Shown here: positions 1 through 64,000 of the stretch, one piece after another
How the letters are laid out: every line of letters starts with the position of its first letter
How positions within the stretch are numbered: the stretch's first letter is position 1
Virus record (IMG/VR): IMGVR_UViG_3300035698_012122
Location: 1 to 64,000 of that record
Source: a virus
Direction: 5' to 3' (one strand)
DNA length: 64,000 nucleotides
Made by a program: the position numbers and the translations under genes
The notes under the pieces: generated by a model
Databases searched by the model: none
Told to the model about the DNA's origin: nothing
The model's input: only the letters and a program-made list of their open reading frames with translations

Positions 1-1
1 A

Positions 2-301
2 ATGGTAGAACTAATGAAAAAGAAAAATGCAGACTATGCTGGTGGTAATGATAATCCATTTGCAAACTTTGAAAGGGTATCTGCATTTGATTGTGTAAGT
101 ACAGAACAGGGTTTCTTTACACGCATGACTGATAAACTATCTAGGATTAGTTCTTTCATTAAGAATGGTAAATTACAGGTACAGGACGAATCTGTTAAAG
201 ACACTTTACTTGACCTTGCTAATTATTCCCTTCTGTTCATGGCATATTTAGAATCTAAAAAGATGGAAGAAGAAAGTAACAGAGTTGAAATAAACAGTTA
301 A
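2..301 (+). CDS. Nucleotide-modification-associated domain 1 (DUF1599-like) protein, probably 5'-truncated
   Basis: KKNADYA..NPFANF, RMTDKLSRI and ESVKDTLLDLANYSLL motifs typical of the family; close to a DNA methyltransferase gene. Confidence 0.75.
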   Translation: MVELMKKKNADYAGGNDNPFANFERVSAFDCVSTEQGFFTRMTDKLSRISSFIKNGKLQVQDESVKDTLLDLANYSLLFMAYLESKKMEEESNRVEINS

Positions 302-313
302 AAGGAATTAACT

Positions 314-697
314 ATGTCTGAAATAACAATTAATAAAATATTAGTTTCTACTGAAAGTATAATGGTTTCTAAAGAACTAATGAATAAGTATAGAAGTGGT
401 AAAGAAATATCAGTTCATGGTTGTAAGTTAAATAAGTTTTTAGATTTAGTTGATATTAAGGAATCAGAACATTTAGACCCTGATATGCTAGTATGCTTTG
501 ATGAGAATCTAAACTCACTAGGAATTATTAAAACTGGTATAGCTGGTTATGTAATGCCAATAAAAGATAGTAGCTCAACATTTATAAATTTATATAAGCC
601 AATGCCTATAACACCACCTGAAGAAATAAATGGTTATGATTATAGAGTTAGATTAGAACAACCTAAAGTAGCTGTAATGCATAGGATAGTAATTTGA
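314..697 (+). CDS. Hypothetical protein
   Basis: 127-aa ORF with AAGGA RBS, packed in operon. Confidence 0.6.
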   Translation: MSEITINKILVSTESIMVSKELMNKYRSGKEISVHGCKLNKFLDLVDIKESEHLDPDMLVCFDENLNSLGIIKTGIAGYVMPIKDSSSTFINLYKPMPITPPEEINGYDYRVRLEQPKVAVMHRIVI

Positions 698-1656
698 AAA
701 TAAAAGTTGGAAGTTACTTTAGTGGTTGTGGCGGTCTTGATTTACCATTCTCTGAAGATGATTCGTTTGAGATTGCAAACTTCTGTGAGATTGAAAAACA
801 TCCTTCAGCAGTTTTAAAGTATCATCATCCTGATACGATTAATTTAGGTGATATAGAAAAAGTAAATGTTAAGAAACTAAAACCAATAGATGTCTTACTA
901 GCTGGTTGGAGTTGTAAGGGTGTTTCTACTCAAGGCAAACAAGAAGGTAAGAAACATTTAAAGACAGGCCTAGTAGATTGTTTGTATCCAATTATAAAAC
1001 AAACAAAACCAAGCTTTATAATATTAGAGAATGTAAAAAATCTACTCTCTAAACAGATGGAAGGATTATACAATGAGGTTAAGGAAACAATTGAAAAGCA
1101 AGGATACTACTGTTACACAGAAACCAAGGACAGTTCTGAATATGGTTCAAGTCAACAAAGAGTTAGAGTCATTATGTATTTTGTCCGAAAAGAATTTAAG
1201 GCATCCAGAAAAAGTTATCATGCTGATGGTAAAAAAAGGCCTATTAAAATTAAAAGTTTTACAAGATGCCTAAAGAAAGAAAATAAATATATTAGCTGGT
1301 CTAAATCACATAGAACAAATAAAGATAAAGAAACTGGTGAAGTATCCAAGCATTTAGATTTTAGAATTAGAGAAGATAAACTAATAAATACTTTAACTAC
1401 TGGAATGGGATGTGTCGGAGCATCTACTGGAACAATAGTTATGTTACCAGATGGTACTACCAGATACCTAACACCTGAAGAAGCAGAAGGTTTACAAACG
1501 TGGAAGAGAAATCACACTAAATTTGGAATAGACACTAATGGAGTAAAATATAATATACCAGAAGGTGCTAGATATAAAATGTGTGGAAATGGTGTAACAT
1601 CAAATATAATAATAGAACATAAAGAAGAAATTAAATATCTAATGGGGTCAAAATGA
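694..1656 (+). CDS. DNA (cytosine-5) methyltransferase
   Basis: Motif I FSGCGG, motif IV GWSCKGVS (PC replaced by SC), motif VI ENV, motif VIII QQRVR, motifs IX/X RYLTPEE and YKMCGNGV; TTG start. Confidence 0.92.
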   Translation: MKIKVGSYFSGCGGLDLPFSEDDSFEIANFCEIEKHPSAVLKYHHPDTINLGDIEKVNVKKLKPIDVLLAGWSCKGVSTQGKQEGKKHLKTGLVDCLYPIIKQTKPSFIILENVKNLLSKQMEGLYNEVKETIEKQGYYCYTETKDSSEYGSSQQRVRVIMYFVRKEFKASRKSYHADGKKRPIKIKSFTRCLKKENKYISWSKSHRTNKDKETGEVSKHLDFRIREDKLINTLTTGMGCVGASTGTIVMLPDGTTRYLTPEEAEGLQTWKRNHTKFGIDTNGVKYNIPEGARYKMCGNGVTSNIIIEHKEEIKYLMGSK

Positions 1657-1931
1657 TTTTTGCAGAAGTACCAGTTGATTCAAAACTAATAACTAAGATG
1701 TTTTCTAAAACACCAATAATAACTCATTTAAATGAAATCAGAGAAGATTTTGAAGAATTTAATAAAGAGTTATTTGTAGATAAGATGGACTTAGAATCTA
1801 ATAGTATTAGTGACTTACAGTATTATAAAACAGAATTATTCAGGTCATATTGTATGGGTATCCTATCTGCAATATCTAAAACATCTAAGTTTAATCAAAG
1901 AGTAACCGATGACATAAGTAGGCAAAATTAA
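1653..1931 (+). CDS. Hypothetical protein
   Basis: 92-aa ORF, ATGA overlap with the methyltransferase stop. Confidence 0.55.
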   Translation: MIFAEVPVDSKLITKMFSKTPIITHLNEIREDFEEFNKELFVDKMDLESNSISDLQYYKTELFRSYCMGILSAISKTSKFNQRVTDDISRQN

Positions 1932-2011
1932 ACAGCTACTTGATATTATGTTGCCAAATACATTATACTTATATTAATGTATAAACAAACAGGCAAAATA
2001 GTAAGGTACTC

Positions 2012-2593
2012 ATGGAAAAGAGAAGACGTAGAAGAAGAGATTCTGAAGAAGAAATAAAACCTAAAAGAGTTAGGGGTTCACGCACATCTGATTCCAAAGA
2101 AGTTGCTACAATCAATAATACACCAACCAGAAAAAGAAAAGAAAAAACAGCTTTAGAAATTCATGACTATGATTCAACTTTAAGATTACAAAGCTATCCA
2201 GATTTTCGTACCCTATTAGATTCTAAATCTTTAACTAATTTAATTGGTGCTTGTTACAATACTGGAAGACCTCAATTACAAAGAATGATAGATGACCCTA
2301 GAACTACAGTTGGTGAATTACAAGCAATCGTTTTATCAACAGATGCTTTTGATTCAGAGTCGAGAAGCAGAATGAAGGCCAAAGAGTATTCAGACAATAG
2401 ATTGTTTGGAAAAGTTAAAGATAGAATCGAACATTCTGGAACTGGTGATGGTGGTGCTATTGCAGTTCAAGCAACTAAGAAATTTGATATGAAAAATATG
2501 ACACTACAGGAATTAAAAGAATTAGATTCTGTAATGGATATGTTATCTACCAAAACAATATTAGAGAATGAAGAAGATGATAAAGATAAATAA
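2012..2593 (+). CDS. Probable terminase small subunit
   Basis: Directly upstream of TerL; C-terminal RIEHSG..GGAI..DMKNMTLQEL resembles TerS tails. Confidence 0.65.
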   Translation: MEKRRRRRRDSEEEIKPKRVRGSRTSDSKEVATINNTPTRKRKEKTALEIHDYDSTLRLQSYPDFRTLLDSKSLTNLIGACYNTGRPQLQRMIDDPRTTVGELQAIVLSTDAFDSESRSRMKAKEYSDNRLFGKVKDRIEHSGTGDGGAIAVQATKKFDMKNMTLQELKELDSVMDMLSTKTILENEEDDKDK

Positions 2594-2599
2594 GGCTAT

Positions 2600-4162
2600 A
2601 TGGACGCTAATAAGATTTCTGAAGAGTTTGGTTATCAAGATTCCAGACACTTCTCTACAGATTTAAAAAATGAAATTAAGATAAAAGAACTTGAAGAAGA
2701 CTTTATCAGATTCATTAAAGGTGCATGGCATCTAATAGAACCTAATACGGTTTTTAGTTCCAACTGGACTACTGAATGTGTTGGTCTACATTTGGAAGCA
2801 ACTTTAGATGGAACAATTAGAAACTTACTAATAAATATTCCACCACGTTTTTCAAAGTCATTAATTGTTAACGTATTTTTTCCAGCATGGGTTTGGACTA
2901 AACAACCTCATATGCAATTCATCTTTTCTTCCTATGCAGAAAATCTAGCTATTCGAGATTCAATTAAATGTAGAACTATTGTTGAATCGGATTGGTATAG
3001 ATCGAAGTGGCCAAATGTAACAATTAGAAAAGATCAAAATACAAAAAAAGAATGGGTGCTAGATCAAGGTGGTCATAGAATTATTACTACAGTTGGCGGT
3101 TCTGGTACAGGTAAGGGCGGTCATTATGTTATTACCGATGATCCCAATGATGCTAAACACGCACGTTCACCAGCTAAATTAGAAGACGTTCAATACTGGT
3201 GGGATAAAACCATGAGTACTCGTTTATCTAATCCTAAAACTGGTATCAAGATTGTAATTCAACAGCGTATTGCTGAAGGTGATTTAACTGGTCACATTTT
3301 AAAACAGGGCGGTTACGAACATTTAATTATTCCAATGAGGTATGATCCAGAACGTGCAGAACCAACCAGCATTGGATGGGAAGACCCTAGAACAGAAGTT
3401 GATGAATTAGCTTGGCCTGATAGATTCGGTGAACCAGAAGTAGAAGAACTAAAATTACGTCTAGGTTCTGATGGTTACGCTGGACAATTACAACAAAGAC
3501 CAGCACCGAAAGGTGGTAAGATAATTAAGAAATCTTGGTTTAAAAGATACCAAGAATTACCACAGATGGATAGAACGGTTCTATCAGTAGATTGTTCTTT
3601 TAAAGATGAAGAGACAAGCGATTATGTTGTTCTAGGTTTATGGGGTCTTAGAGGTTCACATAAATATCTAATACATTTAGTTAGAGCAAAACTAGACATC
3701 ATTGCTACCATTGCAGAAATCAGAGATATTCATTCTAGGTTTTCAGGAATCAATTACACACTTATTGAGGACAAGGCAAATGGAAGTAGTATCATTAAAA
3801 TGTTGCAAGATAAAATTGCTGGAATTTTACCATTCAATCCAGTTGATTCTAAAGGTGCAAGACTAAATGCAATTGCACCACAGATTGAAGCTGGTAACTT
3901 ATTTATTCCTGATAAATATTATGAAGCAAACCGAGAGAGATTCGCATGGTGTACTGATGTCCTAGATATTTGGATTGATGAAATGACATTGTTTCCAAAA
4001 GCATCACATGATGATTGTGTTGATATGACCACGCAATTATTTTTAAAAGAAAATGAAGGTGGAAACTGGTTTGATGAAATGTTAAAAGAAGCAGATGCAA
4101 AATCACCTGAAGAAGCTCAAACAAAAATCCTAGCTGATATGATGGGATGGAATCTAGCTTAA
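2600..4162 (+). CDS. terL: Terminase large subunit
   Basis: ATPase INIPPRFSKS, Walker B-like ITDDPND, nuclease SVDCSFK, IEDKANG and HDDCVD. Confidence 0.95.
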   Translation: MDANKISEEFGYQDSRHFSTDLKNEIKIKELEEDFIRFIKGAWHLIEPNTVFSSNWTTECVGLHLEATLDGTIRNLLINIPPRFSKSLIVNVFFPAWVWTKQPHMQFIFSSYAENLAIRDSIKCRTIVESDWYRSKWPNVTIRKDQNTKKEWVLDQGGHRIITTVGGSGTGKGGHYVITDDPNDAKHARSPAKLEDVQYWWDKTMSTRLSNPKTGIKIVIQQRIAEGDLTGHILKQGGYEHLIIPMRYDPERAEPTSIGWEDPRTEVDELAWPDRFGEPEVEELKLRLGSDGYAGQLQQRPAPKGGKIIKKSWFKRYQELPQMDRTVLSVDCSFKDEETSDYVVLGLWGLRGSHKYLIHLVRAKLDIIATIAEIRDIHSRFSGINYTLIEDKANGSSIIKMLQDKIAGILPFNPVDSKGARLNAIAPQIEAGNLFIPDKYYEANRERFAWCTDVLDIWIDEMTLFPKASHDDCVDMTTQLFLKENEGGNWFDEMLKEADAKSPEEAQTKILADMMGWNLA

Positions 4163-4257
4163 TTTGTAATTAATAACTATCTACGTTATTCTATAAATGT
4201 TAAATCTTTAAATTGTTAAAAATAATAAAAACTTTACGCAAAGGGTTAGGTATCTTT

Positions 4258-4950
4258 ATGGATATTAACAAGGTAAAGAAATGCCCATACAATCCACGCT
4301 CTATGACCTCAACTGCTAGGGATGGTTTGCGTGAATCAATGAATGACTTTGGTGATATTTCTGGAATAGTAATTAATGAAAAAACAAATAATGTTCTAGC
4401 TGGTAATCATAGATTCGATGAACTATCTAAAAAACATGGTAGAGGTAAATTAGTTTTAAATCATTTGGAAGGGGAATGGTATTCCATTGATTTAAAAGAC
4501 GGTGCTAAAACTGGTTTCAAAGCTAGAGTAGTTAATTGGGAATTAGATAAAGAACAACTTGCTAATGTAGTTGCTAACAATGATTTAATTACTGGTGAAT
4601 ACACTTCAGAACTACAACCACTTCTTAAAAAGATTCAAGTATCAATGCCAAAAGTTAAAATGGATAACCTTAGAATTAGTCCAATGATAATTGATGATGA
4701 TTTAGAATCTGATATAGATTTAGATGATGAGTACGAAACACCAGAGATTGTTAAAAAAGAATCTGAAAGGTCATCAAGGAAAAAAGTTACTGAAGAAGCA
4801 GATGAAACAGCACCATCTAATGTTAGAGAAATAGTTTCTAATATAAAAGTGATTGGGCCTTCTGATTTAATTGATGAAATTAAGTTTGATATTTTAGAAG
4901 CATTATCTGAAAAACCATATTACGATAAAATAAATATAGTGAAAGGGTAG
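4258..4950 (+). CDS. ParB/Srx-like N-terminal domain protein (paralog 1)
   Basis: YNPR, SMNDFGDISGIV, LAGNHR motifs; ATG 4258 preferred over TTG 4213 by alignment with paralog 2. Confidence 0.8.
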   Translation: MDINKVKKCPYNPRSMTSTARDGLRESMNDFGDISGIVINEKTNNVLAGNHRFDELSKKHGRGKLVLNHLEGEWYSIDLKDGAKTGFKARVVNWELDKEQLANVVANNDLITGEYTSELQPLLKKIQVSMPKVKMDNLRISPMIIDDDLESDIDLDDEYETPEIVKKESERSSRKKVTEEADETAPSNVREIVSNIKVIGPSDLIDEIKFDILEALSEKPYYDKINIVKG

Positions 4951-4952
4951 TA

Positions 4953-5735
4953 ATGGCAAAACCAATACCATTCGATTATTTAAAATTAGTGCTTGGAATC
5001 ATAAGTGCATTTTCTACTGTTGTTCTTCCAATAGCAATTGCGTGGTTAGTTAAAAACTTTAAAGCACTTAAGAAATCTAATGAGCAAAATGTTGAAATGA
5101 AAAAGCACTTAGCTGAAGAAGCCAAGAGTCAGTATAATAAAAACGTAGAATTTAATAACTCACTACAGACACAAATAAATAATGCAGTTAATAATCTAAA
5201 TTCAGAACTAGACAGAAGAACTGGATTATCTAATTACGAAACAGATAGAAATAGAAAAGGGATTGATAATTTATGTGGCAAACTAATGACTTCAGCAGAT
5301 AGGTTTGATGCCAAAGTTAAAGACGCAACTAGTAGAATGAAATCTGAAATGATTACCAAAGCAACATACTATATGGAAACTGCTAAACTAAAGGATGATT
5401 TTCTAAGAGACATTCTAATGGCAAAATCGGGGTTATCTGATATTAAGTGTACACCAGCTAATACTAATTTAACTAAAGATTTACGAAGCATAAATAAGAA
5501 GATAGAACATCTAAAGACAAGATTAGATAATGAAAGAATAGCTGATAATAAAAAGCACCATCTTACTAGAAGATTATTAAGTGCTGGTTTATCAGAACGT
5601 AAAGAATTACAAATTAAACATAATAACCTAAAAGCAGAAATTAAAAAATATCATCTTAAAACGGATAGTAAATTAGATAATTATAATAAGTTGCTAACGA
5701 GCTTGAAAGGTAAAGTAGACAAAAATAAGGTATAA
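4953..5735 (+). CDS. Membrane-anchored coiled-coil protein
   Basis: N-terminal hydrophobic helix (LVLGIISAFSTVVLPIAIAWLV) followed by heptad-rich sequence. Confidence 0.6.
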   Translation: MAKPIPFDYLKLVLGIISAFSTVVLPIAIAWLVKNFKALKKSNEQNVEMKKHLAEEAKSQYNKNVEFNNSLQTQINNAVNNLNSELDRRTGLSNYETDRNRKGIDNLCGKLMTSADRFDAKVKDATSRMKSEMITKATYYMETAKLKDDFLRDILMAKSGLSDIKCTPANTNLTKDLRSINKKIEHLKTRLDNERIADNKKHHLTRRLLSAGLSERKELQIKHNNLKAEIKKYHLKTDSKLDNYNKLLTSLKGKVDKNKV

Positions 5736-5739
5736 GGTA

Positions 5740-6222
5740 GTGGTAGATTCTAAATATATTAAAGCGTGTTTATCAGCATACTTCAGATTCAAAAAGCAAA
5801 CCTCATGTATTGCTACAGAAGTTGGTGCTTTTAATGCAGACTTTATAGCTGTTGGTAGAAGTGGTTTTTTAGAAATAGAAATTAAAGTTTCTAAATCAGA
5901 TTTAAATAATGATTTCAAAAAACGTAAACATCAGATATATGAATCTAAAAAAGATCATGCTTGGTGTCCACAACAATTCTATTTTGCAATTCCTGAAGAA
6001 CTAGTTGACTACGCTATTGCTAAATGTGTTGATAGACCTTATGGGATATTGGCCATAAAGGAATGTAATGATACTTCCAACAGGTCATGGATGGATAGGG
6101 TAAGAGTTGTCAAACGAGCTAAGAAGCTACATAATAACCCAATAGAAGCTAAAGTTAAAAACATAATCTATTCGAGACTAGCATCAGAAATGACAAATTT
6201 AAGAATAGCACTTTGCAAATAG
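5740..6222 (+). CDS. MmcB-like PD-(D/E)xK nuclease
   Basis: TE..ADFIAV..EIEIKVSKSDL..DFKK and FYFAIP motifs; GTG start. Confidence 0.7.
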   Translation: MVDSKYIKACLSAYFRFKKQTSCIATEVGAFNADFIAVGRSGFLEIEIKVSKSDLNNDFKKRKHQIYESKKDHAWCPQQFYFAIPEELVDYAIAKCVDRPYGILAIKECNDTSNRSWMDRVRVVKRAKKLHNNPIEAKVKNIIYSRLASEMTNLRIALCK

Positions 6223-6232
6223 GAATGTTAAA

Positions 6233-6943
6233 ATGTTAAATCCAAACGAAATAAAAAATGCTGATTACAATCCAAGAAATTTTAATCCTGAAAACTATGA
6301 AGCACTTGGTGATTCAATGGATGAGTTTGGAGATATTTCTGGAATAACATTTAATTCTGAAAGTGGTAATCTAATTACAGGTCATCACAGATGGAATCAA
6401 TTATGCCAAAAGTACGGAGTAGATAATTTAACTTTAAAATTAGTTAAAGGAACGGACAAGTATATTATATGTGAAGATGGTCATGACACTGGATATACTT
6501 TAAGGGATGTTAAATGGTCACTAGATAAAGAGAAACTAGCTAACATAACCTCTAACTCAGATTCGGTTTCTGGTTACTTCACAGAGAGTTTAAAAGGTCT
6601 TGTAGCTTCCATCAGTGATTCAAACCAATCAATGGTTTCTAAATTAAAATTAGGTGAAATTAAAGTACCTAAAGTGAAACTTAAATCTAAAAAAGAAGAT
6701 GTTGATTTAGATGACCCAAAACCAGCTAAATCTGAAACTATGATTTCAGGCGGTGGTGAAACGTACCTAACAATTAGATTAGAACTTACACCAGAAACAG
6801 CAAAAGAATTTCAGGAAATGGTAGATAAATTTAAAAACAAAGGTGATGGTGTTGAAGAACCTTTAAAAAGAGTTATTGGATTTATGAATAAACAAGACCC
6901 TGAAGAAGTAATAAAAACTGTTAGAGTTCGGAAGCGTATTTAA
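6233..6943 (+). CDS. ParB/Srx-like N-terminal domain protein (paralog 2)
   Basis: YNPR, SMDEFGDISGIT, ITGHHR; aligns with 4258..4950 including DKE(Q/K)LAN. Confidence 0.8.
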   Translation: MLNPNEIKNADYNPRNFNPENYEALGDSMDEFGDISGITFNSESGNLITGHHRWNQLCQKYGVDNLTLKLVKGTDKYIICEDGHDTGYTLRDVKWSLDKEKLANITSNSDSVSGYFTESLKGLVASISDSNQSMVSKLKLGEIKVPKVKLKSKKEDVDLDDPKPAKSETMISGGGETYLTIRLELTPETAKEFQEMVDKFKNKGDGVEEPLKRVIGFMNKQDPEEVIKTVRVRKRI

Positions 6944-7247
6944 ATACCTCATGTAATTTACATTTTTTCTTTTCCATACAATTATTTATCTTAGCAACAG
7001 TGGTATTTAATTCCCTAGCCAATTCCTTCCTTTTTTGTCGGCCAGAATTAGTATCTACTTTTTCATATTCTTTTTCTTTAATACCCAACAGTTCATGTAG
7101 GCCTTCTCTAATAGCAGTAGCATTTTGCGTTGTACCATACTTTTTAAATAGTTTGGACATACAACCTTTTGATAAAGTAAGAGTAAGAGACAATTTTTCT
7201 CTCTCATTCTTAACTGCAAATGGTCTACCTTTTTTAGTTTTGGCCAT
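6921..7247 (-). CDS. Small basic putative DNA-binding regulator (RHH/HTH-like)
   Basis: GRP, LSLTLTL strand then helices ending AIREGL; C-terminal ELARELNTT; AAGGA RBS. Confidence 0.5.
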   Translation of the reverse strand: MAKTKKGRPFAVKNEREKLSLTLTLSKGCMSKLFKKYGTTQNATAIREGLHELLGIKEKEYEKVDTNSGRQKRKELARELNTTVAKINNCMEKKKCKLHEVFKYASEL

Positions 7248-7283
7248 AATCTAATTCCTTAAAACCTCATTAATATACTCTTT

Positions 7284-7312
7284 ACATTACTATAATACTA
7301 TATTAATGTCAA
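7284..7312 (-). promoter_or_regulatory. Possible sigma70-type promoter for the minus-strand regulator
   Basis: Perfect TTGACA on the minus strand at 7307-7312; the -10 match is weak. Confidence 0.35.
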
Positions 7313-7417
7313 TTTTGTAGATAGTTTAGACAGTAGTAATTTGTTCAAGTTATTGATTTAAAGCTTAATGTGACTAATACTTATACGATAAGTAAATATT
7401 ACAAAAAGGACTTTGAA

Positions 7418-8152
7418 ATGGATAAGTTGAGGAAAACATGGTTTTCAAGATTTTTGCTATGTATAGCACCAATAGTTAAATGGATAGATAAGATATTTAC
7501 AATGCCATATAGCCACAAAAAAGTAACAGGTTTGCATTACCTATTGTGGAGAAAAGACATAAAAGCTGGAACTGTTTTTATAACTAATACTTTGGGTGCT
7601 GGTTCTAATCTAATAAATCCAAGTGATATAAATCACGCTGGAATATATTTTGGTTTTGGATTGTTGGATTACATCAATGACATAATCAAAATGAAGACTG
7701 AAGAAAAAGATGCTGAAACTATTGATTTAGTTAAGCGTTTACAAGATATTTTAAAAAGATACAATGTAAGAAACGATGTAAATTATGTTTTGGAAGCGGT
7801 TGGTCAAGGTGTAATCCCAACAGACTTAGTTAGTTTTTTGACATCTAAAGATTTAGTTGTTGGGAAGAAGCCAACATTCTGTAGTGATGAATTATCAATG
7901 GACGCTTCCCGAATAGCAGTTTATGATTTAGGTAAGGAATACGACTACTCATTTTCCCATAAGGATGACACCAAATATTGTTTTGAAGTTTGTGGTGATG
8001 CATATGAAAATGTAGTTGAAGGTAAAAAGTTAAAAAGAGTTGTATATAAGATTTTTGGGTTTAAAGTACATGATGTTTTTCTATCAGATACTTTTCAAAC
8101 AGGTGATTGGGAAACCGTCTTTGATTCCAGAAAAAAGATAGCACACAACTAA
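7418..8152 (+). CDS. Permuted papain-like (YiiX/YebB, NlpC/P60) amidase
   Basis: HAGIY, VLEA, GKEYDYSF and KYCFEVC motifs in permuted order; AAGGA RBS before ATG 7418. Confidence 0.8.
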   Translation: MDKLRKTWFSRFLLCIAPIVKWIDKIFTMPYSHKKVTGLHYLLWRKDIKAGTVFITNTLGAGSNLINPSDINHAGIYFGFGLLDYINDIIKMKTEEKDAETIDLVKRLQDILKRYNVRNDVNYVLEAVGQGVIPTDLVSFLTSKDLVVGKKPTFCSDELSMDASRIAVYDLGKEYDYSFSHKDDTKYCFEVCGDAYENVVEGKKLKRVVYKIFGFKVHDVFLSDTFQTGDWETVFDSRKKIAHN

Positions 8153-8165
8153 GGAAGATATAATT

Positions 8166-8453
8166 GTGAAAGATCAAAATAGATTATTTATCGGTGGACT
8201 TAATTTCACTACGAGTAGAGAAGAACTATTAAATGAGTTTTCTAAATTTGGTAGAGTAACAGACCTAAAAGTTCCAATCACACAAGAAACTGGTATGACA
8301 AAAGGTTTTTGTTTTTTAACTATGTCTTCACCTGAAGAAGCTGAAATGGTTATGGAAAAATTGAACGGTACTGAATACAATGGTAGAACCATTGGTGTTA
8401 AAAAGTATGTTCAACAACCAACAAGGCAAACAGAACATACAACGGAAATGTAA
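8166..8453 (+). CDS. Single-RRM RNA-binding protein
   Basis: RNP2 LFIGGL, RNP1 KGFCFLTM, LNGTEYNGRTI. Confidence 0.93.
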   Translation: MKDQNRLFIGGLNFTTSREELLNEFSKFGRVTDLKVPITQETGMTKGFCFLTMSSPEEAEMVMEKLNGTEYNGRTIGVKKYVQQPTRQTEHTTEM

Positions 8454-8457
8454 AACT

Positions 8458-10032
8458 ATGGGTAAAAAATTTAAAGTAAATAACAATGTTCTTATAAATA
8501 TGCCAGTGACACCTCAACAGTTTGGTGAAGCTTTGCAATTCCCATCTGGTCAAACAGGTGATTACTATTCGGTAATTGCGTATAGTTCTATTTATTCTAA
8601 AGTGTCTCAGCAAATGTCATCTATTGTAAAAGCTGTAGATGAAATGAGTAGCTTCTATTTGGTAGACGTAATCATATCTCAATTATCAGATGATGCACTT
8701 TCACCTAAAGTTTCAGATGATGAGATTTTTAGTTACTCAGCAGACAACAATGAAAAAGCACAAAAAGAACTTGAAAGAATGTCTAGGCATTTAGGACTAG
8801 ATCAACTTATAGAAAATATCACACCAGAACTTTTAAAATATGGTGAATACGTTTTAAGAACTGAAATAGATGAAGGCGGTGAAGCCCTTGATATGTCAGG
8901 AAAAGAAAAGAAACGAACTAGAAGAAAAGCAAAGTCTATGGGTGTCACTGAATTATGTGATGATGTAGAACAAGGTTCTGTAGTTTCATTAACTCAAAAC
9001 GGAACTGTAGAAGGTTATCTTCAAACCAATCCCTTTACTGGTGGAGTTGAAAGAAAACAATTTGCAGACTTTATTAAATTCACATTAGGTGGTCAACGGA
9101 TAAGAGTAGATACTAAAAGTCTAATTCCAAACGCATCACTAACAGATAAGAAATTTTATAAAATGTACAAGTCACTTCCAAGGTTCATTAGAATTGGGAA
9201 GTCAATTATTTATACATACTTAACTAAATTAAAAGAGTTAGAGCTATTAGAAAAAATGGCCCCAGCTTTAAAACTAGATGCAATATCTAGGGGTAATTTA
9301 GTTGGTATGAATTTACCAGATAGATATAATCTGGAAGATGCTAAAAAGGCATCTACTCACTTTGAAGAAACTCTTAATAAAAAAGTCTCAATTGATCCAA
9401 CATCTTCAGATATTTCAGTAGCTAATATTATAACAACTGCTGGTAAAACTAGAATCATTCCATTGTTTGGCGATAAAGGTTCTTTGCAGAACTTAGATTA
9501 CAAAGATGACAATGCAAGTGAGTTATCATCTGAAGCTGAAGACCTTAGAAAACTTATCCTAAGTTCTGTAGGTATTCCATTTGAATTGGTATATGGTTCT
9601 GATGGTGATGGTAAAGGTGAAATACTTAAGCGAAATGCTAAGTACGTTAGATTCCTTAGAAAAATTCAAAAATCTATTTCCAATGGTTTGAGAGACTTAG
9701 CGTATATACATTTATCAAACAAAAACATTGATTATAAAAAAGAAGACATTTCAGTTCACTTTAATAAAAATTTAGTCGATATAGAAAACCTAGATCAAAT
9801 TGAACGTGATGAAGCAACAGTTAGTGGTTTATCTTCAGTATTAGATTTTGTAACAGAACTGAAAGATGCAATTGGTGAAGATAGGGTAAACCTAGAACCA
9901 ATTGCTAAATACATGGATGAGAATCTATCTACCATCGGTTTAACAGGTCTGATTAAAATGGATGACATCAAACCAGATGAACCACTTGTAACTGATGATG
10001 AAGAAGGGGAAGAAAATGAAGTTGTGCAATAA
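8458..10032 (+). CDS. Portal protein (T4 gp20-like position)
   Basis: About 524 aa, upstream of core, protease and capsid genes; LLKYGEYVL and LRKLILSSVGIP portal-like segments; acidic tail. Confidence 0.75.
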   Translation: MGKKFKVNNNVLINMPVTPQQFGEALQFPSGQTGDYYSVIAYSSIYSKVSQQMSSIVKAVDEMSSFYLVDVIISQLSDDALSPKVSDDEIFSYSADNNEKAQKELERMSRHLGLDQLIENITPELLKYGEYVLRTEIDEGGEALDMSGKEKKRTRRKAKSMGVTELCDDVEQGSVVSLTQNGTVEGYLQTNPFTGGVERKQFADFIKFTLGGQRIRVDTKSLIPNASLTDKKFYKMYKSLPRFIRIGKSIIYTYLTKLKELELLEKMAPALKLDAISRGNLVGMNLPDRYNLEDAKKASTHFEETLNKKVSIDPTSSDISVANIITTAGKTRIIPLFGDKGSLQNLDYKDDNASELSSEAEDLRKLILSSVGIPFELVYGSDGDGKGEILKRNAKYVRFLRKIQKSISNGLRDLAYIHLSNKNIDYKKEDISVHFNKNLVDIENLDQIERDEATVSGLSSVLDFVTELKDAIGEDRVNLEPIAKYMDENLSTIGLTGLIKMDDIKPDEPLVTDDEEGEENEVVQ

Positions 10033-10576
10033 AATAAATGAAGAGTTATCAAATGAAAGTGCCAAAGGCCTTAAAGACATTAACCCTGAATTGTTAAAAG
10101 TAATTTTAAAAGACGGTGGTGATGATATAGCTAGGGATGCTAAAGAGATTAAAAAGGTTTCAACTAAAGCTGGTGATGTCTACGTTGTTATAACTGATGG
10201 CCACTCTAACTACTTTAGTTTAAAGCATGGTTGGATTGGTGAAGAAGATGAAGGCCTAGATCATAAAGACTTTATCAAGCACCAAGATGAATTTGATAAG
10301 AACCTTAAGAAAAGTAAATCAGAAAAAATTACTGAAGCTCAACACTACAATACTAAAGTGCGTGAACTAGCTGAAACTATGGGTAGCCGTAAAATTAGAA
10401 TGGGTGTTAAAGAATCTAAAAAATATGTTGATAATATGATAAATGCAGATCATGCTTCACCTAACCCACTAGCTGATAAAGACCTTAAAATTCTACAGGA
10501 ATGTTCTACCCTTTTAGGTCAAACTATTCCAAGGCTTAAAGAAGTAAAGGAAACTAGACGCAAAGGTAAGAAATGA
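10016..10576 (+). CDS. Putative internal head protein with MKLC leader
   Basis: AAGGGG RBS before ATG 10016; leader MKLCNKINEE shared with other genes. Confidence 0.6.
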   Translation: MKLCNKINEELSNESAKGLKDINPELLKVILKDGGDDIARDAKEIKKVSTKAGDVYVVITDGHSNYFSLKHGWIGEEDEGLDHKDFIKHQDEFDKNLKKSKSEKITEAQHYNTKVRELAETMGSRKIRMGVKESKKYVDNMINADHASPNPLADKDLKILQECSTLLGQTIPRLKEVKETRRKGKK

Positions 10577-11247
10577 AATTATGTAGTCAAATTAATGAAG
10601 CTATAAGTAACGAATTTGAACTTCATACTTCTGGAACAATTATAGAGGCATTGAAAATTGTATTCGCTTCTTATGCACTTCCATTTGAAGTATCAGAAGT
10701 TGAAATCGGTAATGGTGTAATTACATTAGATATACAAATAATCATTGAAGAAGAGAAAAGCGAATTTGAATTGCATTTCTTTGTAGATGAAGATGGTATT
10801 CCAAATGTTGCTGTATTCGATGATGAAGATGGTGATGAAGACTTTTTTGCTCATTCACTAAAGGGCATAGCATCCACTACAAAGGGTGCTGATGGAATAA
10901 CTGATATAGTTAACCTCATTGAACCGTCATGGCTAACAGAAGCCGTTATGATGGATATTTTAATGCCAGATGAAGATTCTGAATTGGAAGCTGAATTAGA
11001 AGAAGCTACTACATTTGTAATCCGTGATGGAAAAAAAGTTAAGAAGAAATTAGTTATAAGTAGAAGAAGAAAAGTTCTAACTGCAAAACAAAAAGCTGGA
11101 ATTAGAAAAGCGGTTAAAACTCGTAAATCTAAAAAAGGCCAAACAGCTAGAAAAAGAAAAATATCTAATAAGCTTAGAAAAAGAATGAAGCTTAAAAAGA
11201 ATACTAATAAAAGGCTAAAAGTAGCTGGAACATCTAGTAGGAAATAA
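10573..11247 (+). CDS. Prohead core protein (T4 gp68-like) with MKLC leader
   Basis: Acidic N-half, then LEE-ATTFVIRDGKK and a very basic C-terminus; lies between portal and protease. Confidence 0.65.
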   Translation: MKLCSQINEAISNEFELHTSGTIIEALKIVFASYALPFEVSEVEIGNGVITLDIQIIIEEEKSEFELHFFVDEDGIPNVAVFDDEDGDEDFFAHSLKGIASTTKGADGITDIVNLIEPSWLTEAVMMDILMPDEDSELEAELEEATTFVIRDGKKVKKKLVISRRRKVLTAKQKAGIRKAVKTRKSKKGQTARKRKISNKLRKRMKLKKNTNKRLKVAGTSSRK

Positions 11248-11472
11248 ATGGCCACTGTACCAGCAACTAAATTAGAAGGTGAAAAGCTACTTATAGAGTT
11301 AAGTAAGTTTACAGCAAAAGCTGGTAGAATCTTACTTAACAAAGGTAGCAAACCTGTTGAAAAGGATGAGGCCAGAACTGCATTAGGTTTATTAAACCAT
11401 GCCCAAGGTTTAGTTGGAACATCAGACCGTTCTGCTAGAAGATTATTAGCAATAGCCAAAAGGGCCTTATAA
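11248..11472 (+). CDS. Hypothetical protein
   Basis: 74-aa ORF abutting neighbours, AGGA RBS. Confidence 0.5.
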   Translation: MATVPATKLEGEKLLIELSKFTAKAGRILLNKGSKPVEKDEARTALGLLNHAQGLVGTSDRSARRLLAIAKRAL

Positions 11473-11474
11473 AA

Positions 11475-11903
11475 ATGAATGATAAAGAAACTAAATATAG
11501 TCATGCAGATAAACAAACAATGATGAAATTGTTTGACCTCATGGAAAATGTAAATGAAAATGTTATTTCGGCAAATAAAGAAATAACTGGTCTTAAAGTA
11601 AATGTTGGCCAGAACAACGTAATTCTAAAGCAACATCATGATAGGTCTACAAACCTAGAGGAAATTGTGAAAAAAGTTAAGGACGCATTAACAGAACTAA
11701 TTAAGAAAGTTGCTTCTATTAATACTAATGTGACTAATATTGATAAAGATTTAAAACCAATTAAAACTCATGTAACTAAAATTGAAAAGTGGACTAACAT
11801 GGTTTTAGGTGTTCCACTGTTTTTTAAATTAGTTTTTTGGGGTTTTGTTTTTGTTACATCAGGTTTTGGATGCTATAACGTAATTGTTAAAATGTTAAAT
11901 TAA
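11475..11903 (+). CDS. Coiled-coil protein with C-terminal membrane segment (possible lysis accessory)
   Basis: Heptads followed by LFFKLVFWGFVFVTSGFG. Confidence 0.5.
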   Translation: MNDKETKYSHADKQTMMKLFDLMENVNENVISANKEITGLKVNVGQNNVILKQHHDRSTNLEEIVKKVKDALTELIKKVASINTNVTNIDKDLKPIKTHVTKIEKWTNMVLGVPLFFKLVFWGFVFVTSGFGCYNVIVKMLN

Positions 11904-11916
11904 GGGGTAAGGAATT

Positions 11917-12636
11917 ATGGAATTTAAGTTTAGAGAAGATGAAGATGCACAAGCGTTCCTAGCTGAAATAGGTGTATTTGAAAATATAGTTTCTATAACA
12001 AAAGAATTTGAACCAACAGATGAACAGATTAATGAGTTTATTAAATCTCGTGCTGGATATACTGGTGGAAGTAAAGATAAAGATAAATCTAATGCACAAA
12101 AAAAGAATTGGAGAAAAAACAAGGGAAAAATTAAGCGTGGCATTAAATCTTTCCATAAATCAGTTGAGGGAAAAAAGTTCCACCGTAATATGGGTAGATT
12201 TTTGGCAACTAGAATTACCAGAGATAAACTATCAGATAGGAAAGATGAAGCCTTTTCGATACTGGAAAATTTAGAATATATCAAAGCACTAAACAGTGCT
12301 AAACAACAGCTATATATAGAGTTAGACTATTTCCATCCCTTAACAGAACAAGCACAATTAGAATCTTTAGTGATGGATTACGCAGTGCCTTTTTTCCGAT
12401 CAATTGAAGAAAAGATGGTTTTCAATGAAGATTTAACAGTTGATGAATTTGATTTTTTACTTGAAATCGTAGACGAAACTAAACTATTATTAGAACTATC
12501 CGATAGTATTAACGTACCTATTGATAAATTGACGGAAATGTGGAAACCTATAGTAGTTAAACTAAATGTAGAAGATGGGTTTTCTCTTGAGCAATTCAAT
12601 GAAGAGTTAGCTAATGAAGTAAGGACACTTAATTAA
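11917..12636 (+). CDS. Putative prohead core/head protein
   Basis: Basic segment (KKNWRKNK..FHRNMGRF) flanked by acidic regions; directly before the protease. Confidence 0.45.
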   Translation: MEFKFREDEDAQAFLAEIGVFENIVSITKEFEPTDEQINEFIKSRAGYTGGSKDKDKSNAQKKNWRKNKGKIKRGIKSFHKSVEGKKFHRNMGRFLATRITRDKLSDRKDEAFSILENLEYIKALNSAKQQLYIELDYFHPLTEQAQLESLVMDYAVPFFRSIEEKMVFNEDLTVDEFDFLLEIVDETKLLLELSDSINVPIDKLTEMWKPIVVKLNVEDGFSLEQFNEELANEVRTLN

Positions 12637-13983
12637 ATGAAGAACGTACCTATAATAGGCATTTCAAATGAACGTGTAAAATTTGAAATAGTCGAATCAA
12701 ATGAAGTTGATGGTGAACATATCATTGCTAAAGTGCGTGGTGTATTTTTCGTTCCAGATGGTAAATCAAGAAATGGTAGATACTATCCAAAAGAACTTTG
12801 GGAAAATGTTGTAAGTGACCCTGAAGTAATCGACAAATTAAAAACTAAAGCAATGTATGGAACTGTTGGTCATAGTCAAAAGATTGATGATGATGCAATT
12901 CTAAAAGGTTTAGTTTCTCATATTGTAACAAACATGGAAATTAAGAATGGTAAAGGAATTGGTGAAGCACTAATTCTGAATACACCAGCAGGTAAAAATC
13001 TAAATACGATATTACAAGCTGGTGGGTCAATGTTCGTTTCCACTAGAGCTGATGGTACTTTTGAAGGTAAACATGAAGGGTTGCCAATCGTTAGCCCAAA
13101 GACCTACAATTTCAATACAGTAGATTTTGTATTAGATGCTGGTTTTATAGAAGCCAATCCAAGCTTAACAGAAGCATATAATAATATATTAGAAACAAAC
13201 CAAGATAATAATGAAAACAAGGAAGGTAATATCATGTCTGAAAAACTAATTAAAATGCTATCTGATAGCAACGTAGACCTCAAAGTAGAAGTAAAAACTC
13301 TAACAGAGAGTCATTCAACTTTAACAGAAGAAAAAACTGTTTTAGAAGAAGAAAACAAACACCTATCAGGTGAAATGGTTAAGTTTGAAGAAGCAACTAA
13401 GAAAATTAAAGAAATGGAAGATGAAAAAGAAGCCGATGCTGAAAAGAAGAAGGAAGATGATAAAGAACTTTCAGAATTTAAAGAACTTGGTGAATCTTCA
13501 TCTGATGTTAAAGGCACTTTAAATAATGCTTTAACACATATTAAAAAAGTAAATGAAGAACTTGGTGGTTTTGATAATGCTAAAACAGCATTAGAAACAG
13601 CAATTACTTTTAAGAAATCAGTTGATGAAGCTGGTGGACTAGAAACTTTGATTGAAGCAAAAGCTAAGATTAAAGAAATGGAAGATGAAAAAGAAGATGA
13701 AGATAAAGAAAAAGAGAAAAAAGAACTAGCTGAAGAGTTAGGAATTTCTGAAGAAAAAGTAGCTGAATTACTAGAAACTAATTCTGCTGATGGAATCAGA
13801 AAAATGTTTACAGCATTAGAAGAAAATTTAGATAAGTCTAAATACAAAAAAATCTTTGAAAAGAAAAAAGCTAAATCTGAAGAAGATGATGGTGAAGATG
13901 ATGAAGATGATGATGAAGATGATGCTGATATTTCAGAATCTAAAATCTTATCAAAGAGTAATGCAAATTCAGTAAGTATGTAA
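12637..13983 (+). CDS. Prohead protease (gp21-like) fused to a scaffold coiled coil
   Basis: RNGRYY, GTVGH, ILNTPAG, VSTRADG and TVDFV protease motifs in the first 190 aa; E/K-rich coiled coil after. Confidence 0.88.
   Translation: MKNVPIIGISNERVKFEIVESNEVDGEHIIAKVRGVFFVPDGKSRNGRYYPKELWENVVSDPEVIDKLKTKAMYGTVGHSQKIDDDAILKGLVSHIVTNMEIKNGKGIGEALILNTPAGKNLNTILQAGGSMFVSTRADGTFEGKHEGLPIVSPKTYNFNTVDFVLDAGFIEANPSLTEAYNNILETNQDNNENKEGNIMSEKLIKMLSDSNVDLKVEVKTLTESHSTLTEEKTVLEEENKHLSGEMVKFEEATKKIKEMEDEKEADAEKKKEDDKELSEFKELGESSSDVKGTLNNALTHIKKVNEELGGFDNAKTALETAITFKKSVDEAGGLETLIEAKAKIKEMEDEKEDEDKEKEKKELAEELGISEEKVAELLETNSADGIRKMFTALEENLDKSKYKKIFEKKKAKSEEDDGEDDEDDDEDDADISESKILSKSNANSVSM
13234..13983 (+). 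CDS. Possible nested scaffold protein (in-frame internal start)
   Basis: AAGGAAGGT six bases before in-frame ATG 13234, at the protease/coiled-coil boundary. Confidence 0.55.
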   Translation: MSEKLIKMLSDSNVDLKVEVKTLTESHSTLTEEKTVLEEENKHLSGEMVKFEEATKKIKEMEDEKEADAEKKKEDDKELSEFKELGESSSDVKGTLNNALTHIKKVNEELGGFDNAKTALETAITFKKSVDEAGGLETLIEAKAKIKEMEDEKEDEDKEKEKKELAEELGISEEKVAELLETNSADGIRKMFTALEENLDKSKYKKIFEKKKAKSEEDDGEDDEDDDEDDADISESKILSKSNANSVSM

Positions 13984-13997
13984 TAAATAGAGTAATT

Positions 13998-14040
13998 TGT
14001 GTGGGTGCTACACTTTAGCTAATCCACACATTTTTTGTTT
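13998..14040 (+). terminator. Hairpin plus U-tract (terminator or attenuator) between scaffold and capsid genes
   Basis: TGTGTGG..CCACACA stem followed by TTTTTTGTTT. Confidence 0.55.
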
Positions 14041-14077
14041 TTCCCAATTTGAGTTTAGTTTGGTTTCTACACTTTAG
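14008..14077 (+). repeat. Two copies of CTACACTTTAG, each capping a hairpin
   Basis: Copies at 14008-14018 and 14067-14077; stems extend differently (GCTA/TAGC and TTCTA/TAGAA). Confidence 0.7.
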
Positions 14078-14150
14078 AATACACATAAAGAAAATTAGGG
14101 ATATTTTTTTAGAGTAACTAATATTAATCATAATTTATGGAGAAATTATT

Positions 14151-15584
14151 ATGAAACCAAATGAAATTAACGAAGATGTACTAAACCAAGAAAACACAAG
14201 ATTAGCTGAAGGGTATTGGAAAAAATACAAGAAGCAAATGCAATCACTGGAAAATGGTCTAGTTAATAAAGCTATGACACTTTCAGAACACCACATGGCT
14301 CAACTAGGTATGCAGTTAGACCAGTGGGAAAAATATACGCAAATGATGGAATCAAATGGTTCTTTAAACTCACTTGGAGAATTGCCAACAGTTGCACTAG
14401 ATGTAATTACAGCAACTTTAAGTGAATCAATTTTACCAGTAATTAGTTCTATTCAAACAATCAAAGCTCAAAACTCTTTAATTTGGTTTAAAGATATTGT
14501 TGCACTTGATTCAAAAGGTAATGTTACTGCTGGTGATGTTATGGTTAACCCAACTGAAGGTGTTAAAACACCACAAGGTTATGCTTCAGCTCAAGTAACT
14601 GGTGAAGATTCTGGTGATACAACTACTGGTACATTCGCTTATACTCATACTGTTAACGGTGGTGAATCTATCCGTAGACAAAATGTTAAAATTTATCTTC
14701 TATCAGATCCAGCAGTTTTTGCTAAAGATTTTGATGGTAAAGGTAAAGCATACGGTGAAGGCATGAGTGCTGTAATTGATTATGCAACTGGTATTATCGA
14801 AGTAACTCTAAGTGCAGACCCAGCTACAGGTGATAAGATCATGGTAGACTATGTTCAAAACTTAGAAGAAATGAGTGATGTTCGTAGACTTGGTTCACAA
14901 CTAAGAAGTGACAACATTGTTGCTATTCCTTATGCACTTAAGGGTGTTGCTGGAATGTTCCAAATGTTTGAACTTAAACAAACTTTTGGTGATTCTGCAT
15001 TACAAGATATGACTGATGATTTAGTTAGAGGTATCAATGCAGAGATTGGTGGAGATTTAATTTCTAAGTATAAAGCTAATGCACAAGGTACTACTTTATT
15101 CCAAGAATATAATCCACTAGTTCATACTGGTGTTCCAGAAGCAGATCATAACGCGGCCTACGCTTATAGACGAGCTGATGCTGAATCAGTAATCATGTCT
15201 AACAGTGGTAGAGGTGTAATTAAAGTTGTTATCGCTGGACATTTACATTGTGCAAAACTTAGAGGCATGGATGGATTTAATCTTCTATCTGATGGTGGAA
15301 GTTTAGGTGCTCATATTTTTGGTACACATAAAGGTGTTACTTATGTAAGAGTTCCAGATGAAAGTATTCTTGATAAGAGAGCTGGACTTGGAATCTTTAC
15401 TGGTACGAAGCCACTTGAAAGTGCTGGTGTTTATGCACCGTATATGCCACTTACAATTGGTGCTTCACCACTAGGGCCAAATCCATTAACGGAACAAAAA
15501 GTTGCGGCGAGTATGGCAGGAACTAAATGTGTTGTTCCAGCTTATGTTACGAACTTCAATGTTGCAGTAACTCCAAACCCATAA
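14151..15584 (+). CDS. Major capsid protein (T4 gp23-like)
   Basis: 477 aa after protease; GINAEI and GVYAPYMPL gp23-like motifs; GGAG RBS; terminator follows. Confidence 0.9.
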   Translation: MKPNEINEDVLNQENTRLAEGYWKKYKKQMQSLENGLVNKAMTLSEHHMAQLGMQLDQWEKYTQMMESNGSLNSLGELPTVALDVITATLSESILPVISSIQTIKAQNSLIWFKDIVALDSKGNVTAGDVMVNPTEGVKTPQGYASAQVTGEDSGDTTTGTFAYTHTVNGGESIRRQNVKIYLLSDPAVFAKDFDGKGKAYGEGMSAVIDYATGIIEVTLSADPATGDKIMVDYVQNLEEMSDVRRLGSQLRSDNIVAIPYALKGVAGMFQMFELKQTFGDSALQDMTDDLVRGINAEIGGDLISKYKANAQGTTLFQEYNPLVHTGVPEADHNAAYAYRRADAESVIMSNSGRGVIKVVIAGHLHCAKLRGMDGFNLLSDGGSLGAHIFGTHKGVTYVRVPDESILDKRAGLGIFTGTKPLESAGVYAPYMPLTIGASPLGPNPLTEQKVAASMAGTKCVVPAYVTNFNVAVTPNP

Positions 15585-15604
15585 GTCTAAATAACAATTA
15601 AACT

Positions 15605-15640
15605 AAGCAGTAGGGTGTAAAAGCCCCACTGCTTTTTTTG
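15605..15640 (+). terminator. Rho-independent terminator
   Basis: AAGCAGTAGGG..CCCCACTGCTT stem followed by a T run. Confidence 0.85.
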
Positions 15641-15659
15641 TTAAACAAGGAAACTAAAC

Positions 15660-16250
15660 ATGATTAAATACAAACTAAATAATGCTAGAAAAACTCAGGT
15701 TTCAACTGCAAAAATTGGTGGAAAAAGAATTGTTTTAGAATCAGGTGGAGAAAAGATAATTTCCTTTACAGATTTTAAGCGGTTTGAAAAATCTTTAAAC
15801 TCTCTAGTAACTTCAAATATTATTACTTGTGAAAAGCTTATTGGTGAAAAAGCCAAAGAAGCTAAAATAAGTGGTGATGAACCTTTATCTGATGAAGCTA
15901 AGAAAAAAATTGCTGATGATGCTGAAGCTAAAAGAATAGCTGATGAAGAAGAAGCTCAAGCTAAAAAAGATGAAGAAGAAGCTGAAGAAAAAAGAGTAGC
16001 CGATGAAGCTGAAGCTAAGAGATTAGCAGATGAAGAAGAAGCTAGTAATAAAGCCCCTGATGATGCTAATGAAACTGATGAATCTAAAGAAGGTTCTGAT
16101 GATGAAAATAAAGCACCTGATGCTGATATTGATTCTAATAACCCTGATAGTGATGCAAGTGTTCCAAGCAGTGAAGCTAAAGACACACAAGCACAACATA
16201 AAAATCAAGGTGGTAGAAACAATAACAGAAGCCGTAATAGAAACAAGTAA
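15660..16250 (+). CDS. Acidic low-complexity protein
   Basis: AD(D/E)AEAKR(I/L)ADEEEA repeats; AAGGA RBS. Confidence 0.6.
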   Translation: MIKYKLNNARKTQVSTAKIGGKRIVLESGGEKIISFTDFKRFEKSLNSLVTSNIITCEKLIGEKAKEAKISGDEPLSDEAKKKIADDAEAKRIADEEEAQAKKDEEEAEEKRVADEAEAKRLADEEEASNKAPDDANETDESKEGSDDENKAPDADIDSNNPDSDASVPSSEAKDTQAQHKNQGGRNNNRSRNRNK

Positions 16251-16269
16251 GAAATAATGGGGTATTGGT

Positions 16270-16938
16270 TTGAATATCAAGGATATATTTAACAGAATTA
16301 TTCAGAAGTCAGGCCAGTATCTTCTCTCTACATCTAATATCGAAATTAATATTGATGCATTTAGAATACTAGTTGAAGATGCTTTATCTATCTACAACAA
16401 AGCTTCACCATATGATAAGACAATGCAAATTGATCTTGGTGGTAGAAGACGTTGTTTCTTAGATGAAGATGAAGACTTTATTGAAGTAGGCAGAATACCA
16501 GATTGGATTTCTAAAGCTACACCAATTTTAAATTACAGCATGGGTGTAAATCCAAGCTTTTTATCACCAGCTTTTTCAGCTAGTGGTTATAATCAATCCG
16601 AACCTATTGAAGCCCTTCACAAATATGCAAAGCCATGGATGACAGTTAATATCTCTGGTGATTGGGAAGTGATTGGTGTTTGGAATCATAAAGTAGAAAA
16701 AATAGAAAATGAAAGTAATGAATATGAAGTAAAAACTATAACAGTTGAAGACATGGTATTTTTTGACATTCTAAAAGCAATGTTCTTACAAGGTATTGGT
16801 TTATCTCGTAGAGCTTTTACAATGGATAATTTACCACTAGCTATGGATGCAGATTCATTAGTCTCTGATGCTGAAACACAATTATCAACAGCGAAAGAAG
16901 AATTGCAGAATGTGCAAAAATTCTACTTATGGATATAA
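16270..16938 (+). CDS. Head-tail connector/neck protein (gp13-like)
   Basis: Position after capsid; C-terminal GIGLSRRAF..DADSLVSDA adaptor-like pattern. Confidence 0.55.
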   Translation: MNIKDIFNRIIQKSGQYLLSTSNIEINIDAFRILVEDALSIYNKASPYDKTMQIDLGGRRRCFLDEDEDFIEVGRIPDWISKATPILNYSMGVNPSFLSPAFSASGYNQSEPIEALHKYAKPWMTVNISGDWEVIGVWNHKVEKIENESNEYEVKTITVEDMVFFDILKAMFLQGIGLSRRAFTMDNLPLAMDADSLVSDAETQLSTAKEELQNVQKFYLWI

Positions 16939-16941
16939 CTA

Positions 16942-17595
16942 ATGTCTCTGAAACTAAGAGTTGTAAAAAAAGAAATGAAACAGGGTGGTGCTTCTAAAGT
17001 AAAGAACTACACACCGCCTAGATTCCTTTGGAGGGATGCTAATAACTATCCAGAACTTTCAATTGTGAATGGTACTTTTGATATGATACCAAGGAATGTT
17101 AGAAAACCTAGTCCAGATATTGATTTTGTAGGTGTAATTAAATCAGAGTTTCCAAATAGAAAAAAGCCTAAAGGCAATTCAAAGGGTGTAGGCCCGTCTT
17201 ATAAAGTAACAATTAAATTCCAAAAAATAAAAATGAGTAAAGAACCTACCAGAGAAAACACTGAAAGGTTGGAAGATAAAGGTGAAACATTTTATTACAA
17301 AATGCCTTCACTAGCTAAAAATCCAGCTAAGATTAGATGTCAATGCGTAGACTTTAGACATAAGTTTGAAACACCAATTGCACGAGCTGGTGCTTTAGCA
17401 TATGGAAGCCCTAGGGGTTATAAAAGAAAAACTGAAGAACCTACTGATGCAAATATGCTAAAGTGGGAAGCTGGTGAATTAGAAAAGAAACCAATGCCAT
17501 ATGCAAACCCAACAGATAAACTAGGGTACTGCAAACATATACACTCATTCTTAGCATATCTTATTGATGATGCTAAAATGGTGAAACAATCATGA
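16942..17595 (+). CDS. SWIM zinc-finger-like protein
   Basis: CQCVDF..CKHI motif. Confidence 0.7.
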   Translation: MSLKLRVVKKEMKQGGASKVKNYTPPRFLWRDANNYPELSIVNGTFDMIPRNVRKPSPDIDFVGVIKSEFPNRKKPKGNSKGVGPSYKVTIKFQKIKMSKEPTRENTERLEDKGETFYYKMPSLAKNPAKIRCQCVDFRHKFETPIARAGALAYGSPRGYKRKTEEPTDANMLKWEAGELEKKPMPYANPTDKLGYCKHIHSFLAYLIDDAKMVKQS

Positions 17596-18002
17596 GTAGC
17601 TTTGTACAAGACGTTGAACGTATAGTTAAACAGCAAAGTGAAAGTGGTCTAATATATTTAGAAAACTATTATGGTTTAGAATTAGAACTGATGAGAGAAG
17701 ACGTACTTGGTGATAAGATGTCTGATGCATATGGTTCATCTGCTGGTGTAACAGTTTCAAAAATATCAGAATTTAAAGGTGTTCTACAAGGTGATGACTT
17801 TATACAGAAATCGGATCATTTTGCTGGAAACTTTGAAGAAGGTTTTTTATATACTAGAAGCAAAGATATAAAAGTAACCGATGTTATAAAAGTTAAAAAC
17901 ACTGAAGGTGTTACTAGAAAATATAAAGTGGTAGCTATAGAATCAATCGGGTTTACAACTAAAATATTTACAATGTATAAATTAACGAATCTTGGAGAAT
18001 AA
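17592..18002 (+). CDS. Head closure/neck protein (gp14-like)
   Basis: Size, position, IKVTDVIKV..YKVVAIE beta pattern. Confidence 0.5.
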   Translation: MSSFVQDVERIVKQQSESGLIYLENYYGLELELMREDVLGDKMSDAYGSSAGVTVSKISEFKGVLQGDDFIQKSDHFAGNFEEGFLYTRSKDIKVTDVIKVKNTEGVTRKYKVVAIESIGFTTKIFTMYKLTNLGE

Positions 18003-18003
18003 T

Positions 18004-18318
18004 ATGAAACTATGTGAAGAACTAGATGTTGCTATGAATGAAGAGATTGTCCAAGTTACTAAAGATTTAAAAATGGTGGACAAGTCTAAAGCAACAGGTA
18101 AAGGCAAGAAGCCTATTATATACCTAAATGGTTCGGATGGTTACTGGTACAATAAAAGTGGAATATTAAATCAGATTAGAGCTAAAGGTGAAATAAAAGA
18201 ATTTGGTTTTACCAAAGGAAATGATGACATGGCAAAAGCTGAAAAAGATTTTATGGATAAAAAAATAACAATGTCAGCTTATTATGAACTAGCATCTGAA
18301 TTAGACCACAACAATTAA
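18004..18318 (+). CDS. Putative internal head protein with MKLC leader
   Basis: GGAG RBS before ATG 18004; MKLCEELDVAMNEE. Confidence 0.6.
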   Translation: MKLCEELDVAMNEEIVQVTKDLKMVDKSKATGKGKKPIIYLNGSDGYWYNKSGILNQIRAKGEIKEFGFTKGNDDMAKAEKDFMDKKITMSAYYELASELDHNN

Positions 18319-18328
18319 GGATATAAAT

Positions 18329-18742
18329 ATGAAACTATGTGAAGAACTAAACAAAGAAGTTAAAATGAGTACCAGTGAAGCAATTGATAACAACACCTAT
18401 CTAGGTGGTTATTTAAATGCACTTCTATTTGTTGGAACTGATGAAGAAGATAACCCATTAGATGATGAACATGACATTGACGATATTGATAAAGATTCTG
18501 TTAAGAAATCTGAAAAAGATATTGCTAAGTTTCTTAAAATGGCTAAAAAAGAATTAGAAGGAATTGAAGCTGATGATTCACAAATTGGTCATGACATTCT
18601 AATGACTAGACAAGGCACTGGTGTTGGTTTTCTCGATAGAGACTATGCTGATGATGCAATATTAAAAAAGTTAGATGGGTATGCTGATAAGCTTGGAAGC
18701 GTTTCACCTTTTGCTGAAAACGGAACTGTAGGAATTGATTAA
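18329..18742 (+). CDS. Putative internal head protein with MKLC leader, acidic
   Basis: MKLCEELNKE; first 21 nt identical to the 18004 gene; GHDILMTRQGTGVGFLDR motif. Confidence 0.6.
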   Translation: MKLCEELNKEVKMSTSEAIDNNTYLGGYLNALLFVGTDEEDNPLDDEHDIDDIDKDSVKKSEKDIAKFLKMAKKELEGIEADDSQIGHDILMTRQGTGVGFLDRDYADDAILKKLDGYADKLGSVSPFAENGTVGID

Positions 18743-19428
18743 TGAGTTATGAAAACTTACCAGATTCAACATTAGATGTAGTCACAAGTGCTGGTGCTGT
18801 AATGTCTGAATTTAAACAGATGGTGAAAGTAGAAATGCCAAATGTTTCAACGGTTTTCGATCCACTATTATCTTATGATTCTGCTGTAGCAAAATTCTTA
18901 AAAGAAAATAAAAATTATGAAGGTAGCCCACTTCCACTTTTTGCATATAACAGAACCATTACAAATTACGGTGATGTTGGATTACAAAAGAGAAGTAAAA
19001 GGGCCACTGGTTGTATTGCTTTAGAAAACCAAGATGGGATAGCTAAATACTCAGTCATGCAGGGGGAATTTATAATTAACTTCCTTTACATAACGCAAAG
19101 CATGGAAGAAGTGGAAAGGTTTGAAGTTGCTTACTATGGTGAAGGAATATCCAAAACAACGGAAATAATCGTATCAATGCCAAAGCTAGGTGATTTTAGC
19201 TACTTTTTAGATTACAATGAATTAGATGATATTGTTATTGAAAAAGAGGGGTCATACTACAAAAGCGTAATTGGAACTATAAAAGTGCGTGGAATGTATT
19301 TCACATTCAAGGGCCAATCTGCTTTAATTAAAGAAATAACGTCAAGGATAATATCTTCAAACAATATTCCACTGTTGGAAGAAAATGAAGTATTAGGAAA
19401 TATATTAATAGATGAAACAGATAATTAG
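18742..19428 (+). CDS. Tail completion/sheath terminator-like protein
   Basis: Position before sheath; PLPLFAYNR motif; size. Confidence 0.45.
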   Translation: MSYENLPDSTLDVVTSAGAVMSEFKQMVKVEMPNVSTVFDPLLSYDSAVAKFLKENKNYEGSPLPLFAYNRTITNYGDVGLQKRSKRATGCIALENQDGIAKYSVMQGEFIINFLYITQSMEEVERFEVAYYGEGISKTTEIIVSMPKLGDFSYFLDYNELDDIVIEKEGSYYKSVIGTIKVRGMYFTFKGQSALIKEITSRIISSNNIPLLEENEVLGNILIDETDN

Positions 19429-19447
19429 ATAATAAGGGGAAATTCCA

Positions 19448-19810
19448 ATGAGCAAAAACAACAATGGTAGAAAAAGAGACAGCCAAAATAGTATCAAAGG
19501 TGATGCATTGGAAAATGACCGAGTACCAGCACCAAAAATGAAAATTACGGCTAAAGTTTTAGATGGAAACACTATAGAAAAAAATGAAAGTGTCGATAAG
19601 TCTGCTAAACAGAAGATTCAAGAAAAGCGTGACTCTGGTGCAAGAAAAGAAAAACGTGTGAATATTGGATGGGTTATCTCAAGATTAGATGAACCAAAAG
19701 ATGTTGAGTACGATGGTAATGTAATGAGAGTTTCACCACGAGCGAAAATGAAAGTAGCAGATCATACTAAGTTGGGAGATTTACCCAATGGTTTAGTTCT
19801 GAAAAAGTAG
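19448..19810 (+). CDS. Hypothetical protein
   Basis: 120-aa ORF with AAGGGG RBS before the sheath gene. Confidence 0.55.
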   Translation: MSKNNNGRKRDSQNSIKGDALENDRVPAPKMKITAKVLDGNTIEKNESVDKSAKQKIQEKRDSGARKEKRVNIGWVISRLDEPKDVEYDGNVMRVSPRAKMKVADHTKLGDLPNGLVLKK

Positions 19811-19888
19811 TATAGTATTATTATAAAAGATATTAACAAAAAAGTTATTTAATATATAAAAAATTAAATAGAACAACGGAGGTTTTAT

Positions 19889-21721
19889 ATGGGTATGGCC
19901 AGAGTCAATCTAAAAGAAGTAGACCTATCAACAAGGGTAGCTTCATTTGGTGGAGTATATGGTGCTATGTGTATTCCATCTTTAAAAGGGCCAATAGATT
20001 CGCCTTTTCTAAGTACGAGTGACACACAATTTCTAAACAAGTTTACAGCTAGAGGTAGAATTGAAGTTGGTGAAGACCTTTCAATGTATTCTGCTTTAGC
20101 GTTCTTAGAACGTGCTAATAAGCTTTGGATTAAACGTGTTATCAATGATGCCTTCTTTGGTGGTGCAACTATTGCAACTGCTTCTAGTGCTTCAACATTC
20201 GCTTCATTTGATGGAGTAATCACACCGCTAACAGGAAATGCAGAGTTAACAGCAGATGTTGCTGGAACAACTGGTAATGCAATTCTTATTACAGGTGATG
20301 GTGTAAAAACTTTAACTACTTTAGTTAATGATTGGAATGTTGCAAACGTAGGAAACGAAGTAACAATTGATAGTGCTAACGGTGCTGAAATTCCTGATGA
20401 TTTACAAGCAATGCAATTAGCTGGTGCAACTGATGGTGAAATTAACGAAGCTCTACCAGACAATACTGATATGGCCGATCCAACAGCATATGTTTTTGGT
20501 GCTGAAGAGTTAATGTTAATTTATGCTTCTTCTGAAGGTGCATGGGGTAACGGAATAGCAATCAAATTTATTACTGATGCTACTGATACTCGATTGCTAG
20601 AACCAGATGCATTTATCCTAGAGGTTTATTTAAAAGAAAATTTAGTTGTTCCAGTTGAGACACATATTTGTTCAAGAGTATTAGGACAAAAAGATGGTCG
20701 TGGATTAAATATGTTTCTTGAAGATTTATTAGAAGGTTCGGAATACATTAGAGGTATTTCAAATGTTCTTATAGATGACACTGTTCTTCCAGCTCAAGAT
20801 TCTTCACCATTCCTTATGGGTGCTGGTGAAGATGGATTGGCCGTAACAGATGCGAACATGGTTTTAGCTTTGGATGATTTTTCTAATCCAAATGAATTAC
20901 CAGTTACAATCTTTATGGATGGTGGTTATGCAGTTCCAGCTTATGGAATAGCAATGGACACAATTGCAAAAAACAGACAAGATTCTGTAGCAATTCTTTC
21001 AACACCATATGCTGATGAAGCAAGTTCAAATTACCTGAATGACATTGTTGAATATAGAAAAGATGAATTGAACCTAAACAGTTCATACTCTGGATTATAT
21101 ACACCACATCTTCAGATTCAAGATAAGTTCAATGATAGAACATTATGGGTAGCACCTGATGGAGCTGTTGGTGGATCAATCAGTTTTAGTTCTGAAAATT
21201 ACGAAATCTGGTATCCAGCTTCGGGATTTAAACGTGGTATTTTAAATGTTTTAGATACTCGTAGAAGATTCTCTGATGGTGAAATGGACACGTTACAAAA
21301 CAATCAAATTAATCCAATCAGATTCATTTCTGGAAAAGGGATTGTAATTTGGGGTCAAAAAACATTACTTGCTAGTGCATCTGCATTATCAGGAATGAAT
21401 GTAAGACTATTGTTAACGGTAATTGAACCAGCAATCAAAGACTTCTTAATGAACTTTTTGTTTGAACTTAATGATGATGCAAATAGAAACTTAGCAGTTA
21501 CACAAATTGGGTCTTATATGAATACTATCCAAGCTAAAAAAGGTGTATATGGTTTCCAAGTTGTTTCTGATAACTCAAATAACTCTGATGCTGATGTAGA
21601 TGCTGGTAGAATGAATGTAGATGTTTTCATTAAGCCTACTATCTCAACTGAAGAAATTCCTGTTAGGATTGTAATAACTCCAAACACTATTTCTTTTGAA
21701 ACCGCACAAGGTGCTATTTAA
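19889..21721 (+). CDS. Tail sheath protein
   Basis: EVDLS start, GAWGN, WYPASGFKRG, INPI..WGQKT, NVRLL sheath motifs. Confidence 0.95.
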   Translation: MGMARVNLKEVDLSTRVASFGGVYGAMCIPSLKGPIDSPFLSTSDTQFLNKFTARGRIEVGEDLSMYSALAFLERANKLWIKRVINDAFFGGATIATASSASTFASFDGVITPLTGNAELTADVAGTTGNAILITGDGVKTLTTLVNDWNVANVGNEVTIDSANGAEIPDDLQAMQLAGATDGEINEALPDNTDMADPTAYVFGAEELMLIYASSEGAWGNGIAIKFITDATDTRLLEPDAFILEVYLKENLVVPVETHICSRVLGQKDGRGLNMFLEDLLEGSEYIRGISNVLIDDTVLPAQDSSPFLMGAGEDGLAVTDANMVLALDDFSNPNELPVTIFMDGGYAVPAYGIAMDTIAKNRQDSVAILSTPYADEASSNYLNDIVEYRKDELNLNSSYSGLYTPHLQIQDKFNDRTLWVAPDGAVGGSISFSSENYEIWYPASGFKRGILNVLDTRRRFSDGEMDTLQNNQINPIRFISGKGIVIWGQKTLLASASALSGMNVRLLLTVIEPAIKDFLMNFLFELNDDANRNLAVTQIGSYMNTIQAKKGVYGFQVVSDNSNNSDADVDAGRMNVDVFIKPTISTEEIPVRIVITPNTISFETAQGAI

Positions 21722-21741
21722 TTCTAAAAGGGGAATAAGTT

Positions 21742-22275
21742 ATGAGTAAAATAGATATTGAACAATTGAGAGCACTACCCGATTATGTCAAACTGACTGA
21801 TTGGGGTATTGCATTTCCAGTGTTGCCAGCAGTTGGTTTATTAGGTGGTTTTGTTTCTGAAGATTTAAATCTTAGATGTGAATCAGTTGACCTACCAAAA
21901 CCAGCTAACCAAAAGATTGAAGTAAGTACTAAAGGTCATAAAACTTTTCAAAACGGTTTAAGTGATTTTGGTAACTCAACTACAATTACTTTCAATGATA
22001 CTGTTGATAATCTTGTGTTTAACTTTGTTAAAGCATGGAGAGAAATCACCAGAGATTTTAGAACTGGTAAACAGTTTTCTAAATCAGAAGTTGAAGCAAT
22101 TATTGTTGTTACTCAATACGATGCAAACGATAATGCAATTAGAGCGTGGGAATTAGTAGGGTGTCTTTGGGAATCAGATGATTTTGGTTCACTAGATTCT
22201 GCTTCTAGTGATATTGCTAGACCTTCACTTACAATTAGTTTTGATTATCCAAGACCAATTTCTTTAAGAGCATAA
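21742..22275 (+). CDS. Tail tube protein (gp19-like)
   Basis: Follows sheath; CESVDLP, ITFND, LTISFDY. Confidence 0.85.
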   Translation: MSKIDIEQLRALPDYVKLTDWGIAFPVLPAVGLLGGFVSEDLNLRCESVDLPKPANQKIEVSTKGHKTFQNGLSDFGNSTTITFNDTVDNLVFNFVKAWREITRDFRTGKQFSKSEVEAIIVVTQYDANDNAIRAWELVGCLWESDDFGSLDSASSDIARPSLTISFDYPRPISLRA

Positions 22276-22283
22276 TTCTAAAA

Positions 22284-22325
22284 TTTATAATGGGCCTTAG
22301 CTAAAACCTTTGGCCCCGTTATAAA
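22284..22325 (+). other. Intergenic hairpin after the tube gene (stability or processing element)
   Basis: TTTATAATGGGCC..GGCCCCGTTATAAA inverted repeat; followed by As, so not a classic + strand terminator. Confidence 0.5.
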
Positions 22326-22344
22326 AAATCGTTAAGGTAAACCA

Positions 22345-23034
22345 ATGGCATTAATCCCATCATTCATTCCGGGCCATGAAGAAATAAATGGTGCTATAAA
22401 TAGTTTCTTTGGAAATGATTCTATAGATGTAATTAGATCAATAGATTATGATGTAAAATATTTATGGGCCATTAGAATGGTTTCTGGTACACCACCAAAA
22501 CCTTTTGATACATTCTTTCCAGCACAAGATGTAACAGTTCCTATGGCTATCTCAGAGAGTGAGACAATCGAATACGCACAGACTTCAATGCAAGTTCCAA
22601 TTAAAACTACTGGAAAAGAAATATCTATTACTTTTTATGATAATGATAAAAGATCATTGCTGTACTGGTTAGCAGATTGGATAAATATTGATATTCAAAA
22701 CGGTGGTAAATTTATGTCTGGAATTGCAGATGACCACAACATTGTAGAGGGTTACACCAGAGCTGTAGACATTTCTGGTCTAGGTACTAGTAATAGTAAA
22801 GTTAAGCCTGTACGCACCATAGAATTAACTTTATTGTCAAAATACAAAAAGACAGATAAAACAATTATGTACGATGTTTTTCCAGTAGGTGAATTACCAT
22901 GGGGTGGGGATCAAAGTTCTGAAGCTCAAACTTATACAATGAGGTTTGCAATAGTTAAAGAATATGAAACTGCTAGTGATAATTCAACTAGTTTTTTGGA
23001 TATAGCAAAGGACATTTTAGGCAAGCTATTTTAA
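22345..23034 (+). CDS. Tube-like baseplate protein (gp54-like)
   Basis: ISITFYD..W and VFP..QTYTMRF tube-fold pattern. Confidence 0.55.
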   Translation: MALIPSFIPGHEEINGAINSFFGNDSIDVIRSIDYDVKYLWAIRMVSGTPPKPFDTFFPAQDVTVPMAISESETIEYAQTSMQVPIKTTGKEISITFYDNDKRSLLYWLADWINIDIQNGGKFMSGIADDHNIVEGYTRAVDISGLGTSNSKVKPVRTIELTLLSKYKKTDKTIMYDVFPVGELPWGGDQSSEAQTYTMRFAIVKEYETASDNSTSFLDIAKDILGKLF

Positions 23035-23062
23035 TCGTTAAATAAGGAATAAGGAAACAATC

Positions 23063-23908
23063 ATGGAAAATGAATTACCGTTAACATTAATACCGATGGA
23101 AAAGTTACCCTCAAAAGGTATGGCTTATCCAGAAGGTGTAAAAATTGAATACCGTACCTATACGTTCGGTGAAACCAAAATGGAATCAGCTAGTTCTGGT
23201 TCATCAATACGAGCTGTAAAAAGGGCATTAAATTGCATAACGACTACAGGAATGGAACGTGGTAATCTAACAGTACTAGATTTATTTTATCTTGGTGTTT
23301 TGATTAAAATGTCTTCAGAAGGTGCAAGTGAATTTCATATGCCTTATATGTGTTGGAAATGTGCTCATGAAGGTGAACATAAATTTTCACAAAAAGATTT
23401 AGATTTTAAAGATATGGATGCGTCAATTGAATCACTACCAATGAAAGTAAAAATGAGTGATGATACTGTTTTAGAATTTTCTCCAATGACCGTTCAACAA
23501 TATATAGATTTATACTCTGGAAAATTCAATGCAGTATTCCCAAAGAATAAACCAGATGATGTTGCACCAGTAGCAACATTAGTTAAAAATTTAGGTGGTT
23601 ATGCTAGTTCGTATAAATATCTAACGAGTATGACAAATGCAGAAGATGGTGAGCTAGTTAACGAAATAGATAAAATGCTCATGCATCAGATAAAGCCATT
23701 AGCCCTTAAGTGTTCCAACACACTAGAAAATGAATCAGTATGTAATGCTGAATTGTTTCTTAAATTGGAAGGGAAGGAAGCTTTGCTAAAGCCGTTTCAT
23801 GGACGAGAGACACCTATTAAATCTCGAATTTACTATGGCAATGCACCTGAACATAACACCAAGAGAGTTAGGCCAAATGGAGTTTCTGCAAGTAGTGGAG
23901 CTGAATAA
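23063..23908 (+). CDS. Tail/baseplate hub assembly chaperone (gp26-like)
   Basis: LPSKGMAYP, two Cys pairs, position before tape measure. Confidence 0.7.
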   Translation: MENELPLTLIPMEKLPSKGMAYPEGVKIEYRTYTFGETKMESASSGSSIRAVKRALNCITTTGMERGNLTVLDLFYLGVLIKMSSEGASEFHMPYMCWKCAHEGEHKFSQKDLDFKDMDASIESLPMKVKMSDDTVLEFSPMTVQQYIDLYSGKFNAVFPKNKPDDVAPVATLVKNLGGYASSYKYLTSMTNAEDGELVNEIDKMLMHQIKPLALKCSNTLENESVCNAELFLKLEGKEALLKPFHGRETPIKSRIYYGNAPEHNTKRVRPNGVSASSGAE

Positions 23909-23945
23909 AAGAGTAGTAGAATATTTTAAAGAAGATAAGAAATAG
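23799..23945 (+). CDS. Small overlapping chaperone ORF (gp51-like or frameshift extension), 48 aa, not in the ORF track
   Basis: MDERHLLNLEFTMAMHLNITPRELGQMEFLQVVELNKRVVEYFKEDKK in the +1 frame; fills the gap to the tape measure gene. Confidence 0.65.
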   Translation: MDERHLLNLEFTMAMHLNITPRELGQMEFLQVVELNKRVVEYFKEDKK

Positions 23946-23953
23946 CACCAAGG

Positions 23954-25906
23954 ATGGTAATGGCAACAGTTACTTCAGATACAAGTATAATGGACATCTT
24001 AGGCGGTGGTGCTTCTTCTCAACATTTTGAGTTGATGGAAGAGAGTAATGACCTAGCACGAGAAGAACTAAAGAGACATGAAGCAGTAGCTAATGAAATG
24101 GCTTTGATGTCCACTAATGCTGGAAATTTTAAAGAGTCACTTCAATCCACATATATCCAAGCAACTACAAAATTACATGATGGGATAGTTAATCCACTTA
24201 AACAGATTCGTAGTGAAGCTACAGCATCATATAATACGCTTACTAGTTCTGTTCATGAAATGGGAATGGGTGTAACCGAAAAACTTTCAGATGTTAAGGA
24301 AGGTTTTAAAACTGGACTATCAAATGTTAAAGAAGGTTTTTCATCTAGCGTATTAGATTTAAAAACTGGTTTCACCGATGCGGTTACATCTACTAATGAA
24401 TTTTTAGATGGAATGTCTGTAAAGATGGAAGCATTTAGCAATCTACCAACAGAACAAAAACTATTACTAGCTGGTCAAACAATTGCAGATGGTGTTGTTT
24501 CATCCTTTAATGCATCATCAGAAATTCTAAGTGCTGGAATGGAATCATTAGGAACTGGTATTACAGCAGTTGGTGGTTTTGTTAAATCATCTGCTGGATA
24601 TTTAAAAGGCCTATTTCAAAAATCTGAAGAAGGTGAAGATGTTGGTGGAACTTCTGGTGCTGGTGCAGATAGTAAAAATTCAAAAGAAGATGATAGTACT
24701 TCTGGTGGTGGAATTGGTTCACTACTTGGAAAACTAATGCCTAAAGGTCTTTTAAAGATGTTTGGTAAAACTGGTAAGGTACTTGGAAAACTTGGTAGGT
24801 TTGCTGGAAAATTAGCTCTACCATTAGTTGCAATCATGAGTATATTTGATTTCGTAGGCGGTGTTCAAAATGCTTCAGAAATAATAGGTAAACCAGAAGA
24901 TCAATTATCAAATTTAGAAAAAGCTGGTGCTGGATTAGCTGGTGTTGTTTCAGGACTGACACTTGGTTTTGTAGACGCTAGTACTATTTATTCTGAAGGT
25001 GCTCAAATAATAGATTCTGTTAGCGGTTTTGCTTCAGACATATTTAATAGTTTACCATCAGGTGTTCAAGATGGATTAACAAAAGTATCAGATGTTTTAT
25101 TCAGTTCTGAAACTGGTATCTTCTCATCTATTGGTAGAATCTTTTCTGAAAACATTGATGCAATTGCAGATGGTGATTATGGAACATTATTATTAAATGT
25201 TTTAACTCTACCTTTACAAGCACTTTTTAGTAGTGATGGGATAATAGCAAATACATTTAATAGTGTTATGGAACTTCTACCTAATTCATTCAAAGATTCT
25301 ATTGGTGGTTTTGTAGATACTATAATGGGGTGGTTTGATAAAATTAAAACCATGGCATCAGATTTAATTCCAGATTCATTAAAGAGTTTAATAGATGGAA
25401 CGCTTACTTCTGATATTGGTAAAAAAGTATCTGGAACTTTAGGTAAAGGTGTTGATTCTGTAAAAGGTTTCTTTGGCTTTGGTGGAGATAAAGAAGAAGA
25501 AGTATCTGATACAAAAATAAAAGAACGTAAATCTATAAACGAATTTGCAGATAAAAAAGCAATTGATAAAGACACTACAAGTAGAAAAATAAAATCAGCT
25601 AGTTCTTCAGCAATAGTAGTTAGATCAAGTGAGCAATCTGGAAACCAAATAAGTGAGAAAAAAGCAAGGGCAAAAACAGTTACTAGAAATAGTAGGGTAA
25701 ATGCTAAAGCAAAAAATATTAAAGATTCCGATACTGCTACTAAGCGGTCTAAAGAACAGATGAATAAGAAACAGGATATTCAACCTGTTATTATACAATC
25801 ACCAGCACCAGCTCAAAAAAGCAGTGGTAGCGGTAAACAACTAAACACCAGTACAACTATTGGTGATACTGAATTAGCAGTTATGAACTCTAATATGATG
25901 GATTAA
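23954..25906 (+). CDS. Tape measure-like protein
   Basis: 650 aa, helical, 11-residue repeats (LSDVKEGFKTG/LSNVKEGFSSS), G/A-rich hydrophobic segments, follows chaperone. Confidence 0.75.
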   Translation: MVMATVTSDTSIMDILGGGASSQHFELMEESNDLAREELKRHEAVANEMALMSTNAGNFKESLQSTYIQATTKLHDGIVNPLKQIRSEATASYNTLTSSVHEMGMGVTEKLSDVKEGFKTGLSNVKEGFSSSVLDLKTGFTDAVTSTNEFLDGMSVKMEAFSNLPTEQKLLLAGQTIADGVVSSFNASSEILSAGMESLGTGITAVGGFVKSSAGYLKGLFQKSEEGEDVGGTSGAGADSKNSKEDDSTSGGGIGSLLGKLMPKGLLKMFGKTGKVLGKLGRFAGKLALPLVAIMSIFDFVGGVQNASEIIGKPEDQLSNLEKAGAGLAGVVSGLTLGFVDASTIYSEGAQIIDSVSGFASDIFNSLPSGVQDGLTKVSDVLFSSETGIFSSIGRIFSENIDAIADGDYGTLLLNVLTLPLQALFSSDGIIANTFNSVMELLPNSFKDSIGGFVDTIMGWFDKIKTMASDLIPDSLKSLIDGTLTSDIGKKVSGTLGKGVDSVKGFFGFGGDKEEEVSDTKIKERKSINEFADKKAIDKDTTSRKIKSASSSAIVVRSSEQSGNQISEKKARAKTVTRNSRVNAKAKNIKDSDTATKRSKEQMNKKQDIQPVIIQSPAPAQKSSGSGKQLNTSTTIGDTELAVMNSNMMD

Positions 25907-25908
25907 TT

Positions 25909-26664
25909 ATGGCCTTTAAAATAAATTCACAAGGTACAGCAGAATTACAAGCTAATGAACTTTATAAGTTTCTAATAGCTGGTTCTGGAATAGCAGTTGA
26001 AGGACAAATGCAAAATCAATTATCAATTGGTGGAGCAAATGGATTTACAGATGTTGCAAGTGTTTTATCCGAACTAGCAGATGTTGCTGGTGGAGTATCA
26101 AAAACTTTAGGTGCTGTTATTGGTCTAGCGAAGGCCGCGAAACAAGGTTTAAATGCAGTTAATCAAGCATCATCACGTTCTAAAATAACAGACTTTGAAT
26201 CTCGTTTAATATGGGAATCATCTGAAAAACCACAGTTCGTAATTGAATATACTTTTTATAATGAATCACAATCACAAGCTGAAAGTTCAAAGGGTGCTTT
26301 ATCTCAAGCACTAGCATTGCAAAGGGCGGTTCTACCATCAAAAGGTTTACCAGCAAAAGGAAGGCCCGGTGTTTTCTTTAAATCACCACTTGGATATAAA
26401 CCAAAAACTGGTGGTAACAAAGTAGCTCAAGGAACTTTAACACTTTCAATTGGTAGATGGTTTAGAGCTTCAGACTTAGTTGTTAAATCAACAAACTTTA
26501 CACCTTCAGTTCAAGTTATGGGTAACGGTCATCCAGTTCTAGTGAAAGGTTCAATTACTTTAGAACCATCAGAATTAATTACATACGAAACATTTAAAGG
26601 TTATTTTAGAAATGTAACTACAAATTCTGCTAACAGTGGGAATACAATTTTAGGAAGCTTATAA
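25909..26664 (+). CDS. Tail tube initiator/baseplate protein (gp48-like)
   Basis: Position; LSIGRWF..GHPV..ITL pattern. Confidence 0.5.
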   Translation: MAFKINSQGTAELQANELYKFLIAGSGIAVEGQMQNQLSIGGANGFTDVASVLSELADVAGGVSKTLGAVIGLAKAAKQGLNAVNQASSRSKITDFESRLIWESSEKPQFVIEYTFYNESQSQAESSKGALSQALALQRAVLPSKGLPAKGRPGVFFKSPLGYKPKTGGNKVAQGTLTLSIGRWFRASDLVVKSTNFTPSVQVMGNGHPVLVKGSITLEPSELITYETFKGYFRNVTTNSANSGNTILGSL

Positions 26665-27023
26665 TGGCAAACGATAAAGAATTTTTTATTAATACAGATA
26701 TAAAAACAGAGAAAAGATATGATCTAGCAAAGTTCTTAGAACAAGGTGCAGATAGTTTTGACCCTTTAACATCTTCTCTATTAGATAGGGTGGATAAATT
26801 AGAGCTAGGTGGTTACTACACTGTTCAAGGTGAAGATGGGATGCCATGGCTACTATCTGAAAGGCTTTATGGAGATAACCAATACTGGTGGATTATTATG
26901 CTCTATAACGGTTTTGCTGGTATAGAAGACATAACAAACGGTGAAAATATAAAGTACCCATCTATAAATGCAATCCAAGATGAATACTTCACGTTAAAAA
27001 CTCGTGAAAGGACAAGCGAATAA
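26664..27023 (+). CDS. Baseplate wedge protein (gp53/LysM-like)
   Basis: LLSERLYGDNQYWWIIMLYNG..IKYPS. Confidence 0.8.
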   Translation: MANDKEFFINTDIKTEKRYDLAKFLEQGADSFDPLTSSLLDRVDKLELGGYYTVQGEDGMPWLLSERLYGDNQYWWIIMLYNGFAGIEDITNGENIKYPSINAIQDEYFTLKTRERTSE

Positions 27024-28174
27024 TGTTGTTCGGTAAAGAAGGTCAATATGTATGTTCTATAAATATTGAAGGCATTGATGCTGAATTTATGGAACATGAT
27101 GACTTAGAAATTCTAAAGATAGTTGAAGAAGCTGGAAATGTTTTACCAACTTTTGCATTGTCATTTACAACTTACTTAGAAGATGTAATGTCAAAAATGA
27201 ATGATGGTGCAATAATTAAAGTATCAATGGGTGTTGATATTGAAAACATGGAAGACTATGAACTATCAGTATCTAAATTTAGTTCTGAAGTAGTTGGCAA
27301 TACAAATGTTAAAATTTCATGTATCGGTTTTGCATCAAAAATAAATTTCATTACAGACCAACCATTACAAATAACTGCTGAAAAATCTGGTATTGAAGTA
27401 GCTATTGAAACAGCATCTAAGAATTTCAAAGTAGATTCCAACATCACAAAATCTAAAGATAAAATGAAATGGATTCAATACTCAGTAACAGATAAGAAGT
27501 TTGTATCAGATTGCTTACTTCACAGTGAGATTACAGATTCATTTATTGCTTCAGCTATTACAGCTAGTGGTAAATATATTATTAGGGATGTTAAGAAGTA
27601 TGTTAAATCTTTGAAAGGTTCTTATGATTGGAAGTTTACAAAAGACAATGATGGAAAACCAAATAGTATTATAATTGAAGGTGGATTAAATATTAGTTCA
27701 CGTTCTGGTTTTATAAACAATTGGACTGGATATAAAAAGATAGCTAATGGAATTAATATAAAGAAAAAAGAAACTACTGATGTGTTTACTGAAGATACGG
27801 AAGTTTTACTTTCATTAGCTTCAGAATTAGATAAGGCCAAAACAATTACAGATAGATTCTCTGGTACTAGGATTTTATCAGATAATGTTCATGAAACTTA
27901 TTGGGAATGTTATGAAAAGAATCTAAAGGGATTGGCCTCTTTATCTAGGATGGGAATACCAGTTAGCTTCTCAAATGAGTTTAGAAGTGTAGAACCACTG
28001 CAAATTGCAATGTATTCACAACCATCTACAAATAATGAAGATGAAGCTAGTGAATATGTAACAGGTCTGTATATAATATCTAACGTAACAAAAACAATAC
28101 AAGCTAATATGTTCAACATTACTTGCATCTTAAATAGAGAAGCTTTAAATGTTGTAGACAATGAAGGGGTATAA
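27023..28174 (+). CDS. Baseplate hub protein (gp27/gpD-like)
   Basis: Size, position, C-terminal TGLYIISNVTKTI. Confidence 0.6.
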   Translation: MLFGKEGQYVCSINIEGIDAEFMEHDDLEILKIVEEAGNVLPTFALSFTTYLEDVMSKMNDGAIIKVSMGVDIENMEDYELSVSKFSSEVVGNTNVKISCIGFASKINFITDQPLQITAEKSGIEVAIETASKNFKVDSNITKSKDKMKWIQYSVTDKKFVSDCLLHSEITDSFIASAITASGKYIIRDVKKYVKSLKGSYDWKFTKDNDGKPNSIIIEGGLNISSRSGFINNWTGYKKIANGINIKKKETTDVFTEDTEVLLSLASELDKAKTITDRFSGTRILSDNVHETYWECYEKNLKGLASLSRMGIPVSFSNEFRSVEPLQIAMYSQPSTNNEDEASEYVTGLYIISNVTKTIQANMFNITCILNREALNVVDNEGV

Positions 28175-28175
28175 A

Positions 28176-28646
28176 TTGAAATCAATTAACGAAGCAATGA
28201 AGGAATTTGAAACTAAAGATAAAGATATTAGTATTTTTGAAGCTAAAGAATTTGATTATGATAAGTTCCAAAAGACTTTAGAAAAACTACAAGGCAACGC
28301 TAAAAAAGCTGAAGAAAACTATACAGATTATTCTTCAGGTGAACAAAGTAAAATACAGGATGCACATTGGGCCAACCAAGACCTAATGCTTAAATTCAAA
28401 GACAAACTAGGCAAACAAGCTAGAAAACGTAATGATGCTGGTGAAGATCAAAAAGAAATAATGTCAGATTTAAATTCCAAATTTGCAGACTATGTTAAGA
28501 AGATTGGTTTTGCAGATTCTAAAAAAGCATATCATGATGCTGATGTTGTATGGAAGAAATTTCTAACAGCTATGGAAAATGCTAGAAAAGAATTACGTGA
28601 CCATGAAGGTACAAAGCCAATGAAAATAAGCGGTTTCGGAAACTAA
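28176..28646 (+). CDS. Putative internal head protein with MKSINEAM leader
   Basis: AAGGGG RBS before TTG 28176; 25 nt identical to the start of the 30871 gene. Confidence 0.6.
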   Translation: MKSINEAMKEFETKDKDISIFEAKEFDYDKFQKTLEKLQGNAKKAEENYTDYSSGEQSKIQDAHWANQDLMLKFKDKLGKQARKRNDAGEDQKEIMSDLNSKFADYVKKIGFADSKKAYHDADVVWKKFLTAMENARKELRDHEGTKPMKISGFGN

Positions 28647-28655
28647 AGGAGATAT

Positions 28656-29261
28656 ATGAAAACTTTAACAGAACAATTAAAATTAGAACTAGGTGAAGAA
28701 AAAAGCATCAAAAACAACGGATATAAATACAGTCCGATAAAGTTAAAGGATGCACTTAAAAAACCAAACTCTAAAGATTTAGGTGCAGAAGCATCTAAGC
28801 ATGATGAAAAAGATATTGAGGTTTATTGGATTGAAGATGAATCACTATTAGATAATGTAAAAAACAAAGGTAATCTTCTTTGGATTATAAAAAGTAAAAA
28901 AAGTGAAGGTTCTTTAAACAGTCTAGGTGCTTTACCTAAAAAAGGTGTTGAAAAGAAACCTGTAGTTGAAGCAATGAAAAAAATAACTGACAAGATGACT
29001 GATGCTATGAAAGACGATAGCAGTATAAGCACCTTAACAGTTTTATTTCTACGAGCTGTTGTTAATAATAAATTCCCTTTAAAGTTTGATATGGATAAAG
29101 GCAATGGAGAAATTACATTTGATTTTGGTGTAGTTCCGTTTTCAATCGGAAACGAAAATGTAAACTTTGAAATTGGTAAGGGTAAGGTTTCTGCAAAAGG
29201 TAATGATGATGCTTTTGCTGTAGTTAAACACCTATTAGAAATTGATAAACTAGCACAATGA
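28656..29261 (+). CDS. Putative internal head protein (MKTLTEQL leader)
   Basis: Leader resembles neighbours; internal KKPVVE-AM linker. Confidence 0.5.
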   Translation: MKTLTEQLKLELGEEKSIKNNGYKYSPIKLKDALKKPNSKDLGAEASKHDEKDIEVYWIEDESLLDNVKNKGNLLWIIKSKKSEGSLNSLGALPKKGVEKKPVVEAMKKITDKMTDAMKDDSSISTLTVLFLRAVVNNKFPLKFDMDKGNGEITFDFGVVPFSIGNENVNFEIGKGKVSAKGNDDAFAVVKHLLEIDKLAQ

Positions 29262-29277
29262 CCATAAAGGATAAATT

Positions 29278-29727
29278 ATGAAAAACATTTCTGAAGCAAT
29301 GAAAGAATTTAAAACTAATGAAAAACCAGTAAACGAAAAACGTAAAAAGATGAAACAAAAAGAAATGATCGAAGAGTTAAATAGTTACGGTGGTAGTAAT
29401 AAGAACATCTTTGTTTTTGACCCTGATTCGGGTAAGTCATTTAGCATTTCTCACATAACAGAAAATGGCCCTAAAACTCTTCAGATGAATGTTGATTCGG
29501 CATGGTGGGATAAAAACGAATCAGTTGATGAAGCCAAAACAATAAATCCATTATCACAACTAGATAAAGGTTCTAGTACAGTTCTTTTTGATCTTCTAAA
29601 ACTTAATGGAATAGAAGACGTAACAGAACTAGGTAAAAATGCAAAAGCTAAGAAGAAACTTTTAGATGATTTAGATTTTGCTAAAGGTGTGCTTGAAAAG
29701 GTTATTAAAGAAGTACACTCACTATAG
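29278..29727 (+). CDS. Putative internal head protein (MKNISEAM leader)
   Basis: MKNISEAMKEFK; internal VNE and VDE-A linkers. Confidence 0.6.
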   Translation: MKNISEAMKEFKTNEKPVNEKRKKMKQKEMIEELNSYGGSNKNIFVFDPDSGKSFSISHITENGPKTLQMNVDSAWWDKNESVDEAKTINPLSQLDKGSSTVLFDLLKLNGIEDVTELGKNAKAKKKLLDDLDFAKGVLEKVIKEVHSL

Positions 29728-29734
29728 GAATTAA

Positions 29735-30508
29735 ATGTTACTAAAATTTGCAGATCATTTAAAACCATCTAAATCATTGAAAAGATTTCATAAAGGAATC
29801 GTAGTAGATAATGAAGACCCTGATAAATTGGGAAGAGTTAAATGTACTGTTAGCAGAATGTTTATAGGTGATAAAGCAAATTTACCATGGGTTTTTCCAA
29901 AGAATGATTCACCAGTAAAATTTGATGTTCCTAAATTAGGTGCAGAACTAATTATCATATTCCCTTTTGAAAATATTTATGCACCATTTCATGATGGTTA
30001 TTGGCATACACTGGACAATCACAATGATTACTTTGATGATGATTATCCTAATACTTCTGGTTTTTTCAAAGAGAATCTAAAAGGTAAATTTAACGATAAA
30101 TCCAAAGCTGGTGAAGTAGAACATAGTTCTGGAACTAAAGCAGAACTAGCAGATGATGGAAGCGTAACAGTGGCCATTGCAAAAGATTTAGAGTTAACTA
30201 TTGAAGGCAAATATGCCGTTAATGCTAAAGGTGATATGACCTTTGCAACAGATGCTAAAATAAGTTTTGCTGGTGCTGGTGGATTGGATTACACAACAGA
30301 TGGTAATGCAGTTTTTAAAGGTACTGGTGGAACTGATGTAGGTGATGCATCAAGTGCTACAAACGTAAAAGGTTCTGTAGTTAATTTAGCTGGTGGTGGT
30401 TCGGCAATCGCACTTCTTGGTTCACAATGTATAGGGTCAGGAAATCATGGAGCACCTGTTGTAAGTAATATTGTAGAAGGAAGTAGTAAGGTGTTTGCAC
30501 CAAAGTAG
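29735..30508 (+). CDS. Baseplate central spike (gp5/gpV OB-fold plus beta-helix)
   Basis: GIVVDNEDPDKLGRVKC, EHSSGT, glycine-rich beta repeats, GNHG near tip; no lysozyme domain seen. Confidence 0.85.
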   Translation: MLLKFADHLKPSKSLKRFHKGIVVDNEDPDKLGRVKCTVSRMFIGDKANLPWVFPKNDSPVKFDVPKLGAELIIIFPFENIYAPFHDGYWHTLDNHNDYFDDDYPNTSGFFKENLKGKFNDKSKAGEVEHSSGTKAELADDGSVTVAIAKDLELTIEGKYAVNAKGDMTFATDAKISFAGAGGLDYTTDGNAVFKGTGGTDVGDASSATNVKGSVVNLAGGGSAIALLGSQCIGSGNHGAPVVSNIVEGSSKVFAPK

Positions 30509-30513
30509 GATAG

Positions 30514-30855
30514 ATGAATTTATGTGAATCAATTAACTATGCAATAAACGAAGGTGTAAAAGACTTCATAAAAGAGAAGTTTAAAATCAAAGACGATGCC
30601 TTTGAAAAAACAGAACCAGATCATTGTGTTAAATCAATTGCTAAAACTAAAGATGGTTGGGTAGGATTTAGTCATAGAGCATACCATGAATTTAAAGTTG
30701 GTGATAAATTGTTCGATGCTAAATGGGATGATGATGGAAACCTAACTGAAGAAGAAGTTGAGAAACTAAAATTTGTAGAACGTGGTGCTAAAAAATGTAA
30801 AAATCAAGAAGACTGTAAACAAGCATCTGCAAATTTTGCACAATATGTATCATAA
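30514..30855 (+). CDS. Putative internal head protein (MNLCESIN leader)
   Basis: MNLCESINYAINE; WVGFSHRA..FKVGD..ANFAQYVS recalled as a recurrent phage motif. Confidence 0.6.
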   Translation: MNLCESINYAINEGVKDFIKEKFKIKDDAFEKTEPDHCVKSIAKTKDGWVGFSHRAYHEFKVGDKLFDAKWDDDGNLTEEEVEKLKFVERGAKKCKNQEDCKQASANFAQYVS

Positions 30856-30870
30856 CCATAAGGGGTAAAT

Positions 30871-31287
30871 ATGAAATCAATTAACGAAGCAATGAAAGAT
30901 TTTAAACTAAATGAGAAAAAAGAAAAGGTATCAGAAGCTAAATCAACTTTCACATTAGACAGTATGCCAGATGAAAAAGAAGCTATGAAAATTCTTAAAG
31001 ATGGTGGAATTAGTTTTTCTAATAAAAAGAACAAGTTCACATTTGACGATAAAGATTACGATAAAGCAGTTAAGATGCTTAATGCTAAAGAAATTGAAGG
31101 CATTGATGAGAAAAAAGCTGATGAAGCAACAATGTTTCCATCTGAAAAGAAATTCTATAGTGGAATAGAAACAGTTTATAAAATACTTAATTCAGCTAAA
31201 GACAAAACAGCTTCTAAAGAACTTGTTTCTGAATTGGCTAAATTAGAAAATAAAATGCTTAAATTTTTAAGAGCTGAAGATATATAG
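30871..31287 (+). CDS. Putative internal head protein (MKSINEAM leader)
   Basis: MKSINEAMKDFKLNE; VSE-A and ADE-A linkers. Confidence 0.6.
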   Translation: MKSINEAMKDFKLNEKKEKVSEAKSTFTLDSMPDEKEAMKILKDGGISFSNKKNKFTFDDKDYDKAVKMLNAKEIEGIDEKKADEATMFPSEKKFYSGIETVYKILNSAKDKTASKELVSELAKLENKMLKFLRAEDI

Positions 31288-31297
31288 GAATTTTTGA

Positions 31298-32833
31298 ATG
31301 AGCTTAGATTTTACAGATTCACAGATAAAAACAATGTCATTGGATGTTTTAGAACTTCCAAAGATTATTGATTTCCCATTAGACCCTCAAACAGGTGATG
31401 GTGGAACTGGATTAATTCAGCAACAAGAAGCTGTAATAACTGCTAAGAACGCTTTACTTGTAACAGACCAACAGAACAAAGTATTCACAGATCATTGGAC
31501 ATTGGTATCTAATGAGTACCACCTAGAGCTTGAAAAACTATCATTACTTAATAGAACAACTTACCTAGATTCTGATTTAGTTTTAGGTGCACAATCTTTT
31601 CCACCTCATTATACTATAGACCATCCTGAATTAGTTCCAATTGTTATTCCATCATTAAATGGTAATCCAGTTGTTGCTTCTTCATTTCCTGAAAACCATG
31701 AAGATAAATTAGATAGTTTAAATAGTTTAATCGACACTTATTTAAATGGTAAGTCTGGTTCTTCAGATGATGAACTAACAGAATCATGGGTAGAGAGTGT
31801 AGCAGTTGGTGTTCAAAGTGGAACTAATTTTACAAATGGTGAATTAGTCTTCATGACTCAAGGTTCTAACATAATGTTAGCTGAAGTAGTTGCACAAGGT
31901 GGTTACTGTACTGGTGAAACACCACCTTTATCAGGTGTAGATGAAGCAACTTGTTTATTAAATACTGGTACATGGACGCATACAATTACTTTAACTGCTT
32001 TATCAACACCATTAGCTTTTAGTTCGGGTGCTGATATAACAAATTCAATGACAGCTTTTTCAAATGCAGAACGTGGAAGGCAAGTTGGTCAAACAGCACA
32101 GAGATTAGCCTTAATGGAATTTTTTGAAACAGAAATAAATGCTTCATTTGTAGATATTCAATCTTTCACTCAAGACATCGTAGATAATTTAATTTTAAAT
32201 GATGACACCAATGCAACTAGAAAAGCAGATAATCAAATTTATATAGATGCTTCCATTGTAAAAATTGATGAAATAGATTTATGGGAATTAGAAACCATTA
32301 CTGCAATAGATGGTAGATATACAGATGATAAATTACCTCAACTACAAGCGTCAATAGCTTTAATATCCCCACTTAATACAGACCGAATAGCTCAAATAAT
32401 TACAATGCTTGGAAGTGTAACTGATAACGGTGGTGCTGATGTTGTTGGTGATGGTGTTTATTTTGATAACTGGAAGTTCGTAGTTATCCGTATAGCGAAG
32501 TCTGGTGGAACATTGTACGGTTGGTATGGGATGGAATTAGCAGTGGCCCATTTCGATATTAAAATAGCTAACGCTAATTCCCAACTAGAAGAGTATGAGA
32601 ATATAATAGATGTTAAAAAGCTAACTGAAGATGTTGAATTAGGGGAAAATGAAGTTACCCTTGAAAATGTAACAGATTTAAGCGAAACTGAAGATATAAA
32701 AGTTTTTGATAATGAAACCACTGTTTTCAATACGACTATTCAATCAATCAATGGCAACATTGTCACATTAGATCAAAGCCTACCATTTGAATTATTAACA
32801 GGGAATTTAGCCCGATTGGTAAAGGTAAAATAA
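31298..32833 (+). CDS. Baseplate-associated structural protein, function unknown
   Basis: 511 aa, acidic, between spike and gp25-like gene. Confidence 0.5.
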   Translation: MSLDFTDSQIKTMSLDVLELPKIIDFPLDPQTGDGGTGLIQQQEAVITAKNALLVTDQQNKVFTDHWTLVSNEYHLELEKLSLLNRTTYLDSDLVLGAQSFPPHYTIDHPELVPIVIPSLNGNPVVASSFPENHEDKLDSLNSLIDTYLNGKSGSSDDELTESWVESVAVGVQSGTNFTNGELVFMTQGSNIMLAEVVAQGGYCTGETPPLSGVDEATCLLNTGTWTHTITLTALSTPLAFSSGADITNSMTAFSNAERGRQVGQTAQRLALMEFFETEINASFVDIQSFTQDIVDNLILNDDTNATRKADNQIYIDASIVKIDEIDLWELETITAIDGRYTDDKLPQLQASIALISPLNTDRIAQIITMLGSVTDNGGADVVGDGVYFDNWKFVVIRIAKSGGTLYGWYGMELAVAHFDIKIANANSQLEEYENIIDVKKLTEDVELGENEVTLENVTDLSETEDIKVFDNETTVFNTTIQSINGNIVTLDQSLPFELLTGNLARLVKVK

Positions 32834-33193
32834 ATGTATAAAGATATAAACGTATATAATCCGAAATTAAAACCTGAAGTAGTAGATATTAATTCCATTC
32901 AACAGAGTTTGATAAATCTAATACTTACAAGGCCCGGTGAAAGACCATTTAATGTTCAATACGGAATTAATACTGAAGATATGTTATTTGATTTAGCAGA
33001 TGACACAACAGCTTTGAGTTTATACAATGAGCTGATTGCAAAAGTAAGATTGTTTGAACCACGAGTAAAGTTAAATACATCGGAAACTGATGTAACAGCA
33101 GACCTAGACAACAATGCAATAAATATTAAATTAGTTTTTGAGATAATAGGCTTTGAAGGAACACAATACGAAGTACAACAGGCCGTGACTTAA
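32834..33193 (+). CDS. Baseplate wedge gp25/gpW-like
   Basis: NLILTRPGERPFN..YG and FEPRV. Confidence 0.92.
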   Translation: MYKDINVYNPKLKPEVVDINSIQQSLINLILTRPGERPFNVQYGINTEDMLFDLADDTTALSLYNELIAKVRLFEPRVKLNTSETDVTADLDNNAINIKLVFEIIGFEGTQYEVQQAVT

Positions 33194-33203
33194 TAGGATA
33201 AAT

Positions 33204-35153
33204 ATGAGCGAATATATAATTGACCCATCTAGTGTAAGTTTTGAAGAAGTTAAAGCTGATTTAATTACTTATTCTGATTCATTACCAGATAGTGTTGAGT
33301 GGGATGTATTTTTTGCATCTTCAGGTGGTATGCAACTTATAGAATATATTTCTGCATTACGAGCTGTTTTATCTTATGACAATATTGTAGCTAGAAGAGA
33401 AAACTTTATTCAATTCGCTAAAAACCGATCTTCTAAAATTGGGGTATCTCAATTCTTAGGCTATTCTGCTTTTAGAGGTAGAAATGCAATTATAGATGTT
33501 ACCTATACACCAATAGCATCAGGAATTTTACCAGCTTACCATATTCTAGGAACTGTTAAAGAAGTTGATTTAGTTCTTCTAACAGAAACACCTATAAATG
33601 CTGGTGTAGAAATAACTGTTCAATGTATGATTGGTGAAGTTGGTGAAGAAGATTCAATTGCTTCTTCAAGCGGTTTAGGACTTTTCAAATATAGAACACC
33701 AAATGTTTCAGATGAATTAAAAGTTTTTATAGACGGTGTAGAAGTTGCTACTACTGAAGACACTGTTGAGCTATTAGAAGGCTTTGCACAAGTACAAACA
33801 AACCCATTTGGAAGTGTAGATGTTAAGTATCTAAATTTTCCAGCATTTCCAATAGTATATAATACTGGTGGAATTATAAAAATACAGTTCATCAAATTAA
33901 AAGATGTAGATTTTGTTTTATCTGATGTCTCATTAGATGAGGCCGAAGGTGTTTTAGGTGCATTAGTTATTAATGAAATATACCAAGCAATCGAAACAAA
34001 CTTATCAATTGAAATAAATGCACCTTTAAGAAACGAAACTAAATTACACGTTAGAGGCCGAAGGGATGATGGAAAAGTTTTAAAACAATTAGATGCTTCT
34101 ATCATTGATGCAAAATCAAAAGATGTTGATGGAGTGGCCGCGATCATGGAAGTTTATTATCTTAGAACTGGTGAAGTTAGATATACACCAGCAGAAAAAG
34201 CAGATTTACTTATTGCTTTTGAACCATATAGACCAAACGGATTATTACCACCAATTATAAAAGAACCTTCACGAGCTATTAGAACTTTTAAAATTACAAT
34301 TTATAGAGTGCCACAAACTACTGGTGATATAACTGGAACTATTGATACCATCATGGCCCAATACGAATACCTTTTAGGTGTAACTATTAACATCCATGAT
34401 ATTGAAGCACAGTTAGAAGCATTTTCTTTTATCAAAGTTGCTAGAATCGAATATGTTTCAGCACCATGGGAAGCATCTACAGGTTATGAAATTGGTGCTC
34501 AAGTTCTACCTACAACAGAAAATGGTAAAGTGTATGAAGTCTTCAGACATATCTTATCAAGTGGAGCATCAGAACCAACATGGCCTTTGGTAGGTGCTAG
34601 TACAGTTATTGATGGTGATTTAATTTGGCAAACTTATATTAAATCAGATACTACTGAAATTCCAGAATGGGAAGCTGATACTGAATACACATTTGATAGA
34701 AAAGTAAAAGTAGTTGGTGGAGTTGAAAATGGTTTTGCATTTAAAGTAATTGGTTTTGTAAATTACTCTGGTGCTTTAGAACCAGTATGGCCAATATTAG
34801 ATGGTGCATTAGTTGATGATTTCGTAGGTACAATTGTTTACGATAAAGATATTATTTATAGAGCATTAGCTTTAGAAGACACACCGCCTATGTGGTTAGC
34901 AGATAATATTTATGAAGGTGGTGAAACTATAATCCCAACTGATGCAATCGTATCAGATAATGTTGGAATTATGTGGCAAGTATTTGGCTTTGTAAGAGCA
35001 TCAGATGTTTCAGAACCAACATTTCCTACAACTTTAGAATCTCTGGTAACAGATGGAAAAGTTGTATGGCAAACCAAAGACCCAAAAGAAGTTGAATCAA
35101 CATTAGATAAATCACAATACACCGTGATTACAAAACAAACGACAATAGAATAA
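33204..35153 (+). CDS. Baseplate wedge gp6/J-like with three C-terminal Trp-rich repeats
   Basis: SFEEVKADL, RENFIQFA, LGY; repeats W..Y..G / SG.EP.WP / DG..W. Confidence 0.8.
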   Translation: MSEYIIDPSSVSFEEVKADLITYSDSLPDSVEWDVFFASSGGMQLIEYISALRAVLSYDNIVARRENFIQFAKNRSSKIGVSQFLGYSAFRGRNAIIDVTYTPIASGILPAYHILGTVKEVDLVLLTETPINAGVEITVQCMIGEVGEEDSIASSSGLGLFKYRTPNVSDELKVFIDGVEVATTEDTVELLEGFAQVQTNPFGSVDVKYLNFPAFPIVYNTGGIIKIQFIKLKDVDFVLSDVSLDEAEGVLGALVINEIYQAIETNLSIEINAPLRNETKLHVRGRRDDGKVLKQLDASIIDAKSKDVDGVAAIMEVYYLRTGEVRYTPAEKADLLIAFEPYRPNGLLPPIIKEPSRAIRTFKITIYRVPQTTGDITGTIDTIMAQYEYLLGVTINIHDIEAQLEAFSFIKVARIEYVSAPWEASTGYEIGAQVLPTTENGKVYEVFRHILSSGASEPTWPLVGASTVIDGDLIWQTYIKSDTTEIPEWEADTEYTFDRKVKVVGGVENGFAFKVIGFVNYSGALEPVWPILDGALVDDFVGTIVYDKDIIYRALALEDTPPMWLADNIYEGGETIIPTDAIVSDNVGIMWQVFGFVRASDVSEPTFPTTLESLVTDGKVVWQTKDPKEVESTLDKSQYTVITKQTTIE

Positions 35154-35154
35154 T

Positions 35155-35760
35155 ATGAGCGTAGAACTAGAAGAAATTGTTTCATTATATATTCCTAAAC
35201 ATCTTAGGGAAACACCACTATATGTAAAAGTTCAAGAATTAATGTTGTATGTAGTTGAGCAATCTATTGAAGAACTTAAAGATGTAAAATTTAAATATAA
35301 AGACAATACACAAATTTCATCTGATGCTGTTAAGAACACAATTTTAGAACAGGGTTTCGGATATATAGTTGACGTAATGGACACTGTAGAAAACCTAGAA
35401 TTTAATACTATGTTATCTTTTATGGACGTAGTTAATCAATTGAAAGGAACTAGAGCTGGATTAGAATTAGTCCTTAAATTAATGGGGTTTGATTCAATAG
35501 TAAATGAGTGGTGGGAAGACCCTAGCATTGAAAAAGATAAATGGAGTTACGAAATAATTGTTATTTTTAACAGTTCTAATGTTCCAGATATTTTTAATAC
35601 TGTTGAAAAAGTTAGAGAGTTTTCTGATAATTATGTACTAGGAAAAATTTCAAACATTGACATCAGATTTAGTGCAACTAATTTTGCATCTATTCCAGCA
35701 GTTATGTCAGGCTTTACCCATGTAACACACTTTGTTAGGATTACAGAACGTGCTTACTAG
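35155..35760 (+). CDS. Baseplate wedge/tail protein I-like
   Basis: KGTRAGLELVL..NEWWE after the J-like gene. Confidence 0.7.
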   Translation: MSVELEEIVSLYIPKHLRETPLYVKVQELMLYVVEQSIEELKDVKFKYKDNTQISSDAVKNTILEQGFGYIVDVMDTVENLEFNTMLSFMDVVNQLKGTRAGLELVLKLMGFDSIVNEWWEDPSIEKDKWSYEIIVIFNSSNVPDIFNTVEKVREFSDNYVLGKISNIDIRFSATNFASIPAVMSGFTHVTHFVRITERAY

Positions 35761-35867
35761 CATAACAAAATTGTACTTATTGAAATTAAGATATAAGCAA
35801 TGTACTATTTACCTATAAATAAAACATTAGGAATTTAGTAAAAAATATAAACACATAAGGTAATGAT

Positions 35868-38800
35868 ATGATTTTCGGTCTTTTTACAACAAAAGGTATA
35901 GAAGAATCAATTGATTCGGCAAATAATGAAGGGTTTTTTATATTCCCAACCAGTTTTGGAGTCAGTGATGTAGCTGGTGATTTATTAAAATCACGAGAGT
36001 TACCAACTGCTGGTGAATTTTATGTTGCACCAGTTTCAAGCAGAATACCAGTTGATTCAAATACCGTTAAAGTAACCTGTACAATTCCACAATCTCAAAC
36101 TGCTGGAATAAAAGATATAAAAGAAATAGTTTTATATGCTGAAAACTCAGCTAGTGAAACTTTTATGTTAGCTTTAGGCCAACCATCAGATGACCTAGTT
36201 TATAATCCAGATGGAACAGTAACTTTAGAAGTTCAAATTGCATTACTAGATGTTGATGTAGCTGGAAACTTTGTATTCAATAATACTCAAGCAACAGAAT
36301 TACTAGAACATAATACAGACCCTAATGCACATATCGAAATGATAACTGCAATGTCTAAAGCTGGTATTTTAATTCCAATGGGTGGAATACCTTTTGAACA
36401 TAGAGGGCAATCATTCCAACAAGATATTGAATTTGATGGAACAAAAGCAAATGCAGTTGTTGGTGGATTAAATTTTGAAGGAAAATATAACGGAGTAGAA
36501 GGTAACTTAATTACTCTAACTTTTGACGGTGTTTTAACAGCAGATGAAGTAATGGTTACTTGGAACAATGCTAATCCAACTAACATGGTAACTCATGACG
36601 GTGTTGGAACTGAAGTAATTGCTTCACAAGTTGTAGTTCTAACAGGTGGTTCATATCTAGTAGCGGATAAAGATAATGTTTATAGAGCATCAGATGGTTT
36701 ATACAAAACTGCTATAGCAGATGGTTCTGAAAAAACTAATGCAGTTGCAAGTGCGAGAATTGCAGAACGCATGGTAGTTTTTGGAACTGGTCTATTAGAT
36801 ATTACAACTGGTTTTGCAGTTGGAGATAAATTATATCTTAGTTCAACTGTTGCTGGTGGATTTTCAAATTTAAACAATGGTGTTTCATTAGGTATTGTTT
36901 TAGAAGCTGGATTGATACTTTATACAGGTTTCAATGCATCTGCTGATATAGAATCAAGTCAAACATTTGAAGCGGTTGTAACAGATGTTTCAGGGTTGGG
37001 ATTATTTGTAAGTACACAAGATGCAATTGATGCAATTCCATCTGGTAGTAGAATACTAGTTGATAAATTAGAACTTGTTAAAGAGACAATAGATACTAAT
37101 GGTAAAACATTAGACATTGTATTTAACGGAGTTGATAAAGGTTGGAAAAACTTTGAAGGTCAAGTAGCTTCATTTGGAATTACTTTTGATGCAATTCCTG
37201 ATGCTGGTACATTTAGAATGGAATGGTTAGCACAAGAATCTGCTGATTTACCATTTAATGCAACAGCTAGTGAAATAGAAGATGAGTTTAATTTATTCTC
37301 TGGTCATACAGGTGTTGTTGTAACAGGTGATTTTGCAACTGGTTTTGTATTTACTTTTGCAGATGAATTTCCACAACCTATTCCAACATTTATATATGCT
37401 GGACATAATGAAAAACAAAGATTCGAGTTTGGTAACATTCCAGATGATGGAACAGTTACTTTTGAACATGATACTAATCAAACACTAAATTTTCCATGGG
37501 ATGATTTAGCTGTTGATTTAAAATCTGCTTTAGAAGCATTACCATCAATTACAGATGTAATTATAACTGGTAACTTTGCAGACCAATTTTTTGAAGTAGA
37601 ATTTGATGGTGGTGTATTAGTAGATGGTTTACAACCAAGAAATGATATTTCAGTTGTAATGGCCGATTTAGATCAAACAGCAACTACTACAACTATAAAT
37701 GGAATTGACCCATCAGTAACAGTTCCAATTGACCCTATAACAGTTATTCAAGGTAAATATCCAGCATCAAACCTTAGAACAGGTGGTGGAGCAAATACAG
37801 ATATTCTTATCACGGTAACTGAATTATCTTCTGGTGAACCTATAGGGCCTGAAACAGCTATCATATTAGATGCTTCAAATGTTAAAATGACAGGTTACGG
37901 ATTAGTTCAAAACTTTAAAAATGGTATTGATGTAAATCAACAAGATCAAGCCGTTATAGAAATGAGATTTTCAAATGTAACCAATCCTATCTTATCTGGT
38001 AATTTAAAATCAGGTGTTGATGTTGATTTCTCAAACACATTAGGTTTTGCAAAAGATTTATTTGCACAATTAAAATTATCTCAAGACCCTACCAATCCAA
38101 AACGAGTTGTAATTTCTGGTGCTGATGAAATATTAGCTTCTGGAATTACTCTCTCTCATGAATTGAATGGATTACTATTCGCTTTTGAAGGTGCAACAGT
38201 AGATTATTCAACTGGTGAAGTATTTGCTAAAGATGGTGTAACTCCATTAGGCCTAGATTTCACACCAGTAATTCCTTCAGCAGAACAATTTGTTTGGTCA
38301 TCAATTGCTTTAATACCTCAAGACCAAACAACAGATGGAAGATTATCTGGACAACTATTAGTTCTATTCGGTGAAGGTGAAGGTGCAACAGCAGAACTTG
38401 CTAACAAAGCACCATTCGGTGGTTCTAAACCAATTGGACAAGTTTACCTAGAAGGTGATTTAGGTGAAGAAGAAATAACTTTATTTATTGCTACTCGTGA
38501 CCAGTTTGGAAGTTTAGATACTTTACATACTATTATTTACGATGATGTTGGTTCTGTAGCAGTATGGTTTGACATTGATAATAACGGTTCAACAGAACCA
38601 GCACATGGTGCGAGTAGATCAATAAAAGTAACTGGTGCAATTGAAAACGATGACCCTAATGCTATAGCAGTTGCTTATCATGCAGTTGTAAATGCAGATT
38701 CTAAATTTACAGCTACAATTTCTAGTAACAGAGTAACAGTTACTTCAATTGGAATTGGTGAAAGAATAGATGCAACTGAAGGAACTACAGAATTTGATGT

Positions 38801-40292
38801 TTCAATAGTCCAACAAGGTAGATCAACTGATGCAACTGGTTTAGTAGATATTGCAAATGCAAACATCAAACAGATTCAAGCTGGAAGCGGTGGTGGTTCT
38901 GGTGGTGGTGGGCCAAGTCTATTACAAGATTTAAAATTTCAATTAAAAGACAGTGCATATAACTATTTATTTTGGAGTGTATTTGGAACTGACATAGCAA
39001 CTAAAGTTGAAACATTTGATGGTTCATATAGTTATGCAGATACGGCCTTTAAATTAGAAGCTGGACAATTCTTTGAAACAGTAACAGCATTAAAAGCTGG
39101 TTTTCTATCGCTTGAAACTATTTTATCTCAAGCTGATTTAACTGTTAAATATAAAGATAAAACTGTAGCAGACCCAAATGCAATATATGAATTGTTAATT
39201 GGTGGATCAACTTACCAAACAATTGATATGGAACAAATTGGAGCATCAGATACATTTGTAGGTACTTCAAAGTTCGATAGAAGCCTAATAACTACTTCAA
39301 CTCTAAGTGAGTACCCTGTTTCAAATGCTGATGCAATTTTAGCTTTAAACGCTACTAGTGCTCAAAATATAACTCAAGAATTTCTAGCTAATGCAGATTA
39401 TGAAGCATATACAAAATTAACTGTATTCTTAAATAAATTAGGTAGTCCAACTGGATTTATAAAAATTAAAGCAGTAGCAGATGTTGCTGGTGAAGCATCA
39501 GATTTAGCTGATGACTTATTATGGGAATCTGGGTTTTTAGATATAGCACTTCTAGCTTCAGGTGATTCAATACAGGAATTTGGATTAGCTAATAATGTTT
39601 TAACTCCAACTGTAAAATTTCATATAGTTTTTGAAACAGATGCAACTTATAAAGATAATGGTTATGATGCTGGAATAGATTCTATAAACCTTAGAGTAGA
39701 TGCTTCAGCACCAAGTATTCCAGTATCTAAAGTATATGATGGAGCAACTTATTCTAATTCAGCAGTTTCTTCATGTTACATATTAGAAGGATATTTAAAC
39801 GAACTAAAACTAAAGATAACTTCTAGTGTAGATACACTAATAGACGGTTTTGGATTGTTCTTTGGATTAGAAGATAATCTTTCAATTAGTTCTGGTTATC
39901 CATCACAACAATTTTATGTAGATGGGAATACTGGTAAAACAATTTTTCCAGTGACAAAATTTACTTTAAATGCTGAAATACTAAAAGTAGATAATTCTTT
40001 AACAGGACAATCATGGTCTTTTCCGGCTTTTAGTGTAGATGCTGAAACAAACTCAGTAATCTTTGAAGATGGATTTTTTGAAGTGGAAGATGAAGTGTTT
40101 GCAGTTAAAATTTACCACCATAGTTCGGGTGCAGTTGATAACTCTGATACAAACGCATTGGATTTAGCTGAAGCTCATATAGGCAGGTTTAAGGCATCAG
40201 GTAGAGGTATTCCAATGCAATTGGATAACAGCACTGTAGTTAGTGAAATGTTTTTAGATGAAAACGGATTAATAGCATTTAGAACCGTATAG
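35868..40292 (+). CDS. Large tail fibre/baseplate fibre-attachment protein
   Basis: 1474 aa; fibre-type N-terminus and HNTDPNAH motif; duplicated domain (IPDAGT../IPDDGT..); multi-domain beta-rich. Confidence 0.75.
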   Translation: MIFGLFTTKGIEESIDSANNEGFFIFPTSFGVSDVAGDLLKSRELPTAGEFYVAPVSSRIPVDSNTVKVTCTIPQSQTAGIKDIKEIVLYAENSASETFMLALGQPSDDLVYNPDGTVTLEVQIALLDVDVAGNFVFNNTQATELLEHNTDPNAHIEMITAMSKAGILIPMGGIPFEHRGQSFQQDIEFDGTKANAVVGGLNFEGKYNGVEGNLITLTFDGVLTADEVMVTWNNANPTNMVTHDGVGTEVIASQVVVLTGGSYLVADKDNVYRASDGLYKTAIADGSEKTNAVASARIAERMVVFGTGLLDITTGFAVGDKLYLSSTVAGGFSNLNNGVSLGIVLEAGLILYTGFNASADIESSQTFEAVVTDVSGLGLFVSTQDAIDAIPSGSRILVDKLELVKETIDTNGKTLDIVFNGVDKGWKNFEGQVASFGITFDAIPDAGTFRMEWLAQESADLPFNATASEIEDEFNLFSGHTGVVVTGDFATGFVFTFADEFPQPIPTFIYAGHNEKQRFEFGNIPDDGTVTFEHDTNQTLNFPWDDLAVDLKSALEALPSITDVIITGNFADQFFEVEFDGGVLVDGLQPRNDISVVMADLDQTATTTTINGIDPSVTVPIDPITVIQGKYPASNLRTGGGANTDILITVTELSSGEPIGPETAIILDASNVKMTGYGLVQNFKNGIDVNQQDQAVIEMRFSNVTNPILSGNLKSGVDVDFSNTLGFAKDLFAQLKLSQDPTNPKRVVISGADEILASGITLSHELNGLLFAFEGATVDYSTGEVFAKDGVTPLGLDFTPVIPSAEQFVWSSIALIPQDQTTDGRLSGQLLVLFGEGEGATAELANKAPFGGSKPIGQVYLEGDLGEEEITLFIATRDQFGSLDTLHTIIYDDVGSVAVWFDIDNNGSTEPAHGASRSIKVTGAIENDDPNAIAVAYHAVVNADSKFTATISSNRVTVTSIGIGERIDATEGTTEFDVSIVQQGRSTDATGLVDIANANIKQIQAGSGGGSGGGGPSLLQDLKFQLKDSAYNYLFWSVFGTDIATKVETFDGSYSYADTAFKLEAGQFFETVTALKAGFLSLETILSQADLTVKYKDKTVADPNAIYELLIGGSTYQTIDMEQIGASDTFVGTSKFDRSLITTSTLSEYPVSNADAILALNATSAQNITQEFLANADYEAYTKLTVFLNKLGSPTGFIKIKAVADVAGEASDLADDLLWESGFLDIALLASGDSIQEFGLANNVLTPTVKFHIVFETDATYKDNGYDAGIDSINLRVDASAPSIPVSKVYDGATYSNSAVSSCYILEGYLNELKLKITSSVDTLIDGFGLFFGLEDNLSISSGYPSQQFYVDGNTGKTIFPVTKFTLNAEILKVDNSLTGQSWSFPAFSVDAETNSVIFEDGFFEVEDEVFAVKIYHHSSGAVDNSDTNALDLAEAHIGRFKASGRGIPMQLDNSTVVSEMFLDENGLIAFRTV

Positions 40293-40301
40293 GAAATCAA
40301 T

Positions 40302-42407
40302 ATGTTTAAAAAATTAAATAATGGAAGTAATGAACAGTTTGTAGGTGAAGCAAATGTGATTGCACCTATTACAACTATTTCTAATAGAGCAAAAATAGAA
40401 GCAAACTGTAAAGTTGTTGGCCCTACTGAAAGGATAGCTGTTAACTCACTTATTCAATTACATAATGAGTCAGGGCCTAATGGTGAAAAAGTTTTTACTA
40501 ATGGTAAAGAAGATTCAAGAATACGTTTTATAGGCAGTTGGATAACTCAGTTTGATGGAAATGCACAATTCGTATATACCACAACAATAGGTGTTTCAAT
40601 AGAAGTAACTTTTTATGGTACAGGTCTTAACACCTTATCTTTTATGAATGAAACAGATCGGGGTTTTTTAGTTGAATTAGACGGTGTTAGTCAACCAAAT
40701 ACTGTAATTACTGGTTCTGTTGTTTTGGCCAACAGAAACACTAAGACAAATGTTATAACAAATATAATAGATGACTTACCGCTTGATTGGTACACTGTGA
40801 AACTAACATCCCATGTTGACCAACCACTAATTTATGGTTTTGAAATATTAAATGAATCAAGTGAATTAGCTGTTTTATCTGGTTCGGTATATAAAAACGG
40901 CTATGAATACATATTAGAAAACGGAATTACACTACCATTTAAACCAGTTGGATATACAGGTGCAAATGGTGCTAGGGTTCTAGCACATATTAATACAGCA
41001 AACGGTTTAGCAGAACAATCTTTTAATGAAGTAGGTGTTCCAGCATATTTATCAAGTGCAGATCATGGAAACGAAGCAATAACCAGAAAAATAAATTGGA
41101 TAGAATTTGGAAGAAATCTTGGAAATGATTTTAGTACAGCGATCACAGGTGATGACCGTGCCTTCACTTTAGATGATGGCACAACTACATTATTAGGACT
41201 TGATGTTGAAGACAATACAACTTCAGAAGGGATTAAGACTGGCCCTTCAGACTATTTACTTATTACTTTTGAAGGTACTGGATTAGATTTAGAAGTGGAT
41301 TGGAGAGCATCAGGGATTAGTTGGCAACATTCTTTTGAGGTGGACGGTACAGCTATTGGTAACTTGTCAGGGGTATCACCTTCAACAAACTTCAACTCTT
41401 TAGTAAGATACAAAATATGTTCGGGCCTACCTTACGGTTCACATACAGTAAAAATAATTAGAGATACAGACCATTTTAGTATTCATAATTTTGTAATATA
41501 CCAACCTAAAAAACCTTCTATCCCAAAAGAAAGTTTTATACTAGCTGATTATAATATTAATTCTGATTACGTTTTTAACACTGATATAAGTATTGAAGCG
41601 TACTCAAGTGGTGTAATTGCAAAAACTGCTTTAAGAGAGATAACCTATACAGGAACTTGGGTTATTTCAAGCATAGGTACGAGAGTAAACGGTTTTCAAA
41701 ATACTGCAACGAGTGGTGTAGGTGCATCCTTTTCATATACCTTTGTAGGCACAGGTTTTGAACTTTTCACTCAGACAAATACTGTTTATTCTGGTGATGT
41801 GACTTTGGAAATAAATGATAATAGTGATTTATCAGGACTTACAACAAATGTTAGTGGTGGTTTTTCTGTAGTTAATGCGTTAACTGGACAAGTTAGTTTT
41901 GGTGATTCCAATCATGCTGGTGCAAAGTTTTCAATAAGCGATCTACCACATGACAAGTACACAATAAAATTCACTAACAACGCTGTTGCTAATATTCCAG
42001 TAGAAGGTATTAATATTATAACTCCAATTAGTTCATTCAACACTTCAAACGGCAATAACTCGTTAATTGATATGCGTGAACAGGTCAATGAATTAAGTGA
42101 AAAGTTTAGGGTTTCAGTAGACCTCATTGATAAGAAGGTACTAGATAGTAGAAATATAGTGCAGTGTTTAGATGTAGGTACAGGCCGTTTAGCAGTATAT
42201 TTTGAAAAAGTTTTTAAAGGTTTCTATACTGCTTTATCTATTTCAAACGCTGGTGAAAATAGGGTTTTTGCTACACCTAATAAAACGTCTACACCACCTG
42301 AAAAACATGGGTTCACAATGGAATCAGCAACAAGTGGTGGAGCTGATTCAGACCAAAGATACCAATCTTCAGTTGGGTTCGGTGATTTAGAAGATTATAA
42401 GGAATAG
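40302..42407 (+). CDS. Tail-associated protein with three jelly-roll/carbohydrate-binding-like repeats
   Basis: TF(Y/E/V)GTG occurs three times, each followed by LP..(Y/H)T(V/I)K. Confidence 0.65.
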   Translation: MFKKLNNGSNEQFVGEANVIAPITTISNRAKIEANCKVVGPTERIAVNSLIQLHNESGPNGEKVFTNGKEDSRIRFIGSWITQFDGNAQFVYTTTIGVSIEVTFYGTGLNTLSFMNETDRGFLVELDGVSQPNTVITGSVVLANRNTKTNVITNIIDDLPLDWYTVKLTSHVDQPLIYGFEILNESSELAVLSGSVYKNGYEYILENGITLPFKPVGYTGANGARVLAHINTANGLAEQSFNEVGVPAYLSSADHGNEAITRKINWIEFGRNLGNDFSTAITGDDRAFTLDDGTTTLLGLDVEDNTTSEGIKTGPSDYLLITFEGTGLDLEVDWRASGISWQHSFEVDGTAIGNLSGVSPSTNFNSLVRYKICSGLPYGSHTVKIIRDTDHFSIHNFVIYQPKKPSIPKESFILADYNINSDYVFNTDISIEAYSSGVIAKTALREITYTGTWVISSIGTRVNGFQNTATSGVGASFSYTFVGTGFELFTQTNTVYSGDVTLEINDNSDLSGLTTNVSGGFSVVNALTGQVSFGDSNHAGAKFSISDLPHDKYTIKFTNNAVANIPVEGINIITPISSFNTSNGNNSLIDMREQVNELSEKFRVSVDLIDKKVLDSRNIVQCLDVGTGRLAVYFEKVFKGFYTALSISNAGENRVFATPNKTSTPPEKHGFTMESATSGGADSDQRYQSSVGFGDLEDYKE

Positions 42408-42409
42408 AT

Positions 42410-43075
42410 ATGAGAGTATTTGGTAAAGAAAAAATTCAAAAAATATCAAAGTCATCTAGCACTTTAGTTAGTTGGGCCAGTGGTTCTAAAGTTCATCTAG
42501 GTGCTGAAGCATTTGATGTTTCAACTATTTTAACATTAGATACTAGTTTATCTGGTGCTGGTGGTATGGAGAGTGGTTTGGCCGTTAGAGGTTTTTACTA
42601 CGTCTACGTTGTGTTGGATGTTGGAAATGTTAAATTAGTTGGTTCTACTTCTAGTATTAAACCAAGCTACGATGTATATAAAAAGGTAGGTGCTTTTTAC
42701 TTAGGGGCCTCACTACAGATAATGAATGTTTACTACCTAAACGAAATCGTAAAAATCACATCTACAGTTTTTGTAGACGGTTCTGCAAACATATTTGAAG
42801 ATGAAGACGGTGCTTTTGAAAGCGTAACACAGGTTGGAACAGGTCTACATGATATAGCACTACCTGTTGACAAGTACGCTGTAATACCTTTTATAAATGT
42901 TATCCACCAAGACACAAACGACTCTGGTGCATACACTGCCAGAACCATAGGTGTACCAACAACAACATTGGTAAGAATGGCCAATTGGGGTTCTAACGCA
43001 AAAATAGATACAGAGTTTTATCGCTATGTTTTAACTAGATCAGATGTTGATGCTAGACAACCAGATTGGAATTAA
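42410..43075 (+). CDS. Tail fibre/receptor-binding module
   Basis: GAGGME..YYVYVV..VGAFY pattern; within fibre cluster. Confidence 0.5.
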   Translation: MRVFGKEKIQKISKSSSTLVSWASGSKVHLGAEAFDVSTILTLDTSLSGAGGMESGLAVRGFYYVYVVLDVGNVKLVGSTSSIKPSYDVYKKVGAFYLGASLQIMNVYYLNEIVKITSTVFVDGSANIFEDEDGAFESVTQVGTGLHDIALPVDKYAVIPFINVIHQDTNDSGAYTARTIGVPTTTLVRMANWGSNAKIDTEFYRYVLTRSDVDARQPDWN

Positions 43076-43090
43076 ATTTAAGGACATAAC

Positions 43091-44416
43091 ATGAGTCAAA
43101 ACGGAAACAATGATGACATTATAGAGAAGAAGGACTTAGAAAATCAAAAACTTGGTAAGACAAGATATATTGATTTAGAGTTTTCACATAAGTCAGTAGG
43201 TGGTGAAACATTTATTAACTTTTCTGCTTTGGTTACTCCACCAGAGTATTCAGCATTGGATGGATTTACAAACCCATCACCAGCTTCACTAATTGAAGCA
43301 ACAATTAGATATAACAAACCTAATGTTGAAATATCTTCAACAGGTGAACGTGGTAAATTATTTCATAGAGAAGATTATATAATCACATCTAACGGTGGAA
43401 TTAAATTATTATATGAAACAGTTGAAAACGAAATTATATCAGGTGTTATAAGATCAATAGTTAGAAACCAACCAGCAATTTTAGATGTTTCTAAAGTTGT
43501 TAAAACTGGTGATTTAGCTGAAGGCCAAACTACTTTTGTAATTGGTCAATCATTTGGGTTATTTGATAACCCATCAGAACAGATTGGTGCAGTTGTTGTT
43601 CTAAGATTTAAAGGTGAAGAAACACCTGAAATGATGTTTAGAAATGAAGGCAACTTACCAAATGGGATAGGTAACTATTACGAAGTAGATGGTGGAAACA
43701 ATCTATGTAATACAATTGAGTTTAATGAAGCTGGTCAAGTAGACGGTGAACACATTGTAGTTTATTCCTATGCTCTACAGGTTGGGAAACCACAGGCCTC
43801 TTATCAAGCTGAATTAGAGACAATGGGTGGACAATTAGATGTTGTAACAGAGTTTCTAACTGCAATACATGGTCTAGGTTCTAATATTTTTCAAACAGTT
43901 GCTAATCAAATTGATCTAGCTTCTTTTGGACAAAAGGTAGCAGAATTATATGGAATCATAGTTGGTGCTGTAGCTTTTCCAGCTAGTTTTCTAGCAAAAT
44001 TAAAATTAGTTTTTGGGGTAACAAAATTTCAAACAAAGTATTTAGTGACTACACCAGTAGCAACAGGTATTATGACCGAAATAACATATAACAATTTGGT
44101 GATTGGAAGATCATATGCAGTATCTACCAAGTTTAGACAAGTAGACACTACAACATCTACCAATGAGAAATATACAGTAGTAACTATACGAAATGGTGCA
44201 ACTATATTGGGTATTGATTACGCTAGAGCAATTAATCTTTCTAGGGTTCAAGTACCACTGAATACCAGAATAGTCTTCACTGCTACAGCTATAGATGTAA
44301 CTTTTGATCTAGCTGGAAAAACAAATAGTAGTCTTTCAGGAAACGGAACTTCAACAAACTCGTATGTTCAATTAGAAGAACTACCAAACCATGTTGAAAC
44401 AAATGATTTCGATTAA
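43091..44416 (+). CDS. Tail fibre protein with C-terminal tip domain
   Basis: C-terminal TKFQTK..YNNLVIGRSY..VQLEE domain paralogous to 44664..45149. Confidence 0.6.
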   Translation: MSQNGNNDDIIEKKDLENQKLGKTRYIDLEFSHKSVGGETFINFSALVTPPEYSALDGFTNPSPASLIEATIRYNKPNVEISSTGERGKLFHREDYIITSNGGIKLLYETVENEIISGVIRSIVRNQPAILDVSKVVKTGDLAEGQTTFVIGQSFGLFDNPSEQIGAVVVLRFKGEETPEMMFRNEGNLPNGIGNYYEVDGGNNLCNTIEFNEAGQVDGEHIVVYSYALQVGKPQASYQAELETMGGQLDVVTEFLTAIHGLGSNIFQTVANQIDLASFGQKVAELYGIIVGAVAFPASFLAKLKLVFGVTKFQTKYLVTTPVATGIMTEITYNNLVIGRSYAVSTKFRQVDTTTSTNEKYTVVTIRNGATILGIDYARAINLSRVQVPLNTRIVFTATAIDVTFDLAGKTNSSLSGNGTSTNSYVQLEELPNHVETNDFD

Positions 44417-44425
44417 GGATAAATT

Positions 44426-44653
44426 ATGAATTATGGAAGTATATTTTCACCTAAATGGTTAACAAGATTAGTTGTTCTAATCTTTCCAGATATAGCATCT
44501 TTATTAAAACAAAATGTTGCCTATGTAACTGATACAAAACCAAACGGCACTGCTGGTAATCTTTTATCTGGAAATGGTTCAATAAGTGAAACATGGGTAG
44601 CATTAGAAGAGTTAACACGACAAGAAGTAACTACTAAGTTTAATTCAATTTAA
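44426..44653 (+). pseudogene. Internally deleted or chimeric fibre-tip gene (75 aa)
   Basis: N-terminus like 44664 gene, C-terminus (LSGNG..LEEL) like 43091 gene, central domain missing; RBS intact. Confidence 0.5.
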
Positions 44654-44663
44654 GGGATAATAT

Positions 44664-45149
44664 ATGTTTAGTACATTTACAAAAAAATGGTTTGATAAAT
44701 TGGTTAGTAGCTCTTACTTTTTAAGTACTCTGCAATCTTTTTTTGGAATAACTTGTTATCAAACGAAGATATTAACAGCAGATCAAGTTAACAAAAGTAA
44801 TTTTGAAATGACCGATCTAACATTTAATAATTTAATTATTGGAAGATCATATGAAATACTAGGCCATTTTATGTTAAGAGTTGATGATGGTGGAGCAACA
44901 TTTGTAAAATGTAAGAACAATGGAAATGTATTAGCACAGGTTCAATACAATTCTGCTTCTGGTGGGACGGCCGCGATTACAGACTATGCTATGGCAACAG
45001 GTACTTTTGTAGCACAAGCAACAACTGTAGTATTTGAAGCAACGTGTGCAACAGCTAGTAGAACAGTAGTTGGTAGTCTAGGAACTAGGGAACATTCTTT
45101 TGTGCAAATAAGAGAAGTATTCAATCATAAAGTAACTGCTAAGTTTTAA
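44664..45149 (+). CDS. Stand-alone fibre tip/receptor-binding module
   Basis: YQTKIL..FNNLIIGRSY..FVQIRE; shares ATTGGAAGATCATATG with the 43091 gene. Confidence 0.6.
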   Translation: MFSTFTKKWFDKLVSSSYFLSTLQSFFGITCYQTKILTADQVNKSNFEMTDLTFNNLIIGRSYEILGHFMLRVDDGGATFVKCKNNGNVLAQVQYNSASGGTAAITDYAMATGTFVAQATTVVFEATCATASRTVVGSLGTREHSFVQIREVFNHKVTAKF

Positions 45150-45164
45150 TTAAGGAAATAAATT

Positions 45165-46271
45165 ATGTATAATTCACCAAGAATAGATGACCTAGAAAAG
45201 AAACAATTAAAAAATTATATTATCAATGGTAATTTTGATTTTTGGCAACGTAATACTTCTTTTACTGGTGCTTTTGTTAATTTTGATTTCACATCTGACA
45301 GGTGGAGATACCAAGAAAATTCAGCAGTTGGTGGGGTAACTATAGCACAGTCTTCAACAGTTCCACCAAATGGTAAATCAAAATATTCTACACTTATTGT
45401 AGCTACTACAGGACTTGGAGATAAAAGTGGTTGGCTATCAAACGAATTAGGTTATCTAGCAACGTACATAGAAGCTAGTTTTTCTGTAGGACTTAAGGGT
45501 AAAGATTTTAAAGTTGGTTTCTGGATTCAGTCAGCTAAAGCTGGAAACATTAGAATAAATATGCACTCTCATAGTGATGGAAATCCAGTTAGCGATTACG
45601 CATTTGAGACTAGTGTTATTATAAACCAAGCAAACACATGGGAATTTAAAACATTTGATGTTCCAGCAACACCTTCTAATTTAGCTTCTGATAATGGAAG
45701 GGGAATTACTTTATCTTTTCTAACGGCCAGCGGTTCTAGTTTGCATAGTTCTAATGCAGATGATGAGTGGGTATTAGATGATGCTACAAGGGGTAAAGCA
45801 GTTGATACAAACCTTCTTGAAAATACAAACGACTACATAAGACTATCTCAAGTTCAATTAGTTGAAAGTGAAGTGGAATTAGAAGATGATTCATTTCAAT
45901 TAGCTGGTGGAAATTGGTTTGGTGAATATGATTTGTGCAAAAGATATTTCCAAAAAAGTTGGGCATTAGCTTTACCAGTAGGGTCTGCTACAAATGAAGG
46001 ATGTGTTGGAATAACAGATTGCGACAGTACTTCAGTTCTAGCATCAACAAACATTAGTTTTGTACCAGTTATGCGTACTAGTCCAGCAATGGCATCTTAT
46101 TCCCATAGTGGTTTAATTGGAAGGGCCACTAGACAAGCAAACAGCACACTTAGATCGGGTAGTGGTAACTTCATTGAGGCCAGTCCAAGAGGTTGTGGAA
46201 GGTATCAATTCGGAGCTTCTGTTGCTACAGACCCTTCACGAGCACATTTTGCAGCAGATGCGGAACTATAA
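45165..46271 (+). CDS. Tail fibre/CBM-like protein (paralog A)
   Basis: NYIINGNFDFWQR..DRW..LCKRYFQKS..ADAEL. Confidence 0.7.
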   Translation: MYNSPRIDDLEKKQLKNYIINGNFDFWQRNTSFTGAFVNFDFTSDRWRYQENSAVGGVTIAQSSTVPPNGKSKYSTLIVATTGLGDKSGWLSNELGYLATYIEASFSVGLKGKDFKVGFWIQSAKAGNIRINMHSHSDGNPVSDYAFETSVIINQANTWEFKTFDVPATPSNLASDNGRGITLSFLTASGSSLHSSNADDEWVLDDATRGKAVDTNLLENTNDYIRLSQVQLVESEVELEDDSFQLAGGNWFGEYDLCKRYFQKSWALALPVGSATNEGCVGITDCDSTSVLASTNISFVPVMRTSPAMASYSHSGLIGRATRQANSTLRSGSGNFIEASPRGCGRYQFGASVATDPSRAHFAADAEL

Positions 46272-46283
46272 AGGAAATAAATT

Positions 46284-47276
46284 ATGGCTTTTAAAACGAA
46301 AGTAGTAAAACGAAATTTAGATGTTAAAAACATAATCATAAATGGTGGAATGGAATTTGCCCAAAGAAGAGTTCCATCAACTGCTATGACGACAGCTAAT
46401 GATTACTATTCTTTAGACAGATATAAATTAAAAATGGCTGGTGGTGCAACTGCTGGAACATCTAACAGGGCATTGTGGACACCAAATGATCGTGGCCTAC
46501 ACGCTTTACAAACAAATTTTACACCAACTATTTCAAGTCACAGAATAGATATTGCACAATATATAGAATCTAAAAATGTTAGACATTTAGAAGGTGAAAA
46601 AGCAAGTTTTGGATTTTGGGTTTACAGTGGAAGTGCTACAGAAGTTATTTATCAGGTTAGGACACCAACAGTTGAAGATAATTTTTCTTCTGTAGATGCA
46701 AATATGTTTGACGGTACTTTAGTTGTTCCATCTTTAAATACTTGGCATTTTTTAGAAATTCCAAATATGTTAATGACTTCAGATATTGTTAGAGGTTTAG
46801 AAATATTTATTGGTTTTCAAAACATGAGTGTTTTAAATGTAGATGTTCAACATTTTACAACACAATGGATGTTTCATGAAGGTGAAGAAACAGTTCCATT
46901 TAATAGGTTTGGAGATAATTACGAAGAAGAATTAGTAGCTTGTCAAAGGTATCTTGAAAAAAGTTATGATATTGATACTGATATTGGAAATGCAACTAGT
47001 GTAGGTGCTAGAACAAAAAGATGCTTATCTCAAACAAGTAGTGGTCATGTTTTTGATAACATAGACTTTAAAGTTACTAAAAGAACTATACCTTTACATA
47101 ATGTTTACGCAACACAATCTAGTTTACTAGATAGAATGAGAAACGTAACAAATAATAACAATTTAGAAATTTTGTACAAAAATGCTAATGAAAATGGTTT
47201 CTATGTGCAAAACAATAATACCTTAACCAGTGGTTCTTTTTACGAATGGCATTGGGCGGTAGAAGCAGAATTATAA
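46284..47276 (+). CDS. Tail fibre/CBM-like protein (paralog B)
   Basis: NIIINGGMEFAQR..DRY..ACQRYLEKS..VEAEL. Confidence 0.7.
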   Translation: MAFKTKVVKRNLDVKNIIINGGMEFAQRRVPSTAMTTANDYYSLDRYKLKMAGGATAGTSNRALWTPNDRGLHALQTNFTPTISSHRIDIAQYIESKNVRHLEGEKASFGFWVYSGSATEVIYQVRTPTVEDNFSSVDANMFDGTLVVPSLNTWHFLEIPNMLMTSDIVRGLEIFIGFQNMSVLNVDVQHFTTQWMFHEGEETVPFNRFGDNYEEELVACQRYLEKSYDIDTDIGNATSVGARTKRCLSQTSSGHVFDNIDFKVTKRTIPLHNVYATQSSLLDRMRNVTNNNNLEILYKNANENGFYVQNNNTLTSGSFYEWHWAVEAEL

Positions 47277-47297
47277 ATCAATTAATTAGGGGAATAT

Positions 47298-48284
47298 ATG
47301 AAAGTTTTAATAGTAAGAGAAGCATTTAACGGTAAAGAAGTTGGTCATATTGAATCAATTGTTGAAAACAATGACCCTGTACTAGAACAAAAAAATCAAC
47401 ATAGGTTTTTTGCTAATATGGATATTATTAATTTACCAGATGAATTAATTGATAAACCAATTTCAGTAATTACTTTAGAAGCTGTAGACGCTTTTTGGAG
47501 CAAAGAAGGGGAATCAGATTTAACTGAAGAACCTAGAATTGCAGATCATTGGATTAAAGATGGTGTAACTATTTGGGATGCACCAATGATAGAAGAGTTT
47601 TGGTCTAAAGATGGTGAATCAGATTTAGCTATCCAACCACTAATTAATAAGTGGACTAAAGGTGGTGGAATAGCAGTATTTACCCAACCAATGACTGTTG
47701 AAAAATGGACTAAAGATGCTGAAGTAGATTTACTTGTAGACCCTGAAGACGTTTCATGGACACATTTTCCATCTGTTAATGATGAGTCATATGATTTTAT
47801 AGAAGATGCTAACGATGAATCATGGGCCTTTACTGAAGCTGGTGTTGACCAATCATACAGTCATGTACCATCAGTGTTTGATAACTCGTGGTCATATAGT
47901 CCAGCTATTAAAGAAGGTGATTTTGCAGTAGAATTAGATGTTGCAAAAGATAAACTGGAAAGAATAGCAGTATTAAAAACTGCTTTAGATACTGATTTAT
48001 ATATCAAAATGGCCGAAGCATATGGAACATCAGACCCAATTAGTGCAATAAGTAATTATTTAAATTGGCTATCAATGAAAAGTAGTCCATCAATATTTGC
48101 ATCTGCTGGTATAAAAGCAAGATTTAATATTGCTTCAGTAGTTGCTGGTGATGCATTGAACACCGATGAAGAAATTTTAGAATATGCCAATGGTTTACTA
48201 ACTGCTTCAGATACTTTTGCAGTTTACAGAGAAGTAGCAATTCAGGAATATATTGTTAATAAATTAGCGATTGAAGCCGAATAG
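47298..48284 (+). CDS. Fibre-associated protein with 5+5 nested repeats
   Basis: Five WxKxG..P repeats then five DxS(W/Y) repeats; helical C-terminus. Confidence 0.55.
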   Translation: MKVLIVREAFNGKEVGHIESIVENNDPVLEQKNQHRFFANMDIINLPDELIDKPISVITLEAVDAFWSKEGESDLTEEPRIADHWIKDGVTIWDAPMIEEFWSKDGESDLAIQPLINKWTKGGGIAVFTQPMTVEKWTKDAEVDLLVDPEDVSWTHFPSVNDESYDFIEDANDESWAFTEAGVDQSYSHVPSVFDNSWSYSPAIKEGDFAVELDVAKDKLERIAVLKTALDTDLYIKMAEAYGTSDPISAISNYLNWLSMKSSPSIFASAGIKARFNIASVVAGDALNTDEEILEYANGLLTASDTFAVYREVAIQEYIVNKLAIEAE

Positions 48285-48316
48285 TAAACATAAGACGGAA
48301 ACATGATGGACAATAA

Positions 48317-48589
48317 ATGGCAAATACTAGTAGAATTATATCTAATAACGATGGTTTCTTTAAAGAAGAGGTCACGTTAGATAATACACAATTTACGAAT
48401 AAAGAAATAATTTTAACTAATACACCAGCTAGTCCAGAACAATTAACTGTACTACCAGTGTCGGGTGTTCCACAAAAGTACACCACTGACTTTATTGTAG
48501 TAGCAAATACATTAAGTTGGGATGGTAGAGGACTTGAAACAATTTTAGAAATAGGTGATACTTTAGTTATCATATATTCAATAAACTAG
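48317..48589 (+). CDS. Small virion domain protein
   Basis: Aligns with the C-terminal domain of 48606..49718 (E.TL..T..TN, QK..DF, GD.L.I.Y). Confidence 0.55.
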   Translation: MANTSRIISNNDGFFKEEVTLDNTQFTNKEIILTNTPASPEQLTVLPVSGVPQKYTTDFIVVANTLSWDGRGLETILEIGDTLVIIYSIN

Positions 48590-48605
48590 GAAGGGAGATA
48601 ATACA

Positions 48606-49718
48606 ATGAGTAGGTTATTAGGAAAATTTGTACAAGACAGTACAATCACAGATTTACAGATTAGATTAAGAAATAATTTAGCATTACGAGCTAGAAATGC
48701 TGGTAATACAGCAGATATTTCTGTTCTTAAAATTTCGGCAACGGATATTTTAACCATTCTTGGTGAAATGTCTATGGACTCAAATAAGATTACAGACCTA
48801 TTAGCTGGTACAGGCCCAAATGATGCTGTAAATCTATCTCAAGTTCAAGCATTGGTTTCTGGTTTAACAGACCCAAAAGATTCTGCTAGAGCTGGTTCAA
48901 CAGGTGCTCTACCAGCATTTACATATGACAACGGAACAGATGGTACTGGTGCAACTATGATAGCTGATGCCAATGGTGCATTACCTACTCAAGATGGTGT
49001 TGCATTAGGTATTGGTGATTCATATTTATATAAAGACGCAACTAATCCAGTTCATAATGGTATTTACGATATTGTTGCTTTAGGTGATGTTGGAAACCCA
49101 TGGTCAATGATTAGGTCTACTAACGCTTCCATCGGTGGTGGTGATGTTGTTGGACAACCAGTTGGTGAACAAGTTACTCAAGGTATGTATGTTCCAGTTG
49201 CACAAGGTTCTTTAAACGGTGGACTTGGATTTTTACTTTCAACTGTTGATCCAATTTCTTTAGGAACTTCTTCTTTAAATTTTGTTCAAATGGGCGAGAT
49301 TGTAAGTGCTGGTCAAGGACTTGTTAAAACTGGAAATGTTTTATCAGTTGATGATGGTGATGGTCTTGGATTTTCTGGAAACGAATTAGTTGTTATCGTT
49401 GATAATGACCTAGTTGACGGTTCTACCGATCTTAAATCTGGTGCTGTAGTAAGCAGAAAAGATTTTGAAGACGAATTTACTTTAAATGGAACTGATATTA
49501 CAAACGGATATGTTGATTTAGCAAAAGTTGCTTCACGAGATTCTATCCAATTATTTCCTAGATTCGGAATCAAGCAAAAGAAGGTTGTTGATTTCACCAT
49601 TTCTTATACTGGTGGAGCATCTTCAAAAACAAGAGTAACTTTTGCTGGTGATTTAGCATCTATAATTGCTTCTGGTGATGTACTAGACATTAATTATAGA
49701 AGTCTTGACTACGCTTAA
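48606..49718 (+). CDS. Fibre/decoration structural protein
   Basis: KITDL..DAVNLSQ, NGIY, AGQGL.K.GN.LSV motifs common in phage fibres. Confidence 0.65.
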   Translation: MSRLLGKFVQDSTITDLQIRLRNNLALRARNAGNTADISVLKISATDILTILGEMSMDSNKITDLLAGTGPNDAVNLSQVQALVSGLTDPKDSARAGSTGALPAFTYDNGTDGTGATMIADANGALPTQDGVALGIGDSYLYKDATNPVHNGIYDIVALGDVGNPWSMIRSTNASIGGGDVVGQPVGEQVTQGMYVPVAQGSLNGGLGFLLSTVDPISLGTSSLNFVQMGEIVSAGQGLVKTGNVLSVDDGDGLGFSGNELVVIVDNDLVDGSTDLKSGAVVSRKDFEDEFTLNGTDITNGYVDLAKVASRDSIQLFPRFGIKQKKVVDFTISYTGGASSKTRVTFAGDLASIIASGDVLDINYRSLDYA

Positions 49719-49741
49719 AACTGGATATAGGCGAATGATTT

Positions 49742-51934
49742 ATGTCAAAAATAAAAACAAAGTTCATAGAGAATTTCAAACTAGCTTCATTAATTGACGT
49801 TGATGAAGCTAGTATTGCCACTGCTTTAAATAATTACGCATTACTTTTCAATTCATCAAATTCATTATGGGAAGCAAAAAACCTTCCCATTCTTTATTCC
49901 CATCCTAATCATACAGGTGAAATAACTAGTGTTGGTGATGGTGCACAAGTATTAGATAAGTCTGCAATCGAAAACAAACCAACAACTGAAATAGATGATG
50001 GTGATTTCATATTGTTTTCTGATACCAGTGATGCTGGTAATTTAAAGAAATTTAATTTCACATTTTTAGCTACAGAAGTTTATGAAACAATATGGGCCGA
50101 AGAAAGTGGTGGTCTAGGAAACGGTCAACGTGAATGGTCTTTTGGTAACGGTGCAACTGGTAATATAAATATTCCAATATTCTACGATTGTAAGATTAGG
50201 GAAATTGGAATAGATGCTGAAGTAGTTGGTACAAGTATAATTCTACAGGTAATGGTAAACAATGTAGCAGTTGCACAAGGTTCAATTATTGGTGAAGGAA
50301 TTGCTGTATTAGATGTTGAAGTAACAGTTAATAAAGGTGATTTTCTAGGATTTAGAACTTTATCAAGGGTTGGAACATATACTGATGCCAGAGTAGCAGT
50401 TGCACTAATTCAAGAAATAAAAGCTATTAGAGGTGCTAAAGGTGAAACTGGTGCTGGTTCAAATATACTTGTTAGACAAGATAATATTTTAATTGGTGTT
50501 GTAACAGATGCTTTAAATTTTGAAGGTAACATTGTAAATGTTTCTGATGAAGGTGCTAGTCAAACAAAAGTAGAAATAAACGAAACGATAACAACTTTAA
50601 CTGAAACTTCTTCAGGTGTTTTTGAATATGTGAGTGAAGACGGTACAGCAGAAATAATTGATATATCTGATTTTGAAACATCTTCAGAATTAAATGCTAG
50701 AGACACTGCTAATAGATCAAGGGCCAATCATACAGGTACACAATTAGCTTCCACCATTTCTGATTTTGAAACAGCTCATGATAGTTTACCAAGTGATAAT
50801 CCACATTCAGTTACTAAAGCACAAGTTGGACTTGGAAATGCAGATAATGTTTCAGATGCTAATAAACCAGTTAGTATTGCAACAGCACAAGCAATTTCAG
50901 ACGCTATAAGTAATTTGATTGATGGTGCACCAGTAACTTTAGATACTTTAAATGAATTAGCACAGGCAATTAATGATGATGAAAATTTTGCTACTACGAT
51001 TACAACACAATTATCAAACCATGTAGGTGATTTTTTTAATCCACATCAGGTAACTAAAGCACAGGTTGGATTAGGTAATGCAGATAACGTAGCAGACATT
51101 GATAAAATAATTTCAACTTTAACTCAAAATGCTTTAGACGGTAAACAAAATATAAACACACTTTTAACTGCTATTTCTGCTTTAGCATCCAATGGGATAA
51201 TAGTTAGAACTGGTGCTGGTGCTTCAGTTGTTAGAACAATAACTGGAACTGCTGGAAATATTGATGTAGTAAATGGTGATGGTGTATCAGGTAATCCAAC
51301 TTTAAACCTTCCTAATGTTAATACTGCTGGAAGTGTCGGTTCTGCTTCTCAAAGCCTTTCTATAACAACTGATACCAAAGGTAGAGTTACCAGTAGAACA
51401 GCTCAAGCAATCAGTATAGTGTCTTCTCAGGTAACTAATTTTGCATCTACTGTTAGAGCAACTGTTTTAACTGGAATATCTTTTGTATCTGGTGCAACGG
51501 TTTTAGCAACTGATACAATTTTGGTAGCAATTGGAAAATTACAGCAACAGATAACGCTTTTAGTTTTTGGTGATGAATTTCAATTTGCTGAAGAACTAAC
51601 TACAACCACAACTACTAGTGGTAGCTACATACAAAAAATGAGACTTACAACTACGAATTTACCAACTGGACAATATGTAATTATGTGGAGTGCTGATGGT
51701 GGAGCAACTGATAAGGATTCTGGTATCTACCAACTAGAAGAAAACGATACAACAGTTATAACTGAAAACGAAGCAAGAATGAATATGCCTTCAGGTGTTG
51801 TTTGGTACAATTCTTTTTCAGGCCATGCAATTAGAAATTTAAGTGGTGTTAACACTTATGATATTGATTATAAAGAAACAGGTGGAACAGCATCAATTAG
51901 AAATGCAAGATTAACTTTATGGCGAGTTTCTTAA
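49742..51934 (+). CDS. Tail fibre protein
   Basis: NPH.VTKAQVGLGNADNV twice, GAPVTLDTLNELA, NHTGTQ, short collagen-like GAKGETG. Confidence 0.85.
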   Translation: MSKIKTKFIENFKLASLIDVDEASIATALNNYALLFNSSNSLWEAKNLPILYSHPNHTGEITSVGDGAQVLDKSAIENKPTTEIDDGDFILFSDTSDAGNLKKFNFTFLATEVYETIWAEESGGLGNGQREWSFGNGATGNINIPIFYDCKIREIGIDAEVVGTSIILQVMVNNVAVAQGSIIGEGIAVLDVEVTVNKGDFLGFRTLSRVGTYTDARVAVALIQEIKAIRGAKGETGAGSNILVRQDNILIGVVTDALNFEGNIVNVSDEGASQTKVEINETITTLTETSSGVFEYVSEDGTAEIIDISDFETSSELNARDTANRSRANHTGTQLASTISDFETAHDSLPSDNPHSVTKAQVGLGNADNVSDANKPVSIATAQAISDAISNLIDGAPVTLDTLNELAQAINDDENFATTITTQLSNHVGDFFNPHQVTKAQVGLGNADNVADIDKIISTLTQNALDGKQNINTLLTAISALASNGIIVRTGAGASVVRTITGTAGNIDVVNGDGVSGNPTLNLPNVNTAGSVGSASQSLSITTDTKGRVTSRTAQAISIVSSQVTNFASTVRATVLTGISFVSGATVLATDTILVAIGKLQQQITLLVFGDEFQFAEELTTTTTTSGSYIQKMRLTTTNLPTGQYVIMWSADGGATDKDSGIYQLEENDTTVITENEARMNMPSGVVWYNSFSGHAIRNLSGVNTYDIDYKETGGTASIRNARLTLWRVS

Positions 51935-51943
51935 GGATAAAAT

Positions 51944-52774
51944 ATGAAATTAAAAGCTTATGAAATTTTATTAGAACTATCAAACGGCTATTCAGATGCC
52001 ACACTTCATAAAGAAATTGAAGCATCAAATACCGTATCTGGTTTTGAATACCTTTTATCAAAGGGTGGTTTTTTAGAAGTACATGGAACAGAAATAGTTG
52101 ACGCTCTAGGATTAAACGCACTGGTAGAAGCACATAGACCAGATAGTTTTAATAACTATAAAATTTATTCTATAGTTGATGAAGCGTTTGGTTCTTTACC
52201 AATTGATAAAATAGATTTCACAATGCACTTAAAAAAAGGTGCATTACTTAAAAAGAGCGTTACAAAAACTCCAAATGGTAGACCAGAAAAAGCAACTTAC
52301 CGTTATGAAGAAGTACCATTTGCAGAAATAGATTGGGTATTTTCAGATACTTCAGGTGGATTATTCTACAAAAAAGAAATTTTCCTATGTTACTTTAGAG
52401 CTGATGGAACTAAAGGTGAAAGATTTATAATTAAAAGAAAAGAAATTGATTTTACAATTCCAAATGAACTGGAAGAAACAATTCAGGAAAGAATAGATGC
52501 TAGATTGTCAATCGTAGGTGAAATTAAAGCAGTTTGTTCTGGTGCTTTAACAGTTGGACTAGACCAAACACTAGCTGAAGTAGTTGCTACAATTAGTCCG
52601 TTTTGGTCTGCATACAAGGCCAGTAGAGAAGCTTTTACAGAATTAGGTACAAAGACTTGGCGTGATGAAATAACGGCCTTAGATACTGCTATAGACTACG
52701 CATGGTTGGATGTACCAATTGATGCTAATGGAACAACTTGTAAACAGTATATGATTTTTAGAATGAGCTATTAA
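51944..52774 (+). CDS. Hypothetical protein (fibre-associated)
   Basis: 276-aa ORF, AAGGA RBS. Confidence 0.55.
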   Translation: MKLKAYEILLELSNGYSDATLHKEIEASNTVSGFEYLLSKGGFLEVHGTEIVDALGLNALVEAHRPDSFNNYKIYSIVDEAFGSLPIDKIDFTMHLKKGALLKKSVTKTPNGRPEKATYRYEEVPFAEIDWVFSDTSGGLFYKKEIFLCYFRADGTKGERFIIKRKEIDFTIPNELEETIQERIDARLSIVGEIKAVCSGALTVGLDQTLAEVVATISPFWSAYKASREAFTELGTKTWRDEITALDTAIDYAWLDVPIDANGTTCKQYMIFRMSY

Positions 52775-52784
52775 GGGATAAAAT

Positions 52785-53324
52785 ATGAGCAGTGCAATTG
52801 GAGTTGGAAATTCAGTACCATTAGTTTTAGACGTAGGTGATTTTAATGACACACTATATGTTCAAGCAATGGTATTCCAACCTAATCAATCGGTTATTTC
52901 AACATTCAATCTACTTCCAAAAGGTGATGGTAGATATGCCCATGTAGGTTATCTAATGCCAGATTTTGATTATATAATGGTGAAGTTTATAACCTATGAA
53001 GATAGCGGTTATTCTATTAGAGCTGGTTATCATGATGTAACAGAGTCATTTACTAAAAACGATGGAAGCAGTAGTGGCGGTGGAGATAATTCAGAACTTA
53101 TAGCTACCATTAACAAAGCAATGAATGAGCTTAGAACCGTGGATATAACCGTGGATGTGATAGAAGAAGAGAGTATTCAAGCGGTGTTTGATTATAGAGA
53201 CACACCTGATACAATTGAGATACTGGTAGAAGAAGAAACAGAAATAGTTATTTCAGTTGAACAAGAAAATGAAGTGTCTGGAACAATAGTAGAAAACGAA
53301 ATAATAGAAAATATAGGGGAATAA
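52785..53324 (+). CDS. Hypothetical structural protein
   Basis: Beta-rich N-terminus, Gly/Ser linker, acidic V/I/E-rich tail. Confidence 0.5.
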   Translation: MSSAIGVGNSVPLVLDVGDFNDTLYVQAMVFQPNQSVISTFNLLPKGDGRYAHVGYLMPDFDYIMVKFITYEDSGYSIRAGYHDVTESFTKNDGSSSGGGDNSELIATINKAMNELRTVDITVDVIEEESIQAVFDYRDTPDTIEILVEEETEIVISVEQENEVSGTIVENEIIENIGE

Positions 53325-53326
53325 AT

Positions 53327-53920
53327 ATGACTACATTAGATGCGAGAATTTTAATTATAAGTGGTGCAGATGCATCAGTACTTGTTCGGTTACGAAATCC
53401 TAAAACAGGCGATCCAATTGATCTAACAGATTTTACTAAAATAGAATTTAGATTTAAAAATAGTGATAGAACGGATTTATTTTTAGACAATACGGAAATT
53501 CCAGCTATCAAAGCACAGATAACTTATACTGAAGTAATATTTTTAGCTGATGTTGCTGGTGCAAACGGTAACGATATTTTTCTTCAATTCGATGGAATTT
53601 CAGATATTGACACAATAGTTAGTGCATGGAATGTTGCGAATGTTGGAAATGAAGTATCGCATAACGGAACTGGAACTGATGTACTATTAGCGTCAACTGT
53701 TCGATTAACTGCTGGTTATGATGCCTATAGCCCGATTGAAGTAGTTGGTTTACCTAATCTAGGTAAGGTTAGAATATCTATTTTAGAGAAGGAAACAGCA
53801 GAATTAAGAAGGGGTACTAACCAATCTTTCAGTATGTTAGTAGATTATGGAACATGGCCCGGTGGTACTAGAATTAAAGGGATATTTGATAATTTGAATG
53901 TTGTAGATTCTGATTTGTAA
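53327..53920 (+). CDS. Structural protein carrying the insertion domain shared with the sheath
   Basis: PIDLT (BppU-like) start; ADVAG..GN..WNVANVGNEV also present in the sheath. Confidence 0.6.
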   Translation: MTTLDARILIISGADASVLVRLRNPKTGDPIDLTDFTKIEFRFKNSDRTDLFLDNTEIPAIKAQITYTEVIFLADVAGANGNDIFLQFDGISDIDTIVSAWNVANVGNEVSHNGTGTDVLLASTVRLTAGYDAYSPIEVVGLPNLGKVRISILEKETAELRRGTNQSFSMLVDYGTWPGGTRIKGIFDNLNVVDSDL

Positions 53921-53994
53921 AATAAAACTTTTCCTGATAACATTTAGTAGTAAAAACTTTTAATCAGCTAATTAGATAAACTTATAACTTATCC

Positions 53995-54086
53995 AATCCA
54001 CGGATGGAGAAGGTAAAATCTTAAAAGGCCTAGATTAAATGGGTATGACAAGGACGTTTAATTCAATTAATTAATAGGCCTTTTTC
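53995..54086 (+). ncRNA. Candidate CsrA/RsmA-binding small RNA or structured 3' element
   Basis: TCCA-CGGA-TGGA hairpin; ACAAGGACGT in the loop of a long hairpin; TATAAC just upstream; T run downstream. Confidence 0.35.
54023..54086. terminator. Long hairpin between convergent gene blocks (bidirectional terminator)
   Basis: AAAAGGCCTA..TAGGCCTTTT inverted repeat. Confidence 0.65.
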
Positions 54087-54100
54087 TTAACCCATAAACT

Positions 54101-54463
54101 CTACTTACCCATTTTCTCTAGTGCTTCTTCCAATTCATTTTCAAATGCAATTGAAATTTCACAGTTCTTATCAACATTAAAATTTACTTTTGGCCTACTA
54201 TCATTTTTACAGAACTTTGAAGCAACTAATCTTCCAGATGCACTATCCCACGGAAACCCAACATTGTTTGAAGCAGTTGGTTCTAATCCTAAATCTTCAC
54301 AACATTCATTATAGAGAATTTCTTTTTTATCGTATTCATCATCATGAACACATTTACCAAATTGTGGATTGTAGTAAAAAAGCTTCTGTTCTAAAATCCA
54401 CCAGCTTAGTTTAACTACTAATTTTTTCTTTTTATCATTGGATAGTTTTGGTTGTTTCATCAA
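54101..54463 (-). CDS. Stand-alone NAD-ligase domain Ia-like protein
   Basis: FYYNP..VHDDEYD matches LigA domain Ia YY..D.EYD. Confidence 0.65.
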   Translation of the reverse strand: MMKQPKLSNDKKKKLVVKLSWWILEQKLFYYNPQFGKCVHDDEYDKKEILYNECCEDLGLEPTASNNVGFPWDSASGRLVASKFCKNDSRPKVNFNVDKNCEISIAFENELEEALEKMGK

Positions 54464-54872
54464 CGGCCTGTAAATTGTTTTGCTCTAATAAACTAATTGA
54501 CCAAAACTTTTTCTTTTCTTTCAATGCCCATATAGAAGTATCAACATTCAATCTATATTTTTTATTTGCGTAGTCTTCTAGTTCTTTGAACATTATTTCT
54601 AATTCACCTTCTAACAATTCATATTTTTCTTCCCATGAATACTGTTCTTCTTTTTTAATTTCTTGGTGAACTGTTAGAATCTTTTTTGTTAGTTGGTATT
54701 GAGAGTTCCAAATATTGTGAGTTAGATGGTTAATCATTCCAATTAGTGTTTCACTCTTCTTCATTTTTTTAGCTTTGGAGTTGTGCATTTGTGGAACTGT
54801 AATGCTAAAAATATCAGCTACACTAGAACGTGCAGAATCAGCAATGTTACGGCCTAAATCATATACAATCAT
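54435..54872 (-). CDS. Hypothetical protein
   Basis: 145-aa ORF, AAGGA RBS. Confidence 0.55.
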   Translation of the reverse strand: MIVYDLGRNIADSARSSVADIFSITVPQMHNSKAKKMKKSETLIGMINHLTHNIWNSQYQLTKKILTVHQEIKKEEQYSWEEKYELLEGELEIMFKELEDYANKKYRLNVDTSIWALKEKKKFWSISLLEQNNLQAVDETTKTIQ

Positions 54873-54991
54873 AAATTTCCTTATACCTAATACCTAATAT
54901 GTAAAATCTTTGTACCTTCTGGTGTCTGAATTGTCTAATTTATAGTCACTTTTACATAGTTTTACATTAGTATGCTTTATTTGTAAAAGTA

Positions 54992-55000
54992 TGCTATAAT
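54992..55000 (+). promoter_or_regulatory. Extended -10 promoter
   Basis: TGCTATAAT 21 nt upstream of ATG 55022; AAGGGA RBS follows. Confidence 0.6.
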
Positions 55001-55021
55001 CTAATTAACCAAAGGGAATAC

Positions 55022-55351
55022 ATGAAAAACACACCAGAATTTGCATCAGTATCAGAACTAGAAAACATCAATGTAATTAAGATTGGTGATACAGTTAGAA
55101 GCTTTGATATGGAGTTTAAGCCTTTTTCATGGATTATTGGAAAGGTAGTTAGAACAGAGGTAATTGAAGGTTGTGAAAGATATGTTATTGAAGTTCAAAA
55201 GTACGAAACTTGTAGAGATGAAAATGGTTTTCATGACCATGTAGTAGAATCTGAAGAAGTAAGTGATGGTAGAAAATTATATCCACCAGTTAATGGAAGT
55301 AATTTGATGTTTGGTGAAAACAGTTATACTAACTTTGTAGAAGTAGCATAA
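55022..55351 (+). CDS. Hypothetical protein (SH3-like, probably early)
   Basis: IKIGDTVRSFD..GKVV; own promoter and RBS. Confidence 0.6.
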   Translation: MKNTPEFASVSELENINVIKIGDTVRSFDMEFKPFSWIIGKVVRTEVIEGCERYVIEVQKYETCRDENGFHDHVVESEEVSDGRKLYPPVNGSNLMFGENSYTNFVEVA

Positions 55352-55360
55352 GGAATTATT

Positions 55361-56035
55361 ATGTTGAAAATTGGAAAAGTTTATCAATACGACAATAAAT
55401 ATTGGTACGTTGAATCTAAACGTAAATATCGTAGAGTTTTATATAGACTTAGAAGGGTTTTAGGTGATGGTTCACTAGCTGAAATATTTGAAACACATTT
55501 TACTAGAGGTGAATTTTTCGTAGTTCCTGAAGCTAGAGCATATGTAAAAATAGATATTCCTAAATCAATTAAAGCACAGATGAGATATAATAATCTAGTT
55601 AGAGAGACTAGAAAAATTCTAATAGAAATGGTTACACCAGAAAAAAGACAAGAACATAAAAACTATCCAAGGCAACTAGCTACCCATGCAATCTATTCTT
55701 TAGGTCATTATGATGTAAAAAGAAAAGTAGTAATTGATCTTAGAATTTTTGCTAAAGATATTGGTTTAAAATCAGGTGTTAAATTATATAATGCTATTGC
55801 AGAATACTATAAAGAAACTAGACCAGATTCTAAATATACTTCAGAGACTACAGGTATTCCAAGCCTAACAGATGCTTATTTAATTAGTTCATACCAACAG
55901 GTAAACAATACTTGGAAGTACATCTATGGGTATTCTAAGAAGCTTGACGGTTATTTAGAACGTGACTTAAAAGGATATATTAAGGAACTTAAAAGAAGAG
56001 ATATTAACCTAGCTTTATCGGAAGGTAAGTATTAA
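55361..56035 (+). CDS. Hypothetical basic protein
   Basis: 224-aa ORF, AAGGA RBS. Confidence 0.6.
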   Translation: MLKIGKVYQYDNKYWYVESKRKYRRVLYRLRRVLGDGSLAEIFETHFTRGEFFVVPEARAYVKIDIPKSIKAQMRYNNLVRETRKILIEMVTPEKRQEHKNYPRQLATHAIYSLGHYDVKRKVVIDLRIFAKDIGLKSGVKLYNAIAEYYKETRPDSKYTSETTGIPSLTDAYLISSYQQVNNTWKYIYGYSKKLDGYLERDLKGYIKELKRRDINLALSEGKY

Positions 56036-56318
56036 TAACTGAATTATTGAAGTGTTCATATATCCAGATGTTAACATTATATTCGGGTATTTCTACAGAT
56101 AGAACTTTATCTTCAGATTTTAGAAAATGTTTTAAATTATCCATTAATTCTTCTGAAGTAACTATCATATTTGTTTTAGTGTAGTATATTTTTGATTTAG
56201 CAGTTACTTGGAACAATTCTCTAAACTTAGTATCATGTTCACCAGTTAAAGCTTTAACACCATGTAATTGAGTTTGCATAGCATCTGATAAGTGGGCTAG
56301 AGCTTCTTTTATATCCAT
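56004..56318 (-). CDS. Hypothetical protein
   Basis: 104-aa ORF overlapping the upstream stop. Confidence 0.55.
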   Translation of the reverse strand: MDIKEALAHLSDAMQTQLHGVKALTGEHDTKFRELFQVTAKSKIYYTKTNMIVTSEELMDNLKHFLKSEDKVLSVEIPEYNVNIWIYEHFNNSVINTYLPIKLG

Positions 56319-57154
56319 TCTTTTTCACCATAATGCTTAAAGATATTTAGAAGTTTTAGAATGAAATCCATATTATCCATTAGATAATTTTGTTGCTTGT
56401 GAGTTAGAGTTTTAAATACTTCATCCCTACCAGCTAGATACATTCTAGGGTCAATCTTTTCGAGTATTCTACTGGTTTCTATATTAACTGGAAGATTAGC
56501 AACTAACCAAAATAATTTCTTAGGTAACTTTGGTTCTGATAGCTTATTTTCAATTGCTACATCAATTTCAAATAACGCTTCACCTAAATGATTACCATGT
56601 GCTTTGATCCAGTGGTTTAATCTGGTTCTAGTATTCCTACCTTTGATGGGTAGGTATATTTTATCGAAGTCAGTTATGTTTCTCATATCAGTTGTTGAAT
56701 CACCAACTGTTACATATTCATCCAAAAATAATCTTAGAATATGTAGGTCTGTACCAGTGAACATAAAAGCTAATAATCTAAATAGATGACTTTGGGATTG
56801 ACCAAAACAAAAGATGTTAGTGCACTCAATGTAAGACACCACATCTTCTATCTTATGGTTTGATAGCTTCTCACTACAGCTAGGACATTTGTTTGGTAAC
56901 TGTTTAGCTTGTGAGCTGTTCAAAACCTTATGTATTGGTTTCCCAACATCTTCAACATTGATTTCTAATTTAGAACCAACATGAAGACCTTCTTTTTCTA
57001 TTGTAAGTGCATTGTCTAAAAGTATAGCGTGTTTCAGAATATTTTCTTCATCAACTAATTCATCTTTTTTCTGCAAAACTAATATAGCTACTAATTTACC
57101 AGATGGTGCAACTTTATATATAATGTCTTTAATTTTTGATGTTACTAATTCCAT
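56309..57154 (-). CDS. Degenerate NAD-ligase OB-fold plus C4 zinc-finger protein, no adenylation domain
   Basis: IYKVAPSGKL..GLHVGS resembles the LigA OB fold; PNKCPSC..CTNIFCFGQ; AAGGA before ATG 57154. Confidence 0.65.
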   Translation of the reverse strand: MELVTSKIKDIIYKVAPSGKLVAILVLQKKDELVDEENILKHAILLDNALTIEKEGLHVGSKLEINVEDVGKPIHKVLNSSQAKQLPNKCPSCSEKLSNHKIEDVVSYIECTNIFCFGQSQSHLFRLLAFMFTGTDLHILRLFLDEYVTVGDSTTDMRNITDFDKIYLPIKGRNTRTRLNHWIKAHGNHLGEALFEIDVAIENKLSEPKLPKKLFWLVANLPVNIETSRILEKIDPRMYLAGRDEVFKTLTHKQQNYLMDNMDFILKLLNIFKHYGEKEWI

Positions 57155-57503
57155 ATTTAGATAAATCCTTAATGTAGCCGTTTTCATCAAACATTGAATC
57201 GACTTTTTTAATTTCTGTAGCGTACAAGCCTTTACTTCCATTGAAAAGTTTAAATGTAACTACGTCTTCAGCATACAGTTTTTTGTACTGTTCATCAGAA
57301 ACTATATTTTTATGATGTGCAAAGGCCTCTTTAGATTTTAAATACAATTTATCATTGTGGTCAAATTCTACATAAGTAAAACCATTGCCATGCTCTATAA
57401 TTTTCATCTTAGGTTCTACAAACCCAAAACCACGCTTATCAGAAGGTTCTGCTACTAAACCAACAGCGTCACATATATAATTATCATTTCCAGTGTCGTG
57501 CAT
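57129..57503 (-). CDS. Divergent cold-shock-domain protein
   Basis: RGFGFVEP (RNP1), AFAHH (RNP2), YKKL..VTF..GSKGLYATEI; insertion between the RNP motifs. Confidence 0.75.
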   Translation of the reverse strand: MHDTGNDNYICDAVGLVAEPSDKRGFGFVEPKMKIIEHGNGFTYVEFDHNDKLYLKSKEAFAHHKNIVSDEQYKKLYAEDVVTFKLFNGSKGLYATEIKKVDSMFDENGYIKDLSKYGISNIKN

Positions 57504-58084
57504 TATAAACCTTTCCTAATACCATATAAAGCAAGTAAACAACCGTCAATCATTCCATCATGTGGTGTTCTACATTTAGAATTTTTTAACCATTTTTCTT
57601 TTGGAAACAATCTATTTACTGTTACCAAGGCTATTCGCTTAGTATCTTTTTTAATTACTTTTTTCTTAATCCATTTACCATCATCGTCTTTTCTATCTGT
57701 TCTAACGTGGGTAACTTTATCATATTGTTTTGTATCACCACAAATTACTTTTTGCCAATTTTTAGGAAGTGAAGCAGTATATGGGAAACCCATTAGTTCC
57801 ACCATTCCATAGATTTTTCCACCTTGACGTTCTAATGATGCAACACCTTTTTTAGATATGCCATGAAAACCAGCAAACCTTTCAAGTATAATATGCACAT
57901 CACCTAACTGTTGAAAGTGCCTAATAATAGAATAAATCTTTTTAACGTCTGGTGTATCATCAGCAGTTATTAAACCTTCATCCATTGCAATTCGGTAACA
58001 TATTTTGGAATTGCTATCTAGTACAACAATCCCACCAGTTAAACCAATATCAATACCGATATAGAATTTTATTTGTTTACTCAT
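57503..58084 (-). CDS. ruvC: RuvC-like Holliday junction resolvase
   Basis: IGIDIG, ILE, PKNWQK, HDGMIDGCLLA. Confidence 0.85.
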   Translation of the reverse strand: MSKQIKFYIGIDIGLTGGIVVLDSNSKICYRIAMDEGLITADDTPDVKKIYSIIRHFQQLGDVHIILERFAGFHGISKKGVASLERQGGKIYGMVELMGFPYTASLPKNWQKVICGDTKQYDKVTHVRTDRKDDDGKWIKKKVIKKDTKRIALVTVNRLFPKEKWLKNSKCRTPHDGMIDGCLLALYGIRKGL

Positions 58085-58105
58085 TATATTCCTAAAACCA
58101 AAGCC

Positions 58106-60187
58106 CTAATTATCAAAACTTAATTTTGAAGTGTCGTTACTATATCTAACTACTTTTATTATGTCATCAATTGAATCTCTAATTTCTTTATTGTGTGAAA
58201 TTAGTATAATTTGTCTGTAGCCAAATGTTTTTACAAGCGTAGTTGTTATTATGGTAATCAATTTATTTAAATGAAACTCATCGAATGGTGCATCTACTTC
58301 ATCTAGGAACAACATATTTAATTTCATTTTACCTTGTTCACGTTTGATTAAATTAATAGCAATTCTAACAGCAAATGCAATTAAAGTTTTACCACCGCCA
58401 CTATCCATTTTAAATTTACGTTCTTTACCATTCTCAAGTATCTTAATTGTCATTTCTGTTTTACGTTTGTTTTGCCTTTCCATACCACAGTCTGGACAAT
58501 CGCCTCTATGGTTTTTTACAAAGTGATGACCACAGATACAAACAGGTTCTTTACCACCAATTTCTTTATCAGGTGAAAAGTTCATAGATAAATCCAATCC
58601 AGATAACTTTAGAATCATATTAACTTTATCTTGAATAGTTCCAAGTGAGTTATCAACTTCATCTGCTGGTATTCCATACTTTGAAAACATTATTGCAATA
58701 TCAGATAAATCAGCAATTACAATTCTAAGTTTAGATGCTTCTAATTCTTTTGCATCAATCTTTTCAATTGTTTCATCGTAGACAGAAATTCTATGAGTTA
58801 GAACTTTAATGTCAGCTTCTAATTCTTTTATTTTATCAGATAGTGCATCAGCTTGATTATTTCCAGTATCAATATGTTTTTGATTTTCAGCTAGAAATTC
58901 TTTTTCAGTATCAGCTAACTTATCTAATTCAGAAATACGTTTGTTAATTTCAGTTACATCAATATCACCTAATTTAGATAGTGCTGTATTGGCCTCATTT
59001 AGTTTGGTATTTATGCTAGTTGCTTCATCAGATAGTTGAACTAATCGTTTTGCATCCCTTAAATCTTGCTTAACTTCATTATACTCTTTATGTAGTTGTG
59101 TATGTTCGGCCTGATACGTTGTAATTGACCCTGTAGAGCTAATTGCATCACATTTTGAACCGAGTATAGGACATATGCCTTTTGACTCACTTATACCTTC
59201 CATAAGGCCTTTCAAACGAGACATACTAGAATCTAACGAACCTAGTTCTTCAGACAAGCTAATAATGTCTTCTCTTTTGAAGTTGCACGTTTGGAAATCT
59301 TTATTTATTTCATTTTCTATTCTTTGTAATTTATCACTGTAATTTTGAACATTAGTTTTGATTCTAGTAATTTCACGTTCATTTCTATTAGCTTCTTGAA
59401 TCTGATTTAGAACTAATTTCTTATCTGCTGTAATAGTTCTAAGCTTTTCTTCAGCACCTTTATGTTGTGCAATTACTTCATCCATACTAGATTCTATATT
59501 CTGTAATTTAGTATCAGATGCATCAGCTTCTTTATTCTTTTGATCTACTTGAATTTGTAAAGCTTCACAAGATTCTAAAGATGACTCAAAAGCACGTTTT
59601 GCTGATTCAACATCTTTCAATCTATTTCTAAATGTTGTTACATCTTTTTTAACTCTCTCAGATTTTTCTAACCAATGACTGTTATTCATCCACATCATCA
59701 TATCTTCAGATTGTTCTGCTGGTTTCTTTTTCATGAAACCTTCAATATCAGATTGCTTAAAAAATGCTGTTATTTCAAAGTCATCAGCATGAACACCAAA
59801 AGTATCTACGATAGCCTGTTTAGCGTCTTTAGATTTTTCAATCCAATCTACTTCTAACATTCCTTTATTTTTGGAATCTCTACCACGTTTTACTCTTTTA
59901 TAATCTTCACCATCATGCTCATTAACAAATAGTCCATCAATCCACATAACTTCTTCACCATCATGGATTAATTCAACTTCAGTATCAGCACGAGATTTAC
60001 CAGTTAATAGATAAGTGAATATTTCTAAGAACATACTTTTACCAGAACGGTTTGATTTACCTTTAATACCTTCATATTCCCCAACAACACACATGAGGGT
60101 TCTTAGATCAATGTCTTTTAATTTATGAGTACCTTTAAAAGGCCCAAAATTATGAACGGTTAATTCTGCTAAAATATATGACTTCAT
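58106..60187 (-). CDS. sbcC: SbcC/Rad50/gp46-like ATPase
   Basis: NRSGKS Walker A, Q-loop FKQ, coiled coil with CPIL, SGGGK signature, LFLDE, ISH. Confidence 0.92.
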   Translation of the reverse strand: MKSYILAELTVHNFGPFKGTHKLKDIDLRTLMCVVGEYEGIKGKSNRSGKSMFLEIFTYLLTGKSRADTEVELIHDGEEVMWIDGLFVNEHDGEDYKRVKRGRDSKNKGMLEVDWIEKSKDAKQAIVDTFGVHADDFEITAFFKQSDIEGFMKKKPAEQSEDMMMWMNNSHWLEKSERVKKDVTTFRNRLKDVESAKRAFESSLESCEALQIQVDQKNKEADASDTKLQNIESSMDEVIAQHKGAEEKLRTITADKKLVLNQIQEANRNEREITRIKTNVQNYSDKLQRIENEINKDFQTCNFKREDIISLSEELGSLDSSMSRLKGLMEGISESKGICPILGSKCDAISSTGSITTYQAEHTQLHKEYNEVKQDLRDAKRLVQLSDEATSINTKLNEANTALSKLGDIDVTEINKRISELDKLADTEKEFLAENQKHIDTGNNQADALSDKIKELEADIKVLTHRISVYDETIEKIDAKELEASKLRIVIADLSDIAIMFSKYGIPADEVDNSLGTIQDKVNMILKLSGLDLSMNFSPDKEIGGKEPVCICGHHFVKNHRGDCPDCGMERQNKRKTEMTIKILENGKERKFKMDSGGGKTLIAFAVRIAINLIKREQGKMKLNMLFLDEVDAPFDEFHLNKLITIITTTLVKTFGYRQIILISHNKEIRDSIDDIIKVVRYSNDTSKLSFDN

Positions 60188-60768
60188 TACATACCTTTTT
60201 CTAATTCAGTTCTTTCAGTATTTAAATCTCTGTTAAGTGCTTTTGCATCATCGTACTTATCAGGAAATCTAGCTTTTAATTTATCTTGATTATTAGACAG
60301 TGCAAGTTCTAAATCTAGGTTGTGAGATTTTGCCATTGAAATCATATGAGCGTAAATATTCATAACGTGTTGATCCACTAAAAAACCATCAATTTCTTTA
60401 CCATAAAAAGCTACCTTTTTCATCATGTCTAAAAAGTTAGATGAATCAATAACTAGTTGCTCAATACTAAATTCGACAGGTGCTAAAGAATCTAGTTTAC
60501 CAATATCTAATCCAAAATCCCTAATCGGAATGGCCAGATACCAGATAACATCAGCACCTTCTTCAGCTAGATTAACCTTATCTATTTCAAAACCGTTTCC
60601 ATTAACAACACTTAAAGCCAATGCCTTTTGAAAACATTCTGCTATTTCACCAACTTCAGTAGATACACCAATTGCACTATGAAGAAGATTAATTTTAAGA
60701 CCACTACCAATATGCAAGTTAACTGCTAGTGTTCTTTCACTTGATTTTACAAATTCTGCTAATTTCAT
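60187..60768 (-). CDS. MazG-like NTP pyrophosphohydrolase
   Basis: HSAIGVSTEVGE..EEGADVIWY..NQDKLKARFP. Confidence 0.85.
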   Translation of the reverse strand: MKLAEFVKSSERTLAVNLHIGSGLKINLLHSAIGVSTEVGEIAECFQKALALSVVNGNGFEIDKVNLAEEGADVIWYLAIPIRDFGLDIGKLDSLAPVEFSIEQLVIDSSNFLDMMKKVAFYGKEIDGFLVDQHVMNIYAHMISMAKSHNLDLELALSNNQDKLKARFPDKYDDAKALNRDLNTERTELEKGM

Positions 60769-60776
60769 ATTACCAC

Positions 60777-61988
60777 CTATAAGTATTTTAATGAGCGTTG
60801 ATATACTCTGATTAATCTTGTTTTGTCTTTTCTAATATTTCTTTTTAAATAAACTTGAACAGCATCTTTAACAGGTAATCCAAGTTTTTGCTTTGTTGAT
60901 CTAATTTTTCTAACCATTACGGTTCTAGGAATGATTGGTTTAATATGAAATGGTTTGTATTCTTTTTTAATACGTTCCATAACACCTTTCCAATCTGTTA
61001 AAGAGTTTTCAACATTGGTAGTCACATCTAATTTAACAACTGTATTTTCATCAACAGTTTCTAAAAAATCCAGTACATCATCACGTTCCATAAAAGACGT
61101 ATTATCTTCAAGCATTGAAACTTCTAATTGCTTGAACTGTAAACAATTTGTAGGGATGTAATTAAATACATGAGGCCCACCAGATATTTCAGTATTGATT
61201 TTTAAATCTAGGAAGTACTTTTCAGATTCACGTTCACCAAAACCACAATAGAATTGGCTACCAACTATATTGATGTTTCCAATTTTATCTTTTGAATGAA
61301 TATGAGCTTGAATAATTTCTGGTTCAATAAACCCAACTGGTGCATCTAACATTACTTTAGGTAAATAAACTGTAGATTTTCTAAGTAGGTTTTCTTCAGA
61401 ACCACCATGAGCACCAGATACATTTAAATGTGAAAAGACTATATGTTGTGAACCTTGTCCAACAACTTTCATAATCTGTTCTGCTTTTTTATTGATGTAT
61501 GCTTGAGTAGGAATATTTCTTCTTAGTTTACCTTCACTAACATTTCTCTGAATTAGTGCTTTAGAAATATGTGGTAGGAATGTAAAGAACAATGGGCCAG
61601 TATCAAACGTACCCATATTAATTGCTCTAATATCATCTACCAAAGTAATATTAGGGTATGCAGAACCTAACTCATGTACAAAATTCAAACATGAAACACG
61701 TTCGGGGTCTGATACTTCATCATGATTCCCAACCATTATAAATGATTTAAATCCTGTTTCTCTTAATCTATTAAGTATAAAGATAAAGAGAGTTATTAGT
61801 TTTTCATTTGGATTGTTTGAATTAAATATATCACCACCAAAAACATAGATTACTTCTTCACCAGTTTCTTTATTAACTTTAATTCCGTGGTCAATCATGT
61901 CTTCAATAATATCTAATATTTCATCATTCCGATCTATATCATCAGTTTTCAATCCTAAATGGAAATCACTTCCCCAAATAACTCTCAT
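60777..61988 (-). CDS. sbcD: SbcD/Mre11/gp47-like metallophosphoesterase nuclease
   Basis: SDFHLG, GDIF, GNHD, AHIH. Confidence 0.92.
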   Translation of the reverse strand: MRVIWGSDFHLGLKTDDIDRNDEILDIIEDMIDHGIKVNKETGEEVIYVFGGDIFNSNNPNEKLITLFIFILNRLRETGFKSFIMVGNHDEVSDPERVSCLNFVHELGSAYPNITLVDDIRAINMGTFDTGPLFFTFLPHISKALIQRNVSEGKLRRNIPTQAYINKKAEQIMKVVGQGSQHIVFSHLNVSGAHGGSEENLLRKSTVYLPKVMLDAPVGFIEPEIIQAHIHSKDKIGNINIVGSQFYCGFGERESEKYFLDLKINTEISGGPHVFNYIPTNCLQFKQLEVSMLEDNTSFMERDDVLDFLETVDENTVVKLDVTTNVENSLTDWKGVMERIKKEYKPFHIKPIIPRTVMVRKIRSTKQKLGLPVKDAVQVYLKRNIRKDKTRLIRVYQRSLKYL

Positions 61989-61996
61989 ACTATTCC

Positions 61997-63364
61997 TTAT
62001 GCTTGTACTGCATCATCATTGGTAACTACTGGACTATTCCTTTCATTTAATTCTTTATCGCTAAAGTCTTCAACTTCATAGGTTTCACCATCATCATAGC
62101 TACCCGTCCAAATTGGTTCAATTGCTTTAGGATAATCCAGAATTAGTTTAGCTAGTTCTTTGTTAGTTGATCCAAGTGCTTTATGAAAAGTAATTCTAAC
62201 TTCATCTTCACCAACTAACTTAGGTAAACAGTGTAGATACTCTGTTGTTTTACCCATTTCTTCACCAGTAAATGCATCAAACTTAGATGTTTTTCTAACT
62301 ACCATTTCGTTATCCATAAGCATTTTAGCTAGGCCAGAATACTTAGAAATTCCATGAGAGTATAAAATATCTACTACAGCTTTTTGAAATGGTTTAACAG
62401 AACGGTTTTTAATTGATTCCCATTCAGTACGCATACCAATCTTAACTTTTTTGCAGTTCTTCTTATCAGATTTAGGGCCAGTCCAAACATCTTTTGTAAT
62501 GTTACCCTTCAGCATACCTTTGAACCTTTGAGTGGCCCAATACTGCATTTTAGATTCACATAGAGATACTTTATTGTTCATGTACTTGTTAGCTACTTCA
62601 ACAATAGTAAACTGATTAATCATTATGTGAGTTGCCATATTATCTTTTAAGAATGGTACAAATGTTTCCATTTGCTCAGTCCATGCTCTATTTTTTAACT
62701 TAGATTCAAAACCTAATTGCTTCCCATCACCTCTAGCGTCTAGTGCATAGATTGTATTAATAGTTGGGAATGAATCACATACAGATAAAATAGGAATTTG
62801 TTTTTTCTTTTTTCTAATTGCAGTTATTACATTTATTTGGAATGAATAATATTCTTGGATGTTCTGAATACGACAAGTGATAAATGTACCAGCATCAATG
62901 TCTAACCCAACCATAGAAGCGTAGTTTTCATCAAACGCACCTTCACCATCATTAAGAATTACAACACCGCCCATGGCCTGACAATTTGCCATTAACTCAT
63001 AAGCTAGAAATGATTTACCACCTTGTGATTCCGCACCGAGTTCACAAAATGTACCACCAATAATTCCACCAGAGATAGTTTGAAGTGCAATGTTATTAAA
63101 TGGTATTCTATATTCGTATTTCTTCTTCTCTCTATTTGCTTTGTTAATAATATCAAATTTATATTCTTTAACACCTTTAACATCAGCTATATCATCAAAA
63201 GTAAATCCAGATTTAACCTTAGTAGCTTTTTTCTCAATTTTTCTAGTTACTTTTTTAACTGCTTTTTTAATTTCTTTAGGTGTTGATTCAACATCTAACA
63301 CTTCAGCTTTTGATCTAGTTCTAGGTTTTCTAGCTGGTTTAGTAGTCTTCTTTTTTGCGTTCAT
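61997..63364 (-). CDS. recA: RecA/UvsX-like recombinase
   Basis: AESQGGKS, DGE, CDS, INQ, KNR..PF. Confidence 0.9.
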   Translation of the reverse strand: MNAKKKTTKPARKPRTRSKAEVLDVESTPKEIKKAVKKVTRKIEKKATKVKSGFTFDDIADVKGVKEYKFDIINKANREKKKYEYRIPFNNIALQTISGGIIGGTFCELGAESQGGKSFLAYELMANCQAMGGVVILNDGEGAFDENYASMVGLDIDAGTFITCRIQNIQEYYSFQINVITAIRKKKKQIPILSVCDSFPTINTIYALDARGDGKQLGFESKLKNRAWTEQMETFVPFLKDNMATHIMINQFTIVEVANKYMNNKVSLCESKMQYWATQRFKGMLKGNITKDVWTGPKSDKKNCKKVKIGMRTEWESIKNRSVKPFQKAVVDILYSHGISKYSGLAKMLMDNEMVVRKTSKFDAFTGEEMGKTTEYLHCLPKLVGEDEVRITFHKALGSTNKELAKLILDYPKAIEPIWTGSYDDGETYEVEDFSDKELNERNSPVVTNDDAVQA

Positions 63365-63375
63365 TGTTATATCCT

Positions 63376-64000
63376 TTAGTCGAATGAATTAAAACTTCCA
63401 CTATAATCTTCATTGTAAGTGGCCTTAAAACTGAATAGAAAAGGACTAGGTTGTACTTTGAATCTACCCAACTTGTGGCCAATAACAGAAACATACAATT
63501 CTTTTTCTGGTCTTGTAATGGCAACGTACATCAATCTCTTTTCTTCTTCTCTATCTTCATTTCTATGAAACGGTGCAAGCCTAGTACAATTTCCAAGTGT
63601 GATTACTACAGGAAATTCTTTACCTTTGGATGCGTGAAATGTCATCATCTGTACATAATCACCGTCTTTTTCACCTTTTCTAACTGCTTCTTGTTCTTTA
63701 ACTCTATCCACATAATTAAAAAATTCATCTAATGTTTCAAACGAATTAACTAGATTTATGATTGCATCAAAATCCATTGTTACATCACCATCAGGTTTAT
63801 TATTATTAGATGCATCACCGTTTATAAAACTCTCATAACCAATTCCGTTTAAAACAAACTTGATTAGATCGGTAACATTAGTTTTAGTTTGGTACTTATT
63901 TATTCCAGCTACTATTTGGCCTCTTAATTCACCAAAGCACTGTTTATTTCTATAATCCATACCATCAACATTATTTAGATCATTCAACGCTTCCCAAAAT
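63376..64000 (-). CDS. UvrD/PcrA-like helicase, C-terminal part (runs off the window)
   Basis: TFHASKGKEF, EEKRLMYVAITR, PSPFL; frame open to the window end. Confidence 0.92.
   Translation of the reverse strand, partial: FWEALNDLNNVDGMDYRNKQCFGELRGQIVAGINKYQTKTNVTDLIKFVLNGIGYESFINGDASNNNKPDGDVTMDFDAIINLVNSFETLDEFFNYVDRVKEQEAVRKGEKDGDYVQMMTFHASKGKEFPVVITLGNCTRLAPFHRNEDREEEKRLMYVAITRPEKELYVSVIGHKLGRFKVQPSPFLFSFKATYNEDYSGSFNSFD

What the first reader, a model, noticed from the sequence alone, without database searches (positions are those of the whole stretch)
4855..62480. Codon-level avoidance of GGWCC, CCWGG and GCWGC
Seen: although the genome favours A/T-ending codons, every Gly-Pro I checked uses GGG/GGC (4855, 15474, 17191, 19988, 29467, and minus-strand genes). 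Every Pro-Gly I checked uses CCC/CCG (22369, 26365, 32933, 53858). Ala-Ala is rare and uses GCG/GCC first in 5 of the 6 cases I found (15153, 15504, 26134, 34137, 44970). Ala-Gly is nearly always GCTGG and Pro-Ala CCAGC, suggesting GCAGG/CCTGC depletion as well. Known: these are AvaII-, EcoRII/Dcm- and TseI-type sites. Inference: selection by host restriction of W-centred pentamers, or erosion by 5mC deamination; either could fingerprint the host.
Basis: partly seen in the sequence, partly recalled or inferred. Interest (0 to 1): 0.7.

Follow-up and report, generated by a model that had tools for sequence, protein, structure and literature searches.

The report
Phage genome purged of restriction sites
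An uncultured salt-lake tailed phage has lost almost every copy of about 45 short restriction-enzyme-type DNA words, so thoroughly that the amino-acid pairs Ala-Ala and Pro-Gly have nearly vanished from its proteins, while the one G+C-rich word it keeps and favours (GGCC) may be covered by a cytosine methylase it encodes; this is an extreme case of a known anti-restriction strategy.

Summary
The window is the first 64 kb of a 76.7-kb phage contig (32.7% GC, myovirus-like, from salt-lake metagenomes).

- **Pentamers:** the whole contig has 0 GGWCC, 0 CCWGG and 1 GCWGC. Codon- and context-aware shuffles expect 15-21, 12-15 and 7-8. GCAGG/CCTGC occurs 4 times against 46-69 expected.
- **Breadth:** about 45 independent words are purged (53 sites seen, at least 770 expected). 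These include 10 of the 31 testable hexamer palindromes, all at exactly zero, plus many asymmetric words depleted in both orientations.
- **Protein level:** of 400 dipeptides, Ala-Ala (6 vs 104), Pro-Gly (5 vs 50) and Gly-Pro are the three most depleted. Close relatives' polymerases also lack Ala-Ala and Pro-Gly. The likely targets are therefore N-centred (GCNGC, CCNGG), not only W-centred.
- **GGCC:** this word is enriched (129 vs 41-78). Every GGNCC is GGSCC, and 9 of the 10 surviving CCSGG/GCSGC sites sit in GGCCCGG or GGCCGCG. The phage encodes a C5-cytosine methyltransferase (694-1656).

Selection by many restriction systems is the best explanation. Erosion by 5mC deamination is not supported. 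A GGCC methylation shield is inferred, not shown, and the host stays unknown. This scan has already found similar dipeptide purges on other DNA.

The parts
1..64000 (.). Genome-wide purge of about 45 short words. It continues to the contig end at 76,685, beyond the window.
   Evidence: 53 sites seen against at least 770 expected; 37 of 64 hexamer palindromes are absent; 10 of the 31 with expectation of 9 or more are exactly zero.
694..1656 (+). Phage-encoded C5-cytosine DNA methyltransferase (320 aa). Candidate GGCC modifier; specificity not determined.
   Evidence: PF00145 E 1.8e-41. TIGR00675. PDB hits M.HhaI, M.HaeIII and M.MpeI. Model pLDDT 81. Conserved clade P0002-P0010 at 62-82% identity.
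2..301 (+). ORF with a DUF1599 'nucleotide modification associated' domain, at the contig edge two genes upstream of the methyltransferase.
   Evidence: Pfam PF07659, E 3.7e-6, 27.6 bits against a cut-off of 25.
46251..46255 (+). The only GCWGC in the contig (GCA GCA, Ala-Ala), near the 3' end of gene 45165-46271.
15152..15158 (-). GGCCGCG heptamer (read on the minus strand) that encodes one of the six Ala-Ala.
   Evidence: GCCGCG/CGCGGC is seen 4 times against 0.04-0.17 expected.
26133..26139 (+). GGCCGCG heptamer (G GCC GCG, Ala-Ala).
34136..34142 (+). GGCCGCG heptamer (Ala-Ala).
44969..44975 (+). GGCCGCG heptamer (Ala-Ala).
22369..22375 (-). GGCCCGG heptamer (CCGGGCC on the plus strand; CCG GGC C, Pro-Gly).
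   Evidence: All 5 CCNGG sites of the contig are this heptamer.
26363..26369 (+). GGCCCGG heptamer (AGG CCC GGT, Arg-Pro-Gly).
32931..32937 (+). GGCCCGG heptamer (AGG CCC GGT).
53856..53862 (+). GGCCCGG heptamer (TGG CCC GGT, Trp-Pro-Gly).
15504..15508 (+). GCGGC (GCG GCG, Ala-Ala), the one S-centred GCNGC site that does not overlap GGCC. It lies in a small cluster of surviving avoided words (15474-15520).
40023..40026 (+). The only CCGG outside a GGCCCGG heptamer.
28647..28651 (+). One of only two AGGAG in 76.7 kb, here used as a ribosome-binding site for gene 28656-29261.
12988..12992 (+). One of four surviving GCAGG sites; the others are at 15516, 19059 and 40183. There is no CCTGC on the plus strand.

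Best explanation
This is restriction-site avoidance taken to an extreme. The contig is a fragment (CheckV estimate 64% complete) of a roughly 115-125-kb myovirus-like phage from saline waters. No integrase was found in the part held. Its lineage has been selected to lose the recognition words of many different restriction-modification systems, presumably the pooled repertoire of its host population. The lost words fall into four groups:
- Classical Type II palindromes: GCGC, CCGG, GAATTC, TCTAGA, GATATC, AGATCT, TGATCA, AACGTT, TTCGAA, GTATAC, CAGCTG, ACATGT/RCATGY and CAGNNNCTG.
- Asymmetric 5-6-mers of the Type IIS/IIG/III kind: GCAGG, AGGAG, CCCAG, CAGCC, CTGAAC, CAAATC, AGAAAG, GAATGC, CTGGAG and others.

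Where a synonymous escape exists it is used. Examples are GCT-GG for Ala-Gly, CCA-GC for Pro-Ala, GGS-CC for Gly-Pro, and TAAGGA-type ribosome sites in place of AGGAG. For GCNGC and CCNGG in frame 1 no synonymous escape exists, so the dipeptides Ala-Ala and Pro-Gly themselves were removed by amino-acid replacement.

Shown: the depletion, its codon-aware significance, its DNA-level (two-orientation) nature, the loss of the dipeptides, and the same loss in close relatives' proteins.

Inferred: the selective agents are restriction enzymes, and the pentamer targets are N-centred.

Further inference, about 40% likely: GGCC is the one safe G+C-rich word because the phage's own C5-methyltransferase (694-1656) methylates it. 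GGSCC is therefore tolerated, and the few indispensable Pro-Gly and Ala-Ala are written only as GGCCCGG and GGCCGCG, where the methyl group overlaps the forbidden pentamer.
For: (a) Depletion survives codon- and context-aware nulls. GGWCC 0 vs 15-21, CCWGG 0 vs 12-15, GCWGC 1 vs 7-8, GCAGG/CCTGC 4 vs 46-69. In total 45 independent words give 53 sites against at least 770 expected.

(b) The signature is that of restriction.
- Hexamer palindromes split sharply. Ten of the 31 with expectation of 9 or more are exactly zero, and the rest lie at 0.6-1.9.
- Only 36 of 1378 non-palindromic hexamers fall to 0.2 or below.
- Only one of 297 gapped palindromes (CAGNNNCTG) is purged, so the null is well calibrated.

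(c) Asymmetric words are lost in both orientations relative to the mRNA. AGGAG is 1 vs 21-64 in sense, and CTCCT is 0 vs 7.5-18. CTGAAC is 1 vs 19, and GTTCAG is 0 vs 18-20.

(d) The missing GGWCC reappear as GGSCC (47 vs 11-21), which is a synonymous W-to-S change and not a C-to-T change.

(e) Among 400 dipeptides, AA (6 vs 104, z -10.5), PG (5 vs 50, z -6.8) and GP (18 vs 51) are the three most depleted. In 73 other phage loci the medians are AA 0.93 and PG 0.77. Other loci with zero CCNGG also have zero Pro-Gly.

(f) The trait is inherited.
- PolA of relatives at 72-82% identity has AA 0 vs 15.3 and PG 0 vs 10.6.
- PolA at 35-51% identity has AA 104 vs 113.
- Distant PolA has AA 1.12 and PG 1.47 of expectation.
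- A column that is AA in 13 of 27 outgroup PolA is AY or AF in this clade.

(g) The loss of S-centred sites is not explained by CCGC avoidance (42 vs 38-46). It is not explained by CpG shortage either: CpG observed/expected is 0.42, and GCC is followed by G at a normal rate except before Ala.

(h) The GGCC twist.
- GGCC is 129 vs 41-78 (z +15 or more).
- The three GGCC-containing hexamer palindromes have the highest observed/expected ratios.
- CCSGG overlaps GGCC in 5 of 5 cases and GCSGC in 4 of 5 (P 3e-4 and 9e-4).
- All nine are one of two heptamers.
- Trp-Pro, which forces GGCC, is kept here and in relatives.
- A C5-methyltransferase gene is present and conserved in the clade.
Against: - The host and its restriction systems are unknown, so no purged word has been matched to an actual enzyme.
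- Relatives' DNA could not be fetched, so inheritance rests on two proteins only.
- Gly-Pro depletion (0.35) is within the range of ordinary phage loci (median 0.29) and of distant PolA (0.61). It therefore adds nothing at the protein level.
- For the GGCC-shield part, the methyltransferase's specificity is undetermined. Sequence and fold match HhaI (GCGC), MpeI (CG) and HaeIII (GGCC) about equally, and the target-recognition domain has no informative match.
- A simple GGCC shield would allow 'G GCC GCN' with any second Ala codon. Only GCG is used, so something more than GGCC overlap is required.
- If GGCC's general enrichment is built into the null, the overlap P-values weaken to roughly 0.01-0.08 (my estimate).
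- Two GCNGC sites and one CCGG are unshielded.
Confidence: 0.8

Rival explanations
1. Only the W-centred pentamers (AvaII-, EcoRII- and TseI-type GGWCC, CCWGG, GCWGC) are targets. Ala-Ala and Pro-Gly are rare because their only remaining spellings need rare GCS/CCS codons and a CpG, both of which this A+T-rich, CpG-poor genome disfavours.
For: GCS is about 10% of Ala codons and CCS about 6% of Pro codons. Every GCSGC and CCSGG contains a CpG, and CpG observed/expected is 0.42. Many other phage loci avoid CCWGG and GGWCC while keeping CCSGG and GGSCC.
Against: - Gly-Pro faces the same rare-codon cost (GGS is 11% of Gly codons). Yet it is written 18 times with GGS and is no rarer than in control phages.
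- A 2.4-fold CpG deficit cannot give 17-fold (AA) and 10-fold (PG) losses.
- GCC followed by G is normal (22 of 102) except before Ala.
- Control loci that avoid only CCWGG keep Pro-Gly at about expectation. Those with zero CCNGG lose it.
- The survivors are confined to two heptamers.
Confidence: 0.12
2. Mutational erosion. Host or phage 5-methylcytosine in these words deaminates to thymine, and the sites decay without selection by nucleases.
For: The three pentamers are classic 5mC targets. The genome is CpG-poor (0.42) with TG/CA slightly high at 1.14 and 1.19. A C5-methyltransferase is encoded.
Against: - C-to-T product words are not in excess. CTWGG is 192 vs 168-186, GGWTC 149 vs 157-189, GTWGC 257 vs 242-248, although this test has low power.
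- The missing GGWCC are replaced by GGSCC, which deamination cannot produce.
- Zero counts for about 15 hexamers, most of them A/T-rich and without CpG (GAATTC, TCTAGA, GATATC, GTATAC, TGATCA, AGATCT), and for asymmetric A-rich words (AGAAAG, CAAATC), do not fit decay of a few 5mC words.
- GGCC is enriched, and GGTC/GACC is at expectation at 194 vs 196-202.
- No Vsr homologue is present.
Confidence: 0.03
3. A translation-level or composition artefact. Codon-pair bias, avoidance of internal Shine-Dalgarno-like sequences, or an inadequate null model creates apparent word avoidance.
For: AGGAG, GGAGG and GAGGA resemble Shine-Dalgarno cores. Codon-pair effects are real in many genomes.
Against: - Depletion is as strong for the reverse complements on the coding strand.
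- Purged words are 12-fold enriched for palindromes.
- Nulls that keep amino-acid order, codon usage and the 3-1 junction still expect 10-60 copies.
- 296 of 297 gapped palindromes behave normally.
- Real ribosome sites themselves avoid AGGAG and use TAAGGA.
Confidence: 0.02
4. Restriction avoidance is real, but GGCC is not methylated by the phage enzyme. GGCC is common only because the hosts lack GGCC-cutting enzymes and G+C-rich coding needs are funnelled into the one unpurged word. The methyltransferase has another target or another role.
For: The methyltransferase's specificity is unknown. GGCT, GGCA and GGCG are depleted by about the amount that GGCC gains, as expected from funnelling. 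A plain GGCC shield does not explain why Ala-Ala is always GGCCGCG.
Against: GGCC is among the commonest restriction specificities (general knowledge). A phage that has purged every other G+C-rich palindrome yet triples GGCC is easier to understand if GGCC is protected. The confinement of all CCNGG and most GCSGC sites to GGCC-containing heptamers, made with the minor codons AGG and GCG, is not predicted by funnelling alone.
Confidence: 0.45

Closest known systems
Restriction-site (short palindrome) avoidance in non-temperate dsDNA phages. Surveyed by Rusinov et al. 2018, BMC Genomics 19:885 (PMC6286503). Earlier work by Sharp 1986, Karlin 1992, Gelfand & Koonin 1997 and Rocha 2001 is cited from my own knowledge.
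   Same: Under-representation of Type II recognition words against composition-aware expectation, strongest for palindromes. It occurs in a dsDNA tailed phage with no integrase in the part held.
   Different: The breadth (about 45 words at once, many asymmetric) and the depth are unusual, because amino-acid pairs are removed and not only synonymous sites. PMC6286503 does not mention codons, synonymous sites or amino acids. No paper in the held library links restriction avoidance to dipeptides.
Earlier cases in this scan of 'restriction-site purge erases dipeptides'. These come from an archaeal virus, freshwater, marine and peat phages, and a clostridial plasmid: notes e1-6023031, e1-5351561, e1-5320831, e1-5976087, e1-5846115, e1-6046913.
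   Same: GCNGC and CCNGG avoidance carried to the protein level, with Ala-Ala and Pro-Gly missing (for the notes; here).
   Different: In those notes GGCC is also purged, so Trp-Pro is missing. Here GGCC is enriched 1.6-3-fold, Trp-Pro is kept (6 vs 7.2), a C5-methyltransferase is encoded, and the purge is near-total rather than total (6 Ala-Ala, 5 Pro-Gly). I did not re-examine those other genomes.
Phage-encoded C5-cytosine methyltransferases used for self-protection. Examples are the GGCC/GCNGC-methylating enzymes of Bacillus subtilis phages SPbeta, phi3T, rho11 and SPR (Trautner and colleagues; recalled from memory and not checked here).
   Same: A phage carries its own PF00145 enzyme, and the words in play (GGCC, GCNGC, CCGG, CCWGG) are the same set.
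   Different: Those enzymes are multispecific and larger. This one is 320 aa, the size of a monospecific enzyme. Here GCNGC, CCGG and CCWGG are avoided rather than methylated. Specificity for GGCC is only inferred from genome statistics.
Very-short-patch repair footprints, where Dcm/Vsr in E. coli enriches CCWGG and depletes CTWGG (own knowledge).
   Same: A methylated word is over-represented while one-step neighbours are depleted (GGCC up; GGCT and GGCA down).
   Different: The deamination neighbour for inner-C methylation (GGTC/GACC) is at expectation. GGCA is not a deamination product. No Vsr gene is present.

Membership tests
Restriction-site avoidance by a phage | The word count is significantly below a composition-, codon- and context-aware expectation. 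| tested here: met
   For example GGWCC is 0 vs 15-21 and TCTAGA is 0 vs 19-44. The 45 words give 53 sites against at least 770.
Restriction-site avoidance by a phage | Purged words are preferentially short palindromes or other restriction-type words, and the depletion is all-or-none. | tested here: met
   Ten of 31 hexamer palindromes are at zero, against 36 of 1378 non-palindromes at 0.2 or below. The ratios are bimodal. One of 297 gapped palindromes is purged.
Restriction-site avoidance by a phage | The effect acts on duplex DNA and is independent of the coding strand. | tested here: met
   Both orientations of every asymmetric word tested are depleted.
Restriction-site avoidance by a phage | The purged words correspond to restriction-modification systems of the host. 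| not testable with these tools
   The host is unknown. The source is salt-lake metagenomes. Relatives' contigs could not be fetched.
Restriction-site avoidance by a phage | The lifestyle is non-temperate. Avoidance is reported mainly for such phages (PMC6286503). | tested here: inconclusive
   No PF00589 integrase was found in the 76.7 kb held, but the record is only about 64% complete.
Erosion of methylated words by 5mC deamination | The C-to-T (and G-to-A) derivative words are in excess. | tested here: not met
   CTWGG, GGWTC, GGWCT, GTWGC and GGTC are all within about 1-2 SD of expectation. Power is low because the backgrounds are 150-250.
Erosion of methylated words by 5mC deamination | Losses are confined to words that carry 5mC. 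| tested here: not met
   The purge includes GAATTC, TCTAGA, GATATC, GTATAC, TGATCA, AGAAAG and CAAATC. The likeliest methylated word, GGCC, is enriched.
C5-cytosine DNA methyltransferase (PF00145, Dcm/HhaI/HaeIII superfamily), gene 694-1656 | The protein matches the family profile above the curated cut-off and has the fold. | tested here: met
   PF00145 at 137 bits against a cut-off of 22. TIGR00675 at 133 bits against 100.65. Foldseek matches to M.HhaI, M.MpeI and M.HaeIII at E 1e-13 to 1e-17.
C5-cytosine DNA methyltransferase (PF00145, Dcm/HhaI/HaeIII superfamily), gene 694-1656 | The catalytic motifs are present: I (FxGxGG), IV (PC), VI (ENV), VIII (QxRxR). | tested here: met
   YFSGCGG, ENVKNL and QQRVRV are present. 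The motif IV Cys is invariant in the clade. The Pro before it is Ser here (GWSCKG) but Pro (GFPC) in most relatives.
GGCC-specific (HaeIII-type) methyltransferase | The target-recognition domain is related to known GGCC enzymes, or GGCC methylation has been demonstrated. | tested here: inconclusive
   The alignment to M.HaeIII covers only the catalytic part (residues 7-169). HhaI scores as well or better. Methylation cannot be read from these data.

The most novel reading that the evidence does not exclude
The phage combines two anti-restriction strategies in one coding scheme. Its own C5-methyltransferase makes GGCC a protected 'safe word'. The genome has been rewritten so that forbidden interrupted pentamers (GGNCC, CCNGG, GCNGC) survive only where a GGCC methyl group overlaps them. 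Those cases are GGSCC for Gly-Pro, GGCCCGG for the few indispensable Pro-Gly, and GGCCGCG for the few indispensable Ala-Ala. A methylase would then set which amino-acid pairs a proteome may contain and in which sequence neighbourhoods.
Probability: 0.35. Interest if true: 0.65.

Novelty: new member of a known kind. Interest (0 to 1): 0.45.

Why it matters
- **Reach of the selection.** Host DNA-cutting defences can constrain phage protein sequence and even ribosome-binding sites, not only silent codon choice. Here they remove two of the 400 dipeptides from about 24,000 codons.
- **A protein-only marker.** It also separates N-centred from W-centred targets.
- **Host matching.** The list of purged words is a dense fingerprint (more than 40 words) that could be matched to host methylomes in saline or marine samples.
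- **A testable link.** If the GGCC link holds, it is a clean example of avoidance and self-methylation working together.

Tried and rejected
- **Near-DNA search** of 20 kb against 50,697 phage records found no match. The best large-terminase match is only 39% identical, to an Aeromonas phage, so there is no cultured relative and no host label.
- **Fetching relatives' DNA failed.** The question 'do relatives purge the same words?' could therefore be answered only through two proteins.
- I then enumerated all gapped palindromes by program, with no typed list.
- **Methyltransferase specificity.** The PDB sequence search and the AlphaFold model plus Foldseek confirm the fold but cannot tell GGCC from GCGC or CG specificity.
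- **No second enzyme.** No N6/N4 methyltransferase and no Vsr were found.
- **Deamination-product test.** No excess was seen, but power is low.
- **Gly-Pro at the protein level.** The depletion looked significant against shuffles (z -4.8), but control phages show the same low ratio (median 0.29). I rejected it as evidence.
CCGC/GCGG is at expectation here.
- **Sequencing runs.** Only two runs hold half or more of the test stretch, and both are labelled salt lake metagenome.
- **Literature.** No paper in the held library ties restriction avoidance to dipeptide loss.

Full report
**What the sequence is.** The window is the first 64,000 bases of a single 76,685-bp virus record. CheckV rates it about 64% complete with linear ends, and its G+C content is 32.7%.

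It carries these genes:
- a large terminase (2600-4162);
- a contractile-tail sheath (19889-21721);
- tail-fibre-like proteins;
- an SbcC-like protein;
- a UvsX-like recombinase.

Beyond the window there is a family-A DNA polymerase with an inserted uracil-DNA-glycosylase-like domain. It is therefore a myovirus-like phage.

No phage record is close. A DNA search found nothing, and the best terminase match is 39% identical. Close relatives exist only as proteins on uncultured contigs of 115-125 kb. The DNA is held by runs labelled salt lake metagenome. About 96% of the contig is coding in 81 ORFs, of which I used 78.

**Checking the observation.** The whole contig has no GGWCC, no CCWGG and one GCWGC at 46251. 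The codon-level statements all hold:
- All 18 Gly-Pro use GGG or GGC.
- All 5 Pro-Gly use CCC or CCG.
- Five of the 6 Ala-Ala start with GCG or GCC.
- Ala-Gly is GCT-GGN in 115 of 117 cases.
- Pro-Ala is CCA-GCN in 51 of 52 cases.

I ran 300 shuffles each of four models. All keep the amino-acid sequence and codon usage. The stricter pair also keeps each codon's first two bases and the next base, and therefore all dinucleotides.

| Word | Seen | Expected |
|---|---|---|
| GGWCC | 0 | 15-21 |
| CCWGG | 0 | 12-15 |
| GCWGC | 1 | 7-8 |
| GCAGG/CCTGC | 4 | 46-69 |

No shuffle reached the observed values.

**It is much broader than three pentamers.** Of the 64 hexamer palindromes, 37 are absent. Among the 31 with an expectation of at least 9 under every model, 10 are exactly zero and the others lie at 0.6-1.9 of expectation. 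This is a sharply two-humped distribution.
- Absent hexamers with a high expectation under at least one model: AACGTT, ACATGT (in fact all RCATGY), AGATCT, ATCGAT, CAGCTG, CTGCAG, GAATTC, GATATC, GTATAC, TACGTA, TCTAGA, TGATCA, TTCGAA.
- Tetramers: GCGC is absent and CCGG is reduced to 6.
- Asymmetric words, given as seen vs expected: AGGAG 2 vs 29-82, CCCAG 3 vs 30-40, CAGCC 2 vs 23-29, CTGAAC 1 vs 38-41, CAAATC 3 vs 43-52, AGAAAG 7 vs 58-67. GAATGC, CTGGAG and others are also purged.

After removing hexamers explained by shorter words, 45 independent words remain, with 53 sites seen against at least 770 expected.

Two controls show the null is sound:
- Only 36 of 1378 non-palindromic hexamers fall to 0.2 of expectation or below.
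- Of 297 gapped palindromes (3+N1-8+3), only CAGNNNCTG is purged (0 vs 17-21). The rest have a median ratio of 1.04.

**DNA level, not translation.** Every asymmetric word tested is depleted both as itself and as its reverse complement on the coding strand. This excludes avoidance of internal Shine-Dalgarno sequences and codon-pair effects.

The real ribosome sites have adapted. They are TAAGGA/AAGGA-type, and AGGAG is used only once.

**Protein-level consequence.** The effect goes beyond synonymous choice. I shuffled residues within each protein and scored all 400 dipeptides. The three most depleted are exactly those spelled by the three interrupted pentamers in frame 1:
- Ala-Ala: 6 vs 104 (z -10.5)
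- Pro-Gly: 5 vs 50 (z -6.8)
- Gly-Pro: 18 vs 51 (z -4.8)

I compared this with 73 other phage loci.
- Ala-Ala has a median ratio of 0.93 there.
- Pro-Gly has a median of 0.77. Control loci with no CCNGG also have no Pro-Gly, while loci that avoid only CCWGG keep it.
- Gly-Pro has a median of only 0.29, so its low ratio here is not informative.

The trait is inherited.

| PolA group | Ala-Ala, seen vs expected | Pro-Gly, seen vs expected |
|---|---|---|
| 72-82% identity, five relatives | 0 vs 15.3 | 0 vs 10.6 |
| 35-51% identity | 104 vs 113 | 19 vs 81 |
| Distant | ratio 1.12 | ratio 1.47 |

One column that is Ala-Ala in 13 of 27 outgroup polymerases is Ala-Tyr or Ala-Phe in this clade. The CCNGG purge therefore appears older, and the GCNGC purge specific to this clade.

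**W-centred or N-centred?** If only GCWGC and CCWGG were dangerous, Ala-Ala and Pro-Gly could be kept as GCS-GCN and CCS-GGN. Gly-Pro is kept in just this way as GGS-CCN, and the missing GGWCC reappear as GGSCC (47 vs 11-21).

They are not kept, and three other explanations fail:
- Rare-codon cost is the same for Gly.
- CpG shortage is only 2.4-fold, and GCC before G is normal except before Ala.
- CCGC/GCGG is not avoided (42 vs 38-46).

I conclude, by inference, that GCNGC and CCNGG as a whole are selected against.

**The GGCC exception.** GGCC is the only G+C-rich palindrome that is not purged, and it is enriched (129 vs 41-78, z +15 or more).
- The GGCC-containing hexamer palindromes have the highest ratios.
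- After a G-ending codon, Ala is GCC in 55 of 111 cases, although GCC is 7% of Ala codons overall.
- Trp-Pro, which cannot be written without GGCC, is at expectation here and is kept in relatives.
- Every GGNCC is GGSCC, which always contains GGCC.
- All five CCNGG sites are the heptamer GGCCCGG. Four of the five GCSGC sites are GGCCGCG.
- Overlap with GGCC has P = 3e-4 and 9e-4 against codon shuffles. GCCGCG is seen 4 times against 0.04-0.17 expected.
- The minor codons AGG and GCG are recruited to build these heptamers.

The phage encodes a C5-cytosine methyltransferase at 694-1656.
- It matches PF00145 at E 1.8e-41 and the TIGR00675 family profile.
- Motifs I, VI and VIII and the catalytic Cys are all present.
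- Its modelled fold matches M.HhaI, M.MpeI and M.HaeIII.
- The enzyme is conserved in the clade.

The simplest reading is that this enzyme, or a universal host enzyme, methylates GGCC. GGCC and the sites it overlaps would then be safe.

This is an inference with real weaknesses:
- The enzyme's specificity cannot be read from sequence or fold.
- A plain GGCC shield does not explain why the second Ala codon is always GCG.
- The overlap statistics weaken if GGCC's overall excess is put into the null.

I give this reading about 35-40%.

**Deamination.**
- C-to-T product words are not in excess.
- GGTC/GACC is at expectation.
- No Vsr is present.
- The replacement seen is W-to-S.
- Most purged hexamers are A/T-rich and have no CpG.
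- The counts are exact zeros, not partial decay.

**Comparison with what is known.** Restriction-site avoidance in non-temperate dsDNA phages is well established (Rusinov et al. 2018, PMC6286503; older literature from my own knowledge). That survey does not discuss codons or amino acids. I found no paper in the held library that links avoidance to dipeptide loss.

This scan has already reported the same protein-level purge on at least eight other genomes. In those notes GGCC is purged too and Trp-Pro is lost. The difference here is the retained and enriched GGCC together with a phage methyltransferase.

I file the finding as a new, extreme member of a known kind. The GGCC-shield coding scheme is the unproven novel reading.

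**Limits.**
- The host is unknown.
- Names of enzymes attached to words in this report come from general knowledge and are labels, not tests.

Noticed in passing
window 2-301 (+): The ORF at the contig edge carries a DUF1599 'nucleotide modification associated domain 1' (E 3.7e-6). It lies two genes upstream of the C5-methyltransferase. A DNA-modification module may continue beyond the start of this incomplete contig.
   Followed up: partly
window, upstream of most genes (e.g. 11917, 23063, 35868, 42410, 45165, 51944): Ribosome-binding sites are almost uniformly TAAGGA/AAGGA(A/T), 5-8 nt before the start codon. The canonical AGGAG/GGAGG core is avoided even there, with 2 AGGAG in 76.7 kb. Word avoidance seems to have reshaped translation signals.
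   Followed up: partly
window 694-1656 (+), residues about 71-78: Motif IV of the methyltransferase reads GWSCKG instead of the usual GFPCQ, with Pro-Cys replaced by Ser-Cys. Relatives carry either FPC or WSC (alignment A1). Whether this affects activity is unknown.
   Followed up: no
whole contig: There is single-base discrimination between near-identical words. CTGAAC is purged (1 vs 38) while CTGAAG is enriched (139 vs 80-91). GCAGG is purged while GCTGG/CCAGC is enriched (174 vs 100-122). CAGCAG/CTGCTG is enriched (48 vs 22-23) and occurs in both orientations.
   Followed up: partly
window 15474-15520 (3' part of gene 14151-15584) and 40023-40183: Surviving copies of otherwise purged words form small clusters: CAAATC, GCGGC, GGCAG and GCAGG within 45 bp, and CCGGC and GGCAGG near 40.0-40.2 kb. 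These could be strongly constrained codons or recently acquired patches.
   Followed up: no
L084 2933-5677 (-), which is contig 66933-69677, outside the window: The family-A DNA polymerase has an inserted uracil-DNA-glycosylase family-4 domain (PF03167). Several homologues at 40-50% identity, and one close relative (P0099, 80%), are 300-450 aa longer and carry intein or HNH domains (PF14890, PF13392, PF14528).
   Followed up: no
window 22293-22316: An intergenic pair GGGCC...GGCCC forms a short inverted repeat just upstream of gene 22345-23034. G+C-rich stems here are built from GGCC, the only unpurged G+C-rich word.
   Followed up: no
control loci L054, L060, L062, L063, L066 (IMG/VR sample 3300045988 and 3300039333): Other uncultured phage contigs that carry C5-methyltransferases have zero CCNGG and zero Pro-Gly (0 vs about 10 expected). 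They keep abundant GCWGC, GGCC and Ala-Ala. This is an independent example of a word purge removing one dipeptide.
   Followed up: partly

Follow-up and report, generated by a model that had tools for sequence, protein, structure and literature searches.

In an uncultured phage with a distant likeness to T4 (76.7 kb genome, from a salt-lake metagenome), nine small genes open with variants of one short N-terminal leader. On the sequence evidence, this leader is probably a removable capsid-targeting tag, similar in function to the capsid-targeting sequence (CTS) of T4 although not recognisably homologous to it. The initial annotation had proposed a capsid-targeted cargo system. The T4-type head, the [LIM]xE motif in the leaders, their portability and a Tad6-like cargo favour that reading, whereas similarity to the T4 CTS was not recognisable and the gp68 likeness of one carrier is weaker than claimed. 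The window analysed here is a stretch of 64,000 nucleotides, and all coordinate ranges given below are on its plus strand. Each of the nine starts is present and credible, with a purine-rich ribosome-binding site 5–12 nt before it. The start codon at 28176 is TTG rather than ATG, and the start at 10016 is an internal ATG within a longer frame beginning at 9995.

The tag family is real and has robust statistical support. Five of the approximately 84 genes begin with M[KN]LC, and three share [SN]I[NS]EAMK[ED]F. When the window and its relatives were pooled, 73 N-terminal pairs with non-homologous bodies scored at least 20, against 9.4 after shuffling; the window's genome alone gave 14 pairs scoring at least 18, against 2.5. 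Trained solely on the leaders of relatives, a profile gave its seven highest scores among 74 genes to seven of the candidates, and an indel-tolerant version placed all nine within the top 12 of 76. It is extremely improbable that chance, or a compositional bias of Lys- and Glu-rich N-termini, produced this pattern. The genome has many MK- starts and many [LI]xE motifs, and 24% of the other proteins carry the motif near the N-terminus, but the pair counts are 5–8 times those of shuffles, five genes have Cys at position 4, and the independent profile recovers nine of the nine genes. We rejected this explanation on the shuffle counts and the relatives-only profile.

The leaders fall into two classes. 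For every MKLC leader, the best alignment with the MKSINEAMKEF class is shifted by exactly 3 residues. Judged by this alignment, both classes belong to a single family, the MKSINEAMKEF class being the MKLC..INE class less three residues, and the alignment offsets uphold the suggestion that the leader at 30514 bridges them. The leaders are predicted amphipathic helices (hydrophobic moment of 0.52, against 0.28, p = 7e-17). The bodies had been described as unrelated. All-against-all BLAST agrees overall, except for a weak paralogy of 28176, 29278 and 30871 over their full length (E of 4e-7 to 7e-5); the mutual match of 10016 and 10573 is confined to their first 30 residues.

Two of the tagged genes directly follow the portal gene. 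The first (10016–10576; leader MKLCNKINEELSNE at 10016–10057) has a ribosome-binding site and start and is conserved in the clade. Its orthologues in the related genomes G001, G002, L008 and L011 each open with the leader type of their own genome. The second (10573–11247; leader MKLCSQINEAISNE at 10573–10614) falls in phrog_1053. Its product has an acidic N-terminal half, an invariant E144 in [LIVF]xE and a basic tail with a net charge of +28 over the last 60 residues. This protein had been called a gp68-like core protein, a claim that proved weaker than stated: the gene is the second after the portal, in the same order as T4 gp68, but the match of its basic tail to the T4 gp68 C-terminus is weak (hhalign, 21 columns, E of 5.7e-4, probability 30%), and no Pfam match was obtained. 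It is a possible gp68 analogue.

The other seven genes carry putative accessory cargo. The third (18004–18318; leader MKLCEELDVAMNE at 18004–18042) encodes an orphan of 104 residues at a variable spot in the neck region, where relatives have other tagged or unrelated genes. In the fourth (18329–18742), a 12-residue leader (MKLCEELNKEVK, 18329–18364) is followed by an acidic body of pI 4.3 that matches phrog_1915 (2.9e-15). The fifth (28176–28646; leader MKSINEAMKEF) lies between the baseplate genes 27023 and 29735, the homologues of which directly adjoin each other in Rhizobium phage RHph_TM30 and G001. The sixth (28656–29261; leader MKTLTEQLKLELGEE, at a 1-residue offset to the family) encodes an orphan of 201 residues, without a match in family and atlas searches, and takes the top score with the indel-tolerant profile trained on relatives only. 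The seventh (29278–29727) opens with MKNISEAMKEF and is a weak paralogue of 28176 and 30871. In the eighth (30514–30855), the leader MNLCESINYAINE (30514–30552) precedes a Tad6-like domain. The ninth (30871–31287; leader MKSINEAMKDF) encodes an orphan of 138 residues, with no homologue in a search of 5.8 billion proteins. A possible tenth member, unconfirmed, lies outside this span at 51944–52774; it begins MKLKAYEILLELS and ranks 8 of 76 with the profile trained on relatives only.

The similarity among the leaders begins at the ATG. Nucleotide identity around the start codon is 0.36 upstream and 0.62 downstream, and many synonymous differences persist among the leaders. Thus, selection appears to act on the peptide. 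A rather improbable alternative is that the common gene starts have no protein function and are recombination joints, or 5' coding sequence suited to translation initiation in an AT-rich genome. The near-identical codons of 28176/29278/30871, of 18004/18329 and of 53133/53457 in G001, as expected after duplication or gene conversion, would fit this, as would an overall codon identity somewhat above expectation (218 against 174.5) and the changing positions of the tagged genes. However, about a third of the identical residues use different codons, and 10016 and 10573 have 9 residues but only 3 codons in common. Furthermore, the upstream DNA is not conserved, and the periodicity of hydrophobics, the acidic residues and [LIM]xE are kept across genomes despite sequence divergence.

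The head of this phage is of the T4 type by gene content (Portal_T4, Peptidase_S77 and Gp23 in Pfam), as had been claimed, and includes a protease of the gp21 family. The portal protein (8380–10032; Portal_T4 3.5e-7, PHROG portal) sits in a T4-type head module. Further downstream, a conserved head-module protein of 239 residues (11917–12636), the gene for which is also found in RHph_TM30, has F-L-[AT]-E near residue 15–17, as judged from the N-termini of its orthologues, and is a candidate processed core protein. The next gene (12637–13983) encodes a prohead protease (residues 1 to about 179; Peptidase_S77 1.7e-9) fused to a scaffold-like domain. A protease profile of 7 orthologues matches the T4 gp21 structure 5JBL (E of 4e-6), and H79, S135 and D163 are invariant. 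The fusion is presumed to be both the processing enzyme and the docking core.

Three features of the head proteins imply that this protease shares the [LIM]xE specificity. E179, at the junction of the protease and scaffold domains, is invariant within [LIV]xE|[ASG]. The scaffold part has about a two-fold excess of [LIM]xE (16 against 8.5 expected, p = 0.0015). The Gp23-like major capsid protein (14151–15584; Pfam Gp23) has an invariant E67 with [MIL] at P3 in an alignment of 20 sequences; the T4 record reads LTE|A at residues 63–66 of gp23, the equivalent place, and E67 is a candidate maturation cut like E65 of T4 gp23. The capsid protein itself starts MKPNEINED, which has a leader-like profile score.

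The same motif occurs in the leaders, in line with the initial annotation: [LIM]xE is present within 22 residues in 37 of the 40 leaders and in 103 of the 421 other proteins (24%). This is a feature of sequence, and the motif is short, the proteins are rich in Glu, Ile and Leu, and similarity selection partly built it into the leader set. A cut after the first INE would leave MKSINE, six residues, as the whole tag, and no known CTS is that short.

All tagged proteins might instead be minor scaffold or core components, which coassemble through the helix and are then degraded by the protease, with nothing delivered to the next host. T4 gp67 and gp68 are cut into fragments (PMC5694885), and like them 10016 and 10573 are conserved beside scaffold genes; both are also slightly enriched in [LIM]xE (5 sites against 2.3 expected for the former, 6 against 3.8 for the latter). 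The accessory genes argue against such a role for the whole set. None of the seven is conserved, their position and number vary, and their bodies show no excess of the motif (8 observed against 10.4 expected); nor is the motif depleted there, which counts against the capsid-targeting reading. Moreover, accessory cargo includes folded domains that stand alone elsewhere, namely Tad6, phrog_1915 and a 2H phosphoesterase. We consider the degraded-scaffold explanation unlikely.

The genomic positions of the tagged genes bear on the destination of the tag. The nine genes had been described as interrupting the structural gene order. This is the case for seven, which are insertions in a conserved order, while 10016 and 10573 are the clade-conserved genes after the portal. 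The seven are absent at the same positions in RHph_TM30 and in G001–G004, with different tagged genes at other sites in relatives, and are presumably non-essential. The tagged genes lie 0–16 nt from neighbouring late structural genes; embedded in late operons in this way, they would be made at the time of prohead assembly. An address elsewhere in the virion (tail lumen, baseplate or spike tip, for example), as for effectors encoded beside a spike protein, has a low probability. Around the gp5/VgrG-like spike gene 29735 and the hub-like gene 27023 lie five of the nine genes, and G001 has two tagged genes between its tube-like and hub genes. Against this, the tag is also found on the two conserved genes right after the portal, in the head-core block, and most tagged genes of G001 and G002 are near head and terminase genes. 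In addition, the tag bears the motif of the head protease, and no tail-assembly protease is evident.

The leaders are portable between proteins, as had been suggested. Two cargo domains are leaderless in other phages. The body of 18329 aligns to gp166 of Cronobacter phage CR9 (32% identity, E of 6e-16), which lacks the leader, with M13 placed on M1 of the CR9 protein, and Tad6 domains are known both with and without it. Four relatives show the same tagging; each has up to about 14 such genes, at differing positions, and a consensus, MKLAE[EK][IL]L..L.E, that varies by genome.

Within each genome, the tags are homogenised and evolve in concert. Pairs of leaders within a genome have a mean score of 10.7, against 5.1 between genomes, a test biased by the definition of leaders through within-genome clustering. 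Comparisons of orthologues are free of this bias. The leader of 10016 scores 46 against that of 10573 but 20, 6 and -4 against its own orthologues. Likewise, the score between the leaders of the Tad6 orthologues is 3, but it reaches 30–34 when each is compared with unrelated tagged genes in the same genome. This concerted evolution fits a shared partner in each phage.

We compared the cargo with known families. The product of 30514 matches Tad6 (PF25188, 8.1e-14, 52.3 bits against a cut-off of 27) over profile positions 55–145 of 145 only, an incomplete domain comprising the C-terminal two thirds. In an AF2 model (pLDDT 89.6), the leader helix takes the place of the N-terminal third of Tad6; residues 1–10, at the start of the helix spanning 4–23, have a pLDDT of 52. 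The protein has 40% identity to G001_41214, the full-length tagged Tad6 of a relative, which itself scores 109 bits over its full length. Both are above the Pfam cut-off and retain the invariant G-W-S-H-R core of Tad6, and both differ from Tad6 in bearing the leader as an N-terminal extension. According to the summary of Yirmiya et al. 2025 in PMC13728456, Tad6 inhibits type I Thoeris and binds ThsB. A search for a solved Tad6 structure to compare gave none. This homology fits the idea of counter-defence cargo in the initial annotation, and the 30514 protein plausibly disarms host immunity on arrival. Another tagged cargo, from a relative, is a 2H phosphoesterase with both HxT motifs present. 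Yersinia phage YerA41 has a Tad6-like protein, YerA41_059, labelled 'structural protein', the sole indirect hint, and a weak one, of presence in the virion; likely contaminants are among the 63 proteins of that virion list, which have no common leader.

We propose that the shared N-terminus of 6–15 residues is an address tag in the form of an amphipathic helix. The tag would dock newly made late proteins on the core of the assembling prohead, formed by the protease–scaffold fusion and its partners, and the S77 head protease would then cut it off at [LIM]xE. The mature proteins would be retained in the capsid and exit with the DNA at the next infection. In this scheme, 10016 and 10573 would encode conserved core or DNA-binding head proteins, and the other seven genes would be exchangeable accessory cargo between structural genes. 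We infer docking, cleavage, capsid retention, ejection and anti-defence activity alike.

A bolder extension, which we offer tentatively as a possibility with the odds against it, is that, in this clade of small phages distantly related to T4, a genome-specific address helix, co-evolving with its docking partner, is a plug-and-play loader for any small protein that gains the helix at its start codon. Such a loader would pre-load inhibitors of signalling immunity that enter with the DNA, among them a ThsB blocker of the Tad6 type and a 2H phosphoesterase with a possible role in destroying nucleotide signals. If so, virion delivery of anti-Thoeris or anti-CBASS-type factors would be seen here for the first time, and the question is raised of whether inhibitors of Thoeris-type signalling defence are delivered ready-made or expressed after entry. 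If the tag works as proposed, the principle of the T4 internal proteins would extend beyond the T-even phages as a general and evolvable way of loading T4-type heads; tags would drift and be re-homogenised in each genome, and cargo would be legible straight from sequence. A genome's own N-terminal tag would then be a cheap finder of injected anti-defence candidates in uncultured phages. Most such candidates have no known family. The T4 CTS is already in use as a handle for packaging capsid cargo, and the short tags described here are possible handles for engineered cargo.

The Dar proteins of phage P1 (DarA, DarB and Hdf) are anti-restriction proteins that are taken into the head as it is built and delivered alongside the DNA. 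They are similar to the proposed cargo in being anti-defence proteins within the capsid and differ in head lineage; to our knowledge, they do not have one short interchangeable tag in common. The propeptides of T4 gp24, gp22, gp67 and gp68, and of phiKZ- and SPN3US-like head proteins, are likewise removable N-terminal segments ending at a protease motif, but those of the giant phages are 80–275 residues long with AxE or SxE motifs (PMC5694885). The start of T4 gp24 (MAKINELLRE|S in the T4 record) weakly resembles MKSINEAMKEF, a resemblance that is not significant (it ranks second among 80 controls, uncorrected for the 8 T4 N-termini compared).

The closest parallel in function is the CTS of T4 Ip1–3 and Alt, which is cleaved by gp21. 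Its sequence (MKTYQEFIAE) had been cited as a precedent; we found no recognisable similarity to the leaders: it scores -6.7 with the clade profile (rank 17 of 80 T4 control N-termini), and its best pairwise score against the leaders, 14, ranks 28 of 80. Both systems have a T4-type head and a gp21-family protease (PMC3012670, PMC5694885, PMC12373910), and in both a short N-terminal peptide is attached to unrelated, variable and, here presumably, non-essential proteins. In both, the tag ends in hydrophobic-x-Glu and the cargo plausibly counters host defence, as judged here from sequence alone. T4 Ip1–3 have only the packaging leader in common and are injected restriction inhibitors (PMC12373910, PMC3012670). 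The phage described here differs in a tag consensus that varies from genome to genome, in up to about 14 tagged genes per genome and in a protease fused to the scaffold. Its tagged genes are scattered in late structural operons, whereas T4 has separate ip loci, and its candidate cargo (Tad6-like, 2H phosphoesterase) would act against signalling-type immunity, in contrast to the T4 cargo, which acts against GmrSD nucleases.

The window is a 64-kb part of a single 76.7-kb contig with a G+C content of ~32%, in which nearly all genes between 0 and 54 kb lie on the + strand. This strand carries a myovirus structural block of terminase, portal, protease-scaffold, major capsid protein, sheath, tube, hub and baseplate genes. 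The head genes fall in T4 families: the portal (8380-10032) matches Pfam Portal_T4, the 448-aa product of 12637-13983, in which a head protease is joined to a scaffold-like domain, matches Peptidase_S77, and the major capsid protein (14151-15584) matches Gp23. There is no close cultured phage; a 23-kb megablast query gave no matches among cultured phages, and the best capsid protein matches were from Rhizobium phages, at 33% identity. The sequencing runs with window DNA are salt-lake metagenomes, one of which holds 74% of the sampled words from a 5-kb stretch and may be the source sample; none of the runs listed was an RNA run. A large protein collection contains 81 relatives of the capsid protein, the closest being P0002, P0003 and P0006 (79–90% identical). 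As a lone query the capsid protein retrieved no loci, whereas an alignment of 20 capsid relatives retrieved seven IMG/VR loci, and four whole contigs (G001 to G004) were examined.

Nine genes in the window, starting at 10016, 10573, 18004, 18329, 28176, 28656, 29278, 30514 and 30871, had been described in the initial annotation as sharing N-terminal leaders of two classes, MKLC and MKSINEAMKEF, on unrelated bodies. All nine exist, with every start being real and placed behind a ribosome-binding site, and with TTG as the start codon of 28176. All-against-all BLAST of 84 gene calls supported unrelated bodies for most, with the alignment of 10016 to 10573 confined to the first 30 residues, but 28176, 29278 and 30871 proved to be weak paralogues. 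N-termini were scored over residues 2–13 only for pairs of proteins with non-homologous bodies. Scores of 20 or more were reached by 73 pairs in the pooled set of the window and seven relatives (9.4 in shuffles), where 24 N-termini form one connected component; in the window's genome alone, 14 pairs scored at least 18, against 2.5. For every MKLC leader, the best alignment with the MKSINEAMKEF class has an offset of exactly three residues, and the 28656 leader fits at a one-residue offset. Both classes belong to a single family.

A two-class EM on the N-termini was dominated by orthologues between loci, and was replaced by networks excluding body homologues and by leave-one-genome-out profiles. 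A position matrix built from the relatives only gave the seven highest ranks among 74 genes of the window's genome to 10016, 18004, 18329, 28176, 10573, 30871 and 29278, and an indel-tolerant relatives-only profile placed all nine within the top 12 of 76, together with the capsid protein's N-terminus, 51944 and 40302. All strong profile matches lie on the late strand and, given this placement and the ranking, the motif is not equally common in non-virion genes. The 276-aa gene at 51944-52774 follows the tail-fibre genes and starts MKLKAYEILLELS, which is leader-like by the relatives-only profile; it may be a tenth member, absent from the original list. The capsid N-terminus, MKPNEINED (14151-14180), is leader-like here and in the closest relatives P0002 and P0003, and this was not seen in more distant relatives.

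The tag consensus is M-K-L-A-E-[EK]-[IL]-L-x-[L]-L-E-E, which forms an amphipathic helix (hydrophobic moment of 0.52 versus 0.28 for other N-termini, p = 7e-17). An [LIM]xE motif lies within 22 residues in 37/40 leaders, compared with 103/421 other proteins. Nucleotide similarity between tagged genes sets in at the start codon, rising from 0.36 upstream to 0.62 downstream. Identical leader residues use the same codon in 218 of 325 cases, against 174.5 expected, and often use different codons; the 10016 and 10573 leaders have nine residues in common and three codons in common. The onset of similarity at the start codon, together with the differing codons for identical residues, indicates that selection acts on the peptide and not on a shared promoter/RBS cassette, which is ruled out by the lack of conservation in the upstream DNA. 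A few leader pairs resemble products of recent duplication or gene conversion. A lipoprotein signal was considered for the MKLC class and rejected, as there is no hydrophobic signal segment.

A viral scan with the leader DNA pattern gave a sole match, another T4-like head protein with INEAMKEF at an internal position. This peptide, MKYINEAMKEFKK, occurs in unrelated IMG/VR T4-like head modules (L004, and also L001-L003), inside a 132-aa protein (10113-10511 in L004) encoded between a gp21-like protease and a scaffold gene. It shares the INEAMKEF core of the leaders of 28176, 29278 and 30871, which could be chance or a common scaffold-binding motif. A metagenome scan with the loose pattern MK[LF]C..INE gave almost only chance matches among those listed. 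Four short metagenome contigs (L072, L090, L106 and L113) end a few codons past a MKFCEEINE-type gene start with a good RBS, where the assembly may have broken at a repeated leader sequence, or the breaks may be chance.

Every relative carries small late-block genes beginning MKLAEK.L, MK[LIV][IV]NEIN, MSK[AS]KK.LES or similar, and G001 contains a 15-member leader cluster. The relatives independently show the same tag phenomenon, which extends the observation to the clade. Gaps between tagged genes and their neighbours range from -17 to 16 nt, which places the tagged genes in late operons. The proposal that they interrupt the structural gene order holds for seven of them. Of these, 28176, 28656 and 29278 interrupt the stretch from the hub-like 27023 to the spike gene 29735, which 30514 and 30871 follow, whereas Rhizobium phage RHph_TM30 has its homologues of 27023, 29735 and 32834 side by side, and G001 has no tagged genes at the 27023/29735 positions. 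G001 has its tagged genes elsewhere: some are flanked by tube-like and hub genes, others are in the neck region or follow the portal, and others are flanked by terminase and portal. The genes 10016 and 10573 differ, being the conserved first and second post-portal genes in all relatives.

QueC-, QueD- and QueE-like N-termini (7-deazaguanine DNA modification), assigned by N-terminal motifs only, are found between terminase and portal with tagged genes interleaved, at ~12.5-30.3 kb in G001 (L018-L019) and ~51.9-59.2 kb in G002 (L026), and this block is absent from the window's genome. An RRM-like protein of ~84 aa (M.NK[IL]FIGGLNY...) is encoded directly upstream of the portal gene in L005 (3675-3926), L008 (371-625), L009 (3125-3376), L010 (1254-1517) and L011 (1044-1298), and the small frame at 8166-8453 of the window is a candidate homologue.

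Mean leader similarity is higher within a genome (10.7) than between genomes (5.1; label-permutation p = 4e-4), a comparison that is biased by leader selection. Comparisons of orthologue leaders are free of this bias. The leaders of 10016 and 10573, unrelated proteins of one genome, score 46 against each other, compared with 20, 6 and -4 for the 10016 leader against its own orthologues. Likewise, the two Tad6 orthologue leaders reach a mutual score of 3, and each scores 30–34 with unrelated tagged genes from its genome. Ligands of one common, co-evolving partner would show this pattern, and gene conversion could contribute.

The leader is also portable, as had been suggested. The 18329 body (phrog_1915) is 32% identical to Cronobacter phage CR9 gp166, a leaderless protein encoded in a block of small hypothetical genes. 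Met1 of gp166 aligns with Met13 of 18329, so 18329 is a 12-residue leader set before the old start. Domains of Tad6, a Thoeris-inhibitor family, similarly occur with and without leader-like starts. 30514 matches Pfam Tad6 over profile positions 55–145, and its orthologue G001_41214 is a full-length Tad6 (E 2.7e-31) with a tagged N-terminal extension of ~37 residues; the orthologue adjoins the portal, whereas 30514 is in the baseplate block. An exhaustive search found 1194 clusters with a Tad6 domain. Most top matches begin directly with the domain, some (P0084, P0133, P0099) have leader-like starts, and others carry a different common N-terminal module. This module, MPNS.VK..A..SGKSV.EVE.LW.K, is seen in P0085, P0130, P0173 and P0223 from other metagenomic sources, and in other phage groups the Tad6 cargo domain may be fused to different delivery or docking modules.

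Tad6 co-purifies with ThsB, whose active site it is predicted to block (PMC13728456). By its profile match 30514 is Tad6-like, and its AF2 model has a pLDDT of 89.6, with only the first ten residues poorly defined. A fold search with this model gave no PDB matches, and its BFVD matches were unnamed viral proteins only. Yersinia phage YerA41 has a Tad6-like protein, with 41% identity over the C-terminal domain, which is labelled 'structural protein' from virion mass spectrometry. The YerA41 virion list includes likely contaminants and no common leader was found in its early-region 'structural protein' set; we give this label little weight. Among the other candidates, G002_59424, a tagged protein of a relative, belongs to the LigT-type 2H phosphoesterases and has both HxT motifs, and 18329 is strongly acidic (pI 4.3). 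The 10573 protein (10573-11247) and its orthologues have an acidic N-terminal half, an invariant E144 in a hydrophobic-x-Glu protease-type context, and just after it a very basic tail of ~80 residues. In 10573 the tail has a net charge of +28, and its motif RKRK.SLK.RKR.KL is a weak match to the T4 gp68 C-terminus. This family looks like a pro-protein, in which the acidic part would mask a DNA-binding peptide until cleavage. The remaining cargo proteins are orphans; 30871 had no homologues in a 5.8-billion-protein search, and atlas searches with 28656 and 30871 gave no usable match.

A profile of seven orthologous protease domains matches the T4 gp21 structure 5JBL (E 4e-6), which was reached only by profile search, as phmmer of the protease against the PDB gave no matches. 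His79, Ser135 and Asp163 are invariant in the seven domains, at a spacing similar to that of the catalytic triad of gp21. A predicted specificity for cutting after hydrophobic-x-Glu, like gp21, is indicated by three conserved features. In the capsid protein alignment of 20 sequences E67 is invariant, P3 is Met, Ile or Leu and the residue after E67 is Ala or Ser, which matches LTE/A at residues 63-66 in the T4 record for gp23. The protease/scaffold boundary coincides exactly with an invariant E179 in the context [LIV]xE/[ASG], and the scaffold part contains 16 hydrophobic-x-Glu motifs against 8.5 expected (p = 0.0015).

In T-even phages, Ip1-3 and Alt have only the N-terminal leader in common, a packaging signal that gp21 removes, and the internal proteins are injected inhibitors of GmrSD nucleases (PMC3012670, PMC5694885, PMC12373910). 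The present system is like the T4 internal proteins on every feature readable from sequence, and we consider capsid targeting, as originally proposed, to be the best explanation for the leaders, and a fairly probable one. The tag system would then provide a concrete candidate link to anti-defence delivery. The clade tag has no recognisable relationship to the T4 capsid-targeting sequence; similarity of the clade leaders to this sequence and to T4 head-protein N-termini was not significant, nor was their resemblance to the T4 gp24 propeptide. Compared with the T4 internal-protein system, the tag consensus is here genome-specific, the tagged genes are dispersed within structural operons, protease and scaffold form a fusion, and the candidate cargo differs in kind.
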